The notes under the pieces: generated by a model
Seen by the model: the letters and a program-made list of their open reading frames with translations, nothing else
Told to the model about the DNA's origin: nothing
Databases searched by the model: none
Program-made: the position numbers and the translations under genes
Part shown: positions 1-64,000 of the stretch, one piece after another
How positions within the stretch are numbered: position 1 is the stretch's first letter
Layout of the letters: each line of letters starts with the position of its first letter
Virus record (IMG/VR): IMGVR_UViG_3300023184_000027
Coordinates: 124,001-188,000 of that record
DNA: 64,000 nt
Reading direction: 5' to 3' (one strand)

Positions 1-156
1 CATCTGAATGATAATTTTGAAATATTTATTCTCAAAATAACTTGTTTCAATCACATCAATAATTGACCTAGAGAAGTCTTTATCGATGACGATTTGGTTT
101 AATAATTGTAGCTGAAATGTGCTACCTAAGTAATCAAAATTTTTGTTTGAAGCCAT
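1..156 (-). CDS. Replicative DnaB/gp41-like helicase, N-terminal part (runs off window start)
   Basis: Not in the ORF track. ATG at 156 opens MASNKNFDYLGSTFQLQLLNQIVIDKDFSRSIIDVIETSYFENKYFKIIIQM with no stop to position 1. It resembles DnaB-type N-terminal domains and follows the exonuclease/recA/SSB genes. Confidence 0.6.
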   Translation of the reverse strand, partial: MASNKNFDYLGSTFQLQLLNQIVIDKDFSRSIIDVIETSYFENKYFKIIIQM

Positions 157-185
157 ATATTTTCTTTTAGTGTATTAGATAAATA

Positions 186-638
186 CTATACACTTAGACT
201 AACATCCAGATAGTCGTATGTTAAATTTTCGTCAGAAAAAATGTCAGTCAGGTTCATCAATAAGTTTTTTAGGTGTGGGCGTACATCCACAGTGTATCTT
301 ACCTTCGGAGGGTAGATTTTAGCATCCACCTGTCTATGACAAATTGTCACATCATTTTGTTTAATAAAAATATTAAAGTACTCCGGACCATCAATATATG
401 ATGTTTCTAAAATAGCCGGGTTGTTAATAATTTCGTACATATTGTCCGTCATATACGTCACCGTTTTCAATGATAATTGAGTTTGGATATCATCCTTAAA
501 CTCACGAATTAATTCGTATAATTCTAACGAATGTTTTGCTTTTTCGTTAAATTCTCTAACGTTAAAAAATCTCTGTACTATGATGTTATCATTTACCATC
601 ATTAAGAATTCTAATTTTACCGATTCTTGGTCTTTCAT
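186..638 (-). CDS. Hypothetical phage protein in the replication operon
   Basis: 150-aa ORF tightly packed and co-oriented between the exonuclease and helicase genes; no motif recognised. Confidence 0.75.
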   Translation of the reverse strand: MKDQESVKLEFLMMVNDNIIVQRFFNVREFNEKAKHSLELYELIREFKDDIQTQLSLKTVTYMTDNMYEIINNPAILETSYIDGPEYFNIFIKQNDVTICHRQVDAKIYPPKVRYTVDVRPHLKNLLMNLTDIFSDENLTYDYLDVSLSV

Positions 639-646
639 AATTTTAA

Positions 647-1648
647 TTAATTGTTTTTATAATTTCGTTTTTCTTTTCTTGTTAATTTCATAAAGGGTCT
701 AACAAAATTTACCCACGCATCATCACCTTTTGGTAGATACTTAAAAAACCCGTCTTCCATCATCATTTTAATTAATCCCTTATAACCCCTACCATCAGGG
801 TCTAAAGTTTCCTTATAATATAACTCAACAAGCTCTTTAGCATCATCAGTTATTAATGGAGACGACAAATTTATGATTTTTTCGTTAATAATAAAAAATT
901 CTTCACCATAAATTCCACTTTTTGTTTTACCGGACAAAAGATTTTGTAATGTCTTGTTACTTTTGTTCTCCTTTAATAGATTATCAGCCTTTTCTAAAAT
1001 ATCGGTAATTGAAACCGGTTTTTCAAGTAGCTCAGGGAAAAACTTTATAAGAGTTTTTTCTCCCAATCCTGAAATACCATCAATGTTGTCCGATTTATCC
1101 CCCGACAATATTTTATAAGTTTTAATGTTTTCGTGGGGAAATTCGTAAAAATCACATTTGATTTTACTTCCTAAATGATAAGTTTGTTTGGTTCTCGGAT
1201 AAAACACCGATACCTTGTCCGATATAAGTTGGGTAAGGTCTTTATCCCCCGAATAGATGGTCTTTTGTTCGTTTTCCGAGATTTGACAGTAGTACGCTAT
1301 TAAATCGTCGCCTTCGTTATTATCTATGTTGATTTGTCTTATATAACAGTCCTCCAAGTATTGTTTGATTCTTTCTTTCTGCTCTTCAAAAGATTCGTCT
1401 CTAAAGTCCTCAGTTAATCTTCTTTTTTCTTTATATTGGGGATAAATAAGTTTTCTGGCTGATGAATTATTATCACCATCCCACATAACAACAACCTTAT
1501 CAAAATTTTGTTCGTCTATAAAACGTCTGATTGTATTGATAAAATGCCACAATCCTCCTATGTGTTTTCCGTTGTGGTAAAAATCTTTAACCCCGCAAAA
1601 TCCAATCTTAAGTAGATTGTTTCCGTCTACCAAAAGTGTTTTAGTCAC
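647..1648 (-). CDS. 5'-3' exonuclease / flap endonuclease (T4 RNase H / PolI 5'-nuclease family)
   Basis: Motifs LLVDGNNL, WDG, YPQYKEKR, EGDDLIAY, SGDKDLTQL and the helix-3-turn-helix LSGDKSDNIDGISGLGEKT. Confidence 0.93.
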   Translation of the reverse strand: MTKTLLVDGNNLLKIGFCGVKDFYHNGKHIGGLWHFINTIRRFIDEQNFDKVVVMWDGDNNSSARKLIYPQYKEKRRLTEDFRDESFEEQKERIKQYLEDCYIRQINIDNNEGDDLIAYYCQISENEQKTIYSGDKDLTQLISDKVSVFYPRTKQTYHLGSKIKCDFYEFPHENIKTYKILSGDKSDNIDGISGLGEKTLIKFFPELLEKPVSITDILEKADNLLKENKSNKTLQNLLSGKTKSGIYGEEFFIINEKIINLSSPLITDDAKELVELYYKETLDPDGRGYKGLIKMMMEDGFFKYLPKGDDAWVNFVRPFMKLTRKEKRNYKNN

Positions 1649-1669
1649 TTGTTTTGTTTGTATTCGTTA

Positions 1670-2329
1670 CTATAATATTTTGTTACTCTTTTTCAAATTA
1701 TCTTCAGCCCACAAGGGTTGGAGATTTTCATAATGACATAACTTATAAAGTTCGTCTTCTGTTTTTGCCGATGATAATGGAATGATGTGGTCAATGTGCC
1801 ACTCACTCCGGTTATCCCAACTCATACCATCAATAAATTGGATTTCTAAATGTTCTTTTAGAAATTGGGGTGAACACCCAACAATATCAAAGGTTTTGTT
1901 TCGTTTGGTTATATTAAGAATTTTCAAATACTTCCACAATCTACATCTTAATCTATTGGTTAAATTAAAAACAGGGTCACCATCTCTTCTCTCTTTTCTT
2001 CGTTCTTGTTTTCTTGGTTTATAATTTTCACGGTATTCTTTTCTTTTTTCCGGATTTTTAACTAACCAATTTCCCTTTATTTCTTTAACTTTTTCCGGAT
2101 TTTCTTCTCTCCATTTCTTGTGACGATTATAAACCCATTCAGGATTTTTTTTAGTCCAATTTCTAGTTAATTCTAAAACTTTTTCAGGGTTATTTTTACG
2201 GTAATCAACACTTCTTTTATTATTACACTCTTTACAAGAATATAACAACCCATCCTTTGATGATTTTGAATTACCAAATTCACAAACTTTTTTTTCACCC
2301 TTACATTTAGAACAAACTTTAGTTTTCAT
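1670..2329 (-). CDS. Free-standing HNH (homing-type) endonuclease with N-terminal zinc finger
   Basis: CSKC...CKEC N-terminus, basic linker, C-terminal WHIDHIIPLS...CHYENLQPLWAEDNLKKSNK; inserted between recA and the exonuclease. Confidence 0.85.
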   Translation of the reverse strand: MKTKVCSKCKGEKKVCEFGNSKSSKDGLLYSCKECNNKRSVDYRKNNPEKVLELTRNWTKKNPEWVYNRHKKWREENPEKVKEIKGNWLVKNPEKRKEYRENYKPRKQERRKERRDGDPVFNLTNRLRCRLWKYLKILNITKRNKTFDIVGCSPQFLKEHLEIQFIDGMSWDNRSEWHIDHIIPLSSAKTEDELYKLCHYENLQPLWAEDNLKKSNKIL

Positions 2330-2337
2330 TTTTTTAA

Positions 2338-3339
2338 TTAATCTTCATCATCTGATATAACATTAGGAATAATATCATCTTTAAATGTTATACTACCTTC
2401 ACCACCAAGAATTTTATTCCAATATTCGGAATATTCTTTTTTGTATTTATCAATTGCGGATTTATCATCTTTAATGTATCCTTGAGGAACAGCAATTATT
2501 TTACCATCCTTAAATGATATCCCATTTACATGGTTTTTCAATATTGATATTTTAGTTCTAACCGCATACGATATTGTCCTACTATTTTTAGTTGCGGTGA
2601 TATGGCTAATTCCCGATTTCTTTTGATTACCAAATAAAAATACAATACTTGATGCTAACCATAATGCCTCACCACCCTTGGCTTTAATTTCTGGTTGACC
2701 GAAAGGGTTATCTGCGGGGAGTACCCATGGCTGATTGATTACGACTAATGTATTATAATACAGATAGTCATCTTTTTTTGATTTAGATATTCTAGAATGA
2801 ACACCCATACCTATTTTATCCGCTAACACCCCAGCCGTGTGCATTTTACCTCCGGCACCATTAAATGTCATCTTACAAGGAATACTTCCAACACTATCCC
2901 ATAAGAAAAGAAGACTATACGATATGTCTCCATTTTCTTGAGCATCAATTATATCATTAATAAATTCGGTAGCTTGTTCAACATAATCAAAACTATCATT
3001 AAAGATAAATTGACCATCCCATTCCCCATTTTCATTTTGTTCAGCTTGTAAACCCAATTCAACAGCATGTTCCCAAGACCATTTTTTTTCTGTTATTATA
3101 AACACGGGTAAATGACCCTTTTTTTGAGCATCAACCGCCGCTAATATCATTGCCGTTGTTTTTGAAGAATTTGAATGTCCCAAGAACATATTGATACCCC
3201 CCATTACAGGACCTGGTAATCCACAAGCATCCATAAAAGCGTCACCGCAGTTATAGAAACTTTCAGGTTTGTATTTTGTTTTTGTAGAGAATTTACCCTT
3301 TATATCCTCTAACGAGAATGTTTTCTTTTTAATCGCCAT
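2338..3339 (-). CDS. recA: RecA/UvsX-like recombinase
   Basis: P-loop region GHSNSSKTT (atypical), Walker B LFLWDSVGS, VVINQ and KGGEAL motifs; lies next to the SSB gene. Confidence 0.88.
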   Translation of the reverse strand: MAIKKKTFSLEDIKGKFSTKTKYKPESFYNCGDAFMDACGLPGPVMGGINMFLGHSNSSKTTAMILAAVDAQKKGHLPVFIITEKKWSWEHAVELGLQAEQNENGEWDGQFIFNDSFDYVEQATEFINDIIDAQENGDISYSLLFLWDSVGSIPCKMTFNGAGGKMHTAGVLADKIGMGVHSRISKSKKDDYLYYNTLVVINQPWVLPADNPFGQPEIKAKGGEALWLASSIVFLFGNQKKSGISHITATKNSRTISYAVRTKISILKNHVNGISFKDGKIIAVPQGYIKDDKSAIDKYKKEYSEYWNKILGGEGSITFKDDIIPNVISDDED

Positions 3340-3370
3340 ATGTCTAAGTTAATTTAATTTTTTAGTTTAT

Positions 3371-3420
3371 TTAGACAAGTTGAGCACCGAGTAATCCCGG
3401 TGCCCAAGTTATATGTCTAA
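3371..3420 (-). other. RNA stem-loop between SSB and recA (stabilising or regulatory)
   Basis: Minus-strand UUGGGCACCGGG-AUUA-CUCGGUGCUCAA is a 12-bp stem with two G-U pairs, closed by UUAGACA/UGUCUAA; no U-tract follows. Confidence 0.6.
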
Positions 3421-3434
3421 TAAGTTTTGTTTGA

Positions 3435-4295
3435 TTAGAACGGCATTTCATCATCCGCATCGTCATTCGCTTGTGGGTCAACAGGTGCAGATGTTTTACC
3501 ACTACCACCAAATGATGATTCACTATCTTCAGCGTTTCCATATACATAACCACCTTTTTCAGTACTCCATTTAGGACTTTCTCCTCTTGCAAGAGCTTCT
3601 AAATACTCAACAGGTTTTTTAGAATAAACGTCTTCCCAAGTTAGTTCGTCATTAACCCATTCATCACCAATGGTTTTGTTTTCGTTAATAACCGCTGGGT
3701 CATCATACATAACAGTTTGGATAACAGTGTAGAAAGCTCCTTTAGGTGTTTTAGCTTTAGTTAATTCTAAAATAATATCTCTACCTTTTTCAGGGTCAGT
3801 AATATCACCTTTTGCTCTAAAAATAGGAATAATTTTATCTAAAATACCTTCATTTTTGTAGTTGTCTTTAAATCTCCAAAATTTAACACCATCAGCCTCA
3901 TTATCTCTATCAATAACTTTTACGATGTAAAATTTACGAGATAAATACTGTTTAGCTAATTCTTTATCAGAATCTCTACCGGTTGAACGTAATTCTTCGT
4001 AAACCTCGTTTAAAGGTGAACGCTCATTATCGTTTTTTCCCGGGTCATAAAATTTTTGGAATTTTCCGTCAACTTGGATTTCGTGATAAAAAACAACTTT
4101 AAATGGTGAAGAACCATCTTTTGTTGGTAAAATCCTTAATCGTCTTTGCCCTTGAGTTTCCTTATCTTGAAGGATTGCCGCAAAGTACTTTTTCATTCTT
4201 TCTTCTTGTGTGAATTTTGAGGTAGAAGAAGAACCTCCTTGTTTTGATTGCTCATATTGAGCCAAAATCGCGTCTAATGAATTGTTTGTCGCCAT
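3435..4295 (-). CDS. Single-stranded DNA-binding protein (T4 gp32-like)
   Basis: RLRILP...PF...YH core, DITDPEKGRDI motif, acidic tail ending DDADDEMPF. Confidence 0.88.
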   Translation of the reverse strand: MATNNSLDAILAQYEQSKQGGSSSTSKFTQEERMKKYFAAILQDKETQGQRRLRILPTKDGSSPFKVVFYHEIQVDGKFQKFYDPGKNDNERSPLNEVYEELRSTGRDSDKELAKQYLSRKFYIVKVIDRDNEADGVKFWRFKDNYKNEGILDKIIPIFRAKGDITDPEKGRDIILELTKAKTPKGAFYTVIQTVMYDDPAVINENKTIGDEWVNDELTWEDVYSKKPVEYLEALARGESPKWSTEKGGYVYGNAEDSESSFGGSGKTSAPVDPQANDDADDEMPF

Positions 4296-4324
4296 AGTTA
4301 TATAAAAATTAAATTGTTTACTAA

Positions 4325-4353
4325 AGTATAAGTGTCTACGAGTGGTTTGTCAA
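4325..4353 (-). promoter_or_regulatory. Sigma70-type promoter for the SSB-recA-exonuclease-helicase operon
   Basis: Minus strand TTGACA (4353-4348), 17-nt spacer, TATACT (4330-4325), 30 nt upstream of the SSB start and just downstream of a terminator. Confidence 0.8.
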
Positions 4354-4361
4354 ATTGTTTT

Positions 4362-4390
4362 GTAAAAAAAAATGGTCCGGAGACCATTTT
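4362..4390 (-). terminator. Intrinsic terminator ending the tail/baseplate operon
   Basis: Minus strand AAAATGGTC-TCCG-GACCATTTT followed by more T residues, immediately after the stop at 4393. Confidence 0.8.
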
Positions 4391-4392
4391 AA

Positions 4393-5052
4393 TTATCTAA
4401 TCTCTTTAAATGAGGTTGCTTCGTCCTCAAAATTTCTAAATGTTTTTTTAATCTCATTTGGTGAATAGTCTTCTACCTCGTCTTGAGTTAAAATATATTC
4501 ATTTTTTCCCGATTTGTCCATCTCTTCTTCTTTATCAACAAAAAAATCTGTTAATTTCTGATTAAAAGGTCCCGAGTCTAGGCTTCTTAATTCTAATTTT
4601 TCTTGTGGTGTTTTTTCTCTGTATTTTTCAACTTTAGCTTCCAAGTCATTTAATTTATTCATAATACCATCCATTTCACCAAGTTTACTTTCTAAATCCG
4701 TTAAATGGCTGAATAAATTATTAAAATACTCTTCTTGTTTTTGTTCAGTATTTTTTTGAGATTTTACTAAATCGGTAATATCAATTTCTTTAGTATTACT
4801 TTCTTCTTCACCCACTTTTTCAACATCGGGGTCAGCAGCAACATCTACAGGTTGTGGTTCAACCGGTGCTTCAGGAGCTGGTGGCATATTTGGGTCGATA
4901 GGTGGTAAAGCATTTGGGTCTTCAACCGGAGGAAGAGCATTTGGGTCTGTTTCTGGTGGTGGAGGTAAAACAGCCTCTTGTTCCGTGATATAATTATTAA
5001 TTGAGTTATATCTAGCCAATTCCTCTAATATTTGATTATCTATTTTTTTCAT
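4393..5052 (-). CDS. Acidic, Pro-rich, coiled-coil hypothetical protein (possible scaffold/internal virion protein)
   Basis: Repeated DPNALPP units followed by a heptad-like segment; last gene of the structural operon. Confidence 0.6.
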   Translation of the reverse strand: MKKIDNQILEELARYNSINNYITEQEAVLPPPPETDPNALPPVEDPNALPPIDPNMPPAPEAPVEPQPVDVAADPDVEKVGEEESNTKEIDITDLVKSQKNTEQKQEEYFNNLFSHLTDLESKLGEMDGIMNKLNDLEAKVEKYREKTPQEKLELRSLDSGPFNQKLTDFFVDKEEEMDKSGKNEYILTQDEVEDYSPNEIKKTFRNFEDEATSFKEIR

Positions 5053-5056
5053 TTTA

Positions 5057-5281
5057 TTATCCGTTTAATAATTGTTTTACACCGGTTAATGTTTCAACCT
5101 GAATTTTTTTATTTGTTGTCATTGTATTGTCTACTCTTTCGATTAGACCATCTTTCATTCTAATTGTATAACAATCACCTGTGTCTAAATCACAAACTTG
5201 TTTAGAACCATTTCCCAAATCTTTTTCGGTACTTCTAGCCTTTTTACCTAAATAGTTGTCTAATATTAATTTTGTGTCCAT
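5057..5281 (-). CDS. Small hypothetical protein (CDLDTGDC motif)
   Basis: 74-aa ORF with a TATTTAT motif just upstream; operon-packed. Confidence 0.7.
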   Translation of the reverse strand: MDTKLILDNYLGKKARSTEKDLGNGSKQVCDLDTGDCYTIRMKDGLIERVDNTMTTNKKIQVETLTGVKQLLNG

Positions 5282-5326
5282 AATCTTTTATTTATAAATA
5301 TCATTTAATTGTGAAAAATTTAATCT

Positions 5327-8300
5327 TTATCTATTAGTGACCCCATTATAAAGTGAAATAGATTCTCCTATCTTAAATTCAATATCCTTTAATCGTGTAG
5401 AATCAGTCGCTTTTATAGAATCATAAACATTTTGATTATTACTATTGGCGTTAAAATATAAAATATAGAATTTAGCTATATCAACAGGGGTTGTATTACC
5501 AAACGCGCTAGATTTATCTTTAAACCTAGCAACTAACATTTTAACATGATTATCAGCACTATCAAAATAAACATACGGAATTTCTTTAGGTGAACAATAA
5601 TAATATTTTGTACTACTAAAGAACCCTGAACTACCATCACCCCAAAATTCGCTAATATCAATACCAGCGTAATTATGCTCATAAGATTCTAATCCTTGAG
5701 AACTACCTGATTGTAAATACATCATTGCAAAAATAATATATTTTAATTTAGTGTCGTTAGTTTTTGAATTTATTATCTGAATAATATTTGTATAGTTTAT
5801 AACTGTTTTATTTGGTGTACCCGCTTTATATGTGTTATATTTTGTTGATACCGAACAAGTCTGTTGTGCCGACGCAACCGTTCCATCTTTATCTAACCCT
5901 TTATCTAAAACCTCATTTCTCTGACTAATAATATCATTTTTTTTAACTTTACCATCAGACTTTTTAGGGACTTTATCTTCCTTAATTTTATCAACTATCG
6001 TTGTTAATAAAGTAGTTTTTAATGATTGTATATAAGCACTTATTTTAGGTAATGACGCAATAGGTTGTCTAACCCCCTCCACAATAGTTTCAAAAGAACC
6101 GGGACTTATAATATGATTAACACTTGTAATCATATAAGGACCACTAAACATTGGAACATATCGTAAATTAAAATACATTGTAGGTTGAATCATTGCATTA
6201 CCCATCATATTCACCGTACAATTATAACTTCTAGTTTTGTATAAATTAAATAGGGATACATTTTGTGTTGACGCTTTTCTATTTCCGGATTGATTAGCCA
6301 TTTGATTTAAAAGTTCTAATGATTCTGCGGTTGCAGTACTTCCTCTTTGGTCAACTTGGAATCCGTGGAATATTGATTGATTTTGAGTTCCAATATCAAC
6401 ATTAAAACCAACAACCTTATTTGACATACCCCAATCCTTTTTATTGATTTGACTCTCAACTAATGGATTATCACTAGCTCGTCTTAAATCAAAAGCGTCA
6501 CTTCTAAACCTATAATCAATATTATCTTTTAAATCTAATTGTTCACTTGGTTTACCACCGTAAAAACAAACTAATTTTGATGAAGAGTTTCTATAATCAA
6601 CATTTAAAAATGTTCCAAACATTGTGTTAGCAAATTCTAACGAACCTTCGGCTCTTGGTTTAGGATTTTTAACCGCATCTTGCACATTATAAAAATTAAC
6701 ATATGATGGTAAATTCATAACAACAAAATTATTTTCTACTAATATAGTTTGAACAAAAACTAACATTGATGTTTTTGGATTAATGGTTGCTATATCATTT
6801 TTTAATTTAATAACATCCACCAATATTTTATCCCCAACATCACGACTTGCTCTATCAATTAACATAATGTCCTCAAACAATGTTTTTGTTTTAAAATCAT
6901 TCCCCGAAACCCACTTATCATTGATTGCCTTAAACGATTCCCATAACTCAACTTTGGTTGCCGGTCCTTCCAATACCGAATCAATTGTTTGTTGAGATGA
7001 TGTTACAATTTTTGGTAATTTTGTTTGTAATTTTGGCATTAAATTATTAATAACTTTACCTTTAAATGTCTCACTCGATGTAATATACTCATCCATCAAC
7101 ATAGTAAATGTTGATGTAGTTATAGTGGGGTCATTTAATTTTTGAGTTGCATAAATTTTTATAATAGGAGCCAAATTCTTAATGTTATCAACATTAAAGG
7201 CGATATTTAAATCAATGAAAAAGTCAGTGATATATGAACCATTATTACCATACTTTAGTTTATTAATATCAGAAAACCCTACATAAGTTTCTAAAGTTTT
7301 CCATTGTGTTGGATAATTTGTTTTAGAATAACTTAAAGTAATTCCTCCACCACTATACGGTAAAGTATTTGGTGTGTTAAGACTATATTTCTCCCAAGTA
7401 TAAGGGTCAGAAATTTGATATGTTGAGAAACTATAAAATAGTTTTTTATCAAAGTTTGACGGATTACCGTATTTAAAAACAACATCAGTATTAATAAATT
7501 TAGTTAAAATATTAGATATTGTTGTTAATTGTTCTTGTTGTTGTTTAATAATCACATCTGTCGGTGTTGTTCCAGCAAGTTTTGTTGTTTTCATTAAACT
7601 AATCATCAACATTTGGAAATTCTTAAATGATTTTTCTGTATCCGTCTCAAATTCACCTATAGAAATGTTTGATGAATTTGATAATGTATGTGATGAATTA
7701 TCTTCAAAATCGTACATTGATTTTGAGAATTTTAAAAACTCATATTCAAATCCGTCTAATATGTTTTTTTCAAAAACTGAGAATATCTCGTCAATACTTG
7801 TATAGTCATTTGACAGACCATTTATTGAGAAATTTTGTTGTAAGGTTTGACCTGAAAATACTTCTTTCAAATATTGGTGAGGACTTGGTTTTACCACCTT
7901 ACTATTATCAAAATACCCATAATTAGGGGCTGTCCAAAATAATCTAACAGAACCATTATACATTGCAGTATTACCACTAATCTCATATTTTAATTTATTA
8001 TTGGATGTAATACACTCATCTTTGGTTTGATTAATTAATGACCCTTGTGATGGTAATAGGTATGTGAATTTACCATCAAAAGTATTGATAGCAACAGACC
8101 AAGGAATCACCCTTAAATTTCTATTAACATTTTTTTCATCAAAACCTTTACCCATATCAATGATTGCATCTTTAACATAGTTAAGAGTAACACCTGAACT
8201 AAACCCATTTTGAATATCGGTACTTGTATAAGCAGAATAAATTTCAAAACCTTGATAAAAAATATTAAAATCATTTATTAATTTAGGGTAAAAACCAGTA

Positions 8301-11300
8301 TTAATTAATGTTGAAGTTTCCAATCCTAATGTACTATTTTTCTCTAATACAATATCAATATTTGAATTATTAATCGTTAAACTATATGTTTTTGTCGGGT
8401 CTTTGGTTGTTGGGTCATAATTATCAACATATTTAAAGTCAGACCAAGATGTATTAATAATATCAACACCATTTTCCACATAATTTTTATATCTATGATA
8501 AACAGAACCAAATTTTAAAACCCAAGCGTAAGGCATTTTATGAATGGCACCAAATTTCTTTAATGACGCAAAAATATAATCTAAAGGTTTTTCACTTTTA
8601 TTTTCGTAAGTTTTATATTTTTCTTTTAAAGTGGATAAAGGTAAACTATTGATAAAAAGATATGCCGAACTCACATATGGGGTCACATTATAATTTCTAA
8701 ATTCCTTAACACCTTCTTGTATAGAATTGATGAAATATGGTGTGTTAAACATTGATACTGTTTGGTAAGGTGTTACCAACCCATCATAATTAGTATAGTT
8801 TAAATTACCTTCGGTTAATAACTGAGAAGTAAAATCTCTTTTATTATAAAAAGTTTTTAAATCAGGATTGTTTAATACTGGCTGTTGGATATTTTTATAA
8901 GAAAAATTAGTAAATGGTCTTTTAGTATCATCATTTGCCGTATCTAAAAAATTAGATATTACTTTTTTATTTAAATTATATGTTAATACTTTTCGAGTAT
9001 CAAAAGACGATTTCGCGTCTATAAGAGTTCCCCCATCAGCTAATTTAGTATTACACCAAGTTAAATCTGTAAACGGATATGTATCCCCAAAATCAAAAGA
9101 ATTAGTTGTTGTTGAATTTGAAATATATTCAACCATAGCCTTTTCATTTGATAATGAAACTAATGGTTGTGAAACCGAATCTTTCAAGATACCAGAATTA
9201 ATAAATTCAAAACTAGAATTATTAACTAAATTTTTAATATAAGATGTGTTAAAAATTCCTCGTATATAATTTTGCCAACTTTCTCCAACACCATCATTTG
9301 ATATATGTCTTAAAAGTATCTCAAAATTAGACGCGTTAATACCATATTCTACTAATTTTTTAGTAATAAAAGGATTATCTGTCGATAAACTATTAATAAT
9401 ATTTATACTTTCACCTTCTGAAACAATATCAGAAATTTGACTAGATTCTGAAATAAAATTATTACATCTACTTAATTTTGAATAATAAGATGTTAAAAAT
9501 ATTCTTTCATAAATTTCGTACATATATTTAATCTCTTCTTTATTACTAAAAACAACATTAGTAACCGGAAACTCAATCGCCGATAATGATATTCTTTTTA
9601 CATCACTCAATTCATTTGAGTTAGGCGTGGAAGGTAGCGGGTTATCACTCCTTTGAACAAACCCTTTAATAAATTCTTCAACAAATTCTACTTCAGGCCA
9701 TAATTCAGGTAAATAAGCTTTAGTCTGATTAATAACAGCCCTATCACCCGGATAAGTAATAATAAATTGTTCCTCTTTATCGGGAGTCATTGTCTCAACA
9801 ATCATTTGAGGCCAAGGATATACTGGTTCCGTAGCATTATTTCCGGATGTTAAATTATCAGAACTAACACCTGTTAATATCGCCTTTTTTCTATCTTTAT
9901 CGTCCCTAACACTCCACGCTTGAGTATGAACATCATCCATTAATCGTAAAAAGGCTTCACCATTCGCAAATATCACAGCAAGAACATTTCTGATACTAGG
10001 AACAAACCCAATACCATTACCTTTATTTTGTAATAATTCCGATAGAGCTTCCGTTAATTCATTTTCAATTTGTTCTCGATAAGTTTTTAAATCCTTACCC
10101 ATTTTATCTATCAAATCTTCAAAAGTCCCATTACCCTCAAAAACAAAATAATTAGTTATAGGCGTTTGTTTTCCCGCATCATTCTTAATTACTAAAGAAT
10201 TTAGAACACTATCTTTAGTTAATTCCGCCTCAAATTCTTCTAATTGTTGTTTTGACGGTTCAACATCTAATTTTTTTCTTTGTCTATAAGTTTCCTTAAG
10301 ATTTATATCACCGGCTTGTAATTTTTTTGGAAAAATTTCGTATTTAATACTATTTGGTATTTGAATTGATTTTTCAGTATTATTAATTTTATACTTCCCA
10401 AGTATCCCAAGAGTTTTATTATTTGCTAATTTTTCGGTATAACTTGTAATATATTCTTTTAATTTATTAATCGCCTCATCTTTCTTTTTAGCTGGCGTAT
10501 ATTCTTTTTTAAAGGTATATACTTTAGTTTTTTCAGGATTGTCCATTACAAGAAAGTTATCAGTGTCTAAATATTTAGACCTCCAAGACTCACCATTCAT
10601 AGCGAAAATATCTTTATCGTATTCTCCTAAAATTTTTGAATATTCATTTAAATCCGTTAATGGGTCTAAATTTTGTTTAGTAAATGAATCTAAAACATTT
10701 TTAACAAAATTTTCAAGTCTATTTTGTAATTCCATTAAACTAATTTCCGGAAAATCATCAGATATCATACCTTTTGATTTATATTCACTATACATTTCTT
10801 TTACTTTCTGAAAACCTCTTTCCACAACACTATCTGTTGTTTTAGTTGTTTTACTATCTGTCCCCGTTGAAGGTGTTACCACTTTGTTTTGAACACTAAC
10901 TCTAGATTTATACATATGGGGAACCGCCAATACTGCACCCATAGTTATTTCACTCAATATTGTGTATTTATAGGTATAAAATACTAAATCAATAACAAAA
11001 TTACCAGAATATGTGTCGTATCTTGATGTAAAGTTCTGCAACATTAAAGATAATTTAACCGCTTTACCATAATAACCTTTAATAGTTAAATTAAACATTG
11101 GATATGGTAAATTAAAAAACGCCGCATAAGGTGAGTTATCGCCACCTTCAAATAAGGAGCGACCTTTAACATCTTCTAATTTAACATTGATTTGTGGTAA
11201 GAAATCTAACCCTTGTCTAATAGTTATTTGAGTGATACCCAACATTCCATTATCAGTAGTACCTCTTAAAGTTTGTCTAATGTAAGTATCATCACTTTTA

Positions 11301-11653
11301 TTAGGGTTTGTTACTGATTCTTGTTTTATTTGGTTTTGACCTTTACCTTTTAAACTATCTTTACCTGTCAATTCGTCAGTGTAACTATTATCTAAAAACC
11401 CTTTATTACCCGGATTTAAAAAATTAATTGCTGCAACAGATATTGTTTGTATTTGGTCATTATTTGCAACACCAACAGCTAATTTAGTTCTTGGAATTAC
11501 TTTACACTCTAAATTGGCATAAACAACCAAATCTTCTTGTTTAACTAACCTTTCACTAACTTTACCATTAGAGTCAATAACCTTATTTGGGTCAATAATA
11601 CTAATGTTATTGTAATCAAACTCTACTAATATATTTTCACCACTATCTACCAT
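5327..11653 (-). CDS. Large baseplate hub-like virion protein (gp27/late-control-D-like segment; lysozyme-like C-terminus)
   Basis: 2108 aa. Segment CTVNMMGNAMIQPTMYFNLRYVPMFSGPYMITSVNHIISPGSFETIVEGVR resembles the hub-protein C-terminal barrel; located after the LysM wedge and tape measure genes. Confidence 0.65.
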   Translation of the reverse strand: MVDSGENILVEFDYNNISIIDPNKVIDSNGKVSERLVKQEDLVVYANLECKVIPRTKLAVGVANNDQIQTISVAAINFLNPGNKGFLDNSYTDELTGKDSLKGKGQNQIKQESVTNPNKSDDTYIRQTLRGTTDNGMLGITQITIRQGLDFLPQINVKLEDVKGRSLFEGGDNSPYAAFFNLPYPMFNLTIKGYYGKAVKLSLMLQNFTSRYDTYSGNFVIDLVFYTYKYTILSEITMGAVLAVPHMYKSRVSVQNKVVTPSTGTDSKTTKTTDSVVERGFQKVKEMYSEYKSKGMISDDFPEISLMELQNRLENFVKNVLDSFTKQNLDPLTDLNEYSKILGEYDKDIFAMNGESWRSKYLDTDNFLVMDNPEKTKVYTFKKEYTPAKKKDEAINKLKEYITSYTEKLANNKTLGILGKYKINNTEKSIQIPNSIKYEIFPKKLQAGDINLKETYRQRKKLDVEPSKQQLEEFEAELTKDSVLNSLVIKNDAGKQTPITNYFVFEGNGTFEDLIDKMGKDLKTYREQIENELTEALSELLQNKGNGIGFVPSIRNVLAVIFANGEAFLRLMDDVHTQAWSVRDDKDRKKAILTGVSSDNLTSGNNATEPVYPWPQMIVETMTPDKEEQFIITYPGDRAVINQTKAYLPELWPEVEFVEEFIKGFVQRSDNPLPSTPNSNELSDVKRISLSAIEFPVTNVVFSNKEEIKYMYEIYERIFLTSYYSKLSRCNNFISESSQISDIVSEGESINIINSLSTDNPFITKKLVEYGINASNFEILLRHISNDGVGESWQNYIRGIFNTSYIKNLVNNSSFEFINSGILKDSVSQPLVSLSNEKAMVEYISNSTTTNSFDFGDTYPFTDLTWCNTKLADGGTLIDAKSSFDTRKVLTYNLNKKVISNFLDTANDDTKRPFTNFSYKNIQQPVLNNPDLKTFYNKRDFTSQLLTEGNLNYTNYDGLVTPYQTVSMFNTPYFINSIQEGVKEFRNYNVTPYVSSAYLFINSLPLSTLKEKYKTYENKSEKPLDYIFASLKKFGAIHKMPYAWVLKFGSVYHRYKNYVENGVDIINTSWSDFKYVDNYDPTTKDPTKTYSLTINNSNIDIVLEKNSTLGLETSTLINTGFYPKLINDFNIFYQGFEIYSAYTSTDIQNGFSSGVTLNYVKDAIIDMGKGFDEKNVNRNLRVIPWSVAINTFDGKFTYLLPSQGSLINQTKDECITSNNKLKYEISGNTAMYNGSVRLFWTAPNYGYFDNSKVVKPSPHQYLKEVFSGQTLQQNFSINGLSNDYTSIDEIFSVFEKNILDGFEYEFLKFSKSMYDFEDNSSHTLSNSSNISIGEFETDTEKSFKNFQMLMISLMKTTKLAGTTPTDVIIKQQQEQLTTISNILTKFINTDVVFKYGNPSNFDKKLFYSFSTYQISDPYTWEKYSLNTPNTLPYSGGGITLSYSKTNYPTQWKTLETYVGFSDINKLKYGNNGSYITDFFIDLNIAFNVDNIKNLAPIIKIYATQKLNDPTITTSTFTMLMDEYITSSETFKGKVINNLMPKLQTKLPKIVTSSQQTIDSVLEGPATKVELWESFKAINDKWVSGNDFKTKTLFEDIMLIDRASRDVGDKILVDVIKLKNDIATINPKTSMLVFVQTILVENNFVVMNLPSYVNFYNVQDAVKNPKPRAEGSLEFANTMFGTFLNVDYRNSSSKLVCFYGGKPSEQLDLKDNIDYRFRSDAFDLRRASDNPLVESQINKKDWGMSNKVVGFNVDIGTQNQSIFHGFQVDQRGSTATAESLELLNQMANQSGNRKASTQNVSLFNLYKTRSYNCTVNMMGNAMIQPTMYFNLRYVPMFSGPYMITSVNHIISPGSFETIVEGVRQPIASLPKISAYIQSLKTTLLTTIVDKIKEDKVPKKSDGKVKKNDIISQRNEVLDKGLDKDGTVASAQQTCSVSTKYNTYKAGTPNKTVINYTNIIQIINSKTNDTKLKYIIFAMMYLQSGSSQGLESYEHNYAGIDISEFWGDGSSGFFSSTKYYYCSPKEIPYVYFDSADNHVKMLVARFKDKSSAFGNTTPVDIAKFYILYFNANSNNQNVYDSIKATDSTRLKDIEFKIGESISLYNGVTNR

Positions 11654-11969
11654 AATAAAAGAAATAATTTTCTAACTCGTTTTTATAATCTTGTAGAGAA
11701 GCTACCAAAGGAAATGGAATTGTCAAGATAGAACCATCACTAATATTCCATTCTTGACCACCGAAGATTGGATTTGCTTGTAAAATCAACCAACCAAAAC
11801 TCGCGGCACCATAATATTGTTGGGATAACTTATCTAATCTAGACTGTCCAACTTTATAGATATATCTTTTATCTGTTGTTTTTGATGGCAAAGTAACATA
11901 GGGAACAATACTTTGTTCTCCATTGTTTAAAAACCCATTATATCTATTATAATACTGTTTATTTACCAT
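11643..11969 (-). CDS. LysM-like baseplate wedge protein (gp53/tail X-like)
   Basis: YKVGQSRLDKLSQQYYG...WLILQANP...ISDGSILTIP is the phage LysM pattern; canonical position between initiator and hub. Confidence 0.8.
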   Translation of the reverse strand: MVNKQYYNRYNGFLNNGEQSIVPYVTLPSKTTDKRYIYKVGQSRLDKLSQQYYGAASFGWLILQANPIFGGQEWNISDGSILTIPFPLVASLQDYKNELENYFFYYGR

Positions 11970-11971
11970 TT

Positions 11972-14900
11972 TTATTTAAATTTGATTTTACCATCATAGG
12001 ATTTATTATCACTATCAGAATTTACACCACTATATAATGTCATAACATCTTTTTGTTGTTGAGCGTCTGTTGCCGTGTCCGGAATTGTTGTGTATTCAAA
12101 TTTCCTTAATTTACCTTTTGGATATACAAACTCATTAACATATTTAGTATATTCAGGGAATTCTTTTATCTTTTTAATATGATTTGATTCTAATAACAAT
12201 TCTTTATCAACAATTTTTTTAAAATTATCACAAATTTTTTCAAATTTATTTTTTAAGTTTGACGGACTTTTTACTGTTAATAACTCCCCTGATATAATTT
12301 TATTAATAAAATCATTATATTTGTTTTTATTTCCAAATATTTGAGCTAGCACCATAAATAGTCGTTTATCCTCAATAGACACCAATCCTGATGGCATAGC
12401 TTTAAATAATCCCGGTTCTGTATATTCGGAAGTTATTATATTAACATCTATTTGACGTTTCAAAAATGTTTCAAAATCTTGTAAACTTTGACCAATCAAT
12501 TTATAATCATTACCTAATTCAATATATGTGTTTAGTGGTGGTCCAGCACTAGCCGAATTAACTTCTGTTGTACCTTTTATGTTATAAACTCTAGGTTTAC
12601 CAGTTTCAAGTATTTTACCATCAGTATTAGTCATTAGTAAATTAATTTTTCTAAAATATTGAACCATACTCTCTTGTTGAGTTGTAATTTCTTGTATTTT
12701 GGTAAAAATACCATTACTAAATTCACCCTGATAATTATTAATGTAACTATTTAAATTTGTTTTAACTTTTTGTATTACAGAATCTGTAAAATTATAATTA
12801 ATCAACCCCTTAATTATTGGATTTTTATTAGACGGGTTGTCCGCATTAATATCAGACAATAAAGTTGAGAATAACGAATTAATTTTATTTTCAACACTCA
12901 CATTTCCATCTCCACCTGGTTTACCATATATGGGAACATTCCATTTAATACCATTAATGTTAAAATGTCCCATACTATATAATCTATCTTGAGTCATCAA
13001 CTGCCATATACCATAATTATAGGACTTTATTATAGATTCACACTGATTAGGAATATTTGTATAATATTCTTTTGTTGCATCTAAAACTTTATCCATAATT
13101 GTCGAATACTCCGTTTGTCCTGTTTGACCATCAGTTATTGGAATATTTGTTAAAACATTTCCAATTGTATTTCCACCATTATTTAAAAGACTATTATCTA
13201 TATTATTTACTGTTGCCAATGGTTGAACCCCTACAATAGCTTCTACAACTCTTGTGTCTAAAGCTTTAGTATCTTCAGTAGCCGTAGCCCTTTCATCATA
13301 TATTTCAGTATTAGCATAATAGTTAAACGATAACGCGTTTTGTAATTGTTCCACCGGTCTAGCCAATCCTTGTCCACCAATAAAGTCAAAACTCATTGTA
13401 ACATTTGCTAGCATTGGTTGTACACCAATACCTTCAGGATTTAAATCATAAAGTAATGGTTCATAAGTAAAGGCAACGCTATTTGGGATTATTTTACTAT
13501 TATAAAAATCGCCAATTCTTAAAACTAAAACCGGAGGTGCTCCGAAAGAAGTGTTAACCGCATCATTATATCTTGGTTTGTTATCTGTTCCAATAACTGG
13601 TATAGTCTCACCAGGTCTAACACATTGATTTAAGAAGGTTAATCGAGAATTTAACCCTTCAGGTGTCATAGAGTGAAACGCTGGGTTAAAATACTTAATT
13701 TTCTCTTTTATTGAGTCATATACCATTGGAGAATTTTCAGCAATAGCCTCAAAATAATCACATTCTGACAATAATTGTCTAATAATTTGTTTACTAATAC
13801 CTTTTTTAATACCATCTATTATATCAACAGTTGGTTGAGGTTTAACTGGTATTATTTTTTCTGGTATTGATGATGTTTCTTTTTTAGGTGGTTCAAGTAT
13901 TGGAGTTGGAGATGGAGTTACTTTAACATTATTAATCTTGACTCTTCTACACGCCATTGCACTTACAGAAAAAATTTGTGAATCATGAGTAACTTTTCCA
14001 TTTTTATCTTTAATATTTTTTGTACAATCAACTTGTTGTCCAATACCTAGTGATGTAGATGGAACTGATGTTGTTTCACCAACACCTTTTGGCGGATTAA
14101 TAATTAATGTTTTATCGGTAATAAAAGGACCTAAACAAGCATCACCAACTTTATATTCCGTTAAAAATTTTACAACAGAATCATTTCTTCTGATAGATAG
14201 TAAAGTATTATACGATGGGTCTGCAGGTGCTGACGCCGAACCTACCATATCAATAGTTATTTTACCCTTTTTCTCCTTTAAAATATTATAAGCATCAACA
14301 ATAAAATTACTTGTACCTCCTGTTATAACATTAATATTATTAATAACAACATTATTAAAAAATTCCGTTACATTTTTATTAGAACTACCATCATTAAAAA
14401 TTCCATTAGCATAATATTGATACCTTTCAATATTTTTGGTATCCGTATAATTACCATACGTGACATCGTATCTAACTGAAGACGTTGTTTGTCTTGTATG
14501 TGGGTCCGGAGTATCATTATCAAAATAAAAAGCAAATTCTTTATATTTTGTTTCAAAATCCGATATTGATGTGTCAGATGTTAATTTTTTTTGTTCACTC
14601 GATAAATCACCATTTGTTCCCGCATTATCCGCCGAAATTTTACTATTAATTTTTTTAAGTTGGTCAGGTGTTAAATTAGGGTCACTTAACGCTTTTTGAT
14701 ATGTATATAAATCTTTAGTTGGAATAGTATTAAATTTAATAGCCAATTCATATATATCGTATTTAACACATCCAGCAAAAAATGAATCAATAATTGAGTT
14801 AATTCTATCTTTGTTCTTTCCTTTTAATTGATGTTTAACAATCGCATTCATTATCGAAGGATGGTCAACAATCATTTTCCAACTTAAACTACCTGTTCTA

Positions 14901-16963
14901 GTTGTATCTTTATATGTATATATTGGTTCAGGTCTCCCTAAAAAAGTTTGTTTATTCCAACCGGCAGTACTAGTATCACTAAATTTTAAATCATACGGAG
15001 GAAACCACATAACTCTACCCCCATTTGGACCTTTCTCACAAACAGGTAATTCATCATAAGTAAATCCAGGTTTACTTGATGTTCTCCAAGCTAAATTCTC
15101 AATAGAGAACATATATTTTTTAGCATAACCACCTTTACCATTAACATCCGGAATAATATTTGTTGACCCATTTGAAAGTGGTGCAATATTTAGATTAAAT
15201 GTACTATCTAAAACTGAATTGGTAAAACCTCTATTTTTTGTGGTAATACCTTCTGTTTTTTGTAAATCGGCATAAGTGTAATATGGTGTATCTTTAGTAA
15301 ACACACGACAATACTCAATACCTACATTTTCACCGGTCGTTTGATTTGAATATGAAAGAACCTGTGAACCTTTCGTTATTTCTTTATAACCATCATGGAA
15401 TACCTTACTAACTTGATTAATTGCATTACCAACATGCTTTAATCTAGCAATCCCCGAAACATTATCTGCTGAATTAACTAATCGTTGTGTTTGGTCTAAT
15501 ATTGAGGTATCTTTAAAATCTATATTGGTAGATTCAGAACTACTAAAACTACTACTAATTTCATTAAACTCTGTGTCTAAACTTCCACTTCCACCACCAG
15601 GTGTTGCGTGAAATCCGGCATTTGATTTGTATTTTGGTGATGTCCAAACTAATTGACCATCAATTCCACCACCATCACTTGATGATTTTCCCGCTAAACC
15701 AAATTTTAAAATACCTTCGTTACCCTCAAATAATATACCCAATTCTGAAGGTCCATAAACCGGAGAGGATTCTTGTTGTCCGAAAGCATTAACAGGAACT
15801 TTATTTGGGGGAGATGTTATTGATGAAGGTTCAGAATTTTTACTACCAACATAATAACCCCCAATTAATGTACCATTACTAGGTTTAATAAGGTCAACGG
15901 CAAGATTCACTAAACCTTGAGCAACACCTAATAACCCACCATAGTTTTTATCATACGATGGTTGGTATCTATTGTAATTAACATTTGCAAATAAAGCTGA
16001 ACGCTGTCCGTTACCAGTATTATTTAAAAATATTTCAGAGGGGTTTCTTTTTAAATTTAAAATTGGTCCTAAAAATCCACCCGTTAATTGATTAATTACA
16101 TTTAACGCGGTTGATGTTTGTTTGGTCTGACTATTTTCATTATTATCATCAAAATAATCTCCCGGTATTAATGAAACCGGCCAATACGCTCCCGCCAATC
16201 TTGTTGCAAAATCAGCCGCAGCAATAACAGGGTTTTCCGGAACCGTAATTTTCCAATTTTTATATATTAGAGGTTGTTTCCCCGATACCATCATACTAAC
16301 CTCAAAAGGGTCTTGTAATGATTGTAAATTTACTTGTCCAACCGTTTTTTTAATAAGTTCAGCAGCAATCCTTTCTTGGAAAAGATAGTTTAATTGGGAA
16401 GCACCTAATTTAGCTATATATGAATCTTGAGATAACGAACCATTATCCCCATTTGGATTTTTTGAATATAATATATCATATGGACTATAGGTTGATGATA
16501 CAAAACTACTTGGGTCCCAATATGGTAAATATAATTTATCGTTATTTTGAGTATCCGTAACAATAAGCATTTCATTATAACCACCAATGGGTCCATAAGA
16601 ATTTGTAATGTAAGCAGCATCAATATAAAATTCATTAACTAAATCTAATACCGTATCATTTGGACTATATTCTCCCTGATTTGATTTTACAGGTAAAGGA
16701 GCTCTATTATAGGTTATATTCGTATTAAAACCACCATTCGGTCCATACTCATTTAATGGATATAATAGTGTCGCATATGGGTCATTAGCTATTAAATCAT
16801 TAGGGGAATCAATCACCGGAGATTGAGATAAAGTTACCTCATAATTTAAATCTGATGATGTGGGGGTATAAACACCCATAACACTATACGCGGCTAAATT
16901 TTTAGCCATAAGTATATTTCTAAATGATGATGATGAAGTAAAGGATAATGAACTATCTGACAT
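11972..16963 (-). CDS. Large baseplate / tail-tube-initiator-like protein with internal OmpA-like domain
   Basis: Tube-initiator-like segments (FPPYDLKFSD...LGRPEPIYTY; FGAPPVLVLRIGDFY...PMLANVTMSFDFIG) flank an OmpA-like segment (FYFDND...GSAS...YNTLLSIRRNDSV...GVGE...CRRVKI); directly after the tape measure gene. Confidence 0.65.
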   Translation of the reverse strand: MSDSSLSFTSSSSFRNILMAKNLAAYSVMGVYTPTSSDLNYEVTLSQSPVIDSPNDLIANDPYATLLYPLNEYGPNGGFNTNITYNRAPLPVKSNQGEYSPNDTVLDLVNEFYIDAAYITNSYGPIGGYNEMLIVTDTQNNDKLYLPYWDPSSFVSSTYSPYDILYSKNPNGDNGSLSQDSYIAKLGASQLNYLFQERIAAELIKKTVGQVNLQSLQDPFEVSMMVSGKQPLIYKNWKITVPENPVIAAADFATRLAGAYWPVSLIPGDYFDDNNENSQTKQTSTALNVINQLTGGFLGPILNLKRNPSEIFLNNTGNGQRSALFANVNYNRYQPSYDKNYGGLLGVAQGLVNLAVDLIKPSNGTLIGGYYVGSKNSEPSSITSPPNKVPVNAFGQQESSPVYGPSELGILFEGNEGILKFGLAGKSSSDGGGIDGQLVWTSPKYKSNAGFHATPGGGSGSLDTEFNEISSSFSSSESTNIDFKDTSILDQTQRLVNSADNVSGIARLKHVGNAINQVSKVFHDGYKEITKGSQVLSYSNQTTGENVGIEYCRVFTKDTPYYTYADLQKTEGITTKNRGFTNSVLDSTFNLNIAPLSNGSTNIIPDVNGKGGYAKKYMFSIENLAWRTSSKPGFTYDELPVCEKGPNGGRVMWFPPYDLKFSDTSTAGWNKQTFLGRPEPIYTYKDTTRTGSLSWKMIVDHPSIMNAIVKHQLKGKNKDRINSIIDSFFAGCVKYDIYELAIKFNTIPTKDLYTYQKALSDPNLTPDQLKKINSKISADNAGTNGDLSSEQKKLTSDTSISDFETKYKEFAFYFDNDTPDPHTRQTTSSVRYDVTYGNYTDTKNIERYQYYANGIFNDGSSNKNVTEFFNNVVINNINVITGGTSNFIVDAYNILKEKKGKITIDMVGSASAPADPSYNTLLSIRRNDSVVKFLTEYKVGDACLGPFITDKTLIINPPKGVGETTSVPSTSLGIGQQVDCTKNIKDKNGKVTHDSQIFSVSAMACRRVKINNVKVTPSPTPILEPPKKETSSIPEKIIPVKPQPTVDIIDGIKKGISKQIIRQLLSECDYFEAIAENSPMVYDSIKEKIKYFNPAFHSMTPEGLNSRLTFLNQCVRPGETIPVIGTDNKPRYNDAVNTSFGAPPVLVLRIGDFYNSKIIPNSVAFTYEPLLYDLNPEGIGVQPMLANVTMSFDFIGGQGLARPVEQLQNALSFNYYANTEIYDERATATEDTKALDTRVVEAIVGVQPLATVNNIDNSLLNNGGNTIGNVLTNIPITDGQTGQTEYSTIMDKVLDATKEYYTNIPNQCESIIKSYNYGIWQLMTQDRLYSMGHFNINGIKWNVPIYGKPGGDGNVSVENKINSLFSTLLSDINADNPSNKNPIIKGLINYNFTDSVIQKVKTNLNSYINNYQGEFSNGIFTKIQEITTQQESMVQYFRKINLLMTNTDGKILETGKPRVYNIKGTTEVNSASAGPPLNTYIELGNDYKLIGQSLQDFETFLKRQIDVNIITSEYTEPGLFKAMPSGLVSIEDKRLFMVLAQIFGNKNKYNDFINKIISGELLTVKSPSNLKNKFEKICDNFKKIVDKELLLESNHIKKIKEFPEYTKYVNEFVYPKGKLRKFEYTTIPDTATDAQQQKDVMTLYSGVNSDSDNKSYDGKIKFK

Positions 16964-17002
16964 TTTTTATTATTTTATTATAAATAGACAAAATATTTAT
17001 TT

Positions 17003-18850
17003 TTAAGCTTGCATTTGTTTTGTTCTAGACCCTGTTTTGCTACTTGTTAAATTATTATTTGGGTCTAATTTACCAATAGAATATATTGCCTGAATCATTT
17101 GTGGGTCTTTAAATGCCAACGCTAATTGTGTTGTATCAATATTTGGATTGTTAGAATCTATTTTAATATTTAAATTAACATTTGAATCAACCGTGTGTTT
17201 AGTGTTTGCCTCTGTTACCCCACCAGGGGTTGTTGAACTAACATTTCTTAATGTGTTTGTTGTTTCAGCATTTGATGATTGATTACCAATTACTTCTTTA
17301 ACTTGGGGTATTGATTCAATCACTTTTTTTAATCTTTCACCAGAATTAACCATTAATTCTATAAAAATATTTTGGGATGTTGTTAAATTTTTCATTGATT
17401 CATCAGCTTTATCAACAGTCTCATTAAAAGCTGTTTTAAGACCTTTCTGAACATTTTTACTAGCAGATTGTAAACTCTCCAAAACTTTAGATAACGAAGA
17501 TTCTCCTTTAACAAACTTGTTAAAATCCTCTAAAACACCACCAACATTTTTATCAATCCCTTGTCTTATAGTTTTGATAGACCCCGATTCAATATTAAGA
17601 GTATTTTCTAATTGTTTATATAATTCTCTTGGAGCGTCTAACGCCGCTTGACCAACTTTTGTCCCCGCTAAAGCTCTACCAGGTCTATTTGCAATAGTAT
17701 CTAACGACGCTTTCATCGATTGTTGTTGAGTAAGTTGTGATTTTGCAACATCTTCAAGTGTTTTAGGTTGTTTAGACAACGCTTCTATATCGTCTTTACT
17801 TAATTCAGTAACACTTTTCCCCACAACCGCTTCACCCTGTTTATCAGTAAAACTAACCTCATATTTTCCTGTACCTTTATTCATTTCTGCCATATTGGCA
17901 ATCATAGTTCTTTGGTCTTCACTTATATCACCACCCGGAAACTTAATAGATTTCATTTTTTCAGACAATTCAGCACTACCTAAAGCCATTTTAGATAATT
18001 GTTCAGTATTTCCAAAAAGTTCCATAGAAATTTCTTTCATTTGTCTTTTAGCCCCTGGCATAATTTCAAAATTACCATCTTTGTTCAATCGAACAAATTG
18101 TTCACTCATTTTAGCAATTTGATTCTGAAGTTCCGCTGGGTCATTTTGCGCCAAATCCATTAATCGAAGTGGGTCTAATAAATCACTTTGTGCCACACCT
18201 AATCTTTGCATCGATGCCGCCATAGAAATCGCTTTCTCAGGGTCAAACAATCTATCAGCAAGGTCTAAAGTACTTTTCATATCAACTCGTAAACCGGTTG
18301 CTTGTGCTGCCATTTTAGCTAAACCATCAACACCATTAGCAAAGTTAAATTTATTAAGTGCTGACATATTTTCAAGAACTTGTTTAGACACTGTTTGAGA
18401 ATTAACACCTAAACTATTCGCTTTTAAAACTACTTTTTCCATTTGGGAAGACGCATTATACATAGAAAACCCCGCATCTTTAAATCCTGCGGTAATTTGT
18501 TCAATACTTTGACCCGACACTTCTTTAGCCGCATATAATTTAGCATAAGATTCTGAATTAAGTATTAAATTTCTACCTAAAGTTTTTGCTGCACTGTTTT
18601 GCATATCAATAATTGCCCTAAAGTCACCACCTAAAGCAACAACACTAGTTGATGCATCAACCATTGAAGCTTTTATCGCAACCAAATTTTGATTGCTGAC
18701 ACCCATAGTTTTCATAACTTCAGATGCCGCACTATCTACCTCATGTAAAATCCCTTTAATTTTTGCGTTGTCAAAATTATTTGAAAAAATCTCCCCGAGT
18801 TCTTTGATAGATTCTTTAAATGAATTTAGAATACCGTCCTTATCATCCAT
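17003..18850 (-). CDS. Tape measure protein
   Basis: 615-aa Ala/Ser/Met/Gln-rich helical protein directly downstream of the tube and chaperone genes. Confidence 0.72.
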   Translation of the reverse strand: MDDKDGILNSFKESIKELGEIFSNNFDNAKIKGILHEVDSAASEVMKTMGVSNQNLVAIKASMVDASTSVVALGGDFRAIIDMQNSAAKTLGRNLILNSESYAKLYAAKEVSGQSIEQITAGFKDAGFSMYNASSQMEKVVLKANSLGVNSQTVSKQVLENMSALNKFNFANGVDGLAKMAAQATGLRVDMKSTLDLADRLFDPEKAISMAASMQRLGVAQSDLLDPLRLMDLAQNDPAELQNQIAKMSEQFVRLNKDGNFEIMPGAKRQMKEISMELFGNTEQLSKMALGSAELSEKMKSIKFPGGDISEDQRTMIANMAEMNKGTGKYEVSFTDKQGEAVVGKSVTELSKDDIEALSKQPKTLEDVAKSQLTQQQSMKASLDTIANRPGRALAGTKVGQAALDAPRELYKQLENTLNIESGSIKTIRQGIDKNVGGVLEDFNKFVKGESSLSKVLESLQSASKNVQKGLKTAFNETVDKADESMKNLTTSQNIFIELMVNSGERLKKVIESIPQVKEVIGNQSSNAETTNTLRNVSSTTPGGVTEANTKHTVDSNVNLNIKIDSNNPNIDTTQLALAFKDPQMIQAIYSIGKLDPNNNLTSSKTGSRTKQMQA

Positions 18851-18892
18851 ATCAAATTGTGTTTATATATAAATACGCCAACAACAATTTTA

Positions 18893-19054
18893 TTATTCTT
18901 GTTTTGGCGTATTGTCTTCGATTATTCTATCAATTAAATATTTTCTCATATAGGTTGGCATGATGTTAAAATCATTATATGATGTTCTAATAAATTTAGA
19001 GAGTAAATAATACTCTTCGACTAGAAGTTGTCGATAATTAGAAGAAAGGCCGAA
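18893..19054 (-). CDS. Second (T / gp51-like) segment of the tail assembly chaperone, probably reached by a +1 frameshift
   Basis: Not in the ORF track. The +1 frame overlapping the chaperone 3' end reads FGLSSNYRQLLVEEYYLLSKFIRTSYNDFNIMPTYMRKYLIDRIIEDNTPKQE*, with a gp51-like 'MP..R.Y' pattern, and fills the gap before the tape measure gene. Confidence 0.7.
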   Translation of the reverse strand, partial: FGLSSNYRQLLVEEYYLLSKFIRTSYNDFNIMPTYMRKYLIDRIIEDNTPKQE

Positions 19055-19793
19055 AAAACTCCACCCCAAAGGTAATCTCGAAAGTTACCAAGTCTCCTGA
19101 AGGGGCTTTTACTGTTTGTTTTAAGTCTAATGATGGTTGGTTTTCTTTGATGAAATTACGAACATATTTTGAGTCCATAATTGGTAATGAATCAACAAAT
19201 AATGAAATGTCCCCAGAATTTGAATTACCGTCAATTTCCACAATTTGTTTAGCCAATCTCCAAGTAACAACAGGAGCTGTTCTACCCACTGGGTAAGACT
19301 CCTCTAATGTTGAGAGATTAAGAATGTCTCCGTAAGATAAAGGTTTTAATTTTACGGTATGCCCCGTTTTAGGTAGTTTTGTAGTAAACAACCCATTTTC
19401 ATCTGGTTGAACACTAGTTTTCTTAATATTTAATTCATCAAGAATTACTGTATATGGGAATTGTTTAGATGTCTTTGGGTCAACTAAATTTACATTATAT
19501 TCAGGACCAAATGATGTGTTTCTTAAGAAAATTAAAATAGCCTCAACATCGCCATCCAATAACTCTTCAGGTTTTAAATCGTGCTCATAAATTTTATTTC
19601 TTAATAAGGTCATAATAATATTACTATTATTTTGAGATGCCCCCATTAAAAAATTCTCATCATTAGCGGTTAAATAACCGACTTTAATAGATTTCTTTTT
19701 TGATTTGTAAAATATCCCACCAGAGGGTAATATTACTACATCGTGAGGTAATGAAAAATTTTCAGTTGCAGCGTTAATTAAATCTTGTTCCAT
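19038..19793 (-). CDS. Tail assembly chaperone / T4 gp26-like baseplate hub assembly protein
   Basis: V.LPSGG.FY...YLTANDENFL...LLDGDVEAILIFLRNTSFG; located between tube and tape measure; ends FFRPFF. Confidence 0.8.
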   Translation of the reverse strand: MEQDLINAATENFSLPHDVVILPSGGIFYKSKKKSIKVGYLTANDENFLMGASQNNSNIIMTLLRNKIYEHDLKPEELLDGDVEAILIFLRNTSFGPEYNVNLVDPKTSKQFPYTVILDELNIKKTSVQPDENGLFTTKLPKTGHTVKLKPLSYGDILNLSTLEESYPVGRTAPVVTWRLAKQIVEIDGNSNSGDISLFVDSLPIMDSKYVRNFIKENQPSLDLKQTVKAPSGDLVTFEITFGVEFFRPFF

Positions 19794-19852
19794 ATAACTT
19801 ATTGTTTATATATAATTATAGTTAACATCTTTTTTTAATAAACATTAAATAT

Positions 19853-19897
19853 TTTAAAAAATAAAACCCATACATCATTTATATGACATATGGATTT
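19853..19897 (-). terminator. Intrinsic terminator after the tail tube gene
   Basis: Minus-strand stem UCCAUAUGUCAU/AUGAUGUAUGGG (with G-U pairs) followed by UUUUAUUUUUU. Confidence 0.55.
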
Positions 19898-19926
19898 ACG
19901 TTTTAATTATATAGATATTTTGAAAA

Positions 19927-20415
19927 TTAATAAACTAATATACAACGGTCCATACGAATTGTCGCCGTAATAGACGCAAGAGCATCCGTTGAATATCCTA
20001 ATGAATCAAAATTAACATCACTTAAAAACGAACCTTCTAAAATCCATTTTTCAACAACAACACCTGTTGGGTCTAACATTTCTAAATCAATATTTTTCTT
20101 ATATCCCGCAGCATACCCCATTCTACCTGTTACAGATTCTGCACATAATCTAACCCACTCCATAAGAGCTTGAGACGCTGAAGGTCCAATTGGGTCTCTA
20201 AACTTAACATTAATTACTCCCCAAGTAAATCTACCAGCAACATATGTTGAAGTATTTAGAAAAGGAATTTCTGTTGCGTTAATTGTAATATGTGGTCTAG
20301 CCGCGGTTTCAACAAACCATTCATTAATTCCCAAAGAAGATGGAAAACGAACAATAAACCTATTCTGTCTTTTAGGTTCATACGGTATGGGCATTTTCAT
20401 TAATAAATCAGCCAT
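19927..20415 (-). CDS. Tail tube protein (T4 gp19-like)
   Basis: YEPKRQNRF...AGRFTW...FRDPI...WVR...YKKNIDLEMLDPTGVVVEKWILEGSF...L.Y; size and position typical. Confidence 0.92.
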   Translation of the reverse strand: MADLLMKMPIPYEPKRQNRFIVRFPSSLGINEWFVETAARPHITINATEIPFLNTSTYVAGRFTWGVINVKFRDPIGPSASQALMEWVRLCAESVTGRMGYAAGYKKNIDLEMLDPTGVVVEKWILEGSFLSDVNFDSLGYSTDALASITATIRMDRCILVY

Positions 20416-20555
20416 TTTAAATTGTTTTTAATTTTATTTTATTTTATTGTTATTCTTATAAATATCGTCAATTAAAATTTTTTCTATTTACTTTTAAAAC
20501 TTTAAAAATTATAATTAAGCATAACTAACTAGATTTTTATTACTAGTTTTTTTAT

Positions 20556-21377
20556 TTAATATTCTTTTTTTATTCCTCCCGCTGTTGAATAAGTCTTAAT
20601 TATGTTTTCTGGTTCTTTTTCAAAATGTTTTTTTACTACATCAACATTTTTTATATCATCATCTGAAAATCCTACTTTAGGTATAAAATAATTGCTTATC
20701 TTATTTTTTAAAAATGCTTTTTTCTGGATATGATTAGAAACTTTTTTAACATATTCTACAAATTCTTTTAATGCCTTAATTTTACCTTCTTCTGGGTTGA
20801 CAGCAGAACCCTCACCAAAAGTCACCGGGTAAAACTTACATAAATTTAAATATTCCCTAATCATCTCACTTTTAGAGATTTCTTCTTCATCAGCCAAGTC
20901 TCTATATTTTTCTAAATTTTTTATTAATTCTTCAGAATCAATTCCGTTAAAATTAGAAACAATATAGTTATAACAACCCTCTTTAAGTACTGACGGAGTA
21001 TGTCCCCTAGCAGTCACGATTGAAAAAATCGACCCATTGTTAATTGCTTCTGCAAAATCAGGCCAAGCTGGTCCTGGTTTAGCTAACATAGCATCGACAA
21101 TAAATTGTTTATCACCTTTTATACCAAAATATCTAAATGGTTCATCAGCAAACCCAACAATTTTATGTTCATCATAATCAAACGGTTCTTTACCAATTTG
21201 TTCTCTATATTCCGCAAAATCTTCAGTTGACATACCTACCTCATCACCGTCCTCATCTTTTAATATGATTTTAGTTGGCATAGATACAATATTGTCGTCC
21301 CAATCAAATGCGTAGTATTTTTCATCAGGGGCTCCTGTTTCATCAATACCTTCTATTAATTTTCTATTTTTTAACAT
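20556..21377 (-). CDS. HAD-superfamily phosphatase-like protein
   Basis: Motif I YAFDWDDNI, motif II IVTARGH, a Lys (GKIKAL) and motif IV GFSDDD. Confidence 0.7.
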   Translation of the reverse strand: MLKNRKLIEGIDETGAPDEKYYAFDWDDNIVSMPTKIILKDEDGDEVGMSTEDFAEYREQIGKEPFDYDEHKIVGFADEPFRYFGIKGDKQFIVDAMLAKPGPAWPDFAEAINNGSIFSIVTARGHTPSVLKEGCYNYIVSNFNGIDSEELIKNLEKYRDLADEEEISKSEMIREYLNLCKFYPVTFGEGSAVNPEEGKIKALKEFVEYVKKVSNHIQKKAFLKNKISNYFIPKVGFSDDDIKNVDVVKKHFEKEPENIIKTYSTAGGIKKEY

Positions 21378-21396
21378 ATGTTTTTGTATGGCTATA

Positions 21397-21430
21397 TTAC
21401 AACCGACCGGAATTCACCGGTCAGTCATAA
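21397..21430 (-). other. RNA stem-loop downstream of the sheath gene
   Basis: Minus strand UUAUGACUGACCGG-UGAAUU-CCGGUCGGUUGUAA is a 14-bp stem with G-U pairs; no U-tract follows. Confidence 0.6.
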
Positions 21431-21439
21431 CAATTTTAA

Positions 21440-24400
21440 TTATATATTCTCAAAAGAAGCTCCGGTTGGAGTAATATAGAATGTGATATCTATAAATTCT
21501 AATGATTTGGTTGGTTTGATATAAATCTTACCAGTCATTTGATTTCTGTCTAAATCAGCAGCATCTGATGATACTGTTACACGGAAATCATATAAACCTC
21601 TATCTCTTCTGATAGCATCCAAAATAGGGTTAACAGCGTCCAAGAAGTCTTGTCTTACTTTAGCGTCGTTTTGTTCAAACAATAATCTTACAGATACCGC
21701 AGAAATCAATTTACGAGCTTGAAGTAATAATCTTCTAACATTGATTCTATCTAAAGCCGATTGTCTTACTTGAAGAGTTTTATTACCCCAAATTACAGTA
21801 CCAACATCAGAGAAAGTAGCAATTGGGTTAATACGACCTTGATAAAGTGTATCTCTATCTTCTTGGGTTAGTTTACGTCTCGCTTTAACCGCATTTACAA
21901 TACCTCTTGTGTAACCCGCCGCAGCGAACCAAGGGAAAGCAATGTTATCAGTTAATGCTAAATTTCTCGTAACCTCAGCCGTTGCCGGTAAGTAGATTTG
22001 AGTATTGTTAACACTATCTCTTGTTAATACCCAAGGGTAGTAAGTTGCCGTGTAATTAGAATCTACACCTATTTGGTCTAAATTATCCACAGCTTCTTGA
22101 GGGTAGATTAAATCTAATTGGTCTCCGGTAGAAGGTACAAACATATTGTAATCAGGAGTTGTTGTAATATACAACGAATCCGCTCTATCATTCTCAATCA
22201 TATCAATAGCACTTTCAACTAAATCTGAATTGTTAAGATAATCAATACCCGGTGTTACAAAAACATTGATGTTAACCGCCTCAGGATTAGAAAATGTCAT
22301 TTGTCCTAATTTATATGCGTAATAATCAGTGTTACCATAATCTTGAGTATTGTCCCCAACTGTAATTTGTTTAAATGCTCCCCAACCTGTTGCTGTAGGA
22401 TATTTAATCGAAGGACAAGAACCGTGTAAGTAACCATTTCTACCTAATACAAACGTATCACCATTTGTTCTGTGTTCTCTGTAGATATCCCACCCGTCAA
22501 AACCTCCTTGAACAAGGAGACTGAATTTACGAGAATATAGTCTATAGTAAGGACTTGATTCGTTATCAGGGTCTTTAGTGAATGTTGCATCTCCAACATA
22601 GAATGCTGGTGTACCACTTGTTGCAAAAGCATTAGGAATTAAGATACTATTAGCGTCTTTATCCATGTGGAAACCTTTAGTTCTTGTTGACCAATCATCA
22701 CCTGTGATATCATTACAAACATCTAACGGAAGTTGTTTACCTTTATAACCAAAGAAATCAGCATCAATACCAATACTATCAGATATACCAAGATAAGTTC
22801 TTCTTACATTGTCACCACCACTTCTAGTTGCGTCATCCGCTCCTGAACCTAATCCAAATGGGGGGTTATAAACAACCTCACCAGGATAATCGTATTTAGT
22901 TTTCATAATCGGGAATGGTGATTTAACACCTGCGTAATCTCTAGAATTAAACCCTAAAAATCCACAAGGAAGAGCGTCCATTGGGGCATCTTCGTTAATC
23001 TCAATCATAACATATTTTGAATTTAATTCGTACTCACCATCCATAGTACCAATTTTCTTAGCAATGAATGAATTGTCGTTTATATTCATATTACAATTTG
23101 TAAATTTCTCAAGAACAACAGGTGCACTATCTGAATCATAAAAATCTCTAACTAACACATCAAAAGTTCCATTGTTAAATGAAATATTTGCGATAGATAT
23201 TTTAACCTCTGTGTTAGCAGCTTCACCATCAGCGATTGTTGTAAATTTAAATAAGTTGTAAACTTTATTACCTCTTAATTCAGATACAACCCAAGGAGAT
23301 GTTGGTGATTGATATTTTTCTAAGTACCAAGCGATTGATGTTGGGTCATTTTGTTGTCTAGCATTAGGTAATGCTGTTAATTGACAATTTAAACCTCTAA
23401 TATACCCTTTTCTATATCCGTATGTTAATAATGTTTGATATCTCTCTTCTACATACAATGGAACTGTTGTTCTTGGTTTTGCAAAATTGGACGAACCAAA
23501 TACTTTACTAATATATTTAGAATCAGAATTTTGGAATGAGGTTTCAAAGAAATATGACTCACCATCTTTATTAGTAACATTTAAACCAAAAGTAGAATAT
23601 GGGTTTTTAGTAATTCCTGAATAAACTGAAGTACAATCTATGGAAACATCTGTTAAACCAGATACTTCATAAACAGCTCCGTCATCACTACCGTAAGTAG
23701 CTAATCCTCTTGAACGAAGTGTTGCAATAACTAAATCGTCAAAATCAGTATAAGCCATTCCTGAATAAACATAAATTTCACCTACAACTGAACCTGAATA
23801 ACAAGATTTAGTTGTACCTGTGTTAGGTGTTCCAGTATTACCAGCAATATTAACATTACAAGGTACTACAGTTTCAACACAAACAGTCCAAGTAGTTGTA
23901 ACACTTTCATCTTCTGAAAGTAAATTATAAGATAAACATCCACTTGAAAAATCGTTAGCCGTATGTCCACTAATTTGATTTGTCAAAATTGACACATTTC
24001 CTGCACAAGTATTGAACCCACAAACAATTTTTGATAAGTCTACACCTACCGGAACGACAACGTCTATTCTATTTGTGTTATAATTAATACTACCAATTGT
24101 TGTAGCACTTAAACTTGATATAACAATTTTTGCATCACTATGAATTCCTTGTATTATAGTGATTGTGTCACCAACTTGATACCCCGTCCCTGGTGAATTA
24201 ATCGTTACTCCGGTAATCACATTACTAACATTAACTGCAACATTAACCGTTAAACCAGTTCCGTAAGTACTACCTGATGTTGTACCACTTCCTGCGGAAT
24301 ATCCTGTTCCACCTGATAATGAACCAGTGTTAAAACCTGAAACATATCCGCCAACACTAAATCCAAAGAAAGTAGCACAAGTTGATGAGGTAAATGTTGG

Positions 24401-25240
24401 AACAATAGTGTCTATAACACCATAAAAAGACGAACCCGTATATGAACCACCACCAATATTGTCAAACAATGAATAATACCAAGGGTCGTTTTGTGGTGCT
24501 GTGTAATCAGCTAAATCTGAACTAACATTTTCAACACCAAAAACATTTGTTGATGCTGTATATGATGTTAATCCTGAATAACTACTTGTTGGTATTGTAC
24601 CAAAATATGAAATACCTGAATACGAATCGCCATAATTGGTAATTGAGTTAAATATTAAATTATTAATATCTGAACGAAGAGTTGAGATGCTACCGTTAAA
24701 TAATTCATAAGGTAAATCTATTCTATCTGTTATGAAATCTTGTAAATTATCTCCAGTATCAGTTATAGATGATAAACTATCATTACAACCTGAAAAGTCA
24801 TAATGATACACATATGTTTCATAACTATCACAACCATCAACACAATCAACTATTGTTGGAACATCACAATAAAAATCTATTGTGGTTGGGTCTACATTTG
24901 CTTTTGTTGTGATTGACCAAGATGGTCCCGCATCATATCCGGAAAGACCTAAAACTCTAGTTACAAATAATTGATTAGATTGTTGTAAATATGCTTTAGC
25001 GATATAGGACGCCTCATACTTTGGTATTTGTGTGTTTATAAATTTTTCAGGGGAAGTTCCTCCAAAATACGCCGAGAATTCATCAAAATTTCGTATAAAA
25101 ATAGGTTCGAAGGCTGGACCTTTTAAGGTTTCACCAACAATACCTAATGTAGTTACACCCACACTTTGGGCTACGAAACTTAAATCAACTTCAGAAGTAT
25201 ATACTCCAGGAGATACGAATACTTTACTGTTTGATGCCAT
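21440..25240 (-). CDS. Contractile tail sheath protein (gp18-like) with large inserted domains
   Basis: N-terminal FVSPGVYTSEVDLS...GPAFEP; C-terminal YYPW...PWFAAAGYTRG...INPI...WGNKTLQ...LDRINVRRLL...FEQND...IKPTKSLEFIDITF. Confidence 0.96.
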   Translation of the reverse strand: MASNSKVFVSPGVYTSEVDLSFVAQSVGVTTLGIVGETLKGPAFEPIFIRNFDEFSAYFGGTSPEKFINTQIPKYEASYIAKAYLQQSNQLFVTRVLGLSGYDAGPSWSITTKANVDPTTIDFYCDVPTIVDCVDGCDSYETYVYHYDFSGCNDSLSSITDTGDNLQDFITDRIDLPYELFNGSISTLRSDINNLIFNSITNYGDSYSGISYFGTIPTSSYSGLTSYTASTNVFGVENVSSDLADYTAPQNDPWYYSLFDNIGGGSYTGSSFYGVIDTIVPTFTSSTCATFFGFSVGGYVSGFNTGSLSGGTGYSAGSGTTSGSTYGTGLTVNVAVNVSNVITGVTINSPGTGYQVGDTITIIQGIHSDAKIVISSLSATTIGSINYNTNRIDVVVPVGVDLSKIVCGFNTCAGNVSILTNQISGHTANDFSSGCLSYNLLSEDESVTTTWTVCVETVVPCNVNIAGNTGTPNTGTTKSCYSGSVVGEIYVYSGMAYTDFDDLVIATLRSRGLATYGSDDGAVYEVSGLTDVSIDCTSVYSGITKNPYSTFGLNVTNKDGESYFFETSFQNSDSKYISKVFGSSNFAKPRTTVPLYVEERYQTLLTYGYRKGYIRGLNCQLTALPNARQQNDPTSIAWYLEKYQSPTSPWVVSELRGNKVYNLFKFTTIADGEAANTEVKISIANISFNNGTFDVLVRDFYDSDSAPVVLEKFTNCNMNINDNSFIAKKIGTMDGEYELNSKYVMIEINEDAPMDALPCGFLGFNSRDYAGVKSPFPIMKTKYDYPGEVVYNPPFGLGSGADDATRSGGDNVRRTYLGISDSIGIDADFFGYKGKQLPLDVCNDITGDDWSTRTKGFHMDKDANSILIPNAFATSGTPAFYVGDATFTKDPDNESSPYYRLYSRKFSLLVQGGFDGWDIYREHRTNGDTFVLGRNGYLHGSCPSIKYPTATGWGAFKQITVGDNTQDYGNTDYYAYKLGQMTFSNPEAVNINVFVTPGIDYLNNSDLVESAIDMIENDRADSLYITTTPDYNMFVPSTGDQLDLIYPQEAVDNLDQIGVDSNYTATYYPWVLTRDSVNNTQIYLPATAEVTRNLALTDNIAFPWFAAAGYTRGIVNAVKARRKLTQEDRDTLYQGRINPIATFSDVGTVIWGNKTLQVRQSALDRINVRRLLLQARKLISAVSVRLLFEQNDAKVRQDFLDAVNPILDAIRRDRGLYDFRVTVSSDAADLDRNQMTGKIYIKPTKSLEFIDITFYITPTGASFENI

Positions 25241-25334
25241 TTTTTTTGTTGTTTTTATTTGTTAATTTATTTTTATTGATAAATATTCTGAAAAAAAACA
25301 AAAGACTTTACTTTGTGCTAACTATTTATATTTT

Positions 25335-25365
25335 AGGTAGACTTTTTTCTACCTTTTTTCTACCT
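25335..25365 (+). promoter_or_regulatory. Putative operator: three TCTACCT boxes (one inverted, two direct at 11-bp spacing)
   Basis: AGGTAGA at 25335-25341, TCTACCT at 25348-25354 and 25359-25365, the last abutting the ATG of the RHH-like gene. Confidence 0.5.
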
Positions 25366-25530
25366 ATGGATAAAGACATTAAAAAGATTAAAAATTTGAA
25401 GATTTCTGTGGAAACCCACGAAATTCTTAAAACTTATTGTGAAAAAAAGGGTATTAAAATGTACCGGTTTTTGGAAAGATTAATTGTTGAGAAATGCTCA
25501 CCTAAAAAGGATATCTATGGTGAGGACTAA
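25366..25530 (+). CDS. Small ribbon-helix-helix-like DNA-binding protein (54 aa)
   Basis: MDKDIKKIKNLKISVETHEILKTYCEKKGIKMYRFLERLI fits the RHH pattern (alternating beta-strand, helix, G turn, helix). ATG 25366 is preferred over the track start at 25231. Confidence 0.7.
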   Translation: MDKDIKKIKNLKISVETHEILKTYCEKKGIKMYRFLERLIVEKCSPKKDIYGED

Positions 25531-26564
25531 ATTAAGTGGTTTTCTAATGTAATTGACCCCTCTTTAGTGTTGTCTTTTTTGACCACAACAATTTTTAAAA
25601 CATCATTTGTATTGATTTGTATTTGAGGTAAATCAGACCCATAATATTCATTATTAATGAACACATCAAACGACTCAATGTTAATTGATTTACCCAAATT
25701 TAAGTCTGCTGTATAATCAAAAATTTGTGAAATAATATTATTATTTTCAGTAAATAAAACATTTAAAGTTGTGCTACTTGGATTTGAATTTAATTTTTTT
25801 TGTTTTTTTGTTGTGTTTTTATCAAGTTCCACGACCTGTAATAATCTAGAAATTGCAGGAGAAACTTCAAATTCATTTTCATCAATTAAAAAACCAAGTA
25901 AGGTAAATTCATAACTTTGAATGTAGTATTTTCTTTTTTCAAGTTCCATAACAGATTCGTCCGATATGTTTCCCATAACGATTGGAATGTAATGTCCTTT
26001 GATTGATGTATAGGCTTGTTTTGACGCAAACTTCTCAAGTACATTTTTATTAAACTCGTTTAATTCCCTCATTCTATTACAAATTATTTTTACAACAAAT
26101 GAAATATCAACAGGAACTGGTTGAGGTATTTTATATACATCCGACCCGTGTCTTTGTCCGTCCCAAGTTGGTACTTGAGCGTAAAAGAATTGTTTTCTGT
26201 TTGGTATGTTATAAACTATTGCAGGATTTGTACCATATTTAACTTCGGGTACTCTAACCACGGTTATAAATGGGGTCTCAACATTTTTATCTATATTTTG
26301 TAAATTCCAAGTTTCTGTGAATTGTGACCAATTTTGTGTTGTTACCAAAATATCAACCATTGATATAGTTTTACCCTCAACAACGGTTTTTAAATCATTT
26401 TTAACAAAATCTAAAAACCCCCTATCCAAATCCGCATGTAAAATTGATTTTGGTAGGAAAGTTCCGTCTTTATTAATTTTATCCAAAAGTTCTTCTCTTC
26501 TTGGTAGAAGAGTTTTTGAGGATGTTAACGGAATATGTTTTTTTATTTTGTTTGGTAATGGCAT
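25527..26564 (-). CDS. Tail terminator / sheath stabiliser-like protein (gp15-like)
   Basis: P.ITV.R...IPQPVPVDISFVVKI...MRELNEF pattern; adjacent to the sheath and neck genes. Confidence 0.6.
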   Translation of the reverse strand: MPLPNKIKKHIPLTSSKTLLPRREELLDKINKDGTFLPKSILHADLDRGFLDFVKNDLKTVVEGKTISMVDILVTTQNWSQFTETWNLQNIDKNVETPFITVVRVPEVKYGTNPAIVYNIPNRKQFFYAQVPTWDGQRHGSDVYKIPQPVPVDISFVVKIICNRMRELNEFNKNVLEKFASKQAYTSIKGHYIPIVMGNISDESVMELEKRKYYIQSYEFTLLGFLIDENEFEVSPAISRLLQVVELDKNTTKKQKKLNSNPSSTTLNVLFTENNNIISQIFDYTADLNLGKSINIESFDVFINNEYYGSDLPQIQINTNDVLKIVVVKKDNTKEGSITLENHLI

Positions 26565-26566
26565 CT

Positions 26567-27001
26567 TTATTTTGTTATAAAAATTTTATTTTTTAAATTA
26601 ATCATTTCCACTTCATTGGCGTGAAATATAGGTTCTTCGGTGTCTTTCATAACATAAGAATTATACTTGTATGGGTTGTAGGTGACAATATTATTGTTAG
26701 GTTCTTCTGGTAAATTCTCACAAGGGAATATACAATAGTCCATTAAAGTTCCGATAACAAATGAATGTACGTTTTTTCTTTTTTCTTTTAAAACTTTTTC
26801 TCTACCACCGGGTCTAACTCTAAACTCAACATCTTTTAATTTAACATAATCGGCATGAAATATAACTAAACTTTTGTATATAATAGAAAATGTTTGTTTA
26901 TGTAGGTTATAATAAAGCATAACTTTTTTACCGATATAATCGTTATCTGAATAATTTTCAAATAATCTTTTTGATTGAGATTCTGTTATTAATATTTTCA
27001 T
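26567..27001 (-). CDS. Hypothetical phage protein with MKILITE leader
   Basis: MKILITESQ leader followed by YYNLHK...GREKVLKEKRKNVHSFV...VTYNPYK. Confidence 0.8.
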   Translation of the reverse strand: MKILITESQSKRLFENYSDNDYIGKKVMLYYNLHKQTFSIIYKSLVIFHADYVKLKDVEFRVRPGGREKVLKEKRKNVHSFVIGTLMDYCIFPCENLPEEPNNNIVTYNPYKYNSYVMKDTEEPIFHANEVEMINLKNKIFITK

Positions 27002-27405
27002 TATTCGTAATATGCTGATACCGATTTAACCGGTAAATTAAATTTATCTTCAACCCATTTTTTCATAGGTTCTCTCCAACTACTTCCAAACATATTGTCT
27101 AAATGTTCACCATATTCACCCCATACCTCTACAATTGGTGCCCTGTCTTTATGTGGTTTACTTGATGGTTCATCACTATAGTAATCAACATTAAGATAAT
27201 TAAATACAATATCAGAATAATCTTCACCAGCCCAAGTACCACCTTTATAAAAATGTAAAAGGTTTTCATCTTCAGGATTTTCCTGCCAATCGTCACCGTC
27301 GTAATTTGAACCATAGACCCAATCAATTTCATTTGAGTCTAAATAACCATCAATATACTTATATATTGAATCAAATAATTTACTTTCTGTTATTAATATT
27401 TTCAT
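27001..27405 (-). CDS. Acidic hypothetical protein with MKILITE leader (paralog of 27405..27794)
   Basis: Shares the leader and C-terminus (NMFG..W.EPMK.W..D.F.LPVK) with the neighbouring gene. Confidence 0.8.
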   Translation of the reverse strand: MKILITESKLFDSIYKYIDGYLDSNEIDWVYGSNYDGDDWQENPEDENLLHFYKGGTWAGEDYSDIVFNYLNVDYYSDEPSSKPHKDRAPIVEVWGEYGEHLDNMFGSSWREPMKKWVEDKFNLPVKSVSAYYE

Positions 27406-27794
27406 TAGTCGGCTACGATTGTTTTTACTGGTAAATCAAAGTTATCTTTAAACCACTCTTTCATAGGTTCTACCCAATAATTTCCAAACATATTGGTTAA
27501 TTTTTCATAATCAGTAACAATTAATATTGGTGTCTTTTCTCTAAAAGATTTATTTGAATGTTTATCACTATAATATTCCTTTTGAATATATGCAAAAGCA
27601 ACACCATCTTGGTCGTAATCACCTTCATATATATGATAAAAATACTCTCGTATATATGGGTTTTCCTCATCATCATATTCATCATCATTCCATGTGGTTG
27701 GATGAAAATAATCTATGTTACTTACATCAAAAGTATCTTCAAGATAATTATATATTGTTCTATATAATTTATTTTCTGTTATTAATATTTTCAT
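27405..27794 (-). CDS. Acidic hypothetical protein with MKILITE leader (paralog of 27001..27405)
   Basis: Same shared leader and C-terminus; translationally coupled through TAATG. Confidence 0.8.
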   Translation of the reverse strand: MKILITENKLYRTIYNYLEDTFDVSNIDYFHPTTWNDDEYDDEENPYIREYFYHIYEGDYDQDGVAFAYIQKEYYSDKHSNKSFREKTPILIVTDYEKLTNMFGNYWVEPMKEWFKDNFDLPVKTIVAD

Positions 27795-28306
27795 TATAGA
27801 CCTCTAAATTCATTATTCATTACCGGTGAAGCAATAATACTACGATAAAAAGGTTTATACCCCCCGATTGTGTGTTTATTATCTGAAGTCACCCTTCCAT
27901 CATTATTTACCGTATAGTATCTTACTTTATCCTCCGTTTCGTAGTATCCGATATAATCACCATAATTAATATCCACATCTAATTCTTCCAAATCTCTTTG
28001 ATAAACAGAAAGTTTCATATTACCCGGCTCCATTTGGTCTAATTTTGATGTCCCCAAATATTTGTTCTCGGGAGCCAAAATTTGGACATAACCTTTGAGT
28101 TCAACGGGAGGGTGAAACTTAATACTATCAACTGACGCCTCTCCGTAAATGTCGTCTGTCTTGGTTTTGTATCTATCAATACGATATAGAACCACGGTAA
28201 AATTCATGTCTCCGTGTAACCATTCTTGACCGAATGAAACCTCTAAATTAAAATCTTCGGCTCCAAAGAACTTTCCAATTCTTGTGATGGGCACTTTATT
28301 ATTCAT
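27794..28306 (-). CDS. Head-closure / neck protein (gp14-like)
   Basis: VVLYRID...DDIYGEA...PVEL...INYGDYI...YYTV fits a head-closure beta-barrel; neck gene neighbourhood. Confidence 0.55.
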   Translation of the reverse strand: MNNKVPITRIGKFFGAEDFNLEVSFGQEWLHGDMNFTVVLYRIDRYKTKTDDIYGEASVDSIKFHPPVELKGYVQILAPENKYLGTSKLDQMEPGNMKLSVYQRDLEELDVDINYGDYIGYYETEDKVRYYTVNNDGRVTSDNKHTIGGYKPFYRSIIASPVMNNEFRGL

Positions 28307-28628
28307 ATTGTTTTCGTCTTTTGTATTCGGATTCCGAACGAGTACCTGAATTATTAATTATAACATTAACACCAAAATAATTTTTTATGGTCTTTTGTAT
28401 TTCATTATTCCACCCACTTCTGTAATTTACGGGAATTGCTCGAGTATTTGGATTAACTTTCAGATATTTACTATCGTCAGGAACAACATATGTTACCCTC
28501 ATATAATATTCGTCACCAGTATCATCAGTAGGTTCTAATGTATAAATAAGTTCAGACACACCATTAGGTTTAATGTGTTTTATCGTTTTATTTATTAATT
28601 TGTCTAATATCTCTTGTCTCATTCTCAT
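28299..28628 (-). CDS. Hypothetical protein
   Basis: 109-aa ORF, first in its operon, with a TATTTAT motif upstream. Confidence 0.7.
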   Translation of the reverse strand: MRMRQEILDKLINKTIKHIKPNGVSELIYTLEPTDDTGDEYYMRVTYVVPDDSKYLKVNPNTRAIPVNYRSGWNNEIQKTIKNYFGVNVIINNSGTRSESEYKRRKQYE

Positions 28629-28631
28629 ATC

Positions 28632-28660
28632 TTGATAAATATTATAAAATATGTTATATT
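28632..28660 (+). promoter_or_regulatory. Sigma70-like promoter of the SNF2 helicase
   Basis: TTGATA (28632-28637), 17-nt spacer, TATATT (28655-28660), in the divergent intergenic gap. Confidence 0.5.
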
Positions 28661-28678
28661 TCTACTAAAAGAATAAAA

Positions 28679-30454
28679 TTGGAAAACAATACATCTGAAA
28701 ATTCTAATTTAACAGTAGAACAACGAGCAATATCCCTTCTTGAAACTTATCAGGGAGCGAATAACTATATCCTAAAATTAAAATTACAAAAGGAAACTAA
28801 TAAGAGATTCTTCCCTACTCGGGCACAATCTGACTACATAATAAATTATCACGAAGTAATACCAAAGGTGGCTAAAAGATGGGTTGATTTAGACCCCTAC
28901 TTCGCCAAAAAAATTGCTGATGAAAAACTATTAACAAATATTCCCGAACAAGTATGGGTGGAAAAGTTATTAGTTGAGAAAGAAAAATCGTATCATATTT
29001 GGGGTAAAGTTTTATCCGGTGAAACTATTAACGAATTTTGGTTACCGAAGGGTGCCTTAATTAAAACTCACACAATTAAAGATGTTGTGGTTGATTATGA
29101 AAAATATTCTAATAGACCACCACTTGAACATCAAAAACTTGCAATTGAGAAACTTGCCGGGTCTAAAAGATTTATTTTAGCCGACGATATGGGACTTGGT
29201 AAGACAACTTCCACCATTATCGCCGCATTAGAAACGGGAGCGAAGAAAATATTAATTGTTTGTCCGGCATCCCTAAAGATTAACTGGCAAAGAGAGATTG
29301 AGAATTATACCGATAGAAGTGTTTATATTTCTGAAGGTAAGAATTTCTCAATAGAACACGATTTTGTGATTGTAAATTACGATATTCTTAAAAACTTTTA
29401 CGACCTTAAAGGTAAGACAGAATCTTTAATCACTCAAGGAAATTTTGATTTAATTATTTTGGACGAAGCTCATTATGTGAGTAATGGACAAGCTGCGAGA
29501 ACCAAACTTGTTAATAGTTTTTCTAAAAATTGTGAAAGAGTGTGGTTGTTAACGGGGACACCTATGACAAATCGTCCGATGAATTACTTTAACCTATTAT
29601 CTCTTATTGAGAGTCCGGTTTCCCAAAATTGGATGGCTTACGCAATACGATATTGTCAAGGTTATCAATTTATGGCGGGAAAAAGAAAAATATGGAATGT
29701 TTCGGGAGCATCAAATTTAGAAGAATTAAGAGACAGAACATCAAGACAAGTATTGAGAAGATTAAAAACTGAAGTTTTAGATTTACCTGAAAAAATTATT
29801 ACCCCAATTTATTTAAGATTAAAATCAAAACTTTATGAAGGGTTGATGGGAGAATACTATGATTGGTATAATAAAAACCCCGATGAATCAACATCACTTA
29901 CCGTTCAGTTCAGTAAGTTAATGAAAGTTCGTCAAGTGATTGCTGAAGAAAAAGTTAAAGACACAATAGAATTAGCTGAAAATATTTTGGAACAAGATAA
30001 AAAAGTTATTATTTTTACCAATTTTACGGACACATTAAATCAGATTGCCGAACATTTTGGAAAAATTGCGGTTAAATTAGATGGTTCAACATCAAAACCT
30101 CAACGACAATACGCTGTTGACCAATTTCAAGATAATGAAAAGATTAAAGTGTTTGTTGGTAATGTGAAGGCAGCCGGAGTTGGTATAACTTTAACCGCCG
30201 CTGAAGCTGTAATCATCAATGACTTATCTTTTGTTCCTGGTGACTTAGCACAAGCTGAAGATAGAGCATATAGATATGGACAAAAAAATTCGGTATCAGT
30301 TTATTACCCAATATTCGATAATAGTATAGAAGGAATCATTTATGATATGGTGAATCATAAGAAACAAAATATTAATACCGTAATGGGTGATAATATAGAA
30401 GAGAAGGGTGATTTCATCGGAGAACTTATGAATAAAATTAACAACCGAGGTTAA
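28679..30454 (+). CDS. SNF2/SMARCAL1-like (SF2) helicase/translocase
   Basis: LADDMGLGKT, IVCPASLKINW, LDEAH, LTGTP, AAGVGITLT, QAEDRAYRYGQ. Confidence 0.93.
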   Translation: MENNTSENSNLTVEQRAISLLETYQGANNYILKLKLQKETNKRFFPTRAQSDYIINYHEVIPKVAKRWVDLDPYFAKKIADEKLLTNIPEQVWVEKLLVEKEKSYHIWGKVLSGETINEFWLPKGALIKTHTIKDVVVDYEKYSNRPPLEHQKLAIEKLAGSKRFILADDMGLGKTTSTIIAALETGAKKILIVCPASLKINWQREIENYTDRSVYISEGKNFSIEHDFVIVNYDILKNFYDLKGKTESLITQGNFDLIILDEAHYVSNGQAARTKLVNSFSKNCERVWLLTGTPMTNRPMNYFNLLSLIESPVSQNWMAYAIRYCQGYQFMAGKRKIWNVSGASNLEELRDRTSRQVLRRLKTEVLDLPEKIITPIYLRLKSKLYEGLMGEYYDWYNKNPDESTSLTVQFSKLMKVRQVIAEEKVKDTIELAENILEQDKKVIIFTNFTDTLNQIAEHFGKIAVKLDGSTSKPQRQYAVDQFQDNEKIKVFVGNVKAAGVGITLTAAEAVIINDLSFVPGDLAQAEDRAYRYGQKNSVSVYYPIFDNSIEGIIYDMVNHKKQNINTVMGDNIEEKGDFIGELMNKINNRG

Positions 30455-30466
30455 TTCGGTTGTTAA
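30438..30466 (+). terminator. Hairpin overlapping the helicase stop (possible terminator/processing site)
   Basis: TTAACAACCGA-GGTTAAT-TCGGTTGTTAA, 11-bp stem; only a weak U-tract follows. Confidence 0.45.
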
Positions 30467-30468
30467 GA

Positions 30469-30475
30469 TATTTAT
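30469..30475 (+). promoter_or_regulatory. TATTTAT upstream motif (putative phage late promoter), representative site
   Basis: GATATTTATA about 20 nt before the SOD start; the same coding-strand motif precedes many genes (see findings). Confidence 0.55.
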
Positions 30476-30495
30476 ATGAATAACAAATAAGTCAA

Positions 30496-32034
30496 ATGAA
30501 AAAGATTGAAGAAAAAATCAATCTCATAACAGAAGAACTAAAAAAAGTTGAAACCCTCGAAAATCAACAAATGTTCATTAATGAGATGAAAAAAATAGGG
30601 ATAGAGAAATTACCCTACGCCTATTCAGCACTAAAACAATTTATTGATGCTGAAACAATGAATTACCATTATAATAAACACTATAAAGGATATGTTGATA
30701 AATTAAATTCAGCCCTTAAAAAGAAAGATTATGGTGATTTAGAATTAGAAGAAATTATTAAATCAATAAGTAGATTTGATAAGACAATTAGGAACAATGC
30801 CGGAGGAGCTTTTAACCACGCATTGTTTTGGAAAATGTTAACCCCAAAAAAACAAACACCAAATGGTGAAATTATTAGGCAAATTAAAAAAGATTTTACT
30901 ACCTTTGTCAAGTTTAAAAATAAGTTTGAGGAAATTGCTCAAGAAAAATTTGGTTCAGGTTGGGTTTGGTTAGTTTTAACAAAACGAAATACCTTAAAAA
31001 TTGTAACCACAGAAAATCAAGACAACCCTCTTATGAATGTTATAGACGACGGAGGTTATCCAATATTAGGATTAGATTTATGGGAACACGCATATTATTT
31101 AAAATATAGAAATAAAAAAAATGACTATATTAAGAATTTTTGGAAATGTGTTAATTGGGAATTTGTTAATAAACTATATACAATGAGAATTGAGACTAAA
31201 CTAAATGAATCATTAAATTTTAAATCTGTAATTTCTGAAGGTAAATCAGAAAGATGTAGTAGAGAAGAAAACGAGGCCATTCGTATGGTTTTTAATATCA
31301 ACCCGAAAATTAAACAAATTTTTATGGAAGGTATTAATCACATCCTTAAAGAAGTTTTTCCGGATAACTATTATGGATATGGTGAATACGCTAAAGGTGA
31401 AATGTCGGGAGTGTATGATTTAGAAAGAGATGGTCGTTCTGTCTTAAATAAATTAAACACAAACTATAGTTGTTTCTGTGTTCTTCTTAATGATACAAAT
31501 CAAGTTTTAAGTTCTAAAAATTTACCAAACATTAAATTAATTGGTTTAAAACCATTGGAACAAATTGAAGAAACTAAAAAATTACTTATTTTCTTACACG
31601 AATATAAATTTAGAATATTCACACAAACTTCAGCAACATTTCAAAACATTATGAAAGTTTTAACCCAAACAGATACTTGGGGACAAGCTCGTGAAGACAA
31701 AACTGTTGAGATTTTAAAGAAAAAATTTGGAAAAGATAATGTTAACGCCATCGGTAAATTAGGTAGTAAAGCTGATATGATTGGTGGTATAGATTGTGAA
31801 GTTATTATTAATGGTAGAAAATTAAGTAGTCAAATTAAACCATTTGGAAGTATTGAAACTACCGGTGAAGAAATTACCGTTATTGGTTCAGGTGCCGTTA
31901 AAAAATACTATACAGATTGGTTAATTTTCACTAGAAATAATAAAGATGTTTTAATTTTCAGAAATAAAAATTCAAAAATTGTTAATGGACAATATGTTTT
32001 TCCTAAAGGAGATTTAATTTATTCATTAAATTGA
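30496..32034 (+). CDS. sodA: Fe/Mn superoxide dismutase (Mn-type signature) fused to a C-terminal PD-(D/E)XK-like domain
   Basis: LPYAYSAL...HYNKH...NNAGGAFNHALFW...FGSGWVWL...NQDNP...DLWEHAYY with all four metal ligands; an extra ~270 aa contain E...GIDC...QIKP. Confidence 0.9.
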   Translation: MKKIEEKINLITEELKKVETLENQQMFINEMKKIGIEKLPYAYSALKQFIDAETMNYHYNKHYKGYVDKLNSALKKKDYGDLELEEIIKSISRFDKTIRNNAGGAFNHALFWKMLTPKKQTPNGEIIRQIKKDFTTFVKFKNKFEEIAQEKFGSGWVWLVLTKRNTLKIVTTENQDNPLMNVIDDGGYPILGLDLWEHAYYLKYRNKKNDYIKNFWKCVNWEFVNKLYTMRIETKLNESLNFKSVISEGKSERCSREENEAIRMVFNINPKIKQIFMEGINHILKEVFPDNYYGYGEYAKGEMSGVYDLERDGRSVLNKLNTNYSCFCVLLNDTNQVLSSKNLPNIKLIGLKPLEQIEETKKLLIFLHEYKFRIFTQTSATFQNIMKVLTQTDTWGQAREDKTVEILKKKFGKDNVNAIGKLGSKADMIGGIDCEVIINGRKLSSQIKPFGSIETTGEEITVIGSGAVKKYYTDWLIFTRNNKDVLIFRNKNSKIVNGQYVFPKGDLIYSLN

Positions 32035-32055
32035 TATTTATAAATAAAAAGAACT

Positions 32056-33168
32056 ATGTCAATAATCCCAGAACCTCAAAGAACCGCATTATACACAAGA
32101 ATTAAACATTTACTTGGAGCACCACTTCGTTCGATAGAAATTGAAGACGAAATGATGGATAGTTTATTAGAATTATCTATCGGTGATTATTCTCAATATG
32201 TCCAAGATTGGTTAATCGAGTCTCAATGGACATCCTTATATAATCTTAATCTTGATACTCAATCATTATCAAAAGCTTTTATAACAAAAAGTTTAGATTT
32301 TGAAACGAGATACACCTATGCGTATTCTAAAATTGTTGGATTACAGGCTGGTGGTGATTGGGAACTTAAAAAAGATTATATACAACTTCAACGGAATCAA
32401 CAAATATATGAAATTCCTGCAAATAGAGAAATTAATGAAGTTTTATGGTTTACACCCGCAGAACTTAATAATTTATTATTTGACCCTTGGACTTTTGGAG
32501 CTTTAGGTGCCGGTGGTTTAGGAGGACCTGGTGGTTTTTCACAAATGGGCATGACAGGTTCATTTTTTATGATGCCAGCGTTTGATATGTTATTGAGAAT
32601 GCAAGAAATTAATATTCAAAGAAGAATAATTGCTGGTGAATTAACGTATAGAATTACCGCACTTCCTGAAGGTAAAAAAGCGTTACACTTAATGAATACT
32701 CCAGGTGGTAAATTTGATTTCGGTAATTCAACATTAACAAGAGGTAAAGTATGGTATTGGTACTACGATGTTGGTCCGGCAGATAGAGATAAATGTTTAA
32801 AAGCAAATCCGGATATTATTACACTTCCTTCTGATGTTCCATTTGAAGAAATTTCTTGGGTTGATTTAAATAATCCCGCTCAACAATGGGTTAGAAGATG
32901 GTTTACCGCATATGTAAAACAAACATTGGCGAGAGTTAGAGGTAAATTTAGTGGAAATGTTAAAACACCCGATAGTGAATTAACAATGGATTACGCATCA
33001 TTAGCAACAGAAGGTGCCGACGAAAAATCAAAACTTGAAGAGGAATTAAAATTAAGATTGGAAAGATTACGACCTGATAAAATGATGGAAAGGGAAGCTT
33101 TATTGGCCGAGAATTTAAATAAATCTTTGAAATTTAGAGCAATGCCAAGACAAATTTATGTAATTTAA
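32056..33168 (+). CDS. Neck / head-tail adaptor protein (gp13-like)
   Basis: IKHLLGAP...IEIEDEMMD N-terminus and WVRRWFTAYVKQTLARVRGKF C-terminus, typical of gp13-like neck proteins. Confidence 0.75.
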   Translation: MSIIPEPQRTALYTRIKHLLGAPLRSIEIEDEMMDSLLELSIGDYSQYVQDWLIESQWTSLYNLNLDTQSLSKAFITKSLDFETRYTYAYSKIVGLQAGGDWELKKDYIQLQRNQQIYEIPANREINEVLWFTPAELNNLLFDPWTFGALGAGGLGGPGGFSQMGMTGSFFMMPAFDMLLRMQEINIQRRIIAGELTYRITALPEGKKALHLMNTPGGKFDFGNSTLTRGKVWYWYYDVGPADRDKCLKANPDIITLPSDVPFEEISWVDLNNPAQQWVRRWFTAYVKQTLARVRGKFSGNVKTPDSELTMDYASLATEGADEKSKLEEELKLRLERLRPDKMMEREALLAENLNKSLKFRAMPRQIYVI

Positions 33169-33173
33169 AAAAT

Positions 33174-33533
33174 ATGTTAAATTTAAACAGACAAACAGAA
33201 AAAAAAGTGGTTGGAGATAAAAGATTTTATAATGAAGTTTATGAACCTAATGTTGAACACATTAAAAAAGTTATTATAGATGAGGTTTATAATACTAAAG
33301 GAGAAGTTTTAATATTGGCTAAAGGTGTTAGTGAATGTAGGATAATTTTAGATTCAGAAACCACAGAACATATAATAATTAAAGCTTTAACAAAAGTTTA
33401 TATAACCGCTAGTTTAAACAAAATTGATGAACATTATGATGAGATTTTTATTGATAAAGGGGCTTGTGTAGAATTTTATTTAATAGAGAATCATTGGTAT
33501 ATAGTCTCAAGTGATGGGTTAAAATTAGATTAA
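33174..33533 (+). CDS. Hypothetical beta-rich protein, probably structural
   Basis: 119 aa, co-transcribed with the neck gene; ends ...NHWYIVSSDG. Confidence 0.65.
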   Translation: MLNLNRQTEKKVVGDKRFYNEVYEPNVEHIKKVIIDEVYNTKGEVLILAKGVSECRIILDSETTEHIIIKALTKVYITASLNKIDEHYDEIFIDKGACVEFYLIENHWYIVSSDGLKLD

Positions 33534-33535
33534 AT

Positions 33536-33570
33536 AAAAAAGGTGTCGAATACGACACCTTTTCTGTTTT
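33536..33570. terminator. Bidirectional intrinsic terminator
   Basis: AAAAGGTGTCG-AATA-CGACACCTTTT between convergent stops, with A/T tracts on both sides. Confidence 0.88.
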
Positions 33571-36359
33571 TAACTAATATGTTCTTCCCATCCTGGTTCA
33601 GCCAATTCATAAATATATTCAGAACTAACACCAACTCTATCCCAAAATTTTAATTCCAAATCGGTGATAGTTAATAAATCCTCAATCGTATCTTGGTCAC
33701 CCTCTTTATTTGGAACCCCACCTATCAACTCACATTGTGTTTTAGTAAAAAATCCTCTGTCTTCCGGGTTAGCAATTAATAAACTTTCTCTTAATTCTTT
33801 ATTAAAGACAATCAATAACGGCTCAACTTTTTTATTAAATGTTGAGATTGCTCTCGGAACATTATAATCACCTGTTAAATTGGGGTTATTCTCAATTTCT
33901 GTTTGGTCTAACATATAACAATTAAGTTGTATTGTTGAGGTTGATTTATCTTCAGGTTCTGTACCATTTACTGATGTAAACAAATCCAATTCTTTTTTAG
34001 TGTAATTGTTTTTAGTTATTTTCTGAACATCTCCGTGTGATGCCCTTACACCATTATTAACATAACTTATGACATCACCCAATGATACTTTCAAATCATG
34101 TTTGATTGCCAATTCCATATGTGCCATTCTACTCATAAGTGAACCCGCCTTTGTTTTTTGAGTACATCTTTTTTTATAATCATCAATAGATAGTTTAACT
34201 CTCGCTCTTTGGGCGATTTGTTTTAATGGAATTTGTTGGTCAAAGATTCTTTGGTGATATTCAAAATACCACTCAATAAATTCTTGGCCTTTTCCCTCCA
34301 ACAATAATTTAACTCCTTTATCTAAAAACACCTCAATATATAGTGGTAATTTTTTAGATTTAATTGAGTTTCCGGTTAATTTAATTTTACCGTTGGATTC
34401 CATCGTAGCATAATTCTTTCTACTTAAATTAATACAAGAATCCCAAGTTCCATCACAATCAAGACCCATTTCGCCTTTCATAAACAAATCGTTGTATTCT
34501 GCCGTGTCGGCGTAATATCCTCGGTATTCTTGACCCTCTTTAACCAACCAATTTAATCCTTTTCCGATATACACTCTATCATCAACACCACCTTCAGGTA
34601 AACTAAAGTTAACACCATCGGTATCAAGTACAAGAGGTGTATAACCTCTTTTAACGAAGTATTTTACCATCTGACGAAGATATTGTCGTCCGGTACAAGT
34701 AATTCGTTCTCCGCTATTCATTTCACCCCATTCATAAACGTGGGGAGCGGATAATCCGCCGAACATTGAGTTGATAAAGATTTTTAACGGTAATTGTTTT
34801 CTATCGTATGAAAGAGATTTTTTAGAATCGATTGATTTATACTCGGACGCTAAGTTTTTATACATAATACGAGCATTACGGAAATAAGTTAACATACCTT
34901 TCATTCCACCCATTACATCACATTCAGGAAACACATCGTGTACCAACTGAATTGATGGGTATAAGGAAGAGTAGTCAAGTTTTAATACATTGGTAGAGTA
35001 CCCCACTTTAAGTAGTCTTGAAAGTCCCCCTACAAAGTCCGTCTTCTCTTCTTTAGCGGGGATGGCTAATTTATTCTTATAAGACCAAGCCAACATAATC
35101 ATTCTCCATAGAGTTGCGGTTCCCATTGTGGAAACTCTTTCATATGTTGTTGGTACCATCGATGCGAGTAGAAACGTTCCTTGGTTAAATTCATCATCCA
35201 CCGTTAACGTCTCCTCTAAATCGTCGTCAAGATATCTCTCCACAATGTTATCACCTGTAACCTTTAGGTATTTCCCGGGGAATCTTGTGTCTAAATTATT
35301 GAAGTCCGGATTATCGGCTCTCTTATATTTCCCATTCTCAACATTTAACCAATATTCTTCTTTTTTGGCGTACATCGGACCAATCTCTAAATGGTCAATA
35401 TAAACTCGGTCGGGAGCTTCAGCTTTAATATATTGAGTTATGTATTTAAGTCCCGCTGATTTAATACTTGAGTTAATTGCTTGAGCTCTACGAACAGAGT
35501 GAATAATGTCAATAATGTTATAACCCCACAATTGAGTTTGAGAGAATCTCTCTACCTCATTAGCAAGTTTTAACATACCATCTTTTTGAGAGATAGGTCT
35601 TGCAGGATTTAAAGATTTAGCTATCTTTTTAATATCTAAATGAAGAGCTTTACATCTCTCAAATATCCAAAACCAGTCAAAGTTTGCTGAATTATACCCG
35701 CCGATGATTGATGGTTTAAGTTCGTCTATAATATTGAAAAATTCTACTAAACCTTTTCTCTCTTGGTCTTCATCGGCACACTCAATAACTTTTTGATAAC
35801 CTTTATTGGTTTTAATTCCAATCATAAATATACGACCATCTTTAGGTTCTAAAGCGGTCGTCTCCAAGTCAAATCCGAGTCGGGTGATGTCGTTGTATTC
35901 CTCATACCCTTTGAATAATCTTTTCTCTCTTGAAATTAGGAATTGTTCTACCGGTGGAAGTACCGTTAATTTTCCTTTTGTTTTTTCACCCCACGGGTCA
36001 ACACCACCATCTCTAAAGAATTGGATAAGTGAACGATAACCCTTCATTGATTTAACCATATATTTGAGACCTTTTTCTAATCTCTCATTACCTTTGGTTT
36101 CTAACTTATCAATGATTATTCCGTGTTTTTTCATTGCTTCTCGTTGTTGGTCTTTGGATTTTGAATAAAAATTCAAATCTCTCAAATCACCAACCCAAGC
36201 AAATGCCGTAAATGTATCTTTTTTGATTATTTTTCCCTGACCAGGGATTTCTTTAATTTTGTAGATTGAGTCTGACCCATAATCATACTCAATAGCGACG
36301 ATGTGTTCTTCAGGGTCATTCCCTTCTAGGAACGCCTTAATCTCTTCTTGTGTAACCAT
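33570..36359 (-). CDS. polB: Family B DNA polymerase with 3'-5' exonuclease
   Basis: ExoI FDLET, ExoII GYNSANFDW, ExoIII YLDDD; polymerase motifs DYSSLYPSI, KIFINSMFG, DTDG. Confidence 0.96.
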   Translation of the reverse strand: MVTQEEIKAFLEGNDPEEHIVAIEYDYGSDSIYKIKEIPGQGKIIKKDTFTAFAWVGDLRDLNFYSKSKDQQREAMKKHGIIIDKLETKGNERLEKGLKYMVKSMKGYRSLIQFFRDGGVDPWGEKTKGKLTVLPPVEQFLISREKRLFKGYEEYNDITRLGFDLETTALEPKDGRIFMIGIKTNKGYQKVIECADEDQERKGLVEFFNIIDELKPSIIGGYNSANFDWFWIFERCKALHLDIKKIAKSLNPARPISQKDGMLKLANEVERFSQTQLWGYNIIDIIHSVRRAQAINSSIKSAGLKYITQYIKAEAPDRVYIDHLEIGPMYAKKEEYWLNVENGKYKRADNPDFNNLDTRFPGKYLKVTGDNIVERYLDDDLEETLTVDDEFNQGTFLLASMVPTTYERVSTMGTATLWRMIMLAWSYKNKLAIPAKEEKTDFVGGLSRLLKVGYSTNVLKLDYSSLYPSIQLVHDVFPECDVMGGMKGMLTYFRNARIMYKNLASEYKSIDSKKSLSYDRKQLPLKIFINSMFGGLSAPHVYEWGEMNSGERITCTGRQYLRQMVKYFVKRGYTPLVLDTDGVNFSLPEGGVDDRVYIGKGLNWLVKEGQEYRGYYADTAEYNDLFMKGEMGLDCDGTWDSCINLSRKNYATMESNGKIKLTGNSIKSKKLPLYIEVFLDKGVKLLLEGKGQEFIEWYFEYHQRIFDQQIPLKQIAQRARVKLSIDDYKKRCTQKTKAGSLMSRMAHMELAIKHDLKVSLGDVISYVNNGVRASHGDVQKITKNNYTKKELDLFTSVNGTEPEDKSTSTIQLNCYMLDQTEIENNPNLTGDYNVPRAISTFNKKVEPLLIVFNKELRESLLIANPEDRGFFTKTQCELIGGVPNKEGDQDTIEDLLTITDLELKFWDRVGVSSEYIYELAEPGWEEHIS

Positions 36360-36421
36360 AAATATATTTTTTAGAATGACATATTGGCTCTGATTAATTT
36401 CAGGTTTGTCTTGTTTCTATA

Positions 36422-36450
36422 AATATAATTATTTAACAATTATAAATCAA
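36422..36450 (-). promoter_or_regulatory. Sigma70-like promoter of the DNA polymerase
   Basis: Minus strand TTGATT (36450-36445), 17-nt spacer, TATATT (36427-36422), overlapping a TATTTAT motif. Confidence 0.5.
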
Positions 36451-36451
36451 A

Positions 36452-39400
36452 TTAAAATGACCCAATATCACCAACAATATTCCACTCACATATGTTTGTC
36501 AAAATATATCGTGCATTACTTGCGGATACTGATGTGTATAAAAACCCGGGTACATCTAATCTAACACCAATTGCGACGTTATTGGTTAATCGTAATTGCG
36601 ACCATTTAATTAACAAATTATTATAATTTGTTGAGCTCATCGGTGTAGTGTTGGTAAACATATATATCATTGATTGAACTTTACTAATATTCCAGTTGGA
36701 TATGTCTTGACTAAAACTTGTATTGTAAGAAAACATTGACGACATATTATTCACATTACTTACATTCCAAGAGTTAAGGGGTTGATTGAATGATGAAGTG
36801 TTAAACATTGAGCTCATACTGGTAACATTACTTACATCCCAATTATTGATTGATTGATTGAATAAATTATTTTCCGTAAACATTCCAGTCATATTAGTGA
36901 CTTTACTAACATCCCAATTACCGATTGGTTGGTTAAAAGATGACCTTCTAAACATATATGACATATCAGTAACATTACTCACATTCCAATTACCGATTGG
37001 TTGATTGAATGGTGTGCCATGGAACATATACGACATATCGGTAACACCACTCACATTCCAAGATGAAATATTTTGGTTAAATGATGAATTATAGAACATT
37101 TGAGACATAGACACAACATTACTAACATCCCAATTATTAATGTTTGGTTGATTAAAAGATGTGTTATAACTAAACATACCACCCATATATCGGATACCAC
37201 TAATATTCCAAGACGATATATCTTGATTGAATTGTGTACCATCAAACATAGATGATAAACTAGTAATATATCTTAAATCCCAAGAAGTAATATTATTAAT
37301 TGTTCTTATACTATGACATTTATAAAATAATCCAGAAATTGTTATATAACCATAATTTTCCTCTTCATCATAATCGGTAAGGTTTAAAACCCCAATAACA
37401 GAATCTAACGTTAAATTAACACAATAGCTAAATTGTGCGTATGTTCCCCCTCTTAAAGAGAAATTTCCCCAATTTAATATAGAATATATTTTATAGTTAT
37501 TTGGGTAAATACCACTATCCTCATAATCCAAAGCTTCGTCAGAATTAAATTCCCATCCACGCACTAAACCAGTTACCTTAATAATATAATAACCTATCGA
37601 CGAGTAAGTGTGGGCTCTATTTGCATAACTATTCACAGAAGTTGTTCCATCACCCCAATCTATCGTACCACCATAATTTCCATCAACAATATATGGGAGA
37701 GTTATTGTATCGTTTATAACTAATGTTCTCCACCTTGATGTAAAGTCATTTCCATACGGATTTGGTGTTCTTGTTGGTGTCCGAGTCATTGTAGGGGTTT
37801 GAGTTATTGTAGGTGTTGGACTCATTGTTATTGTAGGTGTTGGTGTTGGTGTAGGGGCAACAACTAATGTTGTTAAACCATTTTGATATAAATAAACATC
37901 TGAAAATACAGAACTTCCATCAACATATCTTTGAAATATTTTTACATATATAAAACTTACGTAAGTTGAGTAGGTTTGGAACGTAGTCGTTGTTGTACAA
38001 GTCATATTATTAGTGTTGGCCCATGTAACATTATCAAACGAATAATATATTGACATAAATTGACAAGGTAATGTATTACCAATTACCATATAGACCTGAT
38101 ATACTGTTGTACTTCTTTGAATGATACTAGATATGGTTGGTACTAATTGAGGTCCACTCACTATTGGTGTTGTAGTTGGTGTTGGTGTAATTGTTGGTGT
38201 TGTGGTTTTTGTTGGTGTTGGTGTCGGAGTTACCGAGGGAAACGTGTATAGAACAACATTTGAATAATCACTATTAGTACTATTACTTGAACAATATTGG
38301 ATAAGTCTAACATATACATCTCCGGTTGTTTTAAACGAATTAAAACTAATTGGGGAAGAGCAATTTGTCTCCCCATAAGTTACACTAGCGTATCCCCAAC
38401 TAATGTTATCGTAAGAATATTGTACTATCACACTATTACAGGAAACTGGAGGAGTAAAATCAACTAATAATGTGCTGGATGAGAGATTACTAACACTTAT
38501 AATTGTTGGTGGAAGACACGATGTTTCCGATATCGGAGTAATTACCACCCCTCCCGAATATAGAGATATGTCAGAATAAATCACTGTTTGACTACCAACA
38601 TAAGTTTGACCAATTTTAATATAGACAATCCCTGTATAACTAAATGAGCCAAAGGGAAATAATGAACCACAATTATATACTCCGTAATAAGACCAATCAA
38701 CATTATTAAAAGAATAATATAGTATTATATTTAGACAAGCACTGGTATTCCCTGGTGTTACAAATATATTATATGTTGAACCACCTGTTCTAACAATGTT
38801 AGTTATTACAGGAAGATTTTGAGCTCCTAATCCCGGGGTTGGCGTTGGTGTAGGTGTTGGTGTGGGTGTTGGTGTGGGTAGAGAGGTTGTGAAAGCGTCA
38901 TTTGTATATAACGCAATATTTGAATAACTCTCAACACCATAAATTGATATTTGTTTAATTTTCACATATATAGTACCTGAACTATCCAAAGAGGTACTTA
39001 GACCAACGGGTGAACTACAACTATTTGATGTACCACTAAACCATGTTATATTATCTAACGAACCATACGATAAAACACTATTACAAGGGTAATTATTTGC
39101 TGTTGTAAAATAAATTAAATAATAATTTATGGATACTCTTTGTACATTATAGATTATTGGTGTCTCATAAATTATACCACTTGTTTGTGTTGGTGTTTGT
39201 GTTGGTGTTTTAGTGTTTGTCGGTGTTGGAGTTGAAGTTTTAGTGTTTGTTGGTGTTTGTGTAGGTGTTTTAGTCGGAGTTCTTGTTGGTGTTGATGTTA
39301 ATGTTGGTGTCGGGGTTAGAGTTGGTGTTTTTGTTAAAGTTTTAGTTGGTGTTGGTGTTTTAGTTGGGGTTTTAGTTGGGGTTGGAGTTTTAGTTGGGGT

Positions 39401-42400
39401 TGGAGATAATCCTGGTGTTGGTGTTAGTGTTGGTGTTGGAGTTGGATTTAAACCTTTTGTTGGTGTTGGTGTTTGTGTTGGTGTTTTAGTTGGTGTTGGT
39501 GTTTGTGTTGGTGTTTTAGTTGGCGTTTTAGTTGGCGTTGGAGTTTTAGTGTTTGTAGGTGTTGGTGTTGGTGTAACTGATATAGCATCGCCGGTTATTA
39601 TCCAACCAAAAGTATTTATAAGCACACCTCGTGGATTGTCCTCTATTATGGTATATGTTAATCCGACAGCACCTAACGGAACATTATATTTTTTTATTGG
39701 TAACACCGACCATTTTAATAATAAATTATCATAATTTGTTAAGCTCATAGTACTTCCGTTAAACATGTTCTCCATGTTAACGACTGATTTAATATCCCAA
39801 TTTGATATATCTTGATTAAATAGTGTTGAATAGAACATACCTCCCATATGAGTCACATTACTAACATTCCAATTACCAATTGGTTGGTCAAATTGACAAT
39901 CGTAGAACATACCACGCATTGTAGTTACCCCACTAACATTCCAATTTTCAAGACTTTCATTATATTTTGAATTACGAAACATATAACTCATGTTAACAAC
40001 ACTATTGACATTCCAATCACCTATTGGTTGATTAAACGATGAGACGTAAAACATATAAGACATATCTTTAACGTTACTAACATTCCAGGAGTTAAGAGAT
40101 TGATTAAATAATGATGTGTTAAACATATGTGACATATTGGTAACACCGCTAACATTCCAACTAGAGATATCTTGATTAAATTTTGAAGACGCGAACATAT
40201 ATATCATATTACGAACATTACCAACGTTCCAATTTGAAATATTTTCATCAAAAATTGTTGCGTTAAACATATAACTCATATTAATAACTTTTGATGTGTC
40301 CCAATTATTTAAATCTTGATTAAATGGTGTTGAATAAAACATGTATGTCATATTGGTAACATTACTAACATTCCAATTACCTATTGGTTGATTAAACGAT
40401 GCGTTATAAAACATAAATGACATATCGGTAACATGACTAACAACCCAATTTGATATATCTTCATTAAATATTGACCCTCTAAACATCCCTAACATAGTCG
40501 TAACACTACTAACATCCCAATTTGATATACCCTGATTAAACACAGACTCTCTAAACATACTTGTCATAGTCGTAACACTACTGACAACCCAATTACCGAT
40601 TGGTTGATTAAATGATGAAGAGTAAAACATAGATGACATATCTTTAACATTATTAACATTCCAATCACCGATTGGTTGGTTAAATCTTGATAAAGTAAAC
40701 ATATTTGACATATCAATAACGTTACTAACATCCCACATAGAAATATCTTGGTCAAATAACGATGAAGTAAACATACTTCTCATATCTGTTACATTACTAA
40801 CATCCCAAGTCGATATGTCTTGGTTAAATAATGAATCATAAAACATGGTTGCCATATTGGTAACACTACTAACGACCCAATTACCGATTGGTTGATTAAA
40901 TATTGATTTATAAAACATGTTTGACATATCGGTAACATTACTAACATCCCAATTTGATATATCTTGATTAAACGATGTGTTATAAAACATTCCTGTCATA
41001 TTTGTTATATTACTAACATCCCACAATTCTATATTATTAATTAAGGTTAAATTGGTACAATTAAAGAATAACCGGTATAAACTAGTTGTGCCTGTTAATG
41101 TTAATGCGTCGTTAACATTGTCTAAAACTAAATTAGTACACCCATAAAAACAAGAAGTACTATTCCCTAAATTTAAACAACCCCAATTAACTATTGATAA
41201 GAGCTTAGTTTTGTCAATATTATTCCCAAAAGACCACTTTACTACCACACCAGTTATTGTAATTGTATAATCACCACCATCAGCATAAATGTGTTTTCTG
41301 TTTGCATAACTATTCACAGAAGTCGTTCCATCCCCCCAATCTATCGTACCACTATATGTTCCTCCGACTACATAAGGTAATGTAACACTATTAAATGACG
41401 ATTTTAACCTCCATGTTGATATAAAATCTAGATTATGTGATATTACTATTGGGGTGGGTGTAGGTGTTGGTGTTAGAGTTTCTGTTGGTGTATTAGTTGG
41501 GGTTGAAGTGTTAGTTGGGGTTAAAGTCAAGGATAATCCTGATGTTGGTGTAGGTGTAGGTGATAATCCTGGCGTTGGAGTTGGAGTTGATGTCTCTGTA
41601 GGAGTTGGAGTGGGTGTCTCTGTAGGAGTGACTTCAGGAGTGACTAATGTATAGTCAATATATACAACCTCACCAAAAGTGAAATTGGTGTTTGTTTGAT
41701 TTACTAATGTAATCCCCGCTTCCGAAACAGTGTCTATAAAATAACCACTTTCGTCGCTAAGTATCTGAACTGAATCTGACCCACCACTAAACACCGCAAC
41801 AGATTCATTCTGACCAATTGTAAGTAAAAAATTATTACCAACCATATTACCAAAATAATCGGTTTGATTAACACCATTATTATCAATGTTATTAAAATAT
41901 ATTCCACCATTCTCTGATATATTATTAGGGTTATTATCTGCAATATGTAAACTATAATTAGCCAATAATGTTTCACCTGATAATGGAATATCAATATTAC
42001 TTATTAAAGAATACGGAATACCATCATTTATTGATGATATATCGAGAGAATTAATTAATAATATGGATTCGGAAAATTTATACTGTGTGTTCTCAATAAA
42101 ATAACCATCAATTGTTATATCACCTACAATACAATCGATGGATGTTATTGGTAAATTTATAACTCCAGGTCCATAAACAAACCAACCAACCTTTATATCA
42201 CATAAATTAGTGTTAGAAAATTTACCTATGTTTCCTGTTGGGTTTTGATTGGTATATGGCCCTAAAAATGATTGAGTTGGGGTTGCAGTTGGAGTTGGAG
42301 TTGGAGTATTCGTAGGTGTTTGGGTTGGTGTTTGGTCCGGTGTTTGGTTTGGAGTTACTCGTATTCTTTCATATTTTATATCTGAAGGTGGCCAACTAAT

Positions 42401-42595
42401 ACTCGTTAACACTCTTATACGACCTAAACTATTATTACTAGAAGAAAAAGTCCCATTAATGCACCAAATATTTTTTATTTGGTTTGGCATTAACTCCACC
42501 TGTCTTTTCCAAACAGAATCAGACAAATTTTGAAAAGTTATAGTTATTTTTTCATCACCATCATTTATTACCACTAGTCTTTGACCTATTGACAT
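36452..42595 (-). CDS. Giant modular surface/fibre protein: two BspA/DUF285 LRR arrays, PKD-like caps, four FN3-like modules, six Pro-Thr tracts
   Basis: Repeats of type [24 protein letters not shown]; IDWGDGT caps occur twice; long (TP)n tracts separate the domains. Confidence 0.85.
36645..37285 (-). repeat. BspA/DUF285 LRR array 2 (9 units of 24-26 aa)
   Basis: Counted from the translation (W.VS.V..MS.MF...FNQ units). Confidence 0.85.
39182..39575 (-). repeat. Longest Pro-Thr (mucin-like) tract
   Basis: [10 protein letters not shown]... encoded by degenerate ACACCA repeats. Confidence 0.9.
39750..41026 (-). repeat. BspA/DUF285 LRR array 1 (about 18 units of 24 aa / 72 nt)
   Basis: Counted from the translation. 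Confidence 0.88.
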
Positions 42596-42619
42596 ACTAT
42601 TTTCTTTTTAATCACAATG

Positions 42620-43723
42620 TTATGTTGGTATCTCAACGGCAAAACAAATTTCACCATGTTCTCTTATTAATCTTTCCATATCAGCAAATGAAATATAGGA
42701 GTGTCCTGATTGACCCCAAGATTTTCCCCAACTATTTTTAATTCTGAAAAGTCTCGTCACCGTATTAACACCATTAATAACATAAGCGTGTCCTCCAGCA
42801 ATACGACCACTAATTCTAATTAAACCATTTCTATCTGGATAAAACATCCCATTATACCAATTAGTTCCAACAACAACAGGACCTAAATTTAAAACAGAAT
42901 TTATTAAACTTGTTAAATCAAAACCCCAATAATAGGAAGAAACTTTACGAACACTTTGTAAATATTTAACACCACCTCTAACTGATGTACCATCATAATT
43001 CTCACCAACCCATTCGTCAACTCTTTGAGCGTTTTCATAAATAACCCTAGGCGGTATTATCGGAGCAACCCCACTTTGAGGAACCGGACCATCTTCTAAC
43101 CAATGAGCCCAAGCATATCCAACACATTGGGGTGTATTACCTTGGTTACCCCACCATCCATTATCATCCCAGTATCTATTGGTAATTCTAACAGGTACGG
43201 CACTTAAAAGATTATTTATAGAATATTTATGGTCTCTTTCATCAGGTATATATTGTCTACCTAATTGATATGTTTTATTAATACTTTCTATAAGAACAAT
43301 TGGTTCGTTAACACAACAAGGAAATTCTGAAACATAACAACTATCATACACCAAATCATCGGCAATGAATGATTCCTGAACATTAATATTAAGTTTTTCT
43401 CTAATTGGTAAGATAAGTACACCATCAGAATTTCTTAACATAAACTCACCTTCATACCTACCAACACGATTGGTGTCTTTGGATGTGAATTGGTAATATA
43501 TGTAATATTCTGGTTCGGCATTGGGGTCTATTGAGGTTTTCTCAACAAATCCACCCGGTCTTGAAGTAATTTTTGGTATTCCCGTTTCTACATCTACCAT
43601 TGAAAAGAAAATTGACGATAACTCTATGGTTTTCATAAAATTATTGTAATCACTTCTTCCATCTTTTACGACTTGGAATTTTAAAACAGGTAAAGTCGAG
43701 TTTTTCTTAATAAAAAAATCCAT
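42620..43723 (-). CDS. BppU-like N-terminal domain fused to a papain-family (C1) cysteine peptidase
   Basis: N-terminal F.IKKNSTLPVLKF...YYQFT..DT...GRYEGEF...LP; C-terminal NQGNTPQCVGYA, GGHAY, IKNSWGKSWG with catalytic Q/C/H/N intact. Confidence 0.8.
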   Translation of the reverse strand: MDFFIKKNSTLPVLKFQVVKDGRSDYNNFMKTIELSSIFFSMVDVETGIPKITSRPGGFVEKTSIDPNAEPEYYIYYQFTSKDTNRVGRYEGEFMLRNSDGVLILPIREKLNINVQESFIADDLVYDSCYVSEFPCCVNEPIVLIESINKTYQLGRQYIPDERDHKYSINNLLSAVPVRITNRYWDDNGWWGNQGNTPQCVGYAWAHWLEDGPVPQSGVAPIIPPRVIYENAQRVDEWVGENYDGTSVRGGVKYLQSVRKVSSYYWGFDLTSLINSVLNLGPVVVGTNWYNGMFYPDRNGLIRISGRIAGGHAYVINGVNTVTRLFRIKNSWGKSWGQSGHSYISFADMERLIREHGEICFAVEIPT

Positions 43724-43769
43724 CTATTATTTTTTATTATAAATAGTTGGATTTTTAAAAATAAATGAT

Positions 43770-45446
43770 TTAACTCTCTTTTCTTAATGAACCATCGTAA
43801 TGTTCAAATCGGTCGTGTTCTGTTGGTGTTAACAATAATAATCCCGGATTGATTTTTCCTTTGACGGTTTCTTGATAACTATATGACATAAGGGTCTGTT
43901 CAAATGGATGCGCCCACTTTGTTTCTAAATAACATTTGTAATTGCCCTCTCTTGATAACACAATTGGCCAATTTGAAAGGTAGACTTCTCCTGTAACATA
44001 TGGTAACCCTTTGTGAATATGAATTTCTTTAAATTTTGTTTTTGGCGAATTGGGGTCTAAACCTTGAACAGGTAATTTAGGGTTGTTTGGCCAATGTTTT
44101 TGTCTAAAATCTTGGGGTACATTATACCAACTCCATTGTACACTATTATCACCAAAAAACTCACTAAAATTAAGTTTAAGAAAATCAAAATTTTCTTTAG
44201 CAAGTATATCTAATGATTTTTGATATAAGTTATCAACAAAACGGGGGAATCCATTTCTACAAACTTCACCTTTTTTAGGGTAAAACGCCATATCATCTTC
44301 AAACCACCAATAACAATCTAAATCAGTTTCGTCAAAATGTTCAGCAACAAATACTCTACCACCAACAATACCAATATTATCTTTTTTAATATGTTCAAAA
44401 CCATATTGCTCACATAGTTCAATATATCTCGGTGTTGTGGATAAATCTGTTGAGTTGTCTAATAAAAATTTCTTTGGTTTCTCCACAAAATCTTTATCGT
44501 AGTCCAACATAGATTGGATAAGAACTTCTAATTGTTTTGGTGAATTAAATGTAATGACATAAAGACCAACTTTTGATGTGTCTAAATTATTCACAATAAC
44601 ATCTTTAGATACTTCCGATTTAACCTCAACCGTCATATCTTTTAAATCTTCAAAAAACTTACCCATTAACCCATTACCATCTATTTCTGAATAAGTAATT
44701 AAGTTTGGGTACTTATATGTCATAATAGTAAATAATGATTCTTCAGTACCCATTAAACCATTTGAAAGGGTTTCATTCATTAATCCGTAATAAATGTTAT
44801 TAATTTCGGATATAACATCTTTTTTTCCACCAAAGAAACCTGCTCGAGCAACCATATTAACAGGTTTACCTGCTAAATCACATAACTCTTGATACTTGAA
44901 TCCGTGAATTTCACTATTAGTTTCATAAGGAAAACAAACAAAGTGGAAATTCTTAACTAATTTAGGTAATTTATCTAAAACTTTGTCATGAGTAAAGTAT
45001 CCAGGGTGGATTGTATTGGTTAATCCGGCATCAATCCAAAACATATATTCCGAATCAAACTTATCTAATATTTTCGCATCATGTAAAAGATAAACTTTTG
45101 ACATAACCAAAGGGTTATACATTTCTAATTTGGCTTGTGTTGAATCAGTTAACCAACCGACCTGATTATACCAATCAGGGTTTGTTCTTATCTTTTTAAT
45201 TTTATCGTAAAATTCGTTATTTTTAAACCAAGATAAATCTCTACGAACAAATTGAGTGTTTTCACTTCGTCGATTATTTAATACAAAATTCTCTAATTCT
45301 TCATCTCCAAAAATTATCATATTAACATCAACTTGTAATAATTGTTGAAACTTATCTAAATAATGTTGGAATGAACGGGACCACCCTTCTTGAAGGTCTC
45401 CTCTACCTATGTCCCATAATCCTGTAACTAATGTTATTTTACTCAT
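43770..45446 (-). CDS. Two-domain glycosyltransferase-like protein (HtrL/YibB-like N-domain + GT-A domain)
   Basis: ITLVTGLWDIGR...SKVYLL...FWIDAG...AGFFGG...TEES, then YVITFNSP...LLDNS...WWFEDD. Confidence 0.7.
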   Translation of the reverse strand: MSKITLVTGLWDIGRGDLQEGWSRSFQHYLDKFQQLLQVDVNMIIFGDEELENFVLNNRRSENTQFVRRDLSWFKNNEFYDKIKKIRTNPDWYNQVGWLTDSTQAKLEMYNPLVMSKVYLLHDAKILDKFDSEYMFWIDAGLTNTIHPGYFTHDKVLDKLPKLVKNFHFVCFPYETNSEIHGFKYQELCDLAGKPVNMVARAGFFGGKKDVISEINNIYYGLMNETLSNGLMGTEESLFTIMTYKYPNLITYSEIDGNGLMGKFFEDLKDMTVEVKSEVSKDVIVNNLDTSKVGLYVITFNSPKQLEVLIQSMLDYDKDFVEKPKKFLLDNSTDLSTTPRYIELCEQYGFEHIKKDNIGIVGGRVFVAEHFDETDLDCYWWFEDDMAFYPKKGEVCRNGFPRFVDNLYQKSLDILAKENFDFLKLNFSEFFGDNSVQWSWYNVPQDFRQKHWPNNPKLPVQGLDPNSPKTKFKEIHIHKGLPYVTGEVYLSNWPIVLSREGNYKCYLETKWAHPFEQTLMSYSYQETVKGKINPGLLLLTPTEHDRFEHYDGSLRKES

Positions 45447-45447
45447 A

Positions 45448-46206
45448 TTATCTTTCTAAATATTGTAATTTATAAAACTTATCGGCGTTATCAGATGCAC
45501 TTTCTGAGCGGTACCACCAACAACCACCTCTTTCATTTGGTAAATGTCCGATAATTGGAAATGATTCTACTCTTGGGGAGAAATCGGTATCTTTATCATA
45601 ACTAACTACCCATTTTTCAATATTGTGTTTACCCATATATGCTGATAAAATTATATCGTCACTCCAAGATTCACCAACAAATTCAGTAAAAAAATCGGAT
45701 TTAAAAAAACTTCTCTTATATGATGCTGTTTTGTAACCCTCAATAATCTTAACTCTAACATCTTGTGTAACTGTTGTACAAAAATGACAAGTACCATTCA
45801 AAGCCGACATACCAGCAAACCCAATTACAGCATTTGGGTATTGTTTTCTTTTTTCTAAATGATATTCTATAAAACCATCTTCGTAAGATAAATCATCATC
45901 AACAATAATAATAATAATATCTTCATTTTCGTCTGTTCGTAAAATTGTTGGTAAAATTTTAGTCATAGACCCATAATCATCAGTTCTAAATATTTTTAAT
46001 TTTGAATCGGTAATTTCCGACAACCAAGAAGGTATTGAATACTCTTCGTTTGTTTTTTTAACAATATATGGTATGTTAAGATGAATTTCATAATTAGTAT
46101 ATGAAAGGGTTAATAATCTATTTATAACTGGTTGTAAACCCCCATTTGGGTCGTGGTAATTTAGTCTTGAAGGAATAGTTGTTAAACTAATAATTATTTT
46201 TTCCAT
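45448..46206 (-). CDS. GT-A fold glycosyltransferase
   Basis: IIISLTTIPSR...DYGSMTKILP...IIIVDDD...SDDIILS. Confidence 0.72.
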   Translation of the reverse strand: MEKIIISLTTIPSRLNYHDPNGGLQPVINRLLTLSYTNYEIHLNIPYIVKKTNEEYSIPSWLSEITDSKLKIFRTDDYGSMTKILPTILRTDENEDIIIIIVDDDLSYEDGFIEYHLEKRKQYPNAVIGFAGMSALNGTCHFCTTVTQDVRVKIIEGYKTASYKRSFFKSDFFTEFVGESWSDDIILSAYMGKHNIEKWVVSYDKDTDFSPRVESFPIIGHLPNERGGCWWYRSESASDNADKFYKLQYLER

Positions 46207-46215
46207 TATTGTAAT

Positions 46216-46911
46216 TTATTTATTTTTATTAATATCGTATTTTAAAAACAAAGTTTGTCTCCCATTAAATAATGGGATATACCCTTCTTCTAATAAAACA
46301 GGAGATAGTAAAGCATCTTTACCACCATCATTTGTTATGTAATCAGTATCATCAATTAAAATTAAATTTGTGTCTGATAGTTTATCTTTTGATGCGTAAT
46401 ACGCCTCTAAATGTTTTTCAGCATACATTGGAGTACCTTTATCCCAACCATCTAAAAATAAGACATCAATTTTAGATGGAAATTCTTTTAAAAATTCTAT
46501 ACCGTCTTTTGGTATTACAATATTTAAATTATTAGGTACCTCTCGACCTAAATTAGAATAAGACCATTTAACACCATTAATACAATTTATATCAATATCT
46601 ACGGTATGTACATCAAACCCTGCTTCTACCCAAAAAAAACCTCCGTGACCATCACAACAACAAGGGGGTGATAAATAAGAATTGTTTTCACTATTATAAT
46701 AATCAACACATCCTTGTGTAACAGATAATCTTGTTGACCCAATTTCAACAACGGTTTTCATTTGCAAATAGTTAGCGATTTCTATAGCTTTTTTTAAATA
46801 ATATGCGGGTTTAGAACGTTTAAAATCATAATCTTCTCCGGTTAAATTATCGTATGTCCAAAATTTCTTATCAATTTTGAAATTATGAACCATTTCATAT
46901 ATTTTTTTCAT
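46216..46911 (-). CDS. Class I SAM-dependent methyltransferase (Methyltransf_24-like)
   Basis: VVEIGS, TVDID, IDVLFLDG, ILIDD. Confidence 0.75.
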   Translation of the reverse strand: MKKIYEMVHNFKIDKKFWTYDNLTGEDYDFKRSKPAYYLKKAIEIANYLQMKTVVEIGSTRLSVTQGCVDYYNSENNSYLSPPCCCDGHGGFFWVEAGFDVHTVDIDINCINGVKWSYSNLGREVPNNLNIVIPKDGIEFLKEFPSKIDVLFLDGWDKGTPMYAEKHLEAYYASKDKLSDTNLILIDDTDYITNDGGKDALLSPVLLEEGYIPLFNGRQTLFLKYDINKNK

Positions 46912-46916
46912 TTTTT

Positions 46917-47600
46917 TTACATTATAGGGTTTAGATATGAATCTCCATTTATTGTTAAATCAACGGAATGATATCCACATTTTTCCGAAAAATCATTAAC
47001 TATTTTTTGAGCATCATCTAAAGTTAAATCATTATGAAAATTATTTTCAAATAAAATAAATGGTTTGATATTATTTTTAATCAAATATCCCATCATATCT
47101 TTTATAATTGGTAAATCTCTATTTTCAGTATCTATTTTAATAAATGTAATTTCATTTGGTAAAATAGTATTTATTTTTTCTAAAAAATAATCCATTTTAT
47201 AAAATTTAGTTTCACCATAAGATTTTGAAACTTTAGATAACCCTAAGTTAATACTATCATCTAAATCTTTATTTGACCAATAATCAATTCCCGAATCGTC
47301 AAAAAGAAAATCCCCCTCAACATCTGACAACCCAAAATTATGTACGGTCACCTCAAGATTATTTTTAAATTTTTCAACCATATATTCACTAAGTCTTTTA
47401 GATGCCTCAACAATTATACATTTATCTACTTTATATTTTTTAGACACTTCATCATAAAATTTACCAACATTCCCCCCAATATCAATAAATGAAACATTCT
47501 TAATATCTTTAGAATCAAGATAATCAAATAACCATTTTAATTCTATTCCTATGTGTCTTAAAACAATTGTTTCATCCCAATATTTTATTGCATTATTCAT
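46917..47600 (-). CDS. FkbM-family methyltransferase
   Basis: FIDIGGNVG, VEAS, HNFGLSD, FIKIDTE, ILFE. Confidence 0.85.
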   Translation of the reverse strand: MNNAIKYWDETIVLRHIGIELKWLFDYLDSKDIKNVSFIDIGGNVGKFYDEVSKKYKVDKCIIVEASKRLSEYMVEKFKNNLEVTVHNFGLSDVEGDFLFDDSGIDYWSNKDLDDSINLGLSKVSKSYGETKFYKMDYFLEKINTILPNEITFIKIDTENRDLPIIKDMMGYLIKNNIKPFILFENNFHNDLTLDDAQKIVNDFSEKCGYHSVDLTINGDSYLNPIM

Positions 47601-47619
47601 TATATTTTAATTTATTTTT

Positions 47620-48390
47620 TTATTTTAAATGTGGGTTTATTTTTAATTTATCTATATTCACATAAGCATCAATACAACCTCTAACCCAAATTGAATAATC
47701 AACATCTCTATCAATTATATTAGAAAATGAGGCTCCTTGATTAAAAATTAAAGGAGATGACATATAAACTTTTAAATCATTTTTTAGTATATTTTCACCA
47801 TTTTCGAATGAATTAATTTGCCAACAATTTTTTTCAGTTAGTTGAGAAATGAAATAATCTATCGGAAGCCTAGAACTAAAATGTTTGTTATCGGCATAAC
47901 GTAAATTTTCGATTAAAAATTTTGCATATTTTAATGAACCAAGATATGCGTGGGACATTAAAGTTTTCTTAGTTTTTACCAAATTATTGGAAATATAATC
48001 TGTGTCTTCTTCAGGTCTAACACCTAACCATAAAACATCGGGTTTATATTTTTCTAAATCTTCAATTATTGATTTAGAAACTTTTTTTCTATCAACCGTT
48101 TCTAACGGTATTGTTTGAGAATAATAATATTCTGTTTTTATATCATCCTCCAAATAAAGAACATATCCCCAATTATTTTCTACCTGTTTTTTAGCGATTT
48201 CAATATGGCTTTGAGTACACCCATATTTATTAAAATTTGGGTCAGATATGGATACGGCCTCAAATATTTGAACACCCTCAATCCCACTATCAATAAGTTC
48301 TTTTTCAGCGATTAATAATCTATCAGTTCTTTCTTTTAAATTTATTAAAAACCCGGTATCACAAAGATACTCCCCAAACCATTTAATCAT
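47620..48390 (-). CDS. GT25-family glycosyltransferase
   Basis: INLKERTDR...FEAV...GCTQSH...LYLEDD...SHAY...PIDY. Confidence 0.82.
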   Translation of the reverse strand: MIKWFGEYLCDTGFLINLKERTDRLLIAEKELIDSGIEGVQIFEAVSISDPNFNKYGCTQSHIEIAKKQVENNWGYVLYLEDDIKTEYYYSQTIPLETVDRKKVSKSIIEDLEKYKPDVLWLGVRPEEDTDYISNNLVKTKKTLMSHAYLGSLKYAKFLIENLRYADNKHFSSRLPIDYFISQLTEKNCWQINSFENGENILKNDLKVYMSSPLIFNQGASFSNIIDRDVDYSIWVRGCIDAYVNIDKLKINPHLK

Positions 48391-49283
48391 ATAAAATTTT
48401 TTTCTTTTAATATGTCATACAAATTATCTTCACTATTTAATTTGTCAAGAGTGTATTCGTAATTCTGTTTAATTGAGTTATTGTGAGAATAATAATCATC
48501 ATTTTTTAATATTAATTGAATAATCATATCAAGGTTTGAAAATGATTCATCAAAATTAAAATCTACTTTATCGATATTTGGTGAAAAATAAAACACTGAC
48601 TCTTCATTATAATTTTTATCAATTAATCTTGACCCCCAATATATCGGTATTGACCCAGTTAAAAAACAATCATTAAGTTTTTCAGAATTAAACCCTTTTT
48701 GTAATGAGTTCTCACAACAAATTGTGTATTTGTAATCCACCATAGCATTTCTAAATTCTCCCGAAAAATTCTCAACACCACTACCATAAAAATCTATAAT
48801 ATTTTCATTTTTATATTTTTCATAAATTAAATGTCTAATTCTATGCCCTTCTGAAAAATTTTTATATGAAAATGACATTGAAATATTTTTTGTTTTTTTA
48901 TGTAATCCAATATGTTCTTCTGATAACCAAGAAGTTGTTAAACATTTTGTGGAATAATGAAATTTATCAGGACGAGATTCTATTAAATCTCCCAATAATT
49001 GTAAATTGTGTGTGATTATTAAATCAAATTTTTCAAAATCCGTTCTAATATAATCGTACACATCAGTCCATGGTGGGTTGGTATATGGTTCTAATAAAAT
49101 GCAAATATTGTAATTACCATCGTTTGGTATGTCAATATGTGTTTTTTTAATTAAATTATCGGTATACACATTTAATTTTCTTCTAACACCATCTCTTTTC
49201 CATATTATTTTTTTAGAATTTAAATAAGGTGTTAAATATGTTTGATGTCCAAAACTATTATCGTTTAATGTGATTTCTATCAT
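48387..49283 (-). CDS. GT10-like (alpha-1,3-fucosyltransferase-type) glycosyltransferase
   Basis: IDFYG and the alpha-1,3-FucT motif YKYTICCENS...FNSEKLNDCFLTGSIPIYWG. Confidence 0.82.
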   Translation of the reverse strand: MIEITLNDNSFGHQTYLTPYLNSKKIIWKRDGVRRKLNVYTDNLIKKTHIDIPNDGNYNICILLEPYTNPPWTDVYDYIRTDFEKFDLIITHNLQLLGDLIESRPDKFHYSTKCLTTSWLSEEHIGLHKKTKNISMSFSYKNFSEGHRIRHLIYEKYKNENIIDFYGSGVENFSGEFRNAMVDYKYTICCENSLQKGFNSEKLNDCFLTGSIPIYWGSRLIDKNYNEESVFYFSPNIDKVDFNFDESFSNLDMIIQLILKNDDYYSHNNSIKQNYEYTLDKLNSEDNLYDILKEKNFI

Positions 49284-49287
49284 TTTT

Positions 49288-50535
49288 TTACAAATTACCT
49301 GTTATTCTTTCACACCAACCTTTTGACGTACTAAACGGCCAAACAACCCAATACTTTGGTTTATGTGCTGTTTGAAATTCTCTCCAAACTTTACAATACC
49401 CATCAGGGTCTCTCATCATATTATTAATCTCATTAATATCGGCGTCTCGTCTATTTAATGTTTCGTCGTTTTCATCGTGAAAAGCAACAACCCAAAATTC
49501 ATAATCTTTTTCCGGAACTTGAGTAAATCCAATATCAATACAATGTTTAAAAATACTGGCATAACTCGCCAACCATTCTTCTTCAGTTTCATAAATTGTT
49601 GGATTCGGAGCGTAATGTTTGTCTAATGTGTATTGTTGAACAGCCCTATTTGAAAATTTAAGACCTGAATAAATTTCATAATCTTTTAATGTTCTTTCAG
49701 TTCCAAAACCATAGTAACTAAAATCCATAGTAACCTCCTCACCATCCATACCAAATAGTTGACGGTTTTTTAAATGAGATAATTCGTTTTTCTTACCCCA
49801 TTCTTTATCGTCATCCCATTGTTTGGTTCTACCCTTACGAGTATATTCGTGCCAAATAACGGTTTTATGTGGGTGGAATAAATCATATCCGTGAGTATAT
49901 GCTCTAACGGCAATTGAGATTTCTTCACCGTGGAAATAGAACTCTGGGTCGTGTTGAACCTCAACACTAAATTGACCTAATGTGAAGGCCATGTGTGCAG
50001 AATAAAATCTTGAAGTAACTGGTTCTTTAAGGTTTTCCCATCCCGGAATTGTTTCAGGTAAGAAGAAGACAGCTCCTTCAGGTATGAATCTATCAAACGA
50101 CATTCTCCATGGGTCTGTGACTCTTCCTGCCGGGTCATTGTCAGGGTCAAATGAAGAAACATATCCTGTTAATAAAGGTTTCTTAAATCCTTTCTTTTGA
50201 AGTTGTTTAATCATTTTGATTAAGGTGTCGTCCCAATCTTTCTCAAATCTCATATGAGAGTCAATTTGTAGGGTATATTCCTCACCTTTATATAATTGTT
50301 GTACTTGGTTTCTTGCCCAACAAACACCTTTAGATTCGGTGTATAAAACGTCAACAACTCTAAATCTTTTATCTTTTGCGTATTCAGATAAATCATCAAA
50401 CCCATCTTCCGGGTGATATTGACGACAGATTCCAATTACCAAATTTTTAGGTTTTTTTGCATTCTCCAACATTGACTTAATTGTTGGAATAAGTTGGGGG
50501 TCACGATAGGACGCGATTTGTACAAAAATTTTCAT
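49288..50535 (-). CDS. GT60-type polypeptide alpha-GlcNAc transferase (Skp1 Gnt1 / Golgi ppGlcNAcT family)
   Basis: IFVQIASYRD, GVCWAR, LQIDSHMRF..DWD, FHGEEISIAVRAYTHGYDLFHP, WHEY. Confidence 0.85.
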   Translation of the reverse strand: MKIFVQIASYRDPQLIPTIKSMLENAKKPKNLVIGICRQYHPEDGFDDLSEYAKDKRFRVVDVLYTESKGVCWARNQVQQLYKGEEYTLQIDSHMRFEKDWDDTLIKMIKQLQKKGFKKPLLTGYVSSFDPDNDPAGRVTDPWRMSFDRFIPEGAVFFLPETIPGWENLKEPVTSRFYSAHMAFTLGQFSVEVQHDPEFYFHGEEISIAVRAYTHGYDLFHPHKTVIWHEYTRKGRTKQWDDDKEWGKKNELSHLKNRQLFGMDGEEVTMDFSYYGFGTERTLKDYEIYSGLKFSNRAVQQYTLDKHYAPNPTIYETEEEWLASYASIFKHCIDIGFTQVPEKDYEFWVVAFHDENDETLNRRDADINEINNMMRDPDGYCKVWREFQTAHKPKYWVVWPFSTSKGWCERITGNL

Positions 50536-50580
50536 ATTTATTTTAATTTAAATAAAAAATAATGTTTAAAAAAAAAAGAT

Positions 50581-50632
50581 AAATATAAAAAAAAATAACT
50601 TTAACATTGTTAATCTGTTAAAGTTATTTTTT
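50581..50632 (-). terminator. Intrinsic terminator between the fibre genes and the glycosyltransferase operon
   Basis: 17-bp inverted repeat AAAAAATAACTTTAACA / TGTTAAAGTTATTTTTT with a T-rich tail on the minus strand. Confidence 0.65.
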
Positions 50633-50635
50633 GTG

Positions 50636-53600
50636 TTAAATTTCATCACAATAATCGAGAATTGGTGATGTGTTTGGATAACAATTAATTGTTAGGAGAG
50701 TATTTACTGGAACAAAAACCGATATAAATAATCCCTCGCAATTACGATAATTATAATAACATCCGGTGTATTTTGTAGTTTCAATTCCCATATCTTTATT
50801 AGAATTAAGTACGTACTGAATACATTTTGAAACACTTTCTATTGTCGTTGGTATTTGGATTGGTGGTAAAAGACTTTCATCAATTTTGACACAACGAACA
50901 GATAATCCATTTTGGTTATTCGGTTCAATTACATTCCCTGATTTTTTGACATAAGTATCTAATTCAATAGTGTTTTTAAAAGAACTGATTGTTATTGTTC
51001 TATTATAATTCAACAACCCTTTTGATGCCCAAAATGATGCGGAATAGCGAAAAGAATCCTCATATTCAAAAAAACCGGTAGTTTGATTATCACCTCTAAC
51101 TCCGGCTGGTAAAATACATAACCCGAACTTATCTGATGTTTTAAAATTTTTATTAGTAATCCAATGTCTTGTTCCTATTTCACACATTTTAGCACCTGAT
51201 GTGGGTCCACCCAATGACTCAATTAGATTCTCCCACTCAACACTTGTTGGTATACGATACCCAATTGGAGCTAAACCACCTGAATCTGTATTATTCACAG
51301 CATAGGAGTTATAAAGAAGACCATAACCTGGTTCACTGTTGACTGTTATTTTAATATTCCAAATATTAGATACTCTAAGACCATCGATTAAACATGTAGC
51401 ACCAATACCCTGATTAAAACTAATGATATTTGGTGTGATACCACTTTTAGTCCCGATTAACGGGCCTATTGTTGGTGATGGTTCTAATCCAAACTCATCA
51501 CCCTCTTTGAATACATAAAGACTTACACTTGGTGATGTTTTACTATATTTAACAACTACAAGATATTTTTCGTTAAAATTATATGTGGTGGTACTAACCG
51601 ATTGAGGGGTTGTTTGGGTATCATCAAATGATAAACCAAATTTAAATGTTGATGTGTTTATTTGTATTATAAATATTCTACCTCTTTCACCACCATCTTT
51701 ACTTTCTCTAAAACTAAAAAACTTTCCACTAACAGTTGTTAATATTGATACCTTAATAAGAAATGAACAATAAATATTGTTTGACTCTGCCCCGTTAAAT
51801 GTGTTATAAACGCTTTCTCCAATAGCATTTAAAGAAATTGAGTTTTTACTCCAAGTTTCATTATAATAGGTAAAAGTTAATCCTGTTGGTACTACTTTAA
51901 TCGGGTTAACCCCTGAATTTGTTGTGTGAGATAACCATTGATGTTTGTTCCCTAAATAATCAATGGTTGATTGATATGTTAAGTTAGTTGTTGCCAAATA
52001 ATCAAAATTATCGTCTAAAAGTATGTTTTGATATGTGTCTATATAATCGTAGTTTGGTCTAGTATTAGGGTAACACCAAGCACCTTCTGTTTGTATCATC
52101 CAATCACTATCGCTCAAATCATTACCATTACTAATTTTGGTGGTCCCATTCGCATAAACTTTCACATCCAAATTGGATGTTCTCCAAAAATTACCACCCA
52201 CGTATACATCACCACTTTTTACAGTTCCAATACGAGGTGTCAAAGGTGGGAAATTATGTGAAGAATTTTCTATACTAACGGTAATGGTCACAGGCCCTTC
52301 GGGTGTGATAATTGTAAATTTGTTCCTCGATGGGTCCGTACTTATATATTCTACACCAGCACTCCATGACCCATCCCATGTAGAGATAGTCACATAGTTT
52401 TGTTTTTGATAATATTTGTCACGTGCCGGAGCTACGATTGCTACATTCGGTGTTTTTGTCATTTTTAAATTAAACTCAATAGAGTTATTTAACCCTATTT
52501 CGTCTACACCTTCGTTAACAGTTAGGTGTCCAATTTGTGTCTCACCATAAACACCCCAATTAAATATTTTAATAGAACCGTTTATTGGGTTCGATAAAGT
52601 CCAGTTACCGGATGGGTTTTTGTAATCATAATCAACAAAGGTTAATGTTGACGTAGACAAATAAATTGGTTTTGGTGTTGGTGTTGGTGTCTTAGTGTTT
52701 GTTGGTGTTGGTGTTGGGGTTGGATTAGGGGTTCTTGTTTGTGTTGGTGTTTTTGTTTGCGTTGGTGTTGGCGTCGGAGTTTGGGTTAATCCTGGTGTTT
52801 GTGTTGGTGTTGGCGTCGGAGTTGGTGTTACATTACATATTTCACACTCCTCACTAAATTCATAACCATTCCAATATCTAACATGAAGACCACTAAAATA
52901 ATATCCCTCTGGTGCATCATCATAACATTTAACACCATCGGAATATTGGATATTTGTTGCTTCACAAAAATAAGGACTATCCAAACAAAAACTCTCCGTT
53001 GTTCCACGGTCAGTACACGCTTGTTCAAAAGTACCGTGTTGAAGTGGTAGAATTTTTCTACCAAGTGTTGGTGTCGGTGTTGAAGTTGATGTTCTAGTTG
53101 GTGTAGGTTGTAGCTTTTGGGTTTTAGTTGGTGTTGGTGTTTTAGTCGGGGTTTTAGTTGGTGTTGGTGTTGCACGAGGGGTTTTTGTAACTGTTGGGGT
53201 TGGGGTTGGGGTGGCCAACCAAGACTCATCTGATTGGCATGGATTATATTTAATACTTGAGGTTAAAGTTGATGTTGAGCCTGTTGCGTAGTATATAGTG
53301 TTATTTTTATTTTTGTAATTATCTTTGTTAGCCTCGTATTTTACTGTTCTAAATTCTAAACTACAATTAAATTTAAAATTGGCGGTTGATGAAATTTTAA
53401 AAGTATAAACATCTCTATTGTTAACATTCGCACTGTCCTTAGTGAGTATATTAAGATTATTATTAATTAAATCATGTCCTGGGATTCTTTGGGGTAGATA
53501 GCTCGTGTTCCAAGTAGTTGCAGAATACCAAGGTGTTTGAGTGATATTTGAAGTTGATTTAACTTCTTTATATGGATTAGTCTGTAGAAACCAATGTGTG

Positions 53601-54166
53601 AAAGAGGTGTTAGGAAATGTTGTTTTATTGATGATGGGATACGTAGTACCAGAAGGGTATACTAATGGTTCAGTGGAGCTAGATTTTGATTTAACAACGT
53701 TAACCGTCTTAGATGATTTTTTAATTTCAACACCATTTTTAAATAAATGTGTTTTAAATATGAATGTTTGGTTTGTCAATACTTGAATTTCTAACGCAAC
53801 TTCTCTAAGATAAAAATCTCCCGCATCAAAAGAAAAACTACTAGTGTTAGCGGAGTATAAAAATCCTGAGGTATTTCCTGAACATACTTCGTTCTTAATA
53901 TAAATTGGGAATGTTAATAGTTTTTTATCGGAAAAATTAGTTTTTTTTGCAAAAATAGATGTTGCATTAATAGGTACTTCAACTCTAACTCCAGGGTCGG
54001 TAATTAATCTATCTTGAGTTATACCTGAAGCAATAACAGTGCTAGTACCTAACGGATTGTATATTTTGGCGGGGTACGATGTTTTCCCTACAATGTAGTA
54101 ATTAATATCGTAAATACCATCGATGTCTCCTTGACTTACTTTTATATCAAATTGTTTATATTCCAT
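50636..54166 (-). CDS. Modular fibre/surface protein: Pro-Thr tracts + FISUMP (Fib_succ_major) domain interrupted by a beta-sandwich insert
   Basis: W..SNL.V..Y.NG...GAWCY...YGLLYN.YAV...LAP.GYRIPT..EW...PAG.R...FW...GLSVRCVK; two (TP)n tracts. Confidence 0.8.
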   Translation of the reverse strand: MEYKQFDIKVSQGDIDGIYDINYYIVGKTSYPAKIYNPLGTSTVIASGITQDRLITDPGVRVEVPINATSIFAKKTNFSDKKLLTFPIYIKNEVCSGNTSGFLYSANTSSFSFDAGDFYLREVALEIQVLTNQTFIFKTHLFKNGVEIKKSSKTVNVVKSKSSSTEPLVYPSGTTYPIINKTTFPNTSFTHWFLQTNPYKEVKSTSNITQTPWYSATTWNTSYLPQRIPGHDLINNNLNILTKDSANVNNRDVYTFKISSTANFKFNCSLEFRTVKYEANKDNYKNKNNTIYYATGSTSTLTSSIKYNPCQSDESWLATPTPTPTVTKTPRATPTPTKTPTKTPTPTKTQKLQPTPTRTSTSTPTPTLGRKILPLQHGTFEQACTDRGTTESFCLDSPYFCEATNIQYSDGVKCYDDAPEGYYFSGLHVRYWNGYEFSEECEICNVTPTPTPTPTQTPGLTQTPTPTPTQTKTPTQTRTPNPTPTPTPTNTKTPTPTPKPIYLSTSTLTFVDYDYKNPSGNWTLSNPINGSIKIFNWGVYGETQIGHLTVNEGVDEIGLNNSIEFNLKMTKTPNVAIVAPARDKYYQKQNYVTISTWDGSWSAGVEYISTDPSRNKFTIITPEGPVTITVSIENSSHNFPPLTPRIGTVKSGDVYVGGNFWRTSNLDVKVYANGTTKISNGNDLSDSDWMIQTEGAWCYPNTRPNYDYIDTYQNILLDDNFDYLATTNLTYQSTIDYLGNKHQWLSHTTNSGVNPIKVVPTGLTFTYYNETWSKNSISLNAIGESVYNTFNGAESNNIYCSFLIKVSILTTVSGKFFSFRESKDGGERGRIFIIQINTSTFKFGLSFDDTQTTPQSVSTTTYNFNEKYLVVVKYSKTSPSVSLYVFKEGDEFGLEPSPTIGPLIGTKSGITPNIISFNQGIGATCLIDGLRVSNIWNIKITVNSEPGYGLLYNSYAVNNTDSGGLAPIGYRIPTSVEWENLIESLGGPTSGAKMCEIGTRHWITNKNFKTSDKFGLCILPAGVRGDNQTTGFFEYEDSFRYSASFWASKGLLNYNRTITISSFKNTIELDTYVKKSGNVIEPNNQNGLSVRCVKIDESLLPPIQIPTTIESVSKCIQYVLNSNKDMGIETTKYTGCYYNYRNCEGLFISVFVPVNTLLTINCYPNTSPILDYCDEI

Positions 54167-54205
54167 TTTAATTCTTAATTTATTTATTTTTGTGTTAGTT
54201 TAATT

Positions 54206-57200
54206 TTATGATAAACAGTTAAAGTCAACGGAAAATTCACCGGTTAAGATGTTATATGTGTATAATCCAACACAAGAAAGGTTTGAACAACCCTTACCAT
54301 AAACATCAAACGAATCAAAAGGGTATTCACATAATAGCGAACCTTTTTCTATTGTATTTTTAAAACCATAATTACCATTACTAATCATTTCACCACCTGA
54401 ATAGACTGACATTTTTATTCCGACTACACCATCTTTAAGTTGTCCGTACCAATCTGCTTTACAGTTAAGTTGAATTGATGTTACACTACCATTAAGTTTT
54501 AATTTTTTAATATCAACGTATACACTTTCTAAACCAGTCGATGATGTATTATCTCCTCCCCACCATAAATAAGGTCCACCATATTTACCACTCTTTCTTA
54601 TGCTCCCTTGTTTACAATATCCAACCGGAATAGACTCCATATAAGGGGTTGTTTCACCATTTACGTATAGTGTGGTCAAAGTATCTAAATCCTGTCCAGA
54701 TGTTTGTGAAAAACTATATGTAAATACAACATAATCAGCATTAAGTATTATTGGTATTTTTGTTGGTGTTGGTGTAAGTGTTGGTGTAATTGTTGGTTTT
54801 GGTGTCCTAGTTGGTGTGTGGGTTGGTGTTTGAGTTGGTGTTGGTGTTGGTACACCAATTTCTTGTGCGATGAAATTATATACAGGGTTAAGAACGCCTA
54901 AATTTTTTCCATCTATGTAAAAGGTGATATGCTTAGTTGATATTAATACTCTAGCAACATATGTCATTGGTTGTGTGTAATCCACATTAAATGTGTAGTA
55001 ATCGGTAACATTTTCACAGTTTGATAAACTGGATAATAAAGTACCCCCTTTAGACCATTCATTCTCAATTGTGGTTGATGTTACACTAGAAAAGAATATA
55101 TCGTTTTTATATATTGTTAATGTAATAGGAACGCCACCTGTTGATGATTTTATTTCTAAAGACGCAGTTCTTTCTGTGTATGGACTTAATAATTTAAACT
55201 CATCACATTTTGAAAATGATATGGAATCTCTTGTATCGTTAAAAACAAACCCAAATCTATTATCAGGTGATAATGTACTATCACTTTTAAGTCGATATTT
55301 AAATGGTATTATATTAGGTGGTGTGAAACAACGTAATTTATCTATTGACCAATTAGACCCTCCAATTGGTGAAATCGCAACAATTCTAATTGTTGTTACA
55401 CCAGAAGTTGTTTTATTAAATTTTAATCTAATATTTCCATCGGCAATATTTATGCCATAATACTTATCGACACCTATTTGAGGTGATGGTGTTGAGGTTC
55501 CATAAAATCTGTCCCCGTCACTCGCAATGTCTCTTAAATCAAAAGATACGTTAATTATTGGTGTAATATGTGGTCTCCATCCATTATTTTCGTATATATA
55601 TCTATTTAATGATTTTACTTTAATAATCTCGTCAATATAATATTGGCGTTCATCACTAAACAATTTATTCCCAATAAATAAAGAATCACAAACCAATTTG
55701 TTATCCCAATAAATTTGGAATCTATCGGGAAGTTCTGCAGAATCAAAATCTAACGATGTTATTCCGGTTAATGTTCCAATATTTGTTGTCATCTCATAAT
55801 AACCTTTACCAAAATTTGAGATTTGATTAAAACCTTCACCACAAGGTATAACTATGACGTTATTATTTTTACATAAATATGTCGACCCAATTGTGTACGT
55901 AATGTTATTTAATGGTGATTTTGTGATTATACTATTTATAGTAATTTCAGATATAATATCGGATGAACTAAAATATGTACCATAAGGTATTAATGTTTTT
56001 GATAATGTAGGTGATGTTGTTGCGGTATATGTTTTAGTTTTATTACCACTTTTAACATCAACAGATAAACTAACCTCATTGTGTGTTGGTGTGTTAGCAT
56101 TTGTTGTTTTACTAACACCAACAATATAAAAACCTTTAGATGTTTTATCATCACAATTTTCAGAAATGTTTAATATAATTTCATCCGGTTTACTATAATA
56201 AAAAGGTGTATAATTAATCCAATCAATTAAAGGTAAATAAAACCCTTCAGGTGCTGAAACATATGAACCACCTGAAAATATTAATAAGTCATTAATTGAT
56301 GAATAATCAGAAGATGTTTTTTTTACCAAACCTTGATAACATTTATCATTACTTTCTAATGTTGTTGGGTCAAAAGTTCGGGAATCATCCATTAATAATT
56401 TAGTTTGTGTTAATGAAGTGATAGAGGTATCCGTTAAAAACCAATTACTAATATATGATGGGTAAAAAGAATTGGTTTGGGTTTCATTATTAATTCTTAT
56501 TATTTTCCCAGATTCAACCTGATATGTTTTAATAGGTTGGGTTGGGAGTATTCTTGAAGGGCTCCCATCAATAGTCCCTCCGTATGGCGCACCTGTGTAG
56601 AACCCTTTTAAGGCTTTATTACAACCTGATGGGTCTAAATAAACGTTTCTACCAACAGTCAAACCAAATGTGTCTCTGTTATCAAAAAATAATCTAACGG
56701 ATTCTGAAACAACTGGTGATTTGGTTGTCCCAAACTCAACCCATGATATATTTGTATATTTTGAATCTAAAATCCCCATATATATGTCGGGGATTGATTC
56801 AGAATAGTTCCCATGTGTTATAGCAAATTCATACGATGAATCCAATAATGCTTTTGCTTTGTTATTAGCATCTAATTGACTGATACAACTAAACACTTGT
56901 CCCGCAGGAATTGTGATTTTTGATGATGTAAAAATTTCTAAATCACAAGAATTGTCGGGGATTTCTTGTTCTAACAGTGTGTTAAAATAAGTAAAGTTAA
57001 TACCGTTTTTACATAATGGTTCAGGTTTACCTGATATGTAAGGTAATATTATTAGGCGTTCCCAAGATGTGACTAATGTGGGGTCATCGGGCATTATTGA
57101 GGATTGACTAGATTGTGTTATCGTTTTTGCACCTTCTTGGAAATAATCATAAAAAATACCCGAACATTGAGTCTTACTTGTTATCTTTCCTTCGTTGTTT

Positions 57201-58675
57201 GGAGTGTAATAATAAATCCCATCACAATAAATCCCTGGTAATGCCGCAGAATTTGTTTTGTCTGACAATGTGTCGTTAATTTCTATATATGGTGAAGGTG
57301 TATATCTATGTAAAAATATCTTACAATCTTCTTTTGTGGTTATTGTTGTTTTTTTGAAAAGTTTAATAACCACCGTAAAAACTAAAATCACTAAACCAAC
57401 AATTGCTAATATTGTACCAATACCGGGGGCTACATTCATACCCAAAATACTTGCAACCGCAGTCTGACAACCACAAGCAGCCATAAGATGCCAACCAGCA
57501 CCTATGTTAATTATGTCAACAACTAACACTCCAATTCCAAGAGCTGCCCCTGTTGCTGCGAAATTAGCCCCACTTTTCCAAGTCATAATTCCTGACATTC
57601 CTTTAATACTTAATATTTTACGCCAATCAGTTTCACTAGAATCATAACCATTTACTAATCCCGACCCTAATTTAATTAACGCGTGTAAAGAACCTATGAT
57701 GGGATAATGTGACTTATTAGAATAACTATATAAAGTAAAAGTATTTTTACTTGAATCGTCGATAACATTATCATCATACCCAAGGTAATAACGATAACTC
57801 TCCGGATTAACTAAATCTGTTTGTGAAATAATTTCTTTAATTTTACCAATATCGCTCATTTTTGGAATAACACAAGCCGATGATGTGTCGGTATCACTAC
57901 TATAATATGACCTAGGTCCATCAGTTATTGTTGTTGTTTTTGTTTTAGAGAAAGCATTTTTTTTAACTGTTCTATAATATGTTGTCGAACCAAAAGCTCT
58001 ATCAAGTTCCCCACCAACTTTATATACATTACGACCGTACCCATAATAATAGGGTAAAGCCGGATTACTAAAAAATGGTGAAGAATAAACCAATGTGTTA
58101 GTGGTCCAACCAGTTATGTTAGTAAAAGAATATAGTTTTGTTCTTAATTTAGGGGTATTGAATGAGTCGTAAGGTGAATAAACGTGCATTCCAACATCAT
58201 ATGAATAAACATCATCAGGACATCCATATTTTATATATACTGACGATGGTTCGTCTTTAACTTTATATTGTCCTAACCCAATATTAATTAATAATGTCTC
58301 TGAAGTATTAGTTTGGTCTGAATTTACAATAATATGGTATGTTATTTCACCTATAACTCCGTCTTTCTTAAACACGTTCACATTCATTAAATCTGAATCT
58401 GCGGGAATATATAACCCATTTTTATTTGTCGAGACAGACGCTGGTGCCCCATTAGGGTGTACAAAAGACACACATCCGTAATCAACATTATCGGATGGGC
58501 GAATCTCAATTGTTATTACACCATGATTTGTGTTATCATGACTTAATTTTAAAGGGATTATTTTGGTTGCGAATCGTAAATCTCTAGGAAAATCAGAACT
58601 CTTTATGAATTTTGGTGATGACGAATCATAATCGGATTCGGTAAAAATGTATATTGGTGATGTATTTTGTAACAT
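54206..58675 (-). CDS. Large modular virion protein with hydrophobic hairpin, DUF5977-like module, Pro-Thr tract and C-terminal DLD...GGDN...E domain
   Basis: ITIPAGQVFSCISQLDANNKA (DUF5977-like); Gly/Ala-rich hydrophobic stretch; QDLDT...WGGDNTSSTGLESVYVD. Confidence 0.65.
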   Translation of the reverse strand: MLQNTSPIYIFTESDYDSSSPKFIKSSDFPRDLRFATKIIPLKLSHDNTNHGVITIEIRPSDNVDYGCVSFVHPNGAPASVSTNKNGLYIPADSDLMNVNVFKKDGVIGEITYHIIVNSDQTNTSETLLINIGLGQYKVKDEPSSVYIKYGCPDDVYSYDVGMHVYSPYDSFNTPKLRTKLYSFTNITGWTTNTLVYSSPFFSNPALPYYYGYGRNVYKVGGELDRAFGSTTYYRTVKKNAFSKTKTTTITDGPRSYYSSDTDTSSACVIPKMSDIGKIKEIISQTDLVNPESYRYYLGYDDNVIDDSSKNTFTLYSYSNKSHYPIIGSLHALIKLGSGLVNGYDSSETDWRKILSIKGMSGIMTWKSGANFAATGAALGIGVLVVDIINIGAGWHLMAACGCQTAVASILGMNVAPGIGTILAIVGLVILVFTVVIKLFKKTTITTKEDCKIFLHRYTPSPYIEINDTLSDKTNSAALPGIYCDGIYYYTPNNEGKITSKTQCSGIFYDYFQEGAKTITQSSQSSIMPDDPTLVTSWERLIILPYISGKPEPLCKNGINFTYFNTLLEQEIPDNSCDLEIFTSSKITIPAGQVFSCISQLDANNKAKALLDSSYEFAITHGNYSESIPDIYMGILDSKYTNISWVEFGTTKSPVVSESVRLFFDNRDTFGLTVGRNVYLDPSGCNKALKGFYTGAPYGGTIDGSPSRILPTQPIKTYQVESGKIIRINNETQTNSFYPSYISNWFLTDTSITSLTQTKLLMDDSRTFDPTTLESNDKCYQGLVKKTSSDYSSINDLLIFSGGSYVSAPEGFYLPLIDWINYTPFYYSKPDEIILNISENCDDKTSKGFYIVGVSKTTNANTPTHNEVSLSVDVKSGNKTKTYTATTSPTLSKTLIPYGTYFSSSDIISEITINSIITKSPLNNITYTIGSTYLCKNNNVIVIPCGEGFNQISNFGKGYYEMTTNIGTLTGITSLDFDSAELPDRFQIYWDNKLVCDSLFIGNKLFSDERQYYIDEIIKVKSLNRYIYENNGWRPHITPIINVSFDLRDIASDGDRFYGTSTPSPQIGVDKYYGINIADGNIRLKFNKTTSGVTTIRIVAISPIGGSNWSIDKLRCFTPPNIIPFKYRLKSDSTLSPDNRFGFVFNDTRDSISFSKCDEFKLLSPYTERTASLEIKSSTGGVPITLTIYKNDIFFSSVTSTTIENEWSKGGTLLSSLSNCENVTDYYTFNVDYTQPMTYVARVLISTKHITFYIDGKNLGVLNPVYNFIAQEIGVPTPTPTQTPTHTPTRTPKPTITPTLTPTPTKIPIILNADYVVFTYSFSQTSGQDLDTLTTLYVNGETTPYMESIPVGYCKQGSIRKSGKYGGPYLWWGGDNTSSTGLESVYVDIKKLKLNGSVTSIQLNCKADWYGQLKDGVVGIKMSVYSGGEMISNGNYGFKNTIEKGSLLCEYPFDSFDVYGKGCSNLSCVGLYTYNILTGEFSVDFNCLS

Positions 58676-58688
58676 ATGTATTTATTTA

Positions 58689-60731
58689 TTAATCTCTTAT
58701 TAATCTTATTGATAACCCAGCCTTTTTATTCCAACCATCATTACTCGATACTTGTCTAACAGTAAGGGATGGTGAATCATAACTTATTTCAATTATACCG
58801 CCATGAGGACCAAAAGGTCCGACATCACTACCGTTTGATGACCACCAATAACCTATCCGATTTAAGTTGGTGAATGCGTTCTGACCATAGTTAAAACCTT
58901 TATAAGTCCACGCAACATTTCTGAAACCACCTGGTAAAGCCGTGAAACCAGTATCATTAGTAGCACCTGAATTAGGTGATAACCAGTGAGTTGTTCCTGT
59001 TTCTTTTAGTTTACCACCGGCGGTTCCACCTAAAGCATTTTTTAACATAGACCAGTCGTAGTCTGTGGGTATTTTCCAACCTGTTGGTGCTAACCCTCTT
59101 TTGTCGTTCACAGCGTACCAATTATATAAATATCCGTATGTATTACGATTGGACGGGTCATTGTTATAATAACAATAAGCACCTGTAGTTAATTTTGCCC
59201 AATCTGTTGCACTCGTTACAAGTGGGATTGGGTCTCCATTAATATAATGGTCAACCTCTAAATTTTTAGAAGACCAAATTTTGTTGTAATTTGTTCCTTT
59301 AATAATTGTAGTATCTGGAATACCGCTTGATTCTGAACCATTACATTCAAGAATATTAGAACTACAATATGATTTATCTATAATCAAACCGTTGAGTACT
59401 TCATATATAACAGAATACTGTGAATAATTACCATTAATTATTTGTGAATAATAACCATTTGGGGATATAGGTGGTGATAATTTTGTTTTAGTTTTTATGG
59501 TTGAATAATAATAGTCATAACCACCATTACAAATCAGTCCACTCGTGGATTTTTCAAATAGTGTCTCGGTGGATACTGTAAATGAAATGGTTTGCAAACC
59601 TTCGGATATATATTTTAATTGATAAACATCATCAAAATTATTAGAGTTTTTTGCAACCCTTAATATCTCAATATTGTAATTTCCAGTAATATTGTTAAAT
59701 GATTTGATTTTTTCACCGTTTTTATATAAATAAAAAGAATAACTCATGGTTGAAACTGATGGTTCACACTTAAGACTTATAATTTTTGTACCAAGCCACC
59801 TGTCACATCCGATACTACTACTATAATTGGAGACATATACTTCTTTAAAAGTTCCGCCGCCAGATGATACCATTGTGGATGTACTGAACTCCCAACCAAC
59901 TCGGATTGCCTTGTCTGGCGGTAAAAATATCATTATTGATTGTAATTTTGGGCTACCATACCAAAATGAATTAACTGTGAGACCATTATTAATATACAGA
60001 TTATCCCTATTATCAAAATACACTGTTTTTTGTTCGTCGCACGATGAACATAATTTATCCTTGTCAATATTAAAACAAAACTCAGAAGTTTGATATGAAC
60101 AATCCTTATAAAATAACGCATACAAAGTTGTTCCATCCTTTATCTGAGCATTAATTGACTCATCGCTTTCACTTCCCCGACGACCTGGTTCATTTACTCT
60201 CCATTTTTCATTTGTCCACCCATAAAACGACGAACCAAATGCGGGTATAGCAGTTATGTTAACCTTAGTATTTTCTTTACTAATTTTAGTTATTGTGGTT
60301 GCGGTAATTGTTCCATCGGTAACTAAACCGGAAGAACAAGGAGTTTGGGGTGAAGCAACGAAAACCGTTGTGGCGGTATATGGATTAACCTGAGTTATAA
60401 CAATTCCAACATCGCACGGAATTTCAACAGGTGCGGATATAGATGTAGTAGGACAAACCTTATCAAATAATGCATACAAAGTAACACCATCGTATATTTG
60501 TAACCTAAATGATTTATCCTGTTCCGCACCACGAATACCTGAATACCCACCTCTCCATTGTTCAGGTGTCCACCCATTAAAGTTTGAACCATTTTTAGTT
60601 ATTGCCGTTATCTGAACCCTTTGACCCTGTTTACCTGATATATATATTGTGGTACCAGTATTTCCTTGGGCAGCAATTTCACCATAAGCACAAGAAGATT
60701 GGAATAAAGCTTTGAGAACCATTGTTGCCAT
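58689..60731 (-). CDS. Fibre/surface protein: two InlB-B/Flg_new-like repeats + C-terminal FISUMP domain
   Basis: V.ITA...GS.F.GW...TLYALF occurs twice; intact FISUMP (WSSKNL...YGYLYNWYAV...LAPTGWKIPT...GFTALPGG...GYWWSS...GLSIRLIRD). Confidence 0.82.
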   Translation of the reverse strand: MATMVLKALFQSSCAYGEIAAQGNTGTTIYISGKQGQRVQITAITKNGSNFNGWTPEQWRGGYSGIRGAEQDKSFRLQIYDGVTLYALFDKVCPTTSISAPVEIPCDVGIVITQVNPYTATTVFVASPQTPCSSGLVTDGTITATTITKISKENTKVNITAIPAFGSSFYGWTNEKWRVNEPGRRGSESDESINAQIKDGTTLYALFYKDCSYQTSEFCFNIDKDKLCSSCDEQKTVYFDNRDNLYINNGLTVNSFWYGSPKLQSIMIFLPPDKAIRVGWEFSTSTMVSSGGGTFKEVYVSNYSSSIGCDRWLGTKIISLKCEPSVSTMSYSFYLYKNGEKIKSFNNITGNYNIEILRVAKNSNNFDDVYQLKYISEGLQTISFTVSTETLFEKSTSGLICNGGYDYYYSTIKTKTKLSPPISPNGYYSQIINGNYSQYSVIYEVLNGLIIDKSYCSSNILECNGSESSGIPDTTIIKGTNYNKIWSSKNLEVDHYINGDPIPLVTSATDWAKLTTGAYCYYNNDPSNRNTYGYLYNWYAVNDKRGLAPTGWKIPTDYDWSMLKNALGGTAGGKLKETGTTHWLSPNSGATNDTGFTALPGGFRNVAWTYKGFNYGQNAFTNLNRIGYWWSSNGSDVGPFGPHGGIIEISYDSPSLTVRQVSSNDGWNKKAGLSIRLIRD

Positions 60732-60802
60732 TTGTAATCTTTTTATTAATTTTTATTGTTAATCTTATCTTATTATATATATCCATAAATTACACATATT
60801 CT

Positions 60803-61921
60803 TTAACATTGTACCGCAATATGAGTTCTAGTAAAAAGATAAGAATCTAAAACACTATTATCTGTTGCGTCTTTAATATCAAGACGTATATTACTTGTAT
60901 ATGTGTTAGTTCCCGTTCCCATATATCTAAATGCCGCAATTCCAAAATTATATTTTTTACTATTTCCAGCAGATATTGAATTATTTGAAAGATTACTAAA
61001 CACTTTAGTAACTCCTGTCCCACCAGGAAGGGTGGTAGTATATGCTGCTCCTCCCGTAAATATAGATGTAATATCCACTTTTATATTTATTGACGTATTA
61101 ACCGTAACGGTAACACTATTCCAACATTCCGGGAAATTTTCAAAATCGTTAACAACTGTTAAAGATGTTAAAAGATGTGTTGGTGTAGGTGTTTTTGTCG
61201 GTGTAGGTGTTTTTGTAGGAGTTAATGACTGTGTGGGGGTTATTGTTGGGGTTAATGTTGGAGTATTTGTTGGGGTTTCCATCGGAGACGCCCCTGGCGT
61301 TCCAGTAACAGTTGATGTTACAGTCGTTGTTGGTGTTTGAGTTGGAGTTGTCGTTGGTGTTTGAGTTAATGTCATCGTAGGTGTTATTGTTGGTGTAGAT
61401 GTGTTAGTGATTGTTGGTGTTTGAGTATTTGTTGGTGTTGGAGATATTTCGATTGTTTGACAACTATTATTAACACAAACATCTGTAATTGAAATGTTCA
61501 CATTTTCATCCGCAAATGGCAATCTACCACAAACATAAAATGTTGTTGATTGAGGGATTATACCAGTAAACATAGTTCCATTACATTGAGTATATCCAAA
61601 ATTTAAATTACCTATCCCAACATTAATAAACGCAATACAATTACATGAAATGTTTGTTGGAGTTATTGTTGGTGTTTGTGTTAATGTTGGTGTTGGTGTA
61701 GGGGTAAAACAATTAATATAATTCATTGTTTCACATCCTTTACTATCAGTTATAACTACTAATAATTGGTTAACTCCATTTAGTTGTGTTGGAGGTGTTA
61801 TTGTTATAGGTGCTGAAGTCACACCACTAATTACAAAATAACAATAAGTGTATGTCATATCACATACTGTGATAATAAAGGGTGGATGCCCCACTAAACT
61901 AGTGATTTCTATTGACTGCAT
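60803..61921 (-). CDS. Cys-rich protein with long Pro-Thr (mucin-like) tracts
   Basis: Two (TP)n tracts separate small Cys-containing beta domains; TATTTAT motif just upstream. Confidence 0.75.
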   Translation of the reverse strand: MQSIEITSLVGHPPFIITVCDMTYTYCYFVISGVTSAPITITPPTQLNGVNQLLVVITDSKGCETMNYINCFTPTPTPTLTQTPTITPTNISCNCIAFINVGIGNLNFGYTQCNGTMFTGIIPQSTTFYVCGRLPFADENVNISITDVCVNNSCQTIEISPTPTNTQTPTITNTSTPTITPTMTLTQTPTTTPTQTPTTTVTSTVTGTPGASPMETPTNTPTLTPTITPTQSLTPTKTPTPTKTPTPTHLLTSLTVVNDFENFPECWNSVTVTVNTSINIKVDITSIFTGGAAYTTTLPGGTGVTKVFSNLSNNSISAGNSKKYNFGIAAFRYMGTGTNTYTSNIRLDIKDATDNSVLDSYLFTRTHIAVQC

Positions 61922-61965
61922 ATTGATAAATATAATTACAACTCATTTTAATTAAATTGTTTTTC

Positions 61966-61993
61966 TTGACAAACATATTCGTTTTATTATTTT
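61966..61993 (+). promoter_or_regulatory. Possible sigma70-like promoter of the GT4 gene
   Basis: TTGACA at 61966-61971; weak -10 TATTTT after 16 nt. Confidence 0.35.
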
Positions 61994-62000
61994 TATGTCT

Positions 62001-64000
62001 ATGAAAAAAGTTTTAATTATAACACCCCATTTAAGTACAGGTGGTGCACCTCAAGTCACCCTTAATAAAATAAAGTTATTAAAAGACGATTACATTATTA
62101 AATGTGTCGAATATTCTTTGGTTGCTTGGAACTATGTAGTCCAACGAAATCAAATTGAAAATATGTTATTAGATAATTTCCACCCATTAGGAGATAATAA
62201 ATCTGAACTTATTAATATTTTAAAAGATTTTAATCCTGATGTTGTTAGTATGGAAGAATTTCCTGAATTCTTTATGGATGATGAAATAACAAAAGAAATA
62301 TATAAGGAAGACCGTAGATACACTATTTTTGAAACTACCCACGATTCTAGCTTTCCTGTAACATCAAAGAGATACTTTCCAGATAAGTTTATATTTGTAA
62401 GCGCGTTTAACGCGTTCAGATATTCTATCTTTGATATTCCATATGAAATAATTGAATATCCTGTGGATGTTAAAATAAAAAATCAAAAAGAGAATCAGGA
62501 GAAATTAGATTTAAGTTCTGATTGGAAACATGTTGTTAATGTTGGTTTATTCACCTCAAGAAAAAATCAAAAATATCTTTTTGAGATTGCCGAATACTTA
62601 AAGAATTATAAAATTAAATTTCATTTTATTGGGAATCAAGCGGACAACTTTAAAGATTATTGGGAACCTTTAATAACTAACAAACCTAAAAACGCCATTA
62701 TTTGGGGTGAGAGAAATGATGTGGATAGTTTTATTCAAGCATCCGATGTATTTTTCTTTTCATCAAAAGGTGACCGAAATAATAAGGAGTTAAACCCTAT
62801 CGCAATTAAAGAAGCTTTAGAGTATAGAATACCTATGATGATGTATAATTTGGAAGTTTATTGTGATAAGTATAGTAACGAAGAATTTATAACATTTTTA
62901 ACAGGTGATTTAAAAATAGATTCGGAAAATTTATTAAATATTTTGGGTGTTGAGATTGATAAAGAATTAACATCTCATATTAATGATGATGAAGTCATTA
63001 TCATTAGTACTTATCCCGACACTATTAAACGCAAAAATCTAACGATTGAATGTATAGAAAGTTTTAAAAAATTAGGTAGAAAAATTATATTAGTTTCTCA
63101 TTATCCGGTACCAAATGAGATACAAGAAATGGCAGACTATTATATTTTTGATTCAAATAATTTATTGATTCCTCATTCATATTACACCCATTTTTATCAT
63201 AATACGGACCAATATAATGCTCAAATAAATATCAATGGGTTGTCAAAATCAAATCAATCATTAGCTGCTCATATTAATTTTATGAATGGTGCAAAATTCG
63301 CTAAAGTTATTGGAGCGACAAAATTTATGATAATAACTTATGATGTTACCTTAAACGAATTAGACATTCCTTTAATTGAAGAATATTTTAATAAATTAAC
63401 AAATTGGAATTGTTGTTTATCTTACATGGATAATGGTGTTGAAACAACCTCTATGGTGTTTAAAACTAGTTATTTTCTAAATACTTTTTTAGATATTAAT
63501 GATGAAGAAACATTTAATAATCATTGTTCTGAATTAAAGTGTCATAATTTTTTAGAAAATTACTATATGAAAATTTTAGAAGGTAAAGAAAACCTTTGGA
63601 TTGAACATAATAATAAAAAAACAATTTTACCAAATTCAGGTTTGGGGGTATCATCTAATTCTGAATATTATTCAATTTTACCTGTTAATGACACCAAAAA
63701 TAGGTGGGTGTTTTATTTTTACACATATAATATTGACAATCGCAGATTGGAATTATCAATTAATAAATCGGGTAAAAACATCTTTAACGATTCAATCATT
63801 ATCTCTGAACATACATTAATTGCTGGTTCAAATAGGGCAAAGTATTTTAAGTACATTGATTATAATGGAAACCCTATGGAGATTACCATTTCATTTTATG
63901 ATGAAGATAATTTACATAAAACAGAAACTTATGAATTAAACAATACAACAATTCACCAATATTATGACAATGGGTTCTTTAATGAAATAAATAAAACAGA
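62001..64000 (+). CDS. Multidomain glycosyltransferase: GT4 (GT-B) domain + second GT-A-like domain (runs off window end)
   Basis: Not in the ORF track. MKKVLIITPHLSTGGAPQ...NVGLFTSRKNQ...WGERNDVDSFIQASDVF...ELNPIAIKEAL, then IIISTYP...IILVSHYP...YYIFD; frame stays open to 64000. Alternative ATG at 61995. Confidence 0.85.
   Translation, partial: MKKVLIITPHLSTGGAPQVTLNKIKLLKDDYIIKCVEYSLVAWNYVVQRNQIENMLLDNFHPLGDNKSELINILKDFNPDVVSMEEFPEFFMDDEITKEIYKEDRRYTIFETTHDSSFPVTSKRYFPDKFIFVSAFNAFRYSIFDIPYEIIEYPVDVKIKNQKENQEKLDLSSDWKHVVNVGLFTSRKNQKYLFEIAEYLKNYKIKFHFIGNQADNFKDYWEPLITNKPKNAIIWGERNDVDSFIQASDVFFFSSKGDRNNKELNPIAIKEALEYRIPMMMYNLEVYCDKYSNEEFITFLTGDLKIDSENLLNILGVEIDKELTSHINDDEVIIISTYPDTIKRKNLTIECIESFKKLGRKIILVSHYPVPNEIQEMADYYIFDSNNLLIPHSYYTHFYHNTDQYNAQININGLSKSNQSLAAHINFMNGAKFAKVIGATKFMIITYDVTLNELDIPLIEEYFNKLTNWNCCLSYMDNGVETTSMVFKTSYFLNTFLDINDEETFNNHCSELKCHNFLENYYMKILEGKENLWIEHNNKKTILPNSGLGVSSNSEYYSILPVNDTKNRWVFYFYTYNIDNRRLELSINKSGKNIFNDSIIISEHTLIAGSNRAKYFKYIDYNGNPMEITISFYDEDNLHKTETYELNNTTIHQYYDNGFFNEINKT

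What the first reader, a model, noticed from the sequence alone, without database searches (positions are those of the whole stretch)
26567..27796. Tandem gene cassettes joined by an identical 23-nt junction encoding the leader MKILITE
Seen: three consecutive genes begin with exactly TAATGAAAATATTAATAACAGAA (previous stop overlapping ATG), identical even at synonymous positions. Two of the downstream bodies are diverged paralogs and one is unrelated. The array sits between two core neck/tail genes. Inference: the sequence does two jobs. As a peptide it is a sorting tag; as DNA it is a microhomology that lets cargo genes be gained, lost or shuffled while staying translationally coupled, like a minimal cassette array.
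Basis: partly seen in the sequence, partly recalled or inferred. Interest (0 to 1): 0.7.

Follow-up and report, generated by a model that had tools for sequence, protein, structure and literature searches.

The report
Leader-tagged cassette array in jumbo phage
Three neighbouring small genes in the tail-gene operon of an uncultured lake phage all start with the same short tag, which in related phages sits in front of dozens of unrelated proteins at variable sites; it most likely directs them into the phage head for injection, as phage T4 does with its internal proteins, but this is inferred and untested.

Summary
The 23-mer occurs exactly three times on the minus strand. Each copy is the stop-overlapping start of one of three consecutive genes: g1 (129 aa), g2 (134 aa, 40% identical to g1) and g3 (144 aa, L5-gp82-family body).

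It is the local form of a 15-residue N-terminal leader, consensus MKIIITEsQyklLxE. About 15-19 genes per genome carry it, as do more than 60 unrelated cargo families in related uncultured freshwater jumbo phages.

In 62 relatives the slot between the two conserved flanking genes holds 0-3 cassettes. Every cassette but one carries a recognisable form of the leader. Close relatives differ by whole cassettes, with junctions in the leader.

Complete relatives have a T4-type head module (portal, S77 protease, Gp23 capsid). The leader carries two (I/L)xE protease-type motifs, and conservation stops after the second. T4 internal proteins are built the same way, and ipII and ipIII share an identical 30-nt leader.

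Best reading: the leader is a capsid-targeting tag, removable by the protease, on injected accessory proteins. Its coding DNA also supplies homology for cassette gain and loss. Packaging, cleavage and recombination are inferred, not shown. The nucleotide identity exceeds codon bias only modestly.

The parts
28299..28628 (-). f109, first gene of the minus-strand operon, overlapping f170 by 8 nt
   Evidence: ORF list. Conserved upstream of f170 in relatives, e.g. L010. No family match.
27794..28306 (-). f170, conserved upstream flank of the cassette slot; function unknown
   Evidence: Found upstream of f345 in every relative with enough sequence, at 60-98% identity. No Pfam, PHROG or PDB match.
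27774..27796 (-). 23-mer copy 1: TAA stop of f170 overlapping the ATG of g1, plus the first 7 codons (MKILITE)
27405..27794 (-). g1, cassette 1 (129 aa; acidic, net charge -14): leader plus a lineage-specific alpha/beta body
   Evidence: 29 homologs, all unnamed. AlphaFold model pLDDT 85 with helix 3-21; the first 10 residues have pLDDT 64. No PDB fold match.
27385..27407 (-). 23-mer copy 2: stop of g1 overlapping the start of g2
27001..27405 (-). g2, cassette 2 (134 aa; acidic, net charge -16), paralog of g1. Absent from close relatives L019 and L077.
26981..27003 (-). 23-mer copy 3: stop of g2 overlapping the start of g3
26567..27001 (-). g3, cassette 3 (144 aa; basic): 15-aa leader ending L-F-E, a short linker, then a Phage_L5_gp82 domain (residues 24-135)
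   Evidence: Pfam E 8e-29 and PHROG 586. Homologs in isolated Bacillus and Mycobacterium phages align only from residue 24, so they lack the leader. AlphaFold places the leader as a low-confidence detached helix 7-18, with residues 15-19 below pLDDT 50.
25527..26564 (-). f345, conserved downstream flank of the slot; function unknown
   Evidence: 62 relatives at 57-97% identity. No family or PDB match.
21440..25240 (-). Tail sheath gene (1266 aa) next downstream: context showing the slot lies in the tail module
   Evidence: PHROG 23 at E 4e-54; Pfam Phage_sheath_1 and Phage_sheath_1C. Tube and baseplate hub follow.

Best explanation
The three genes fill a hypervariable cassette slot inside the tail-gene operon of an uncultured freshwater jumbo phage with a T4-type head. 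Each cassette is a cargo gene fused to a 15-residue N-terminal leader (consensus MKIIITEsQyklLxE).

Inferred peptide role: the leader works like the capsid-targeting sequence of T4 internal proteins and Alt. It brings the cargo into the prohead core. The gp21-type (S77) prohead protease then cuts it off after Glu7 (I-T-E) and, where present, after Glu15 (L-x-E). The mature cargo is injected with the DNA and acts as ready-made host-takeover or anti-defence protein.

Inferred DNA role: the leader-coding 21-48 nt, together with the overlapping stop, form direct repeats at every cassette boundary. Homologous recombination or slippage between leaders can therefore delete, duplicate or import a cassette while keeping the frame and the stop-start coupling.

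Shown: the repeat, the modular leader, the variable slot, the T4-type head genes in relatives, and the T4 precedent. Inferred: packaging, cleavage, injection and the recombination mechanism.
For: 1. The leader is modular. 15 of 212 ORFs in this genome and 19 of 385 in the complete relative G001 match the same strict leader pattern. At least 17 unrelated cargo clusters were found in the first set of loci and 61 in a wider IMG/VR scan. Conservation stops at residue 15-16. One cargo has a Thr/Pro/Ser/Gly linker directly after the leader.

2. The leader carries two (I/V/L)-x-E motifs, at positions 5-7 and 13-15, each with a variable middle residue.

3. Relatives G001 and G004 encode a Peptidase_S77 protease. 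In G001 it lies in a head module with a T4-type portal, an acidic scaffold-like protein and a Gp23 capsid protein. Four further near-complete (96-100%) leader-bearing genomes also have S77. The capsid protein aligns ASFLINE|A with T4's GSFLTE|A maturation site.

4. T4 precedent. ipII and ipIII start with an identical 30-nt leader (MKTYQEFIAE) in front of different bodies, and ipI has ITE at residues 17-19. Alt is processed at ITE-6, and T4 internal proteins reach the core through 10-20-residue leaders that gp21 removes (PMC5694885). T-even internal-protein loci are highly variable, with more than 30 variants (PMC2839356).

5. The slot is plastic. The gap between f170 and f345 is 3-8 nt in many relatives and 159-1800 nt in others, and every cassette there but one carries a recognisable form of the leader. 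The exception is the 200-aa gene of L052-L055, which has no hydrophobic run or Glu7 at its start (MRYKINKIQYNLITEE). Close relatives carry [g1][g2][g3], [X101][g1][g3] or [g1'][g1][g3], with g1 and g3 97% identical between two of these haplotypes. A tree of f345 implies repeated gain and loss.

6. There is local homogenisation. g1' and g1 in G001 share their first 16 codons exactly, at 76-77% overall nt identity (P about 0.002). In L071, two unrelated cargos share an identical 21-mer that encodes MRIIITE (P about 0.009).

7. X101 has a 45.5%-identical paralog in a six-cassette leader array 150 kb away in G001.

8. The gp82 body occurs without the leader in isolated phages. In three of the listed records (phiNIT1, Mater) the match lies in the annotated terminal repeat. 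From my own knowledge of SPO1-like phages, not from a tool here, that region holds early host-takeover genes.
Against: - There are no proteomic, cleavage or packaging data. The lineage is uncultured: neither flank, g1 nor the commonest cargo has a match in isolated phages.
- The two nearest isolated phages by capsid protein lack the leader.
- The window's own 71%-complete record contains no S77 or Gp23 gene. That evidence comes from relatives.
- The leader has no sequence similarity to the T4 leader beyond MK and the terminal (I/L)xE.
- Residues 8-21 of g1 are modelled as a confident helix packed on the body, so at least part of the conserved start is structural.
- Most leader genes lie in regions of small accessory ORFs, not beside head genes.
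- The codon identity of the three copies is only modestly above the genome's strong codon bias. Leaders in G001's six-gene array are not identical.
- Contig-level read data showed no leader-to-leader joints.
- The first cassette to enter an empty slot cannot have come in by leader-leader recombination, because the flanking genes have no leader.
Confidence: 0.5

Rival explanations
1. The leader is a shared N-terminal interaction or assembly module (a short strand plus an amphipathic helix). It docks the cargos on some common partner other than the prohead core, for example a tail or neck component, a chaperone or a host protein, or it makes them oligomerise. It is not cleaved.
For: The slot sits in the tail operon, not the head operon. 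In g1 the helix that starts in the leader is part of a confident fold. Many leader genes lie among small accessory ORFs. The (I/L)xE pattern could simply reflect amphipathic periodicity.
Against: Conservation ends abruptly at residue 15. A flexible linker or low-confidence stretch follows in some cargos. Both conserved Glu residues have a hydrophobic residue at P3 and a variable P2, as protease sites do. No partner is identifiable.
Confidence: 0.25
2. There is no special DNA role. The identical 23-mers are the by-product of strong purifying selection on the peptide, extreme AT-rich codon bias and recent tandem duplication of g1-type genes. The slot varies through ordinary illegitimate recombination filtered by selection for intact genes.
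For: 70% of codons are identical at conserved residues elsewhere in g1/g2, giving P about 0.12 per pair for the leader. Distant leader pairs share 65.5% of codons against 76% for adjacent pairs. Leaders in other arrays differ at synonymous sites. No leader-to-leader joints appear in the contigs. Tight stop-start overlaps are common genome-wide: 21 of 178 same-strand neighbours.
Against: g3's body is unrelated, so duplication cannot have supplied its leader. The 48-nt identity between g1' and g1 and the L071 pair are unlikely under the internal codon rate. Nearly all cassettes in the slot across lineages are leader-tagged, although only about 5% of genes are. New cassettes accumulate upstream of the resident gp82-type cassette, as insertion into its leader would predict.
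Confidence: 0.3
3. The conserved start is an mRNA-level element: an A/T-rich, unstructured initiation and re-initiation region for translational coupling. The peptide is incidental.
For: The 23-mer is 83% A+T and contains the upstream stop. AAA as the second codon and ATA codons are over-used in leaders.
Against: Across lineages the amino acids are kept while the codons vary: ATT/ATA/ATC, ACA/ACT/ACC/ACG, GAA/GAG, CAA/CAG. Conservation extends to residue 15, well beyond an initiation region. Free-standing leader genes that are not coupled to an upstream gene keep the same peptide.
Confidence: 0.05

Closest known systems
T4 internal proteins IPI, IPII, IPIII and Alt, with their capsid-targeting sequence, in the hypervariable internal-protein loci of T-even phages
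   Same: A short N-terminal leader is shared by unrelated small proteins. The leader ends in (I/L)xE, the site type cut by the gp21-family prohead protease. Neighbouring genes have identical leader DNA (ipII and ipIII: 30 nt). The loci vary in number and identity of genes between close relatives (PMC2839356; PMC5694885). The phage has a T4-type portal, protease and capsid protein.
   Different: There is no sequence similarity to MKTYQEFIAE. The leader is 15 aa with two candidate sites. Cassettes are joined by overlapping stop and start, with no promoter or terminator of their own. The slot lies in the tail operon. The family is far larger (15-19 genes per genome, more than 60 cargo families) and is spread over several arrays. 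Packaging and cleavage are untested here.
PeSL (early promoter plus stem-loop) cassettes that mediate modular shuffling and mini-circle formation in the T4-type phages RB49 and phi1 (Arbiol et al. 2010, PMC2839356)
   Same: Short conserved repeats flank small accessory genes in variable regions. Recombination between them would delete or insert whole genes without an integrase. Close relatives differ by whole cassettes.
   Different: PeSLs are intergenic regulatory elements. Here the repeat is coding sequence plus the stop-start overlap, there is no intergenic DNA, and no promoter or terminator signal rises above chance. Circles were not looked for in raw reads.
SPN3US gp53 and gp54, paralogous head proteins with identical 15-residue N-termini (PMC5694885)
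   Same: Diverged paralogs (34% identity there, 40% here) keep an identical N-terminal stretch that contains protease-type x-E motifs in a jumbo phage.
   Different: In SPN3US the propeptides are over 100 residues long, only two paralogs are involved, and processing was shown by mass spectrometry.
Integron gene cassettes
   Same: A directional array of promoterless cassettes, with variation concentrated at one end.
   Different: No attC-like inverted repeats at the junctions. An integrase was not looked for. The repeat lies inside the coding sequence.

Membership tests
T4-type capsid-targeted internal proteins | Short N-terminal leader shared by otherwise unrelated proteins | tested here: met
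   A 15-aa leader sits on at least 17 and then 61 unrelated cargo clusters. Conservation ends at residue 15-16.
T4-type capsid-targeted internal proteins | Leader ends in a prohead-protease site (hydrophobic-x-Glu) | tested here: met
   I-[TNKS]-E at residues 5-7 in all strict-pattern leaders. [LIVMF]-x-E at 13-15 in 9 of 17 cluster representatives and 56 of 134 unique proteins. Only the motif was tested, not cleavage.
T4-type capsid-targeted internal proteins | Phage encodes a gp21-family (S77) protease and a T4-type prohead | tested here: inconclusive
   Not found in the window's own 71%-complete record. Found in the complete relative G001, in G004 and in four other near-complete (96-100%) leader-bearing genomes.
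T4-type capsid-targeted internal proteins | Sequence similarity of the leader to the T4 leader MKTYQEFIAE | tested here: not met
   Only Met-Lys and the terminal (I/L)xE are shared. Any relationship is by design, not demonstrable homology.
T4-type capsid-targeted internal proteins | Protein is present in the capsid, its leader is removed, and it is injected | not testable with these tools
   No cultured relative and no proteome. The protease-substrate complex prediction gave no answer.
T4-type capsid-targeted internal proteins | Genes lie in loci that vary in number and identity between close relatives | tested here: met
   0-3 cassettes in the same slot. Three haplotypes occur among relatives with 87-97% identical flanks.
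Pfam PF25735 Phage_L5_gp82 (body of g3) | Score above the curated cut-off over most of the model | tested here: met
   100.5 bits against a cut-off of 27; model positions 5-114 of 120, residues 24-135.
PeSL regulatory cassettes | Intergenic sigma-70-like promoter plus stem-loop terminator at cassette borders | tested here: not met
   Genes overlap by one base. Promoter-like sites: 22 found against 23.9 expected. No terminator at the junctions.
Integron cassettes | attC-type imperfect inverted repeat at each cassette end | tested here: not met
   No inverted repeats at the junctions.
Integron cassettes | Adjacent tyrosine-recombinase integrase | not tested
   No integrase search was run. The neighbours are tail genes and a helicase.

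The most novel reading that the evidence does not exclude
A widespread group of uncultured freshwater jumbo phages with T4-type heads uses one portable 15-residue propeptide to load dozens of unrelated effector proteins into the capsid. The DNA that encodes this propeptide is itself the recombination site of an integrase-free cassette system, which moves cargos between several arrays and between genomes while keeping them in frame and translationally coupled.
Probability: 0.3. Interest if true: 0.8.

Novelty: new variant of a known kind. Interest (0 to 1): 0.6.

Why it matters
If the leader is a capsid-targeting tag, it marks by sequence alone the whole set of proteins these phages inject ahead of gene expression. 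That is about 5% of their genes and more than 60 families, almost all of unknown function. It would be a ready catalogue of candidate host-takeover and anti-defence proteins from abundant lake phages.

It would also extend the T4 internal-protein principle, so far known mainly from T-even coliphages, to a deep-branching jumbo lineage.

Finally, it would give a second natural example in which the tag's coding sequence may double as the substrate for gene shuffling. A short, transferable packaging tag with defined protease sites would also be useful for loading foreign proteins into phage heads, as has been done with the T4 tag.

Tried and rejected
- Reads: only Logan contigs were available for the 24 runs that hold the region. 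Laying four of them gave no leader-to-leader joints, only noisy short joints from related strains. This is uninformative about rare variants.
- Complex prediction of the G001 S77 protease with the g3 ortholog returned 'no answer'. It is not used as evidence either way.
- Fold search of the g1 model found no PDB match. The only viral-library matches are unnamed paralogs in an uncultured phage.
- Atlas search with the leader alone found only unnamed short clusters.
- The flank genes gave no Pfam, PHROG or PDB match, even with profiles.
- The T4 late-promoter motif TATAAATA is not enriched in G001 (122 found, 124 expected) and does not mark the leader arrays, so expression timing could not be inferred.
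- The sigma-70 promoter and terminator scan and Rfam found nothing in the array.
- A literature search for the leader strings found no paper.
- I considered a secretion or lipoprotein signal and rejected it: the hydrophobic run is only 4-5 residues and is followed by Glu.
- An HK97-type (S78) protease was sought in relatives and not found.
Full report
**1. The observation**

The 23-mer TAATGAAAATATTAATAACAGAA occurs three times in the window, all on the minus strand, at 26981-27003, 27385-27407 and 27774-27796. No further copy appears even with three mismatches allowed, and shuffles gave none. It is found nowhere else in the 207,952-bp virus record that contains the window.

Each copy holds the TAA of one gene overlapping by one base the ATG of the next. 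This defines g1 (27794..27405, 129 aa), g2 (27405..27001, 134 aa) and g3 (27001..26567, 144 aa).
- g1 and g2 are 40% identical in protein and 66% in DNA.
- g3 shares only about 16 N-terminal residues with them.
- The rest of g3 is a Phage_L5_gp82 domain.

**2. Genomic setting**

The record is an IMG/VR contig from lake water, 31.6% G+C, estimated 71% complete. The three genes lie in a minus-strand operon with this order: f109, f170, g1, g2, g3, f345, then the tail sheath, an unassigned 273-aa ORF, the tube and the baseplate hub.
- The cassette genes overlap by one base.
- No promoter-like or terminator-like signal rises above chance inside the array, and no Rfam family matches.
- f170 and f345 gave no family or structure match. 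Their description as neck/tail genes rests on position and conservation only.

**3. The shared start is a genome-wide leader**

Seventeen of 212 non-overlapping ORFs in this genome begin with a loose form of MK-hydrophobic(3)-T/S/N/K-E. Fifteen match the stricter pattern, and two of the looser matches are false positives.

Aligning one representative of each unrelated body gives the consensus MKIIITEsQyklLxE. Information content falls to background after residue 15-16.
- One cargo continues straight into a Thr/Pro/Ser/Gly-rich linker.
- In the AlphaFold model of g3 the leader is a low-confidence helix joined to the beta-rich gp82 body by a stretch below pLDDT 50.
- In g1 the helix that starts in the leader runs on to residue 21 and packs on the body, but the first ten residues are less confident.
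- Homologs of the gp82 body in isolated Bacillus and Mycobacterium phages align only from residue 24, so the leader is an addition made in this lineage.

The complete 322-kb relative G001 has 19 leader genes among 385, including a run of six consecutive ones. The 80 loci analysed from it yielded 134 unique leader proteins in 61 cargo clusters. Only a few cargos have recognisable domains: phage lysozyme, DUF5872, a weak DHH match, and gp82.

**4. The slot is variable**

Sixty-two IMG/VR loci encode f345 at 57-97% identity. The distance between f170 and f345 is 3-8 nt in many of them, which means no cassette. In the others it is 159-172, 552, 614, 712, 846-854, 932, about 1018, 1131, 1215, 1227-1233, 1510 or 1800 nt.

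Every gene in the gap but one starts with a recognisable form of the leader. The bodies include:
- the g1/g2 family;
- gp82;
- a zinc ribbon alone, a zinc ribbon plus gp82, and a 501-aa extension of that;
- unrelated 95-, 98-, 101- and 200-aa proteins.

The exception is the 200-aa gene of L052-L055, whose start (MRYKINKIQYNLITEE) lacks the hydrophobic run and Glu7.

Among the closest relatives the haplotypes are:
- [g1][g2][g3] in the window, L023, L025 and L079;
- [X101][g1][g3] in L019 and three identical loci;
- [g1'][g1][g3] in G001.

g1 and g3 are about 97% identical in DNA between L025 and G001, even though the arrays differ. The alignments break exactly at the leaders.

The alleles of f170 and of the array are also reassorted. 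The window shares its f170 allele with L019 but its array with L023.

On a tree of f345, empty sites are both basal and nested within occupied clades, and sister lineages differ in content. This implies repeated gain, loss and replacement.

The gp82/zinc-ribbon family is usually the cassette next to f345, and most variation lies upstream of it. X101 has a 45.5%-identical paralog in the six-gene array of G001, 150 kb away. A four-cassette leader array lies at an unrelated locus in L012.

**5. How unusual is the nucleotide identity?**

With genome-wide codon usage as the null, three identical codings of KILITE have P = 4e-4. The other MKILITE gene in the genome uses three different codons. Codon choice here is very skewed, though.
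- At identical residues elsewhere in g1/g2, 70% of codons match, which gives P about 0.12 per pair for six codons.
- Leader genes far apart share 65.5% of such codons, against 76% for adjacent pairs.

Stronger local signals exist:
- g1' and g1 in G001 share their first 16 codons exactly, at 76-77% overall nt identity (P about 0.002).
- In L071 two unrelated cargos share an identical 21-mer encoding MRIIITE (P about 0.009).

Leaders in other arrays differ at synonymous sites. I conclude that local homogenisation or recent recombination is likely. The three-fold identity on its own is only modestly beyond codon bias plus peptide selection.

**6. What the peptide may do**

The own record lacks head genes. 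G001 and G004 encode a Peptidase_S77 (T4 gp21-type) protease. In G001 it lies in a module with a T4-type portal, an acidic scaffold-like protein and a Gp23 capsid protein. Four further near-complete (96-100%) leader-bearing genomes have S77 too. No HK97-type protease was found.

The capsid protein's N-terminal 60 residues contain five hydrophobic-x-Glu motifs. ASFLINE|A aligns with T4's GSFLTE|A maturation site.

Per the literature, T4-type and related jumbo-phage proteases cut after Glu in short motifs. T4 internal head proteins reach the core through 10-20-residue N-terminal leaders that are then removed, and Alt is processed at ITE-6 (PMC5694885).

In the T4 record itself, ipII and ipIII begin with the same 30 nt (MKTYQEFIAE) and 15 identical upstream bases in front of different bodies. 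ipI has ITE at residues 17-19.

The leader studied here has I-T-E at residues 5-7. In most non-g1 cargos it also has L/I-x-E at 13-15. In both motifs the middle residue varies while the hydrophobic residue and the Glu are kept, and conservation ends there.

The design therefore matches a T4-style capsid-targeting propeptide. This is an inference from motifs and homologous machinery, not a demonstration. A complex prediction gave no answer.

**7. What the DNA may do**

Because each cassette ends with a stop embedded in the next leader, a crossover anywhere within two leaders removes or adds an integral number of cassettes and keeps the stop-start coupling. The haplotypes in section 4 are what such events would produce.

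Insertion of an excised cassette into a resident leader would place new cassettes upstream of the resident one, as observed. The precedent is recombination between short repeated elements flanking accessory genes in T4-type phages, including mini-circles, and the shuffling proposed for the T-even internal-protein loci (PMC2839356).

The available read data were assembled contigs and showed no such joints. The mechanism remains inferred. The first cassette to enter an empty slot must have arrived some other way.

**8. Comparison and verdict**

The closest known system is the T-even internal-protein/Alt leader with its variable loci. Several defining features are met here:
- a modular leader;
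- a terminal protease-type motif;
- T4-type head machinery in the lineage;
- a variable locus.

Sequence similarity to the T4 leader is not met, and encapsidation and cleavage could not be tested. I therefore do not file the genes as members. I describe them as working like that system, in a new variant with these differences:
- a different, longer leader with two candidate cleavage sites;
- cassettes fused by stop-start overlap, without regulatory elements of their own;
- a slot inside the tail operon;
- a much larger and more dispersed family.

The lineage has no cultured member. Its nearest isolated relatives by capsid protein, a Microcystis phage and a Flavobacterium phage, lack the leader. 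No paper mentions the motif.

Noticed in passing
Outside the window, own genome G000:C1 17456-17812, 18716-19282, 20011-20784 (minus strand); also 25825-26430 and 40728-41666: Two further recurring N-terminal motifs sit on otherwise different small proteins: MNLQE-x-I-x-RI-x-E-MM (and MELNEQLTKIKTMM), and M[KR]DLIKKILREE. They are conserved in relative G001. They may be additional leader classes.
   Followed up: partly
window about 29200 (inside the ORF 28679-30454, plus strand): Relative L019 has about 1.1 kb of extra, ORF-poor DNA at the position matching window ~29200. This lies inside the SNF2-family helicase ORF, next to its GLGKT motif. There is no Rfam match, so it is not a recognisable intron.
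   Followed up: partly
window 21440-25240 (minus strand): The tail sheath protein is 1266 aa. Its strongest family matches cover only about residues 970-1264 (the best PHROG has a second, unlisted stretch), so most of the rest appears to be lineage-specific extra domains.
   Followed up: no
window 30496-32034 (plus strand): An Fe/Mn superoxide dismutase (both Pfam domains, residues 36-226) is fused to a roughly 285-residue C-terminal extension with no match.
   Followed up: no
L027:4494-5996, L029:5451-5996, L047:683-847, L049:2754-2909: The cassette next to f345 forms a modular series in relatives: leader + zinc ribbon; leader + zinc ribbon + gp82; leader + gp82; and a 501-aa form. In one clade the series shrinks to a 52-aa leader + zinc ribbon and then to an empty site.
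   Followed up: partly
L131:4235-5212 (minus strand): One relative has a 326-aa protein made of the leader followed by a phage lysozyme domain (Pfam E 2e-11). Under the capsid-targeting reading, a leader-tagged lysozyme would be a candidate entry-associated cell-wall hydrolase.
   Followed up: no
window 42620-43723 (minus strand): A 367-aa protein matches a papain-family cysteine peptidase (PHROG 16701 at E 3e-55; Pfam Peptidase_C1, weak). It lies next to a 2047-aa ORF and is unrelated to the S77 prohead protease discussed in this report.
   Followed up: no

What the first reader, a model, noticed from the sequence alone, without database searches (positions are those of the whole stretch)
36452..64000. 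Candidate phage-encoded mucin-type O-glycosylation system: GT60-led glycan pathway embedded among Pro-Thr-rich fibre proteins
Seen: four large modular proteins (36452-42595, 50636-54166, 54206-58675, 60803-61921) carry about eleven (Thr-Pro)n tracts between adhesin-like domains. They surround a seven-gene operon (GT60, GT10-like, GT25, FkbM MTase, second MTase, GT-A, HtrL-like+GT-A), and a GT4 fusion is transcribed divergently at 62001. Established: GT60 includes the Dictyostelium and Trypanosoma polypeptide alpha-GlcNAc transferases that start O-glycans on Thr of Pro/Thr-rich mucin-like repeats; GT10 adds alpha-1,3-Fuc; GT25 extends chains; FkbM-type enzymes often O-methylate sugars. Inference: the phage primes the PT linkers with GlcNAc, then extends and methyl-caps them. 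This would give stiff, protease-resistant, glycan-coated stalks that display binding domains, a eukaryote-like 'mucin coat' on a phage, with enzyme and substrate encoded side by side.
Basis: partly seen in the sequence, partly recalled or inferred. Interest (0 to 1): 0.9.

Follow-up and report, generated by a model that had tools for sequence, protein, structure and literature searches.

The report
Jumbo-phage glycosylation island beside Thr-Pro fibres
An abundant uncultured freshwater jumbo phage keeps a mucin-type-like protein sugar-transferase and a swappable set of sugar-modifying enzymes right next to fibre-like proteins with Thr-Pro linkers, so it probably sugar-coats its own particle, though nobody has shown this.

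Summary
Eleven Thr-Pro linker regions (about 483 residues, 240 Thr) occur in exactly four of 39 ORFs. They flank a seven-gene enzyme array. GT60, GT10, GT25, FkbM and HtrL pass Pfam cut-offs. The "GT-A" calls are supported by motifs, profiles and folds. The "second MTase" is unconfirmed.

New here:
- The GT60 has the invariant DxH plus C-terminal His. Its 40 best PDB fold matches are all mucin-type polypeptide GalNAc-transferases.
- GT60 and a two-GT-A-domain HtrL enzyme are conserved bookends in hundreds of related contigs. Between them lies a hypervariable cassette: 69 protein clusters in 67 loci, none membrane-bound.
- The ORF just upstream of GT60 has a TP tract in 35 of 37 dereplicated loci.
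- The same enzyme pair occurs in Xanthomonas phage XacN1, whose virions stain as glycoprotein.
- Bacterial GT60 genes lie near T6SS VgrG spikes with (TP)n tails and in peptide-modification clusters.

Best reading (about 0.5): cytoplasmic O-glycosylation of the TP linkers of phage surface proteins, primed by GT60 and tailored by the variable cassette. The substrate, the sugar and the virion location are all inferred. This is a new variant of phage virion glycosylation.

The parts
60803..61921 (-). 372-aa protein of small Cys-rich domains joined by TP linkers (aa 73-90 and 161-249). Candidate glycan acceptor.
   Evidence: Thr 23.4%, Pro 8.9%. About the first 41% of its length matches a segment of the ORFs upstream of GT60 in most related loci. 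Those ORFs vary in length from 170 to over 3,300 aa.
58689..60731 (-). 680-aa fibre/adhesin-like protein without TP tracts.
   Evidence: Pfam Fib_succ_major at E 1.1e-36 and Flg_new_2 (InlB B-repeat) at E 7e-9. No TP tract.
54206..58675 (-). 1489-aa modular protein with one TP linker region (aa 1276-1306) and an internal pair of strongly hydrophobic helices (aa ~370-446).
   Evidence: Only a sub-threshold DUF5977 hit.
50636..54166 (-). 1176-aa modular protein with two TP linker regions (aa 319-368 and 447-498) and a C-terminal Fib_succ_major domain. It lies directly upstream of GT60.
   Evidence: In 35 of 37 dereplicated related loci the ORF in this position carries a TP tract.
49288..50535 (-). 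GT60-family GT-A glycosyltransferase. Proposed priming polypeptide O-HexNAc (probably alpha-GlcNAc) transferase and conserved 5' bookend of the glycan island.
   Evidence: PF11397 at 237.6 bits. D92-S-H94 and H229 are invariant. AF2 pLDDT 94.8. The 40 best PDB fold hits are all GT27 ppGalNAc-Ts. No TM segment or signal peptide. 432 IMG/VR contigs encode a relative, and the 80 kept are at least 78% identical.
48387..49283 (-). GT10-like (fucosyltransferase family) enzyme in the variable cassette.
   Evidence: PF00852 at 30.6 bits against a cut-off of 23.9. Close orthologues only in L014 and L037.
47620..48390 (-). GT25-family glycosyltransferase in the variable cassette.
   Evidence: PF01755 at 34.6 bits against a cut-off of 24. 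GT25 is the commonest family among cassette clusters, 7 of 69.
46917..47600 (-). FkbM-type methyltransferase in the variable cassette.
   Evidence: PF05050 at 37 bits against a cut-off of 22.7. FkbM occurs in 6 of 69 cassette clusters.
46216..46911 (-). 231-aa protein, possibly a class I methyltransferase (unconfirmed), in the variable cassette.
   Evidence: Only a sub-threshold Spermine_synth hit at E 0.017. phrog_24975, function unknown. Conserved VVEIG and LFLDGWD motifs. No PDB sequence hit.
45448..46206 (-). 252-aa GT-A glycosyltransferase with a DDD motif, in the variable cassette.
   Evidence: No Pfam hit. D103-D104-D105 invariant. The family profile hits heparosan synthase B (E 4e-5) and KfiA (E 1.6e-3).
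43770..45446 (-). 558-aa enzyme with two GT-A-like domains (HtrL_YibB N-terminal half; C-terminal half with an EDD motif). Conserved 3' bookend of the island and proposed core-extending, possibly bifunctional, transferase.
   Evidence: PF09612 at E 3e-20. E383-D384-D385 invariant. AF2 pLDDT 87. Best fold hits are Mimivirus R699, LH3, COLGALT1, LARGE1, K4CP and PmHS2. Found in most related loci, in XacN1-type phages and next to GT60 in many bacterial loci.
42620..43723 (-). 367-aa protein with a C-terminal papain-like (C1) peptidase domain. In most relatives the gene at this position also carries TP tracts.
   Evidence: PF00112 at E 1.6e-5. phrog_16701 'peptidase' at E 2.6e-55. The sequence shows papain-like Q..C, GGHA and NSWG motifs. 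TP tract in 27 of 43 dereplicated loci.
36452..42595 (-). 2047-aa protein with eight DUF285 (BspA-like) repeats separated by six TP linker regions, the longest at aa 1008-1139. Candidate glycan acceptor.
   Evidence: PF03382 at E 3e-228 with 8 stretches. Tracts listed. 32 TPTP tetrapeptides against a shuffle mean of 0.16.
62001..64000 (+). Divergently transcribed GT4 (GT-B) fusion protein, cut off by the window end. First gene of a probable second glycan-enzyme arm.
   Evidence: PF00534 at E 1.3e-10. No stop codon in 666 codons. In relative L001 the full protein is 905 aa and is followed by an MTase-GT2 fusion and another MTase.

Best explanation
A phage-encoded, wholly cytoplasmic protein O-glycosylation system. 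During late infection the soluble GT60 enzyme puts a first HexNAc, most likely alpha-GlcNAc from host UDP-GlcNAc, on Thr (or Ser) of the Thr-Pro linkers. These linkers belong to large modular fibre/adhesin-like proteins encoded on both sides of the enzyme genes. The conserved two-GT-A-domain HtrL enzyme then builds a common core or repeat. A lineage-specific cassette tailors the chain; here it is GT10-like, GT25, a KfiA-like GT-A, FkbM and a possible second MTase. The result would be stiff, glycan-clad, protease-resistant spacers whose glycan type differs between closely related phages. Shown: the gene content, family memberships, folds, motifs, solubility, synteny and cassette variability. 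Inferred: the acceptor, the donor sugars, the order of steps, virion location and benefit.
For: 1) GT60 identity. PF11397 scores 237.6 bits. The DxH motif and a C-terminal His are invariant in 39-42 homologues; DxH replacing DxD is the stated hallmark of GT27 and GT60 (PMC7185993). The model has pLDDT 94.8, and ranks 1-40 in the PDB are all mucin-type polypeptide GalNAc-transferases. According to the reviews read here, characterised GT60 enzymes are polypeptide alpha-GlcNAc-transferases that start mucin-type O-glycans in protists (PMC8724618).
2) Synteny. In 46 dereplicated related loci the ORF just upstream of GT60 has a TP tract in 35 of 37. The ORF just after the HtrL enzyme has one in 27 of 43, the cassette enzymes in 0 of 174 and other ORFs in 44 of 173. 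In the window, TP tracts occur only in four ORFs around the enzymes.
3) Co-direction. Fourteen same-strand genes have gaps of 100 bp or less and no intergenic terminator-like site.
4) Solubility. No TM segment or signal peptide was found in any enzyme here or in 227 cassette proteins from 67 loci. The TP proteins also lack signal peptides. Enzymes and candidate substrates therefore share the cytoplasm, and no flippase, polymerase or lipid-carrier transferase is present.
5) Cassette content. It consists of GTs, sugar methyl-, carbamoyl- and acetyl-transferases and a few nucleotide-sugar enzymes.
6) Cultured relatives. XacN1, Xoo-sp13 and RAS14 carry the same GT60 ... HtrL-GT arrangement with PT-tract proteins nearby. 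XacN1 virions show at least two Schiff-positive bands.
7) Bacterial contexts. GT60 homologues lie 4-6 kb from T6SS VgrG in seven Burkholderiales loci, and five of those VgrGs have TP-rich tracts. One lies in a radical-SAM/C39-ABC peptide cluster and one next to a PqqD-like protein. These are peptide or protein contexts.
8) Fold of the second enzyme. The HtrL enzyme's best fold matches include enzymes that extend protein-linked O-glycans: Mimivirus R699, LH3, COLGALT1 and LARGE1 (PMC9546862).
Against: - There is no biochemical or proteomic evidence for this phage.
- The synteny counts are not phylogenetically independent. No GT60-negative relative that keeps TP tracts could be found, so co-occurrence could not really be tested within the clade.
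- The TP proteins match no annotated tail-fibre family. A PolB/helicase block separates them from the sheath/baseplate module, so virion location is inferred from domain content only.
- PT linkers are common without any glycosylation.
- Many bacterial GT60 loci show no PT protein within 10 kb.
- GT25 and HtrL_YibB are Pfam families described from LPS-core gene clusters.
- The XacN1 glycoprotein bands were never identified. XacN1 is only a distant relative: just four window proteins match that region.
Confidence: 0.5

Rival explanations
1. The island glycosylates virion proteins, but not specifically the TP linkers. Targets could be capsid, sheath or tube subunits, as in mycobacteriophages. The TP-rich genes would simply be neighbouring fibre genes.
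For: Known phage virion glycosylation sits on the C-termini of capsid and tail-tube subunits (Freeman et al. 2023, as summarised in PMC12619734). The XacN1 glycoprotein bands are unidentified. Many bacterial GT60 loci lack a nearby PT protein.
Against: The flanking of the enzyme genes by TP-tract genes is very consistent. The GT60/GT27 clade acts on Ser/Thr/Pro-rich stretches. VgrG proteins with (TP)n tails lie near bacterial GT60 genes.
Confidence: 0.17
2. The enzymes remodel a host envelope glycolipid, such as the LOS/LPS core at the inner face of the membrane, during infection. This could block superinfection or stop progeny sticking to debris.
For: GT25 and HtrL_YibB are Pfam families named from LPS-core clusters, and GT10 and GT4 are common in LPS loci. 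Sequential soluble GTs also build LPS cores, so the lack of TM proteins does not exclude this reading (established knowledge).
Against: GT60, the conserved lead enzyme, has no described lipid or LPS acceptor in the literature read. The bacterial GT60 contexts examined are T6SS and peptide clusters, not waa or O-antigen loci. No ligase, flippase or lipid-carrier enzyme occurs in 227 cassette proteins. The same pair occurs in phages of unrelated hosts, Xanthomonadaceae and probable Bacteroidota, whose LPS cores differ.
Confidence: 0.1
3. The enzymes hypermodify phage DNA with glycans to evade restriction.
For: Phage GT arrays can build diverse glycans on DNA (Pyle et al. 2024, cited in PMC12619734). 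The island lies next to PolB and replication genes.
Against: No base hydroxymethylase-like gene lies in the 64 kb window among the proteins scanned. XacN1, which has the same GT60/HtrL pair, has DNA that BssHII, NaeI and SpeI cut into the expected map. The GT60 fold is closest to polypeptide transferases. Bacterial homologues sit in chromosomal T6SS and RiPP-like loci.
Confidence: 0.05
4. The TP tracts are plain unglycosylated spacers. The island makes a free or secreted oligosaccharide, or decorates a small peptide, and is unrelated to the fibres.
For: PT linkers work as spacers in many bacterial proteins without known glycans (established knowledge). Some bacterial GT60 genes lie in RiPP-like peptide clusters.
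Against: No precursor-peptide, exporter or RRE gene lies in the phage island. The conserved adjacency to TP genes would then be unexplained.
Confidence: 0.08

Closest known systems
CAZy GT60 polypeptide alpha-GlcNAc-transferases of protists (Dictyostelium and Trypanosoma cruzi mucin-type initiation; Skp1 hydroxyproline GlcNAc-transferase)
   Same: Pfam PF11397 membership. DxH motif plus C-terminal His. GT-A fold next to GT27. No ricin-like lectin domain. Candidate acceptors rich in Thr, Pro and Lys, like protist mucin repeats.
   Different: It is encoded by a phage. It is soluble, with no membrane anchor, so it resembles the cytoplasmic Skp1 enzyme more than the Golgi enzymes. It has an extra beta-rich C-terminal domain of about 90 aa. 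Its activity is untested. No prolyl hydroxylase was found in the window, so a Hyp linkage is not favoured, though the rest of the genome was not seen.
Animal mucin-type O-glycosylation (GT27 polypeptide GalNAc-transferases)
   Same: These are the best structural matches: PDB ranks 1-40, E down to 7e-11. The logic is the same: a priming HexNAc transferase on dense Thr/Pro repeats, followed by variable extension.
   Different: About 12-18% sequence identity. No lectin domain. Cytoplasmic rather than Golgi. The donor is probably GlcNAc rather than GalNAc.
Mycobacteriophage virion glycosylation (Che8-type; Freeman et al. 2023, as cited in PMC12619734)
   Same: Phage-encoded glycosyltransferases that decorate the phage's own particle.
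   Different: In those phages the glycans are on the C-termini of capsid and tail-tube subunits. Here the candidate acceptors are internal TP linkers of fibre-like proteins, the lead enzyme is GT60, and the cassette is hypervariable. Nothing has been shown experimentally here.
Xanthomonas jumbo phage XacN1 (ORF334 to ORF330) and relatives Xoo-sp13, CM1 and RAS14
   Same: GT60 orthologue (45-48% identity) and HtrL two-domain GT (39-44%) bracket a small cassette (carbamoyltransferase plus one or two ORFs). PT-tract proteins lie nearby. Virions are Schiff-positive, and the authors suggested that ORF328 and ORF334 are responsible.
   Different: A different phage lineage: only four window proteins match the XacN1 region. 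It has fewer PT tracts and a different cassette. The authors drew no link to PT tracts or to GT60.
O-antigen or capsule gene clusters (variable cassette between conserved flanking genes)
   Same: A hypervariable set of GTs and sugar-tailoring enzymes lies between two conserved flanks. That arrangement would suit cassette exchange by recombination, although no exchange event was demonstrated.
   Different: No Wzx, Wzy, WaaL or initiating phosphoglycosyl transferase, and no membrane protein at all. The flanks are themselves the conserved first and core enzymes.
Giant-virus glycosylation machineries (Mimivirus R699 collagen glucosyltransferase; chlorovirus capsid glycosylation)
   Same: A virus-encoded, host-independent cytoplasmic protein glycosylation system. 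R699 is the best fold match of the HtrL two-domain enzyme.
   Different: Those are viruses of eukaryotes with other acceptors (collagen hydroxylysine, capsid Asn). The global TM-score is only 0.25-0.3, so the resemblance is at the level of tandem GT-A architecture.

Membership tests
CAZy GT60 / Pfam PF11397 | Sequence match above the family's curated threshold | tested here: met
   237.6 bits against a cut-off of 21, E 3.5e-70. Also phrog_24687 at E 2.8e-168.
CAZy GT60 / Pfam PF11397 | DxH motif replacing DxD, plus a C-terminal His for metal binding (shared with GT27; PMC7185993) | tested here: met
   D92-S93-H94 and H229 are invariant in alignments A2 (39 sequences) and A3 (42 sequences), with identity to the window protein down to 35-36%. 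Assigning H229 as the metal-binding C-His is an inference from position.
CAZy GT60 / Pfam PF11397 | GT-A fold closest to GT27, without the ricin-type lectin domain (PMC8724618) | tested here: met
   PDB ranks 1-40 are all GT27 ppGalNAc-Ts. No ricin Pfam hit. The C-terminal part is a beta-rich domain of about 90 aa.
CAZy GT60 / Pfam PF11397 | Transfers alpha-GlcNAc from UDP-GlcNAc to Thr, Ser or Hyp of a polypeptide | not testable with these tools
   Needs an enzyme assay or glycoproteomics.
Mucin-type O-glycosylation system | Dense Ser/Thr/Pro-rich repeat domains as acceptors | tested here: met
   Eleven TP linker regions, about 483 residues with 240 Thr. That they are acceptors is not shown.
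Mucin-type O-glycosylation system | Takes place in the secretory pathway (Golgi lumen) with membrane-anchored enzymes | tested here: not met
   No TM segment or signal peptide in any enzyme. The system would be cytoplasmic.
Phage virion glycosylation (mycobacteriophage type) | Glycans shown on virion proteins and dependent on phage glycosyltransferases | not testable with these tools
   The only indirect evidence is Schiff-positive virion bands in XacN1, which carries the orthologous pair.
Und-PP-linked polysaccharide locus (O-antigen or capsule) | Initiating phosphoglycosyl transferase, flippase or ABC exporter, and polymerase or ligase (all membrane proteins) | tested here: not met
   None of 227 cassette proteins (69 clusters, 67 loci) and no window enzyme has a TM-like segment. 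No such Pfam family is among the 25 cassette families listed of 31 found.
Phage DNA glycosylation system (T4 type and relatives) | A base-hydroxymethylating enzyme plus DNA glycosyltransferases; DNA resistant to many restriction enzymes | tested here: inconclusive
   No hydroxymethylase-like Pfam hit among the window proteins scanned, but the rest of the roughly 208 kb genome was not seen. XacN1 DNA is cut by three enzymes.
Bifunctional dual GT-A transferases (LARGE1, K4CP, PmHS2, LH3/R699 type) | Two GT-A domains in one chain, each with an acidic metal-binding motif | tested here: inconclusive
   The model shows two Rossmann-like domains, and the best fold hits are of this kind. The C-terminal domain has an invariant EDD. 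No catalytic motif of the N-terminal HtrL domain was identified. Global TM-score is only about 0.25.

The most novel reading that the evidence does not exclude
Phage particles of a very abundant freshwater jumbo-phage clade carry strain-variable, mucin-like glycan coats ('phage glycotypes'). A conserved GT60 primer and a dual GT-A core enzyme build them, with an exchangeable tailoring cassette in between. The same GT60 module also glycosylates (TP)n tails of T6SS VgrG spikes and peptide natural products in bacteria. Together this would be a general prokaryotic cytoplasmic counterpart of mucin-type O-glycosylation that acts on contractile-injection hardware.
Probability: 0.25. Interest if true: 0.85.

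Novelty: new variant of a known kind. Interest (0 to 1): 0.7.

Why it matters
Glycosylated phage particles have been shown in very few cases. If this reading holds, three things follow.

- **Scale.** Virion glycosylation would extend to a clade seen in hundreds of IMG/VR contigs and thousands of metagenomic proteins.
- **A predictive rule.** A GT60 gene next to Thr-Pro linkers would give an enzyme-plus-substrate signature for finding glycosylated phage proteins.
- **Diversifying surface glycans.** The hypervariable cassette between conserved bookends would suggest that phage surface glycans diversify much as bacterial O-antigens do. That bears on adsorption, resistance to proteases and grazers, and recognition of phages by other organisms.

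It would also give prokaryotic GT60 enzymes, which have no assigned function, a testable role. The link to T6SS spikes with (TP)n tails is a further lead. The soluble one-pot enzyme set could be useful for making defined O-glycopeptides in laboratory E. coli.

Tried and rejected
- **PDB sequence search with GT60:** no hit, so a fold search on a model was used instead.
- **Literature search 'GT60 + phage':** nothing relevant.
- **Close-homologue search:** swamped by near-identical proteins. The 50%-cluster search showed diversity but gives no context.
- **tRNA scan:** none found.
- **Sigma-70 promoter scan:** counts no different from shuffles. All terminator-like sites are intragenic, so this gave no operon evidence beyond gene spacing. 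The host is probably Bacteroidota, which that scan does not cover.
- **GT60-negative relatives via PolB:** No clear case was found. Two loci (L213, L216) show neither the island nor TP tracts upstream of PolB, but the view is limited to the flank.
- **TP-tract counts in high-GC bacterial loci:** noisy because of spurious ORFs, so I used only cases confirmed by Pfam or tblastn.
- **Hydroxyproline-linked glycosylation (Skp1 or extensin type):** considered and not favoured, because no prolyl hydroxylase domain was found in the window. The rest of the genome was not seen.
- **The 'second MTase' call:** could not be confirmed.
- **Freeman et al. 2023:** could not be read. It is cited only through PMC12619734.

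Full report
**What the window is.** The 64 kb window has about 31% G+C and is densely coding. It encodes a 1266-aa tail-sheath protein, a baseplate hub, a family B DNA polymerase, a helicase, a gp32-like protein, a RecA-like protein and a 5'-3' exonuclease. It is therefore part of a myovirus. GT60 and PolB match IMG/VR contig IMGVR_UViG_3300023184_000027 (207,952 bp) at 100%. Related contigs reach 322 kb, so this is a jumbo phage. No cultured phage is close: the best PolB hits are 23-30% identical.

**Checking the observation.**
- Thr-Pro tracts occur in those four ORFs and in none of the other 35. Merged, they form 11 linker regions, about 483 residues with 240 Thr.
- TPTP tetrapeptides number 32, 14, 2 and 4, against shuffle means of 0.04-0.16. 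The excess is clear for the first two proteins. It is marginal on this measure for the other two, whose shuffle maxima reach 2 and 3.
- GT60 (237.6 bits), GT10-like, GT25, FkbM, HtrL_YibB and the divergent GT4 all exceed the Pfam curated cut-offs.
- The 252-aa protein has no Pfam hit. It does have an invariant DDD motif, and its family profile hits heparosan synthase B (E 4e-5) and KfiA.
- The C-terminal half of the HtrL protein has an invariant EDD. The model shows two GT-A-like domains.
- The 'second methyltransferase' remains unconfirmed.
- The domains between the linkers are of adhesin type. DUF285 x8, Fib_succ_major and an InlB B-repeat pass the cut-offs. PKD and DUF5977 are sub-threshold.

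**The lead enzyme.**
- In alignments of 39 and 42 homologues, with identity to the window protein down to 35-36%, D92-S-H94 and H229 are invariant.
- GT60 enzymes are the protist polypeptide alpha-GlcNAc-transferases that start mucin-type glycans, and they lack the ricin-like domain of GT27 (PMC8724618).
- An AlphaFold2 model (pLDDT 94.8) has ranks 1-40 in the PDB filled by mucin-type polypeptide GalNAc-transferases: T1, T2, T4, T7, T10, T12, PGANT9 and Toxoplasma T3.
- In the viral structure library, its best matches are 'Glycosyltransferase, GlcNAc' proteins of uncultured tailed phages, Megaviridae and Pandoravirus.
- The enzyme has no membrane anchor.

**The island across relatives.**
- GT60 relatives were confirmed in 432 IMG/VR contigs; the 80 best kept are at least 78% identical. 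More than 7,400 metagenomic proteins also match.
- In 80 fetched loci the layout is: TP-rich ORF, GT60, variable genes, HtrL two-domain GT, C1-peptidase-like ORF (often with TP tracts), then PolB.
- Between GT60 and the HtrL gene, 67 loci hold one to eight genes (0.85-7 kb) that fall into 69 protein clusters.
- The cluster representatives are GT25, GT10, GT2, GT34, GT11, GT7 and PLOD-type GTs; FkbM and other methyltransferases; a carbamoyltransferase; GNAT acetyltransferases; a DegT aminotransferase; a nucleotidyltransferase; and an epimerase.
- None of the 227 cassette proteins has a TM-like segment.
- The island therefore resembles an O-antigen locus in variability. It lacks every membrane step, and its conserved flanks are themselves enzymes.
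- After dereplication to 46 loci, the ORF just upstream of GT60 has a TP tract in 35 of 37. The ORF just downstream of the HtrL gene has one in 27 of 43, cassette ORFs in 0 of 174 and other ORFs in 44 of 173. The few 'TP-negative' loci still have a short T/P-rich or Gly-Ser/Thr repeat stretch in the upstream ORF.
- These counts are not independent in the phylogenetic sense.
- Upstream TP proteins carry varied binding modules, including a DUF5122 propeller, a ConA-like lectin domain and a P-domain. Most contain a segment matching the N-terminal 41% of the window's 372-aa protein.
- In relative L001 the divergent arm continues with an MTase-GT2 fusion and another MTase. A second enzyme arm therefore probably lies just beyond the window end.

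**Cultured relatives.**
- Only four phage records hold a GT60 homologue: Xanthomonas phages XacN1 and Xoo-sp13, and Stenotrophomonas phages CM1 and RAS14, all jumbo phages.
- In the three examined (XacN1, Xoo-sp13, RAS14), GT60 is followed by a carbamoyltransferase, one or two ORFs and an HtrL two-domain orthologue (39-44% identity).
- PT-tract proteins lie nearby: XacN1 ORF350, and the giant ORF325 family that follows the baseplate wedge genes (XacN1 supplement).
- The XacN1 paper reports at least two Schiff-positive virion bands and suggests that ORF328 and ORF334 are responsible. ORF334 is the GT60 orthologue. The bands were not identified.
- XacN1 DNA is cut by BssHII, NaeI and SpeI into the expected map. 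This argues against bulk DNA glycosylation there.

**Bacterial homologues.**
- The closest, at about 70% identity, are low-GC contigs binned with Saprospiraceae and other Bacteroidota. One is a 230 kb contig and is probably a phage. This is a weak host hint.
- The HtrL two-domain gene lies beside or near GT60 in about 30 of the 80 loci, for example directly after it in Gemmatimonadota. The pair is therefore an older module that phages split with a cassette.
- In seven Burkholderiales loci, GT60 lies 4-6 kb from a T6SS VgrG. Five of those VgrGs carry TP-rich tracts; in Paraburkholderia ferrariae this is a C-terminal tail of nearly 50 TP repeats. In that locus GT60 sits among T6SS genes (TssM/IcmF-like and ImpA-like).
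- In Sphingobacterium zeae, GT60 sits with a radical-SAM enzyme and a C39-peptidase ABC exporter.
- In a Gemmatimonadaceae genome a PqqD-like protein lies just upstream.
- The contexts I examined are peptide or protein contexts, not polysaccharide loci. Many bacterial loci show no PT protein within 10 kb.

**The second conserved enzyme.** Its model (pLDDT 87) has two GT-A-like domains. The best fold matches are Mimivirus R699, LH3, COLGALT1, LARGE1, chondroitin polymerase K4CP and heparosan synthase 2. R699 is a collagen galactosylhydroxylysyl glucosyltransferase (PMC9546862). Global TM-scores are low, about 0.25, so this supports the architecture and not a specific activity.

**Verdict.** It needs three corrections.
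- Only GT60 and the HtrL two-domain enzyme are conserved. The other five genes are one of many cassettes.
- The system is cytoplasmic and has bacterial relatives. It is mucin-like in enzyme family and acceptor type, not in cell biology.
- Virion location of the TP proteins and every chemical step are inferred.

The rivals cannot be excluded by computation: other virion targets, host LOS, DNA, or a free glycan or peptide product. Phage-encoded virion glycosylation is known, and XacN1's authors already guessed a role for the orthologue. The GT60/TP-linker pairing, the bookended hypervariable cassette and the T6SS link are new. I rate it a new variant of a known kind, interest 0.7.

Noticed in passing
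window 30496-32034 (+): A 512-aa phage protein has complete Fe/Mn superoxide dismutase domains (Sod_Fe_N at E 1.6e-23, Sod_Fe_C at E 2.5e-39) followed by about 280 aa with no match. It lies between the helicase and a head-tail-adaptor-like gene.
   Followed up: no
window 54206-58675 (-), aa ~370-446: Two very hydrophobic, Gly-rich helices (Kyte-Doolittle score up to 3.0) sit inside an otherwise soluble 1489-aa fibre-like protein. They could be a membrane-inserting or pore-forming segment.
   Followed up: no
L150 9971-17564; also L107, L127, L136, L143, L154, L157: In seven Burkholderiales loci a GT60 homologue lies 4-6 kb from a T6SS VgrG gene. In five of them the VgrG carries a TP-rich tract. 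In Paraburkholderia ferrariae (L150) this is a C-terminal tail of nearly 50 TP repeats, and IcmF- and ImpA-type T6SS genes are adjacent.
   Followed up: partly
L124 3505-11311 (Sphingobacterium zeae); L098 9230-11269 (Gemmatimonadaceae): Here GT60 homologues sit in peptide-modification contexts. One is with a radical-SAM enzyme and a C39-peptidase ABC exporter. The other is just after a PqqD-like (RiPP recognition) protein and is followed directly by an HtrL two-domain GT.
   Followed up: partly
L132, L138, L161 (Acidobacteriaceae), ~12340-13480 (-): TP/AP-tract ORFs lie 1-2 kb from GT60 in three genomes. In L138, tandem ferritin-like (PF13668) genes occupy this position.
   Followed up: no
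window 42620-43723 (-): A papain-like C1 peptidase domain with what look like intact Cys, His and Asn catalytic motifs lies directly after the glycan island. It is conserved in nearly all relatives, usually behind a TP-tract N-terminal part. XacN1 also encodes a C1 peptidase.
   Followed up: partly
window 26567-27794 (-): Three tandem small genes (144, 134 and 129 aa) all start MKILITE. The first matches phrog_586, function unknown. They lie just upstream of the sheath module.
   Followed up: no
L084, L085, L087 (Saprospiraceae MAG contigs); L086, L089, L092, L093: The closest GT60/HtrL pairs outside IMG/VR (57-70% GT60 identity) are contigs binned with Bacteroidota MAGs, most of them low in G+C. 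One is a 230 kb contig and is probably a jumbo phage. This weakly suggests a Saprospiraceae or other Bacteroidota host.
   Followed up: no
L146 9992-13457 (Luminiphilus); P0122-P0127: GT60 domains are sometimes duplicated. Luminiphilus has two GT60 genes about 1 kb apart. Metagenomic proteins of 1,300-2,500 aa carry three or four GT60-like stretches.
   Followed up: no
L058 2-2404: In one relative the ORF upstream of GT60 has long collagen-like (G-S/T-S)n repeats instead of TP tracts.
   Followed up: no
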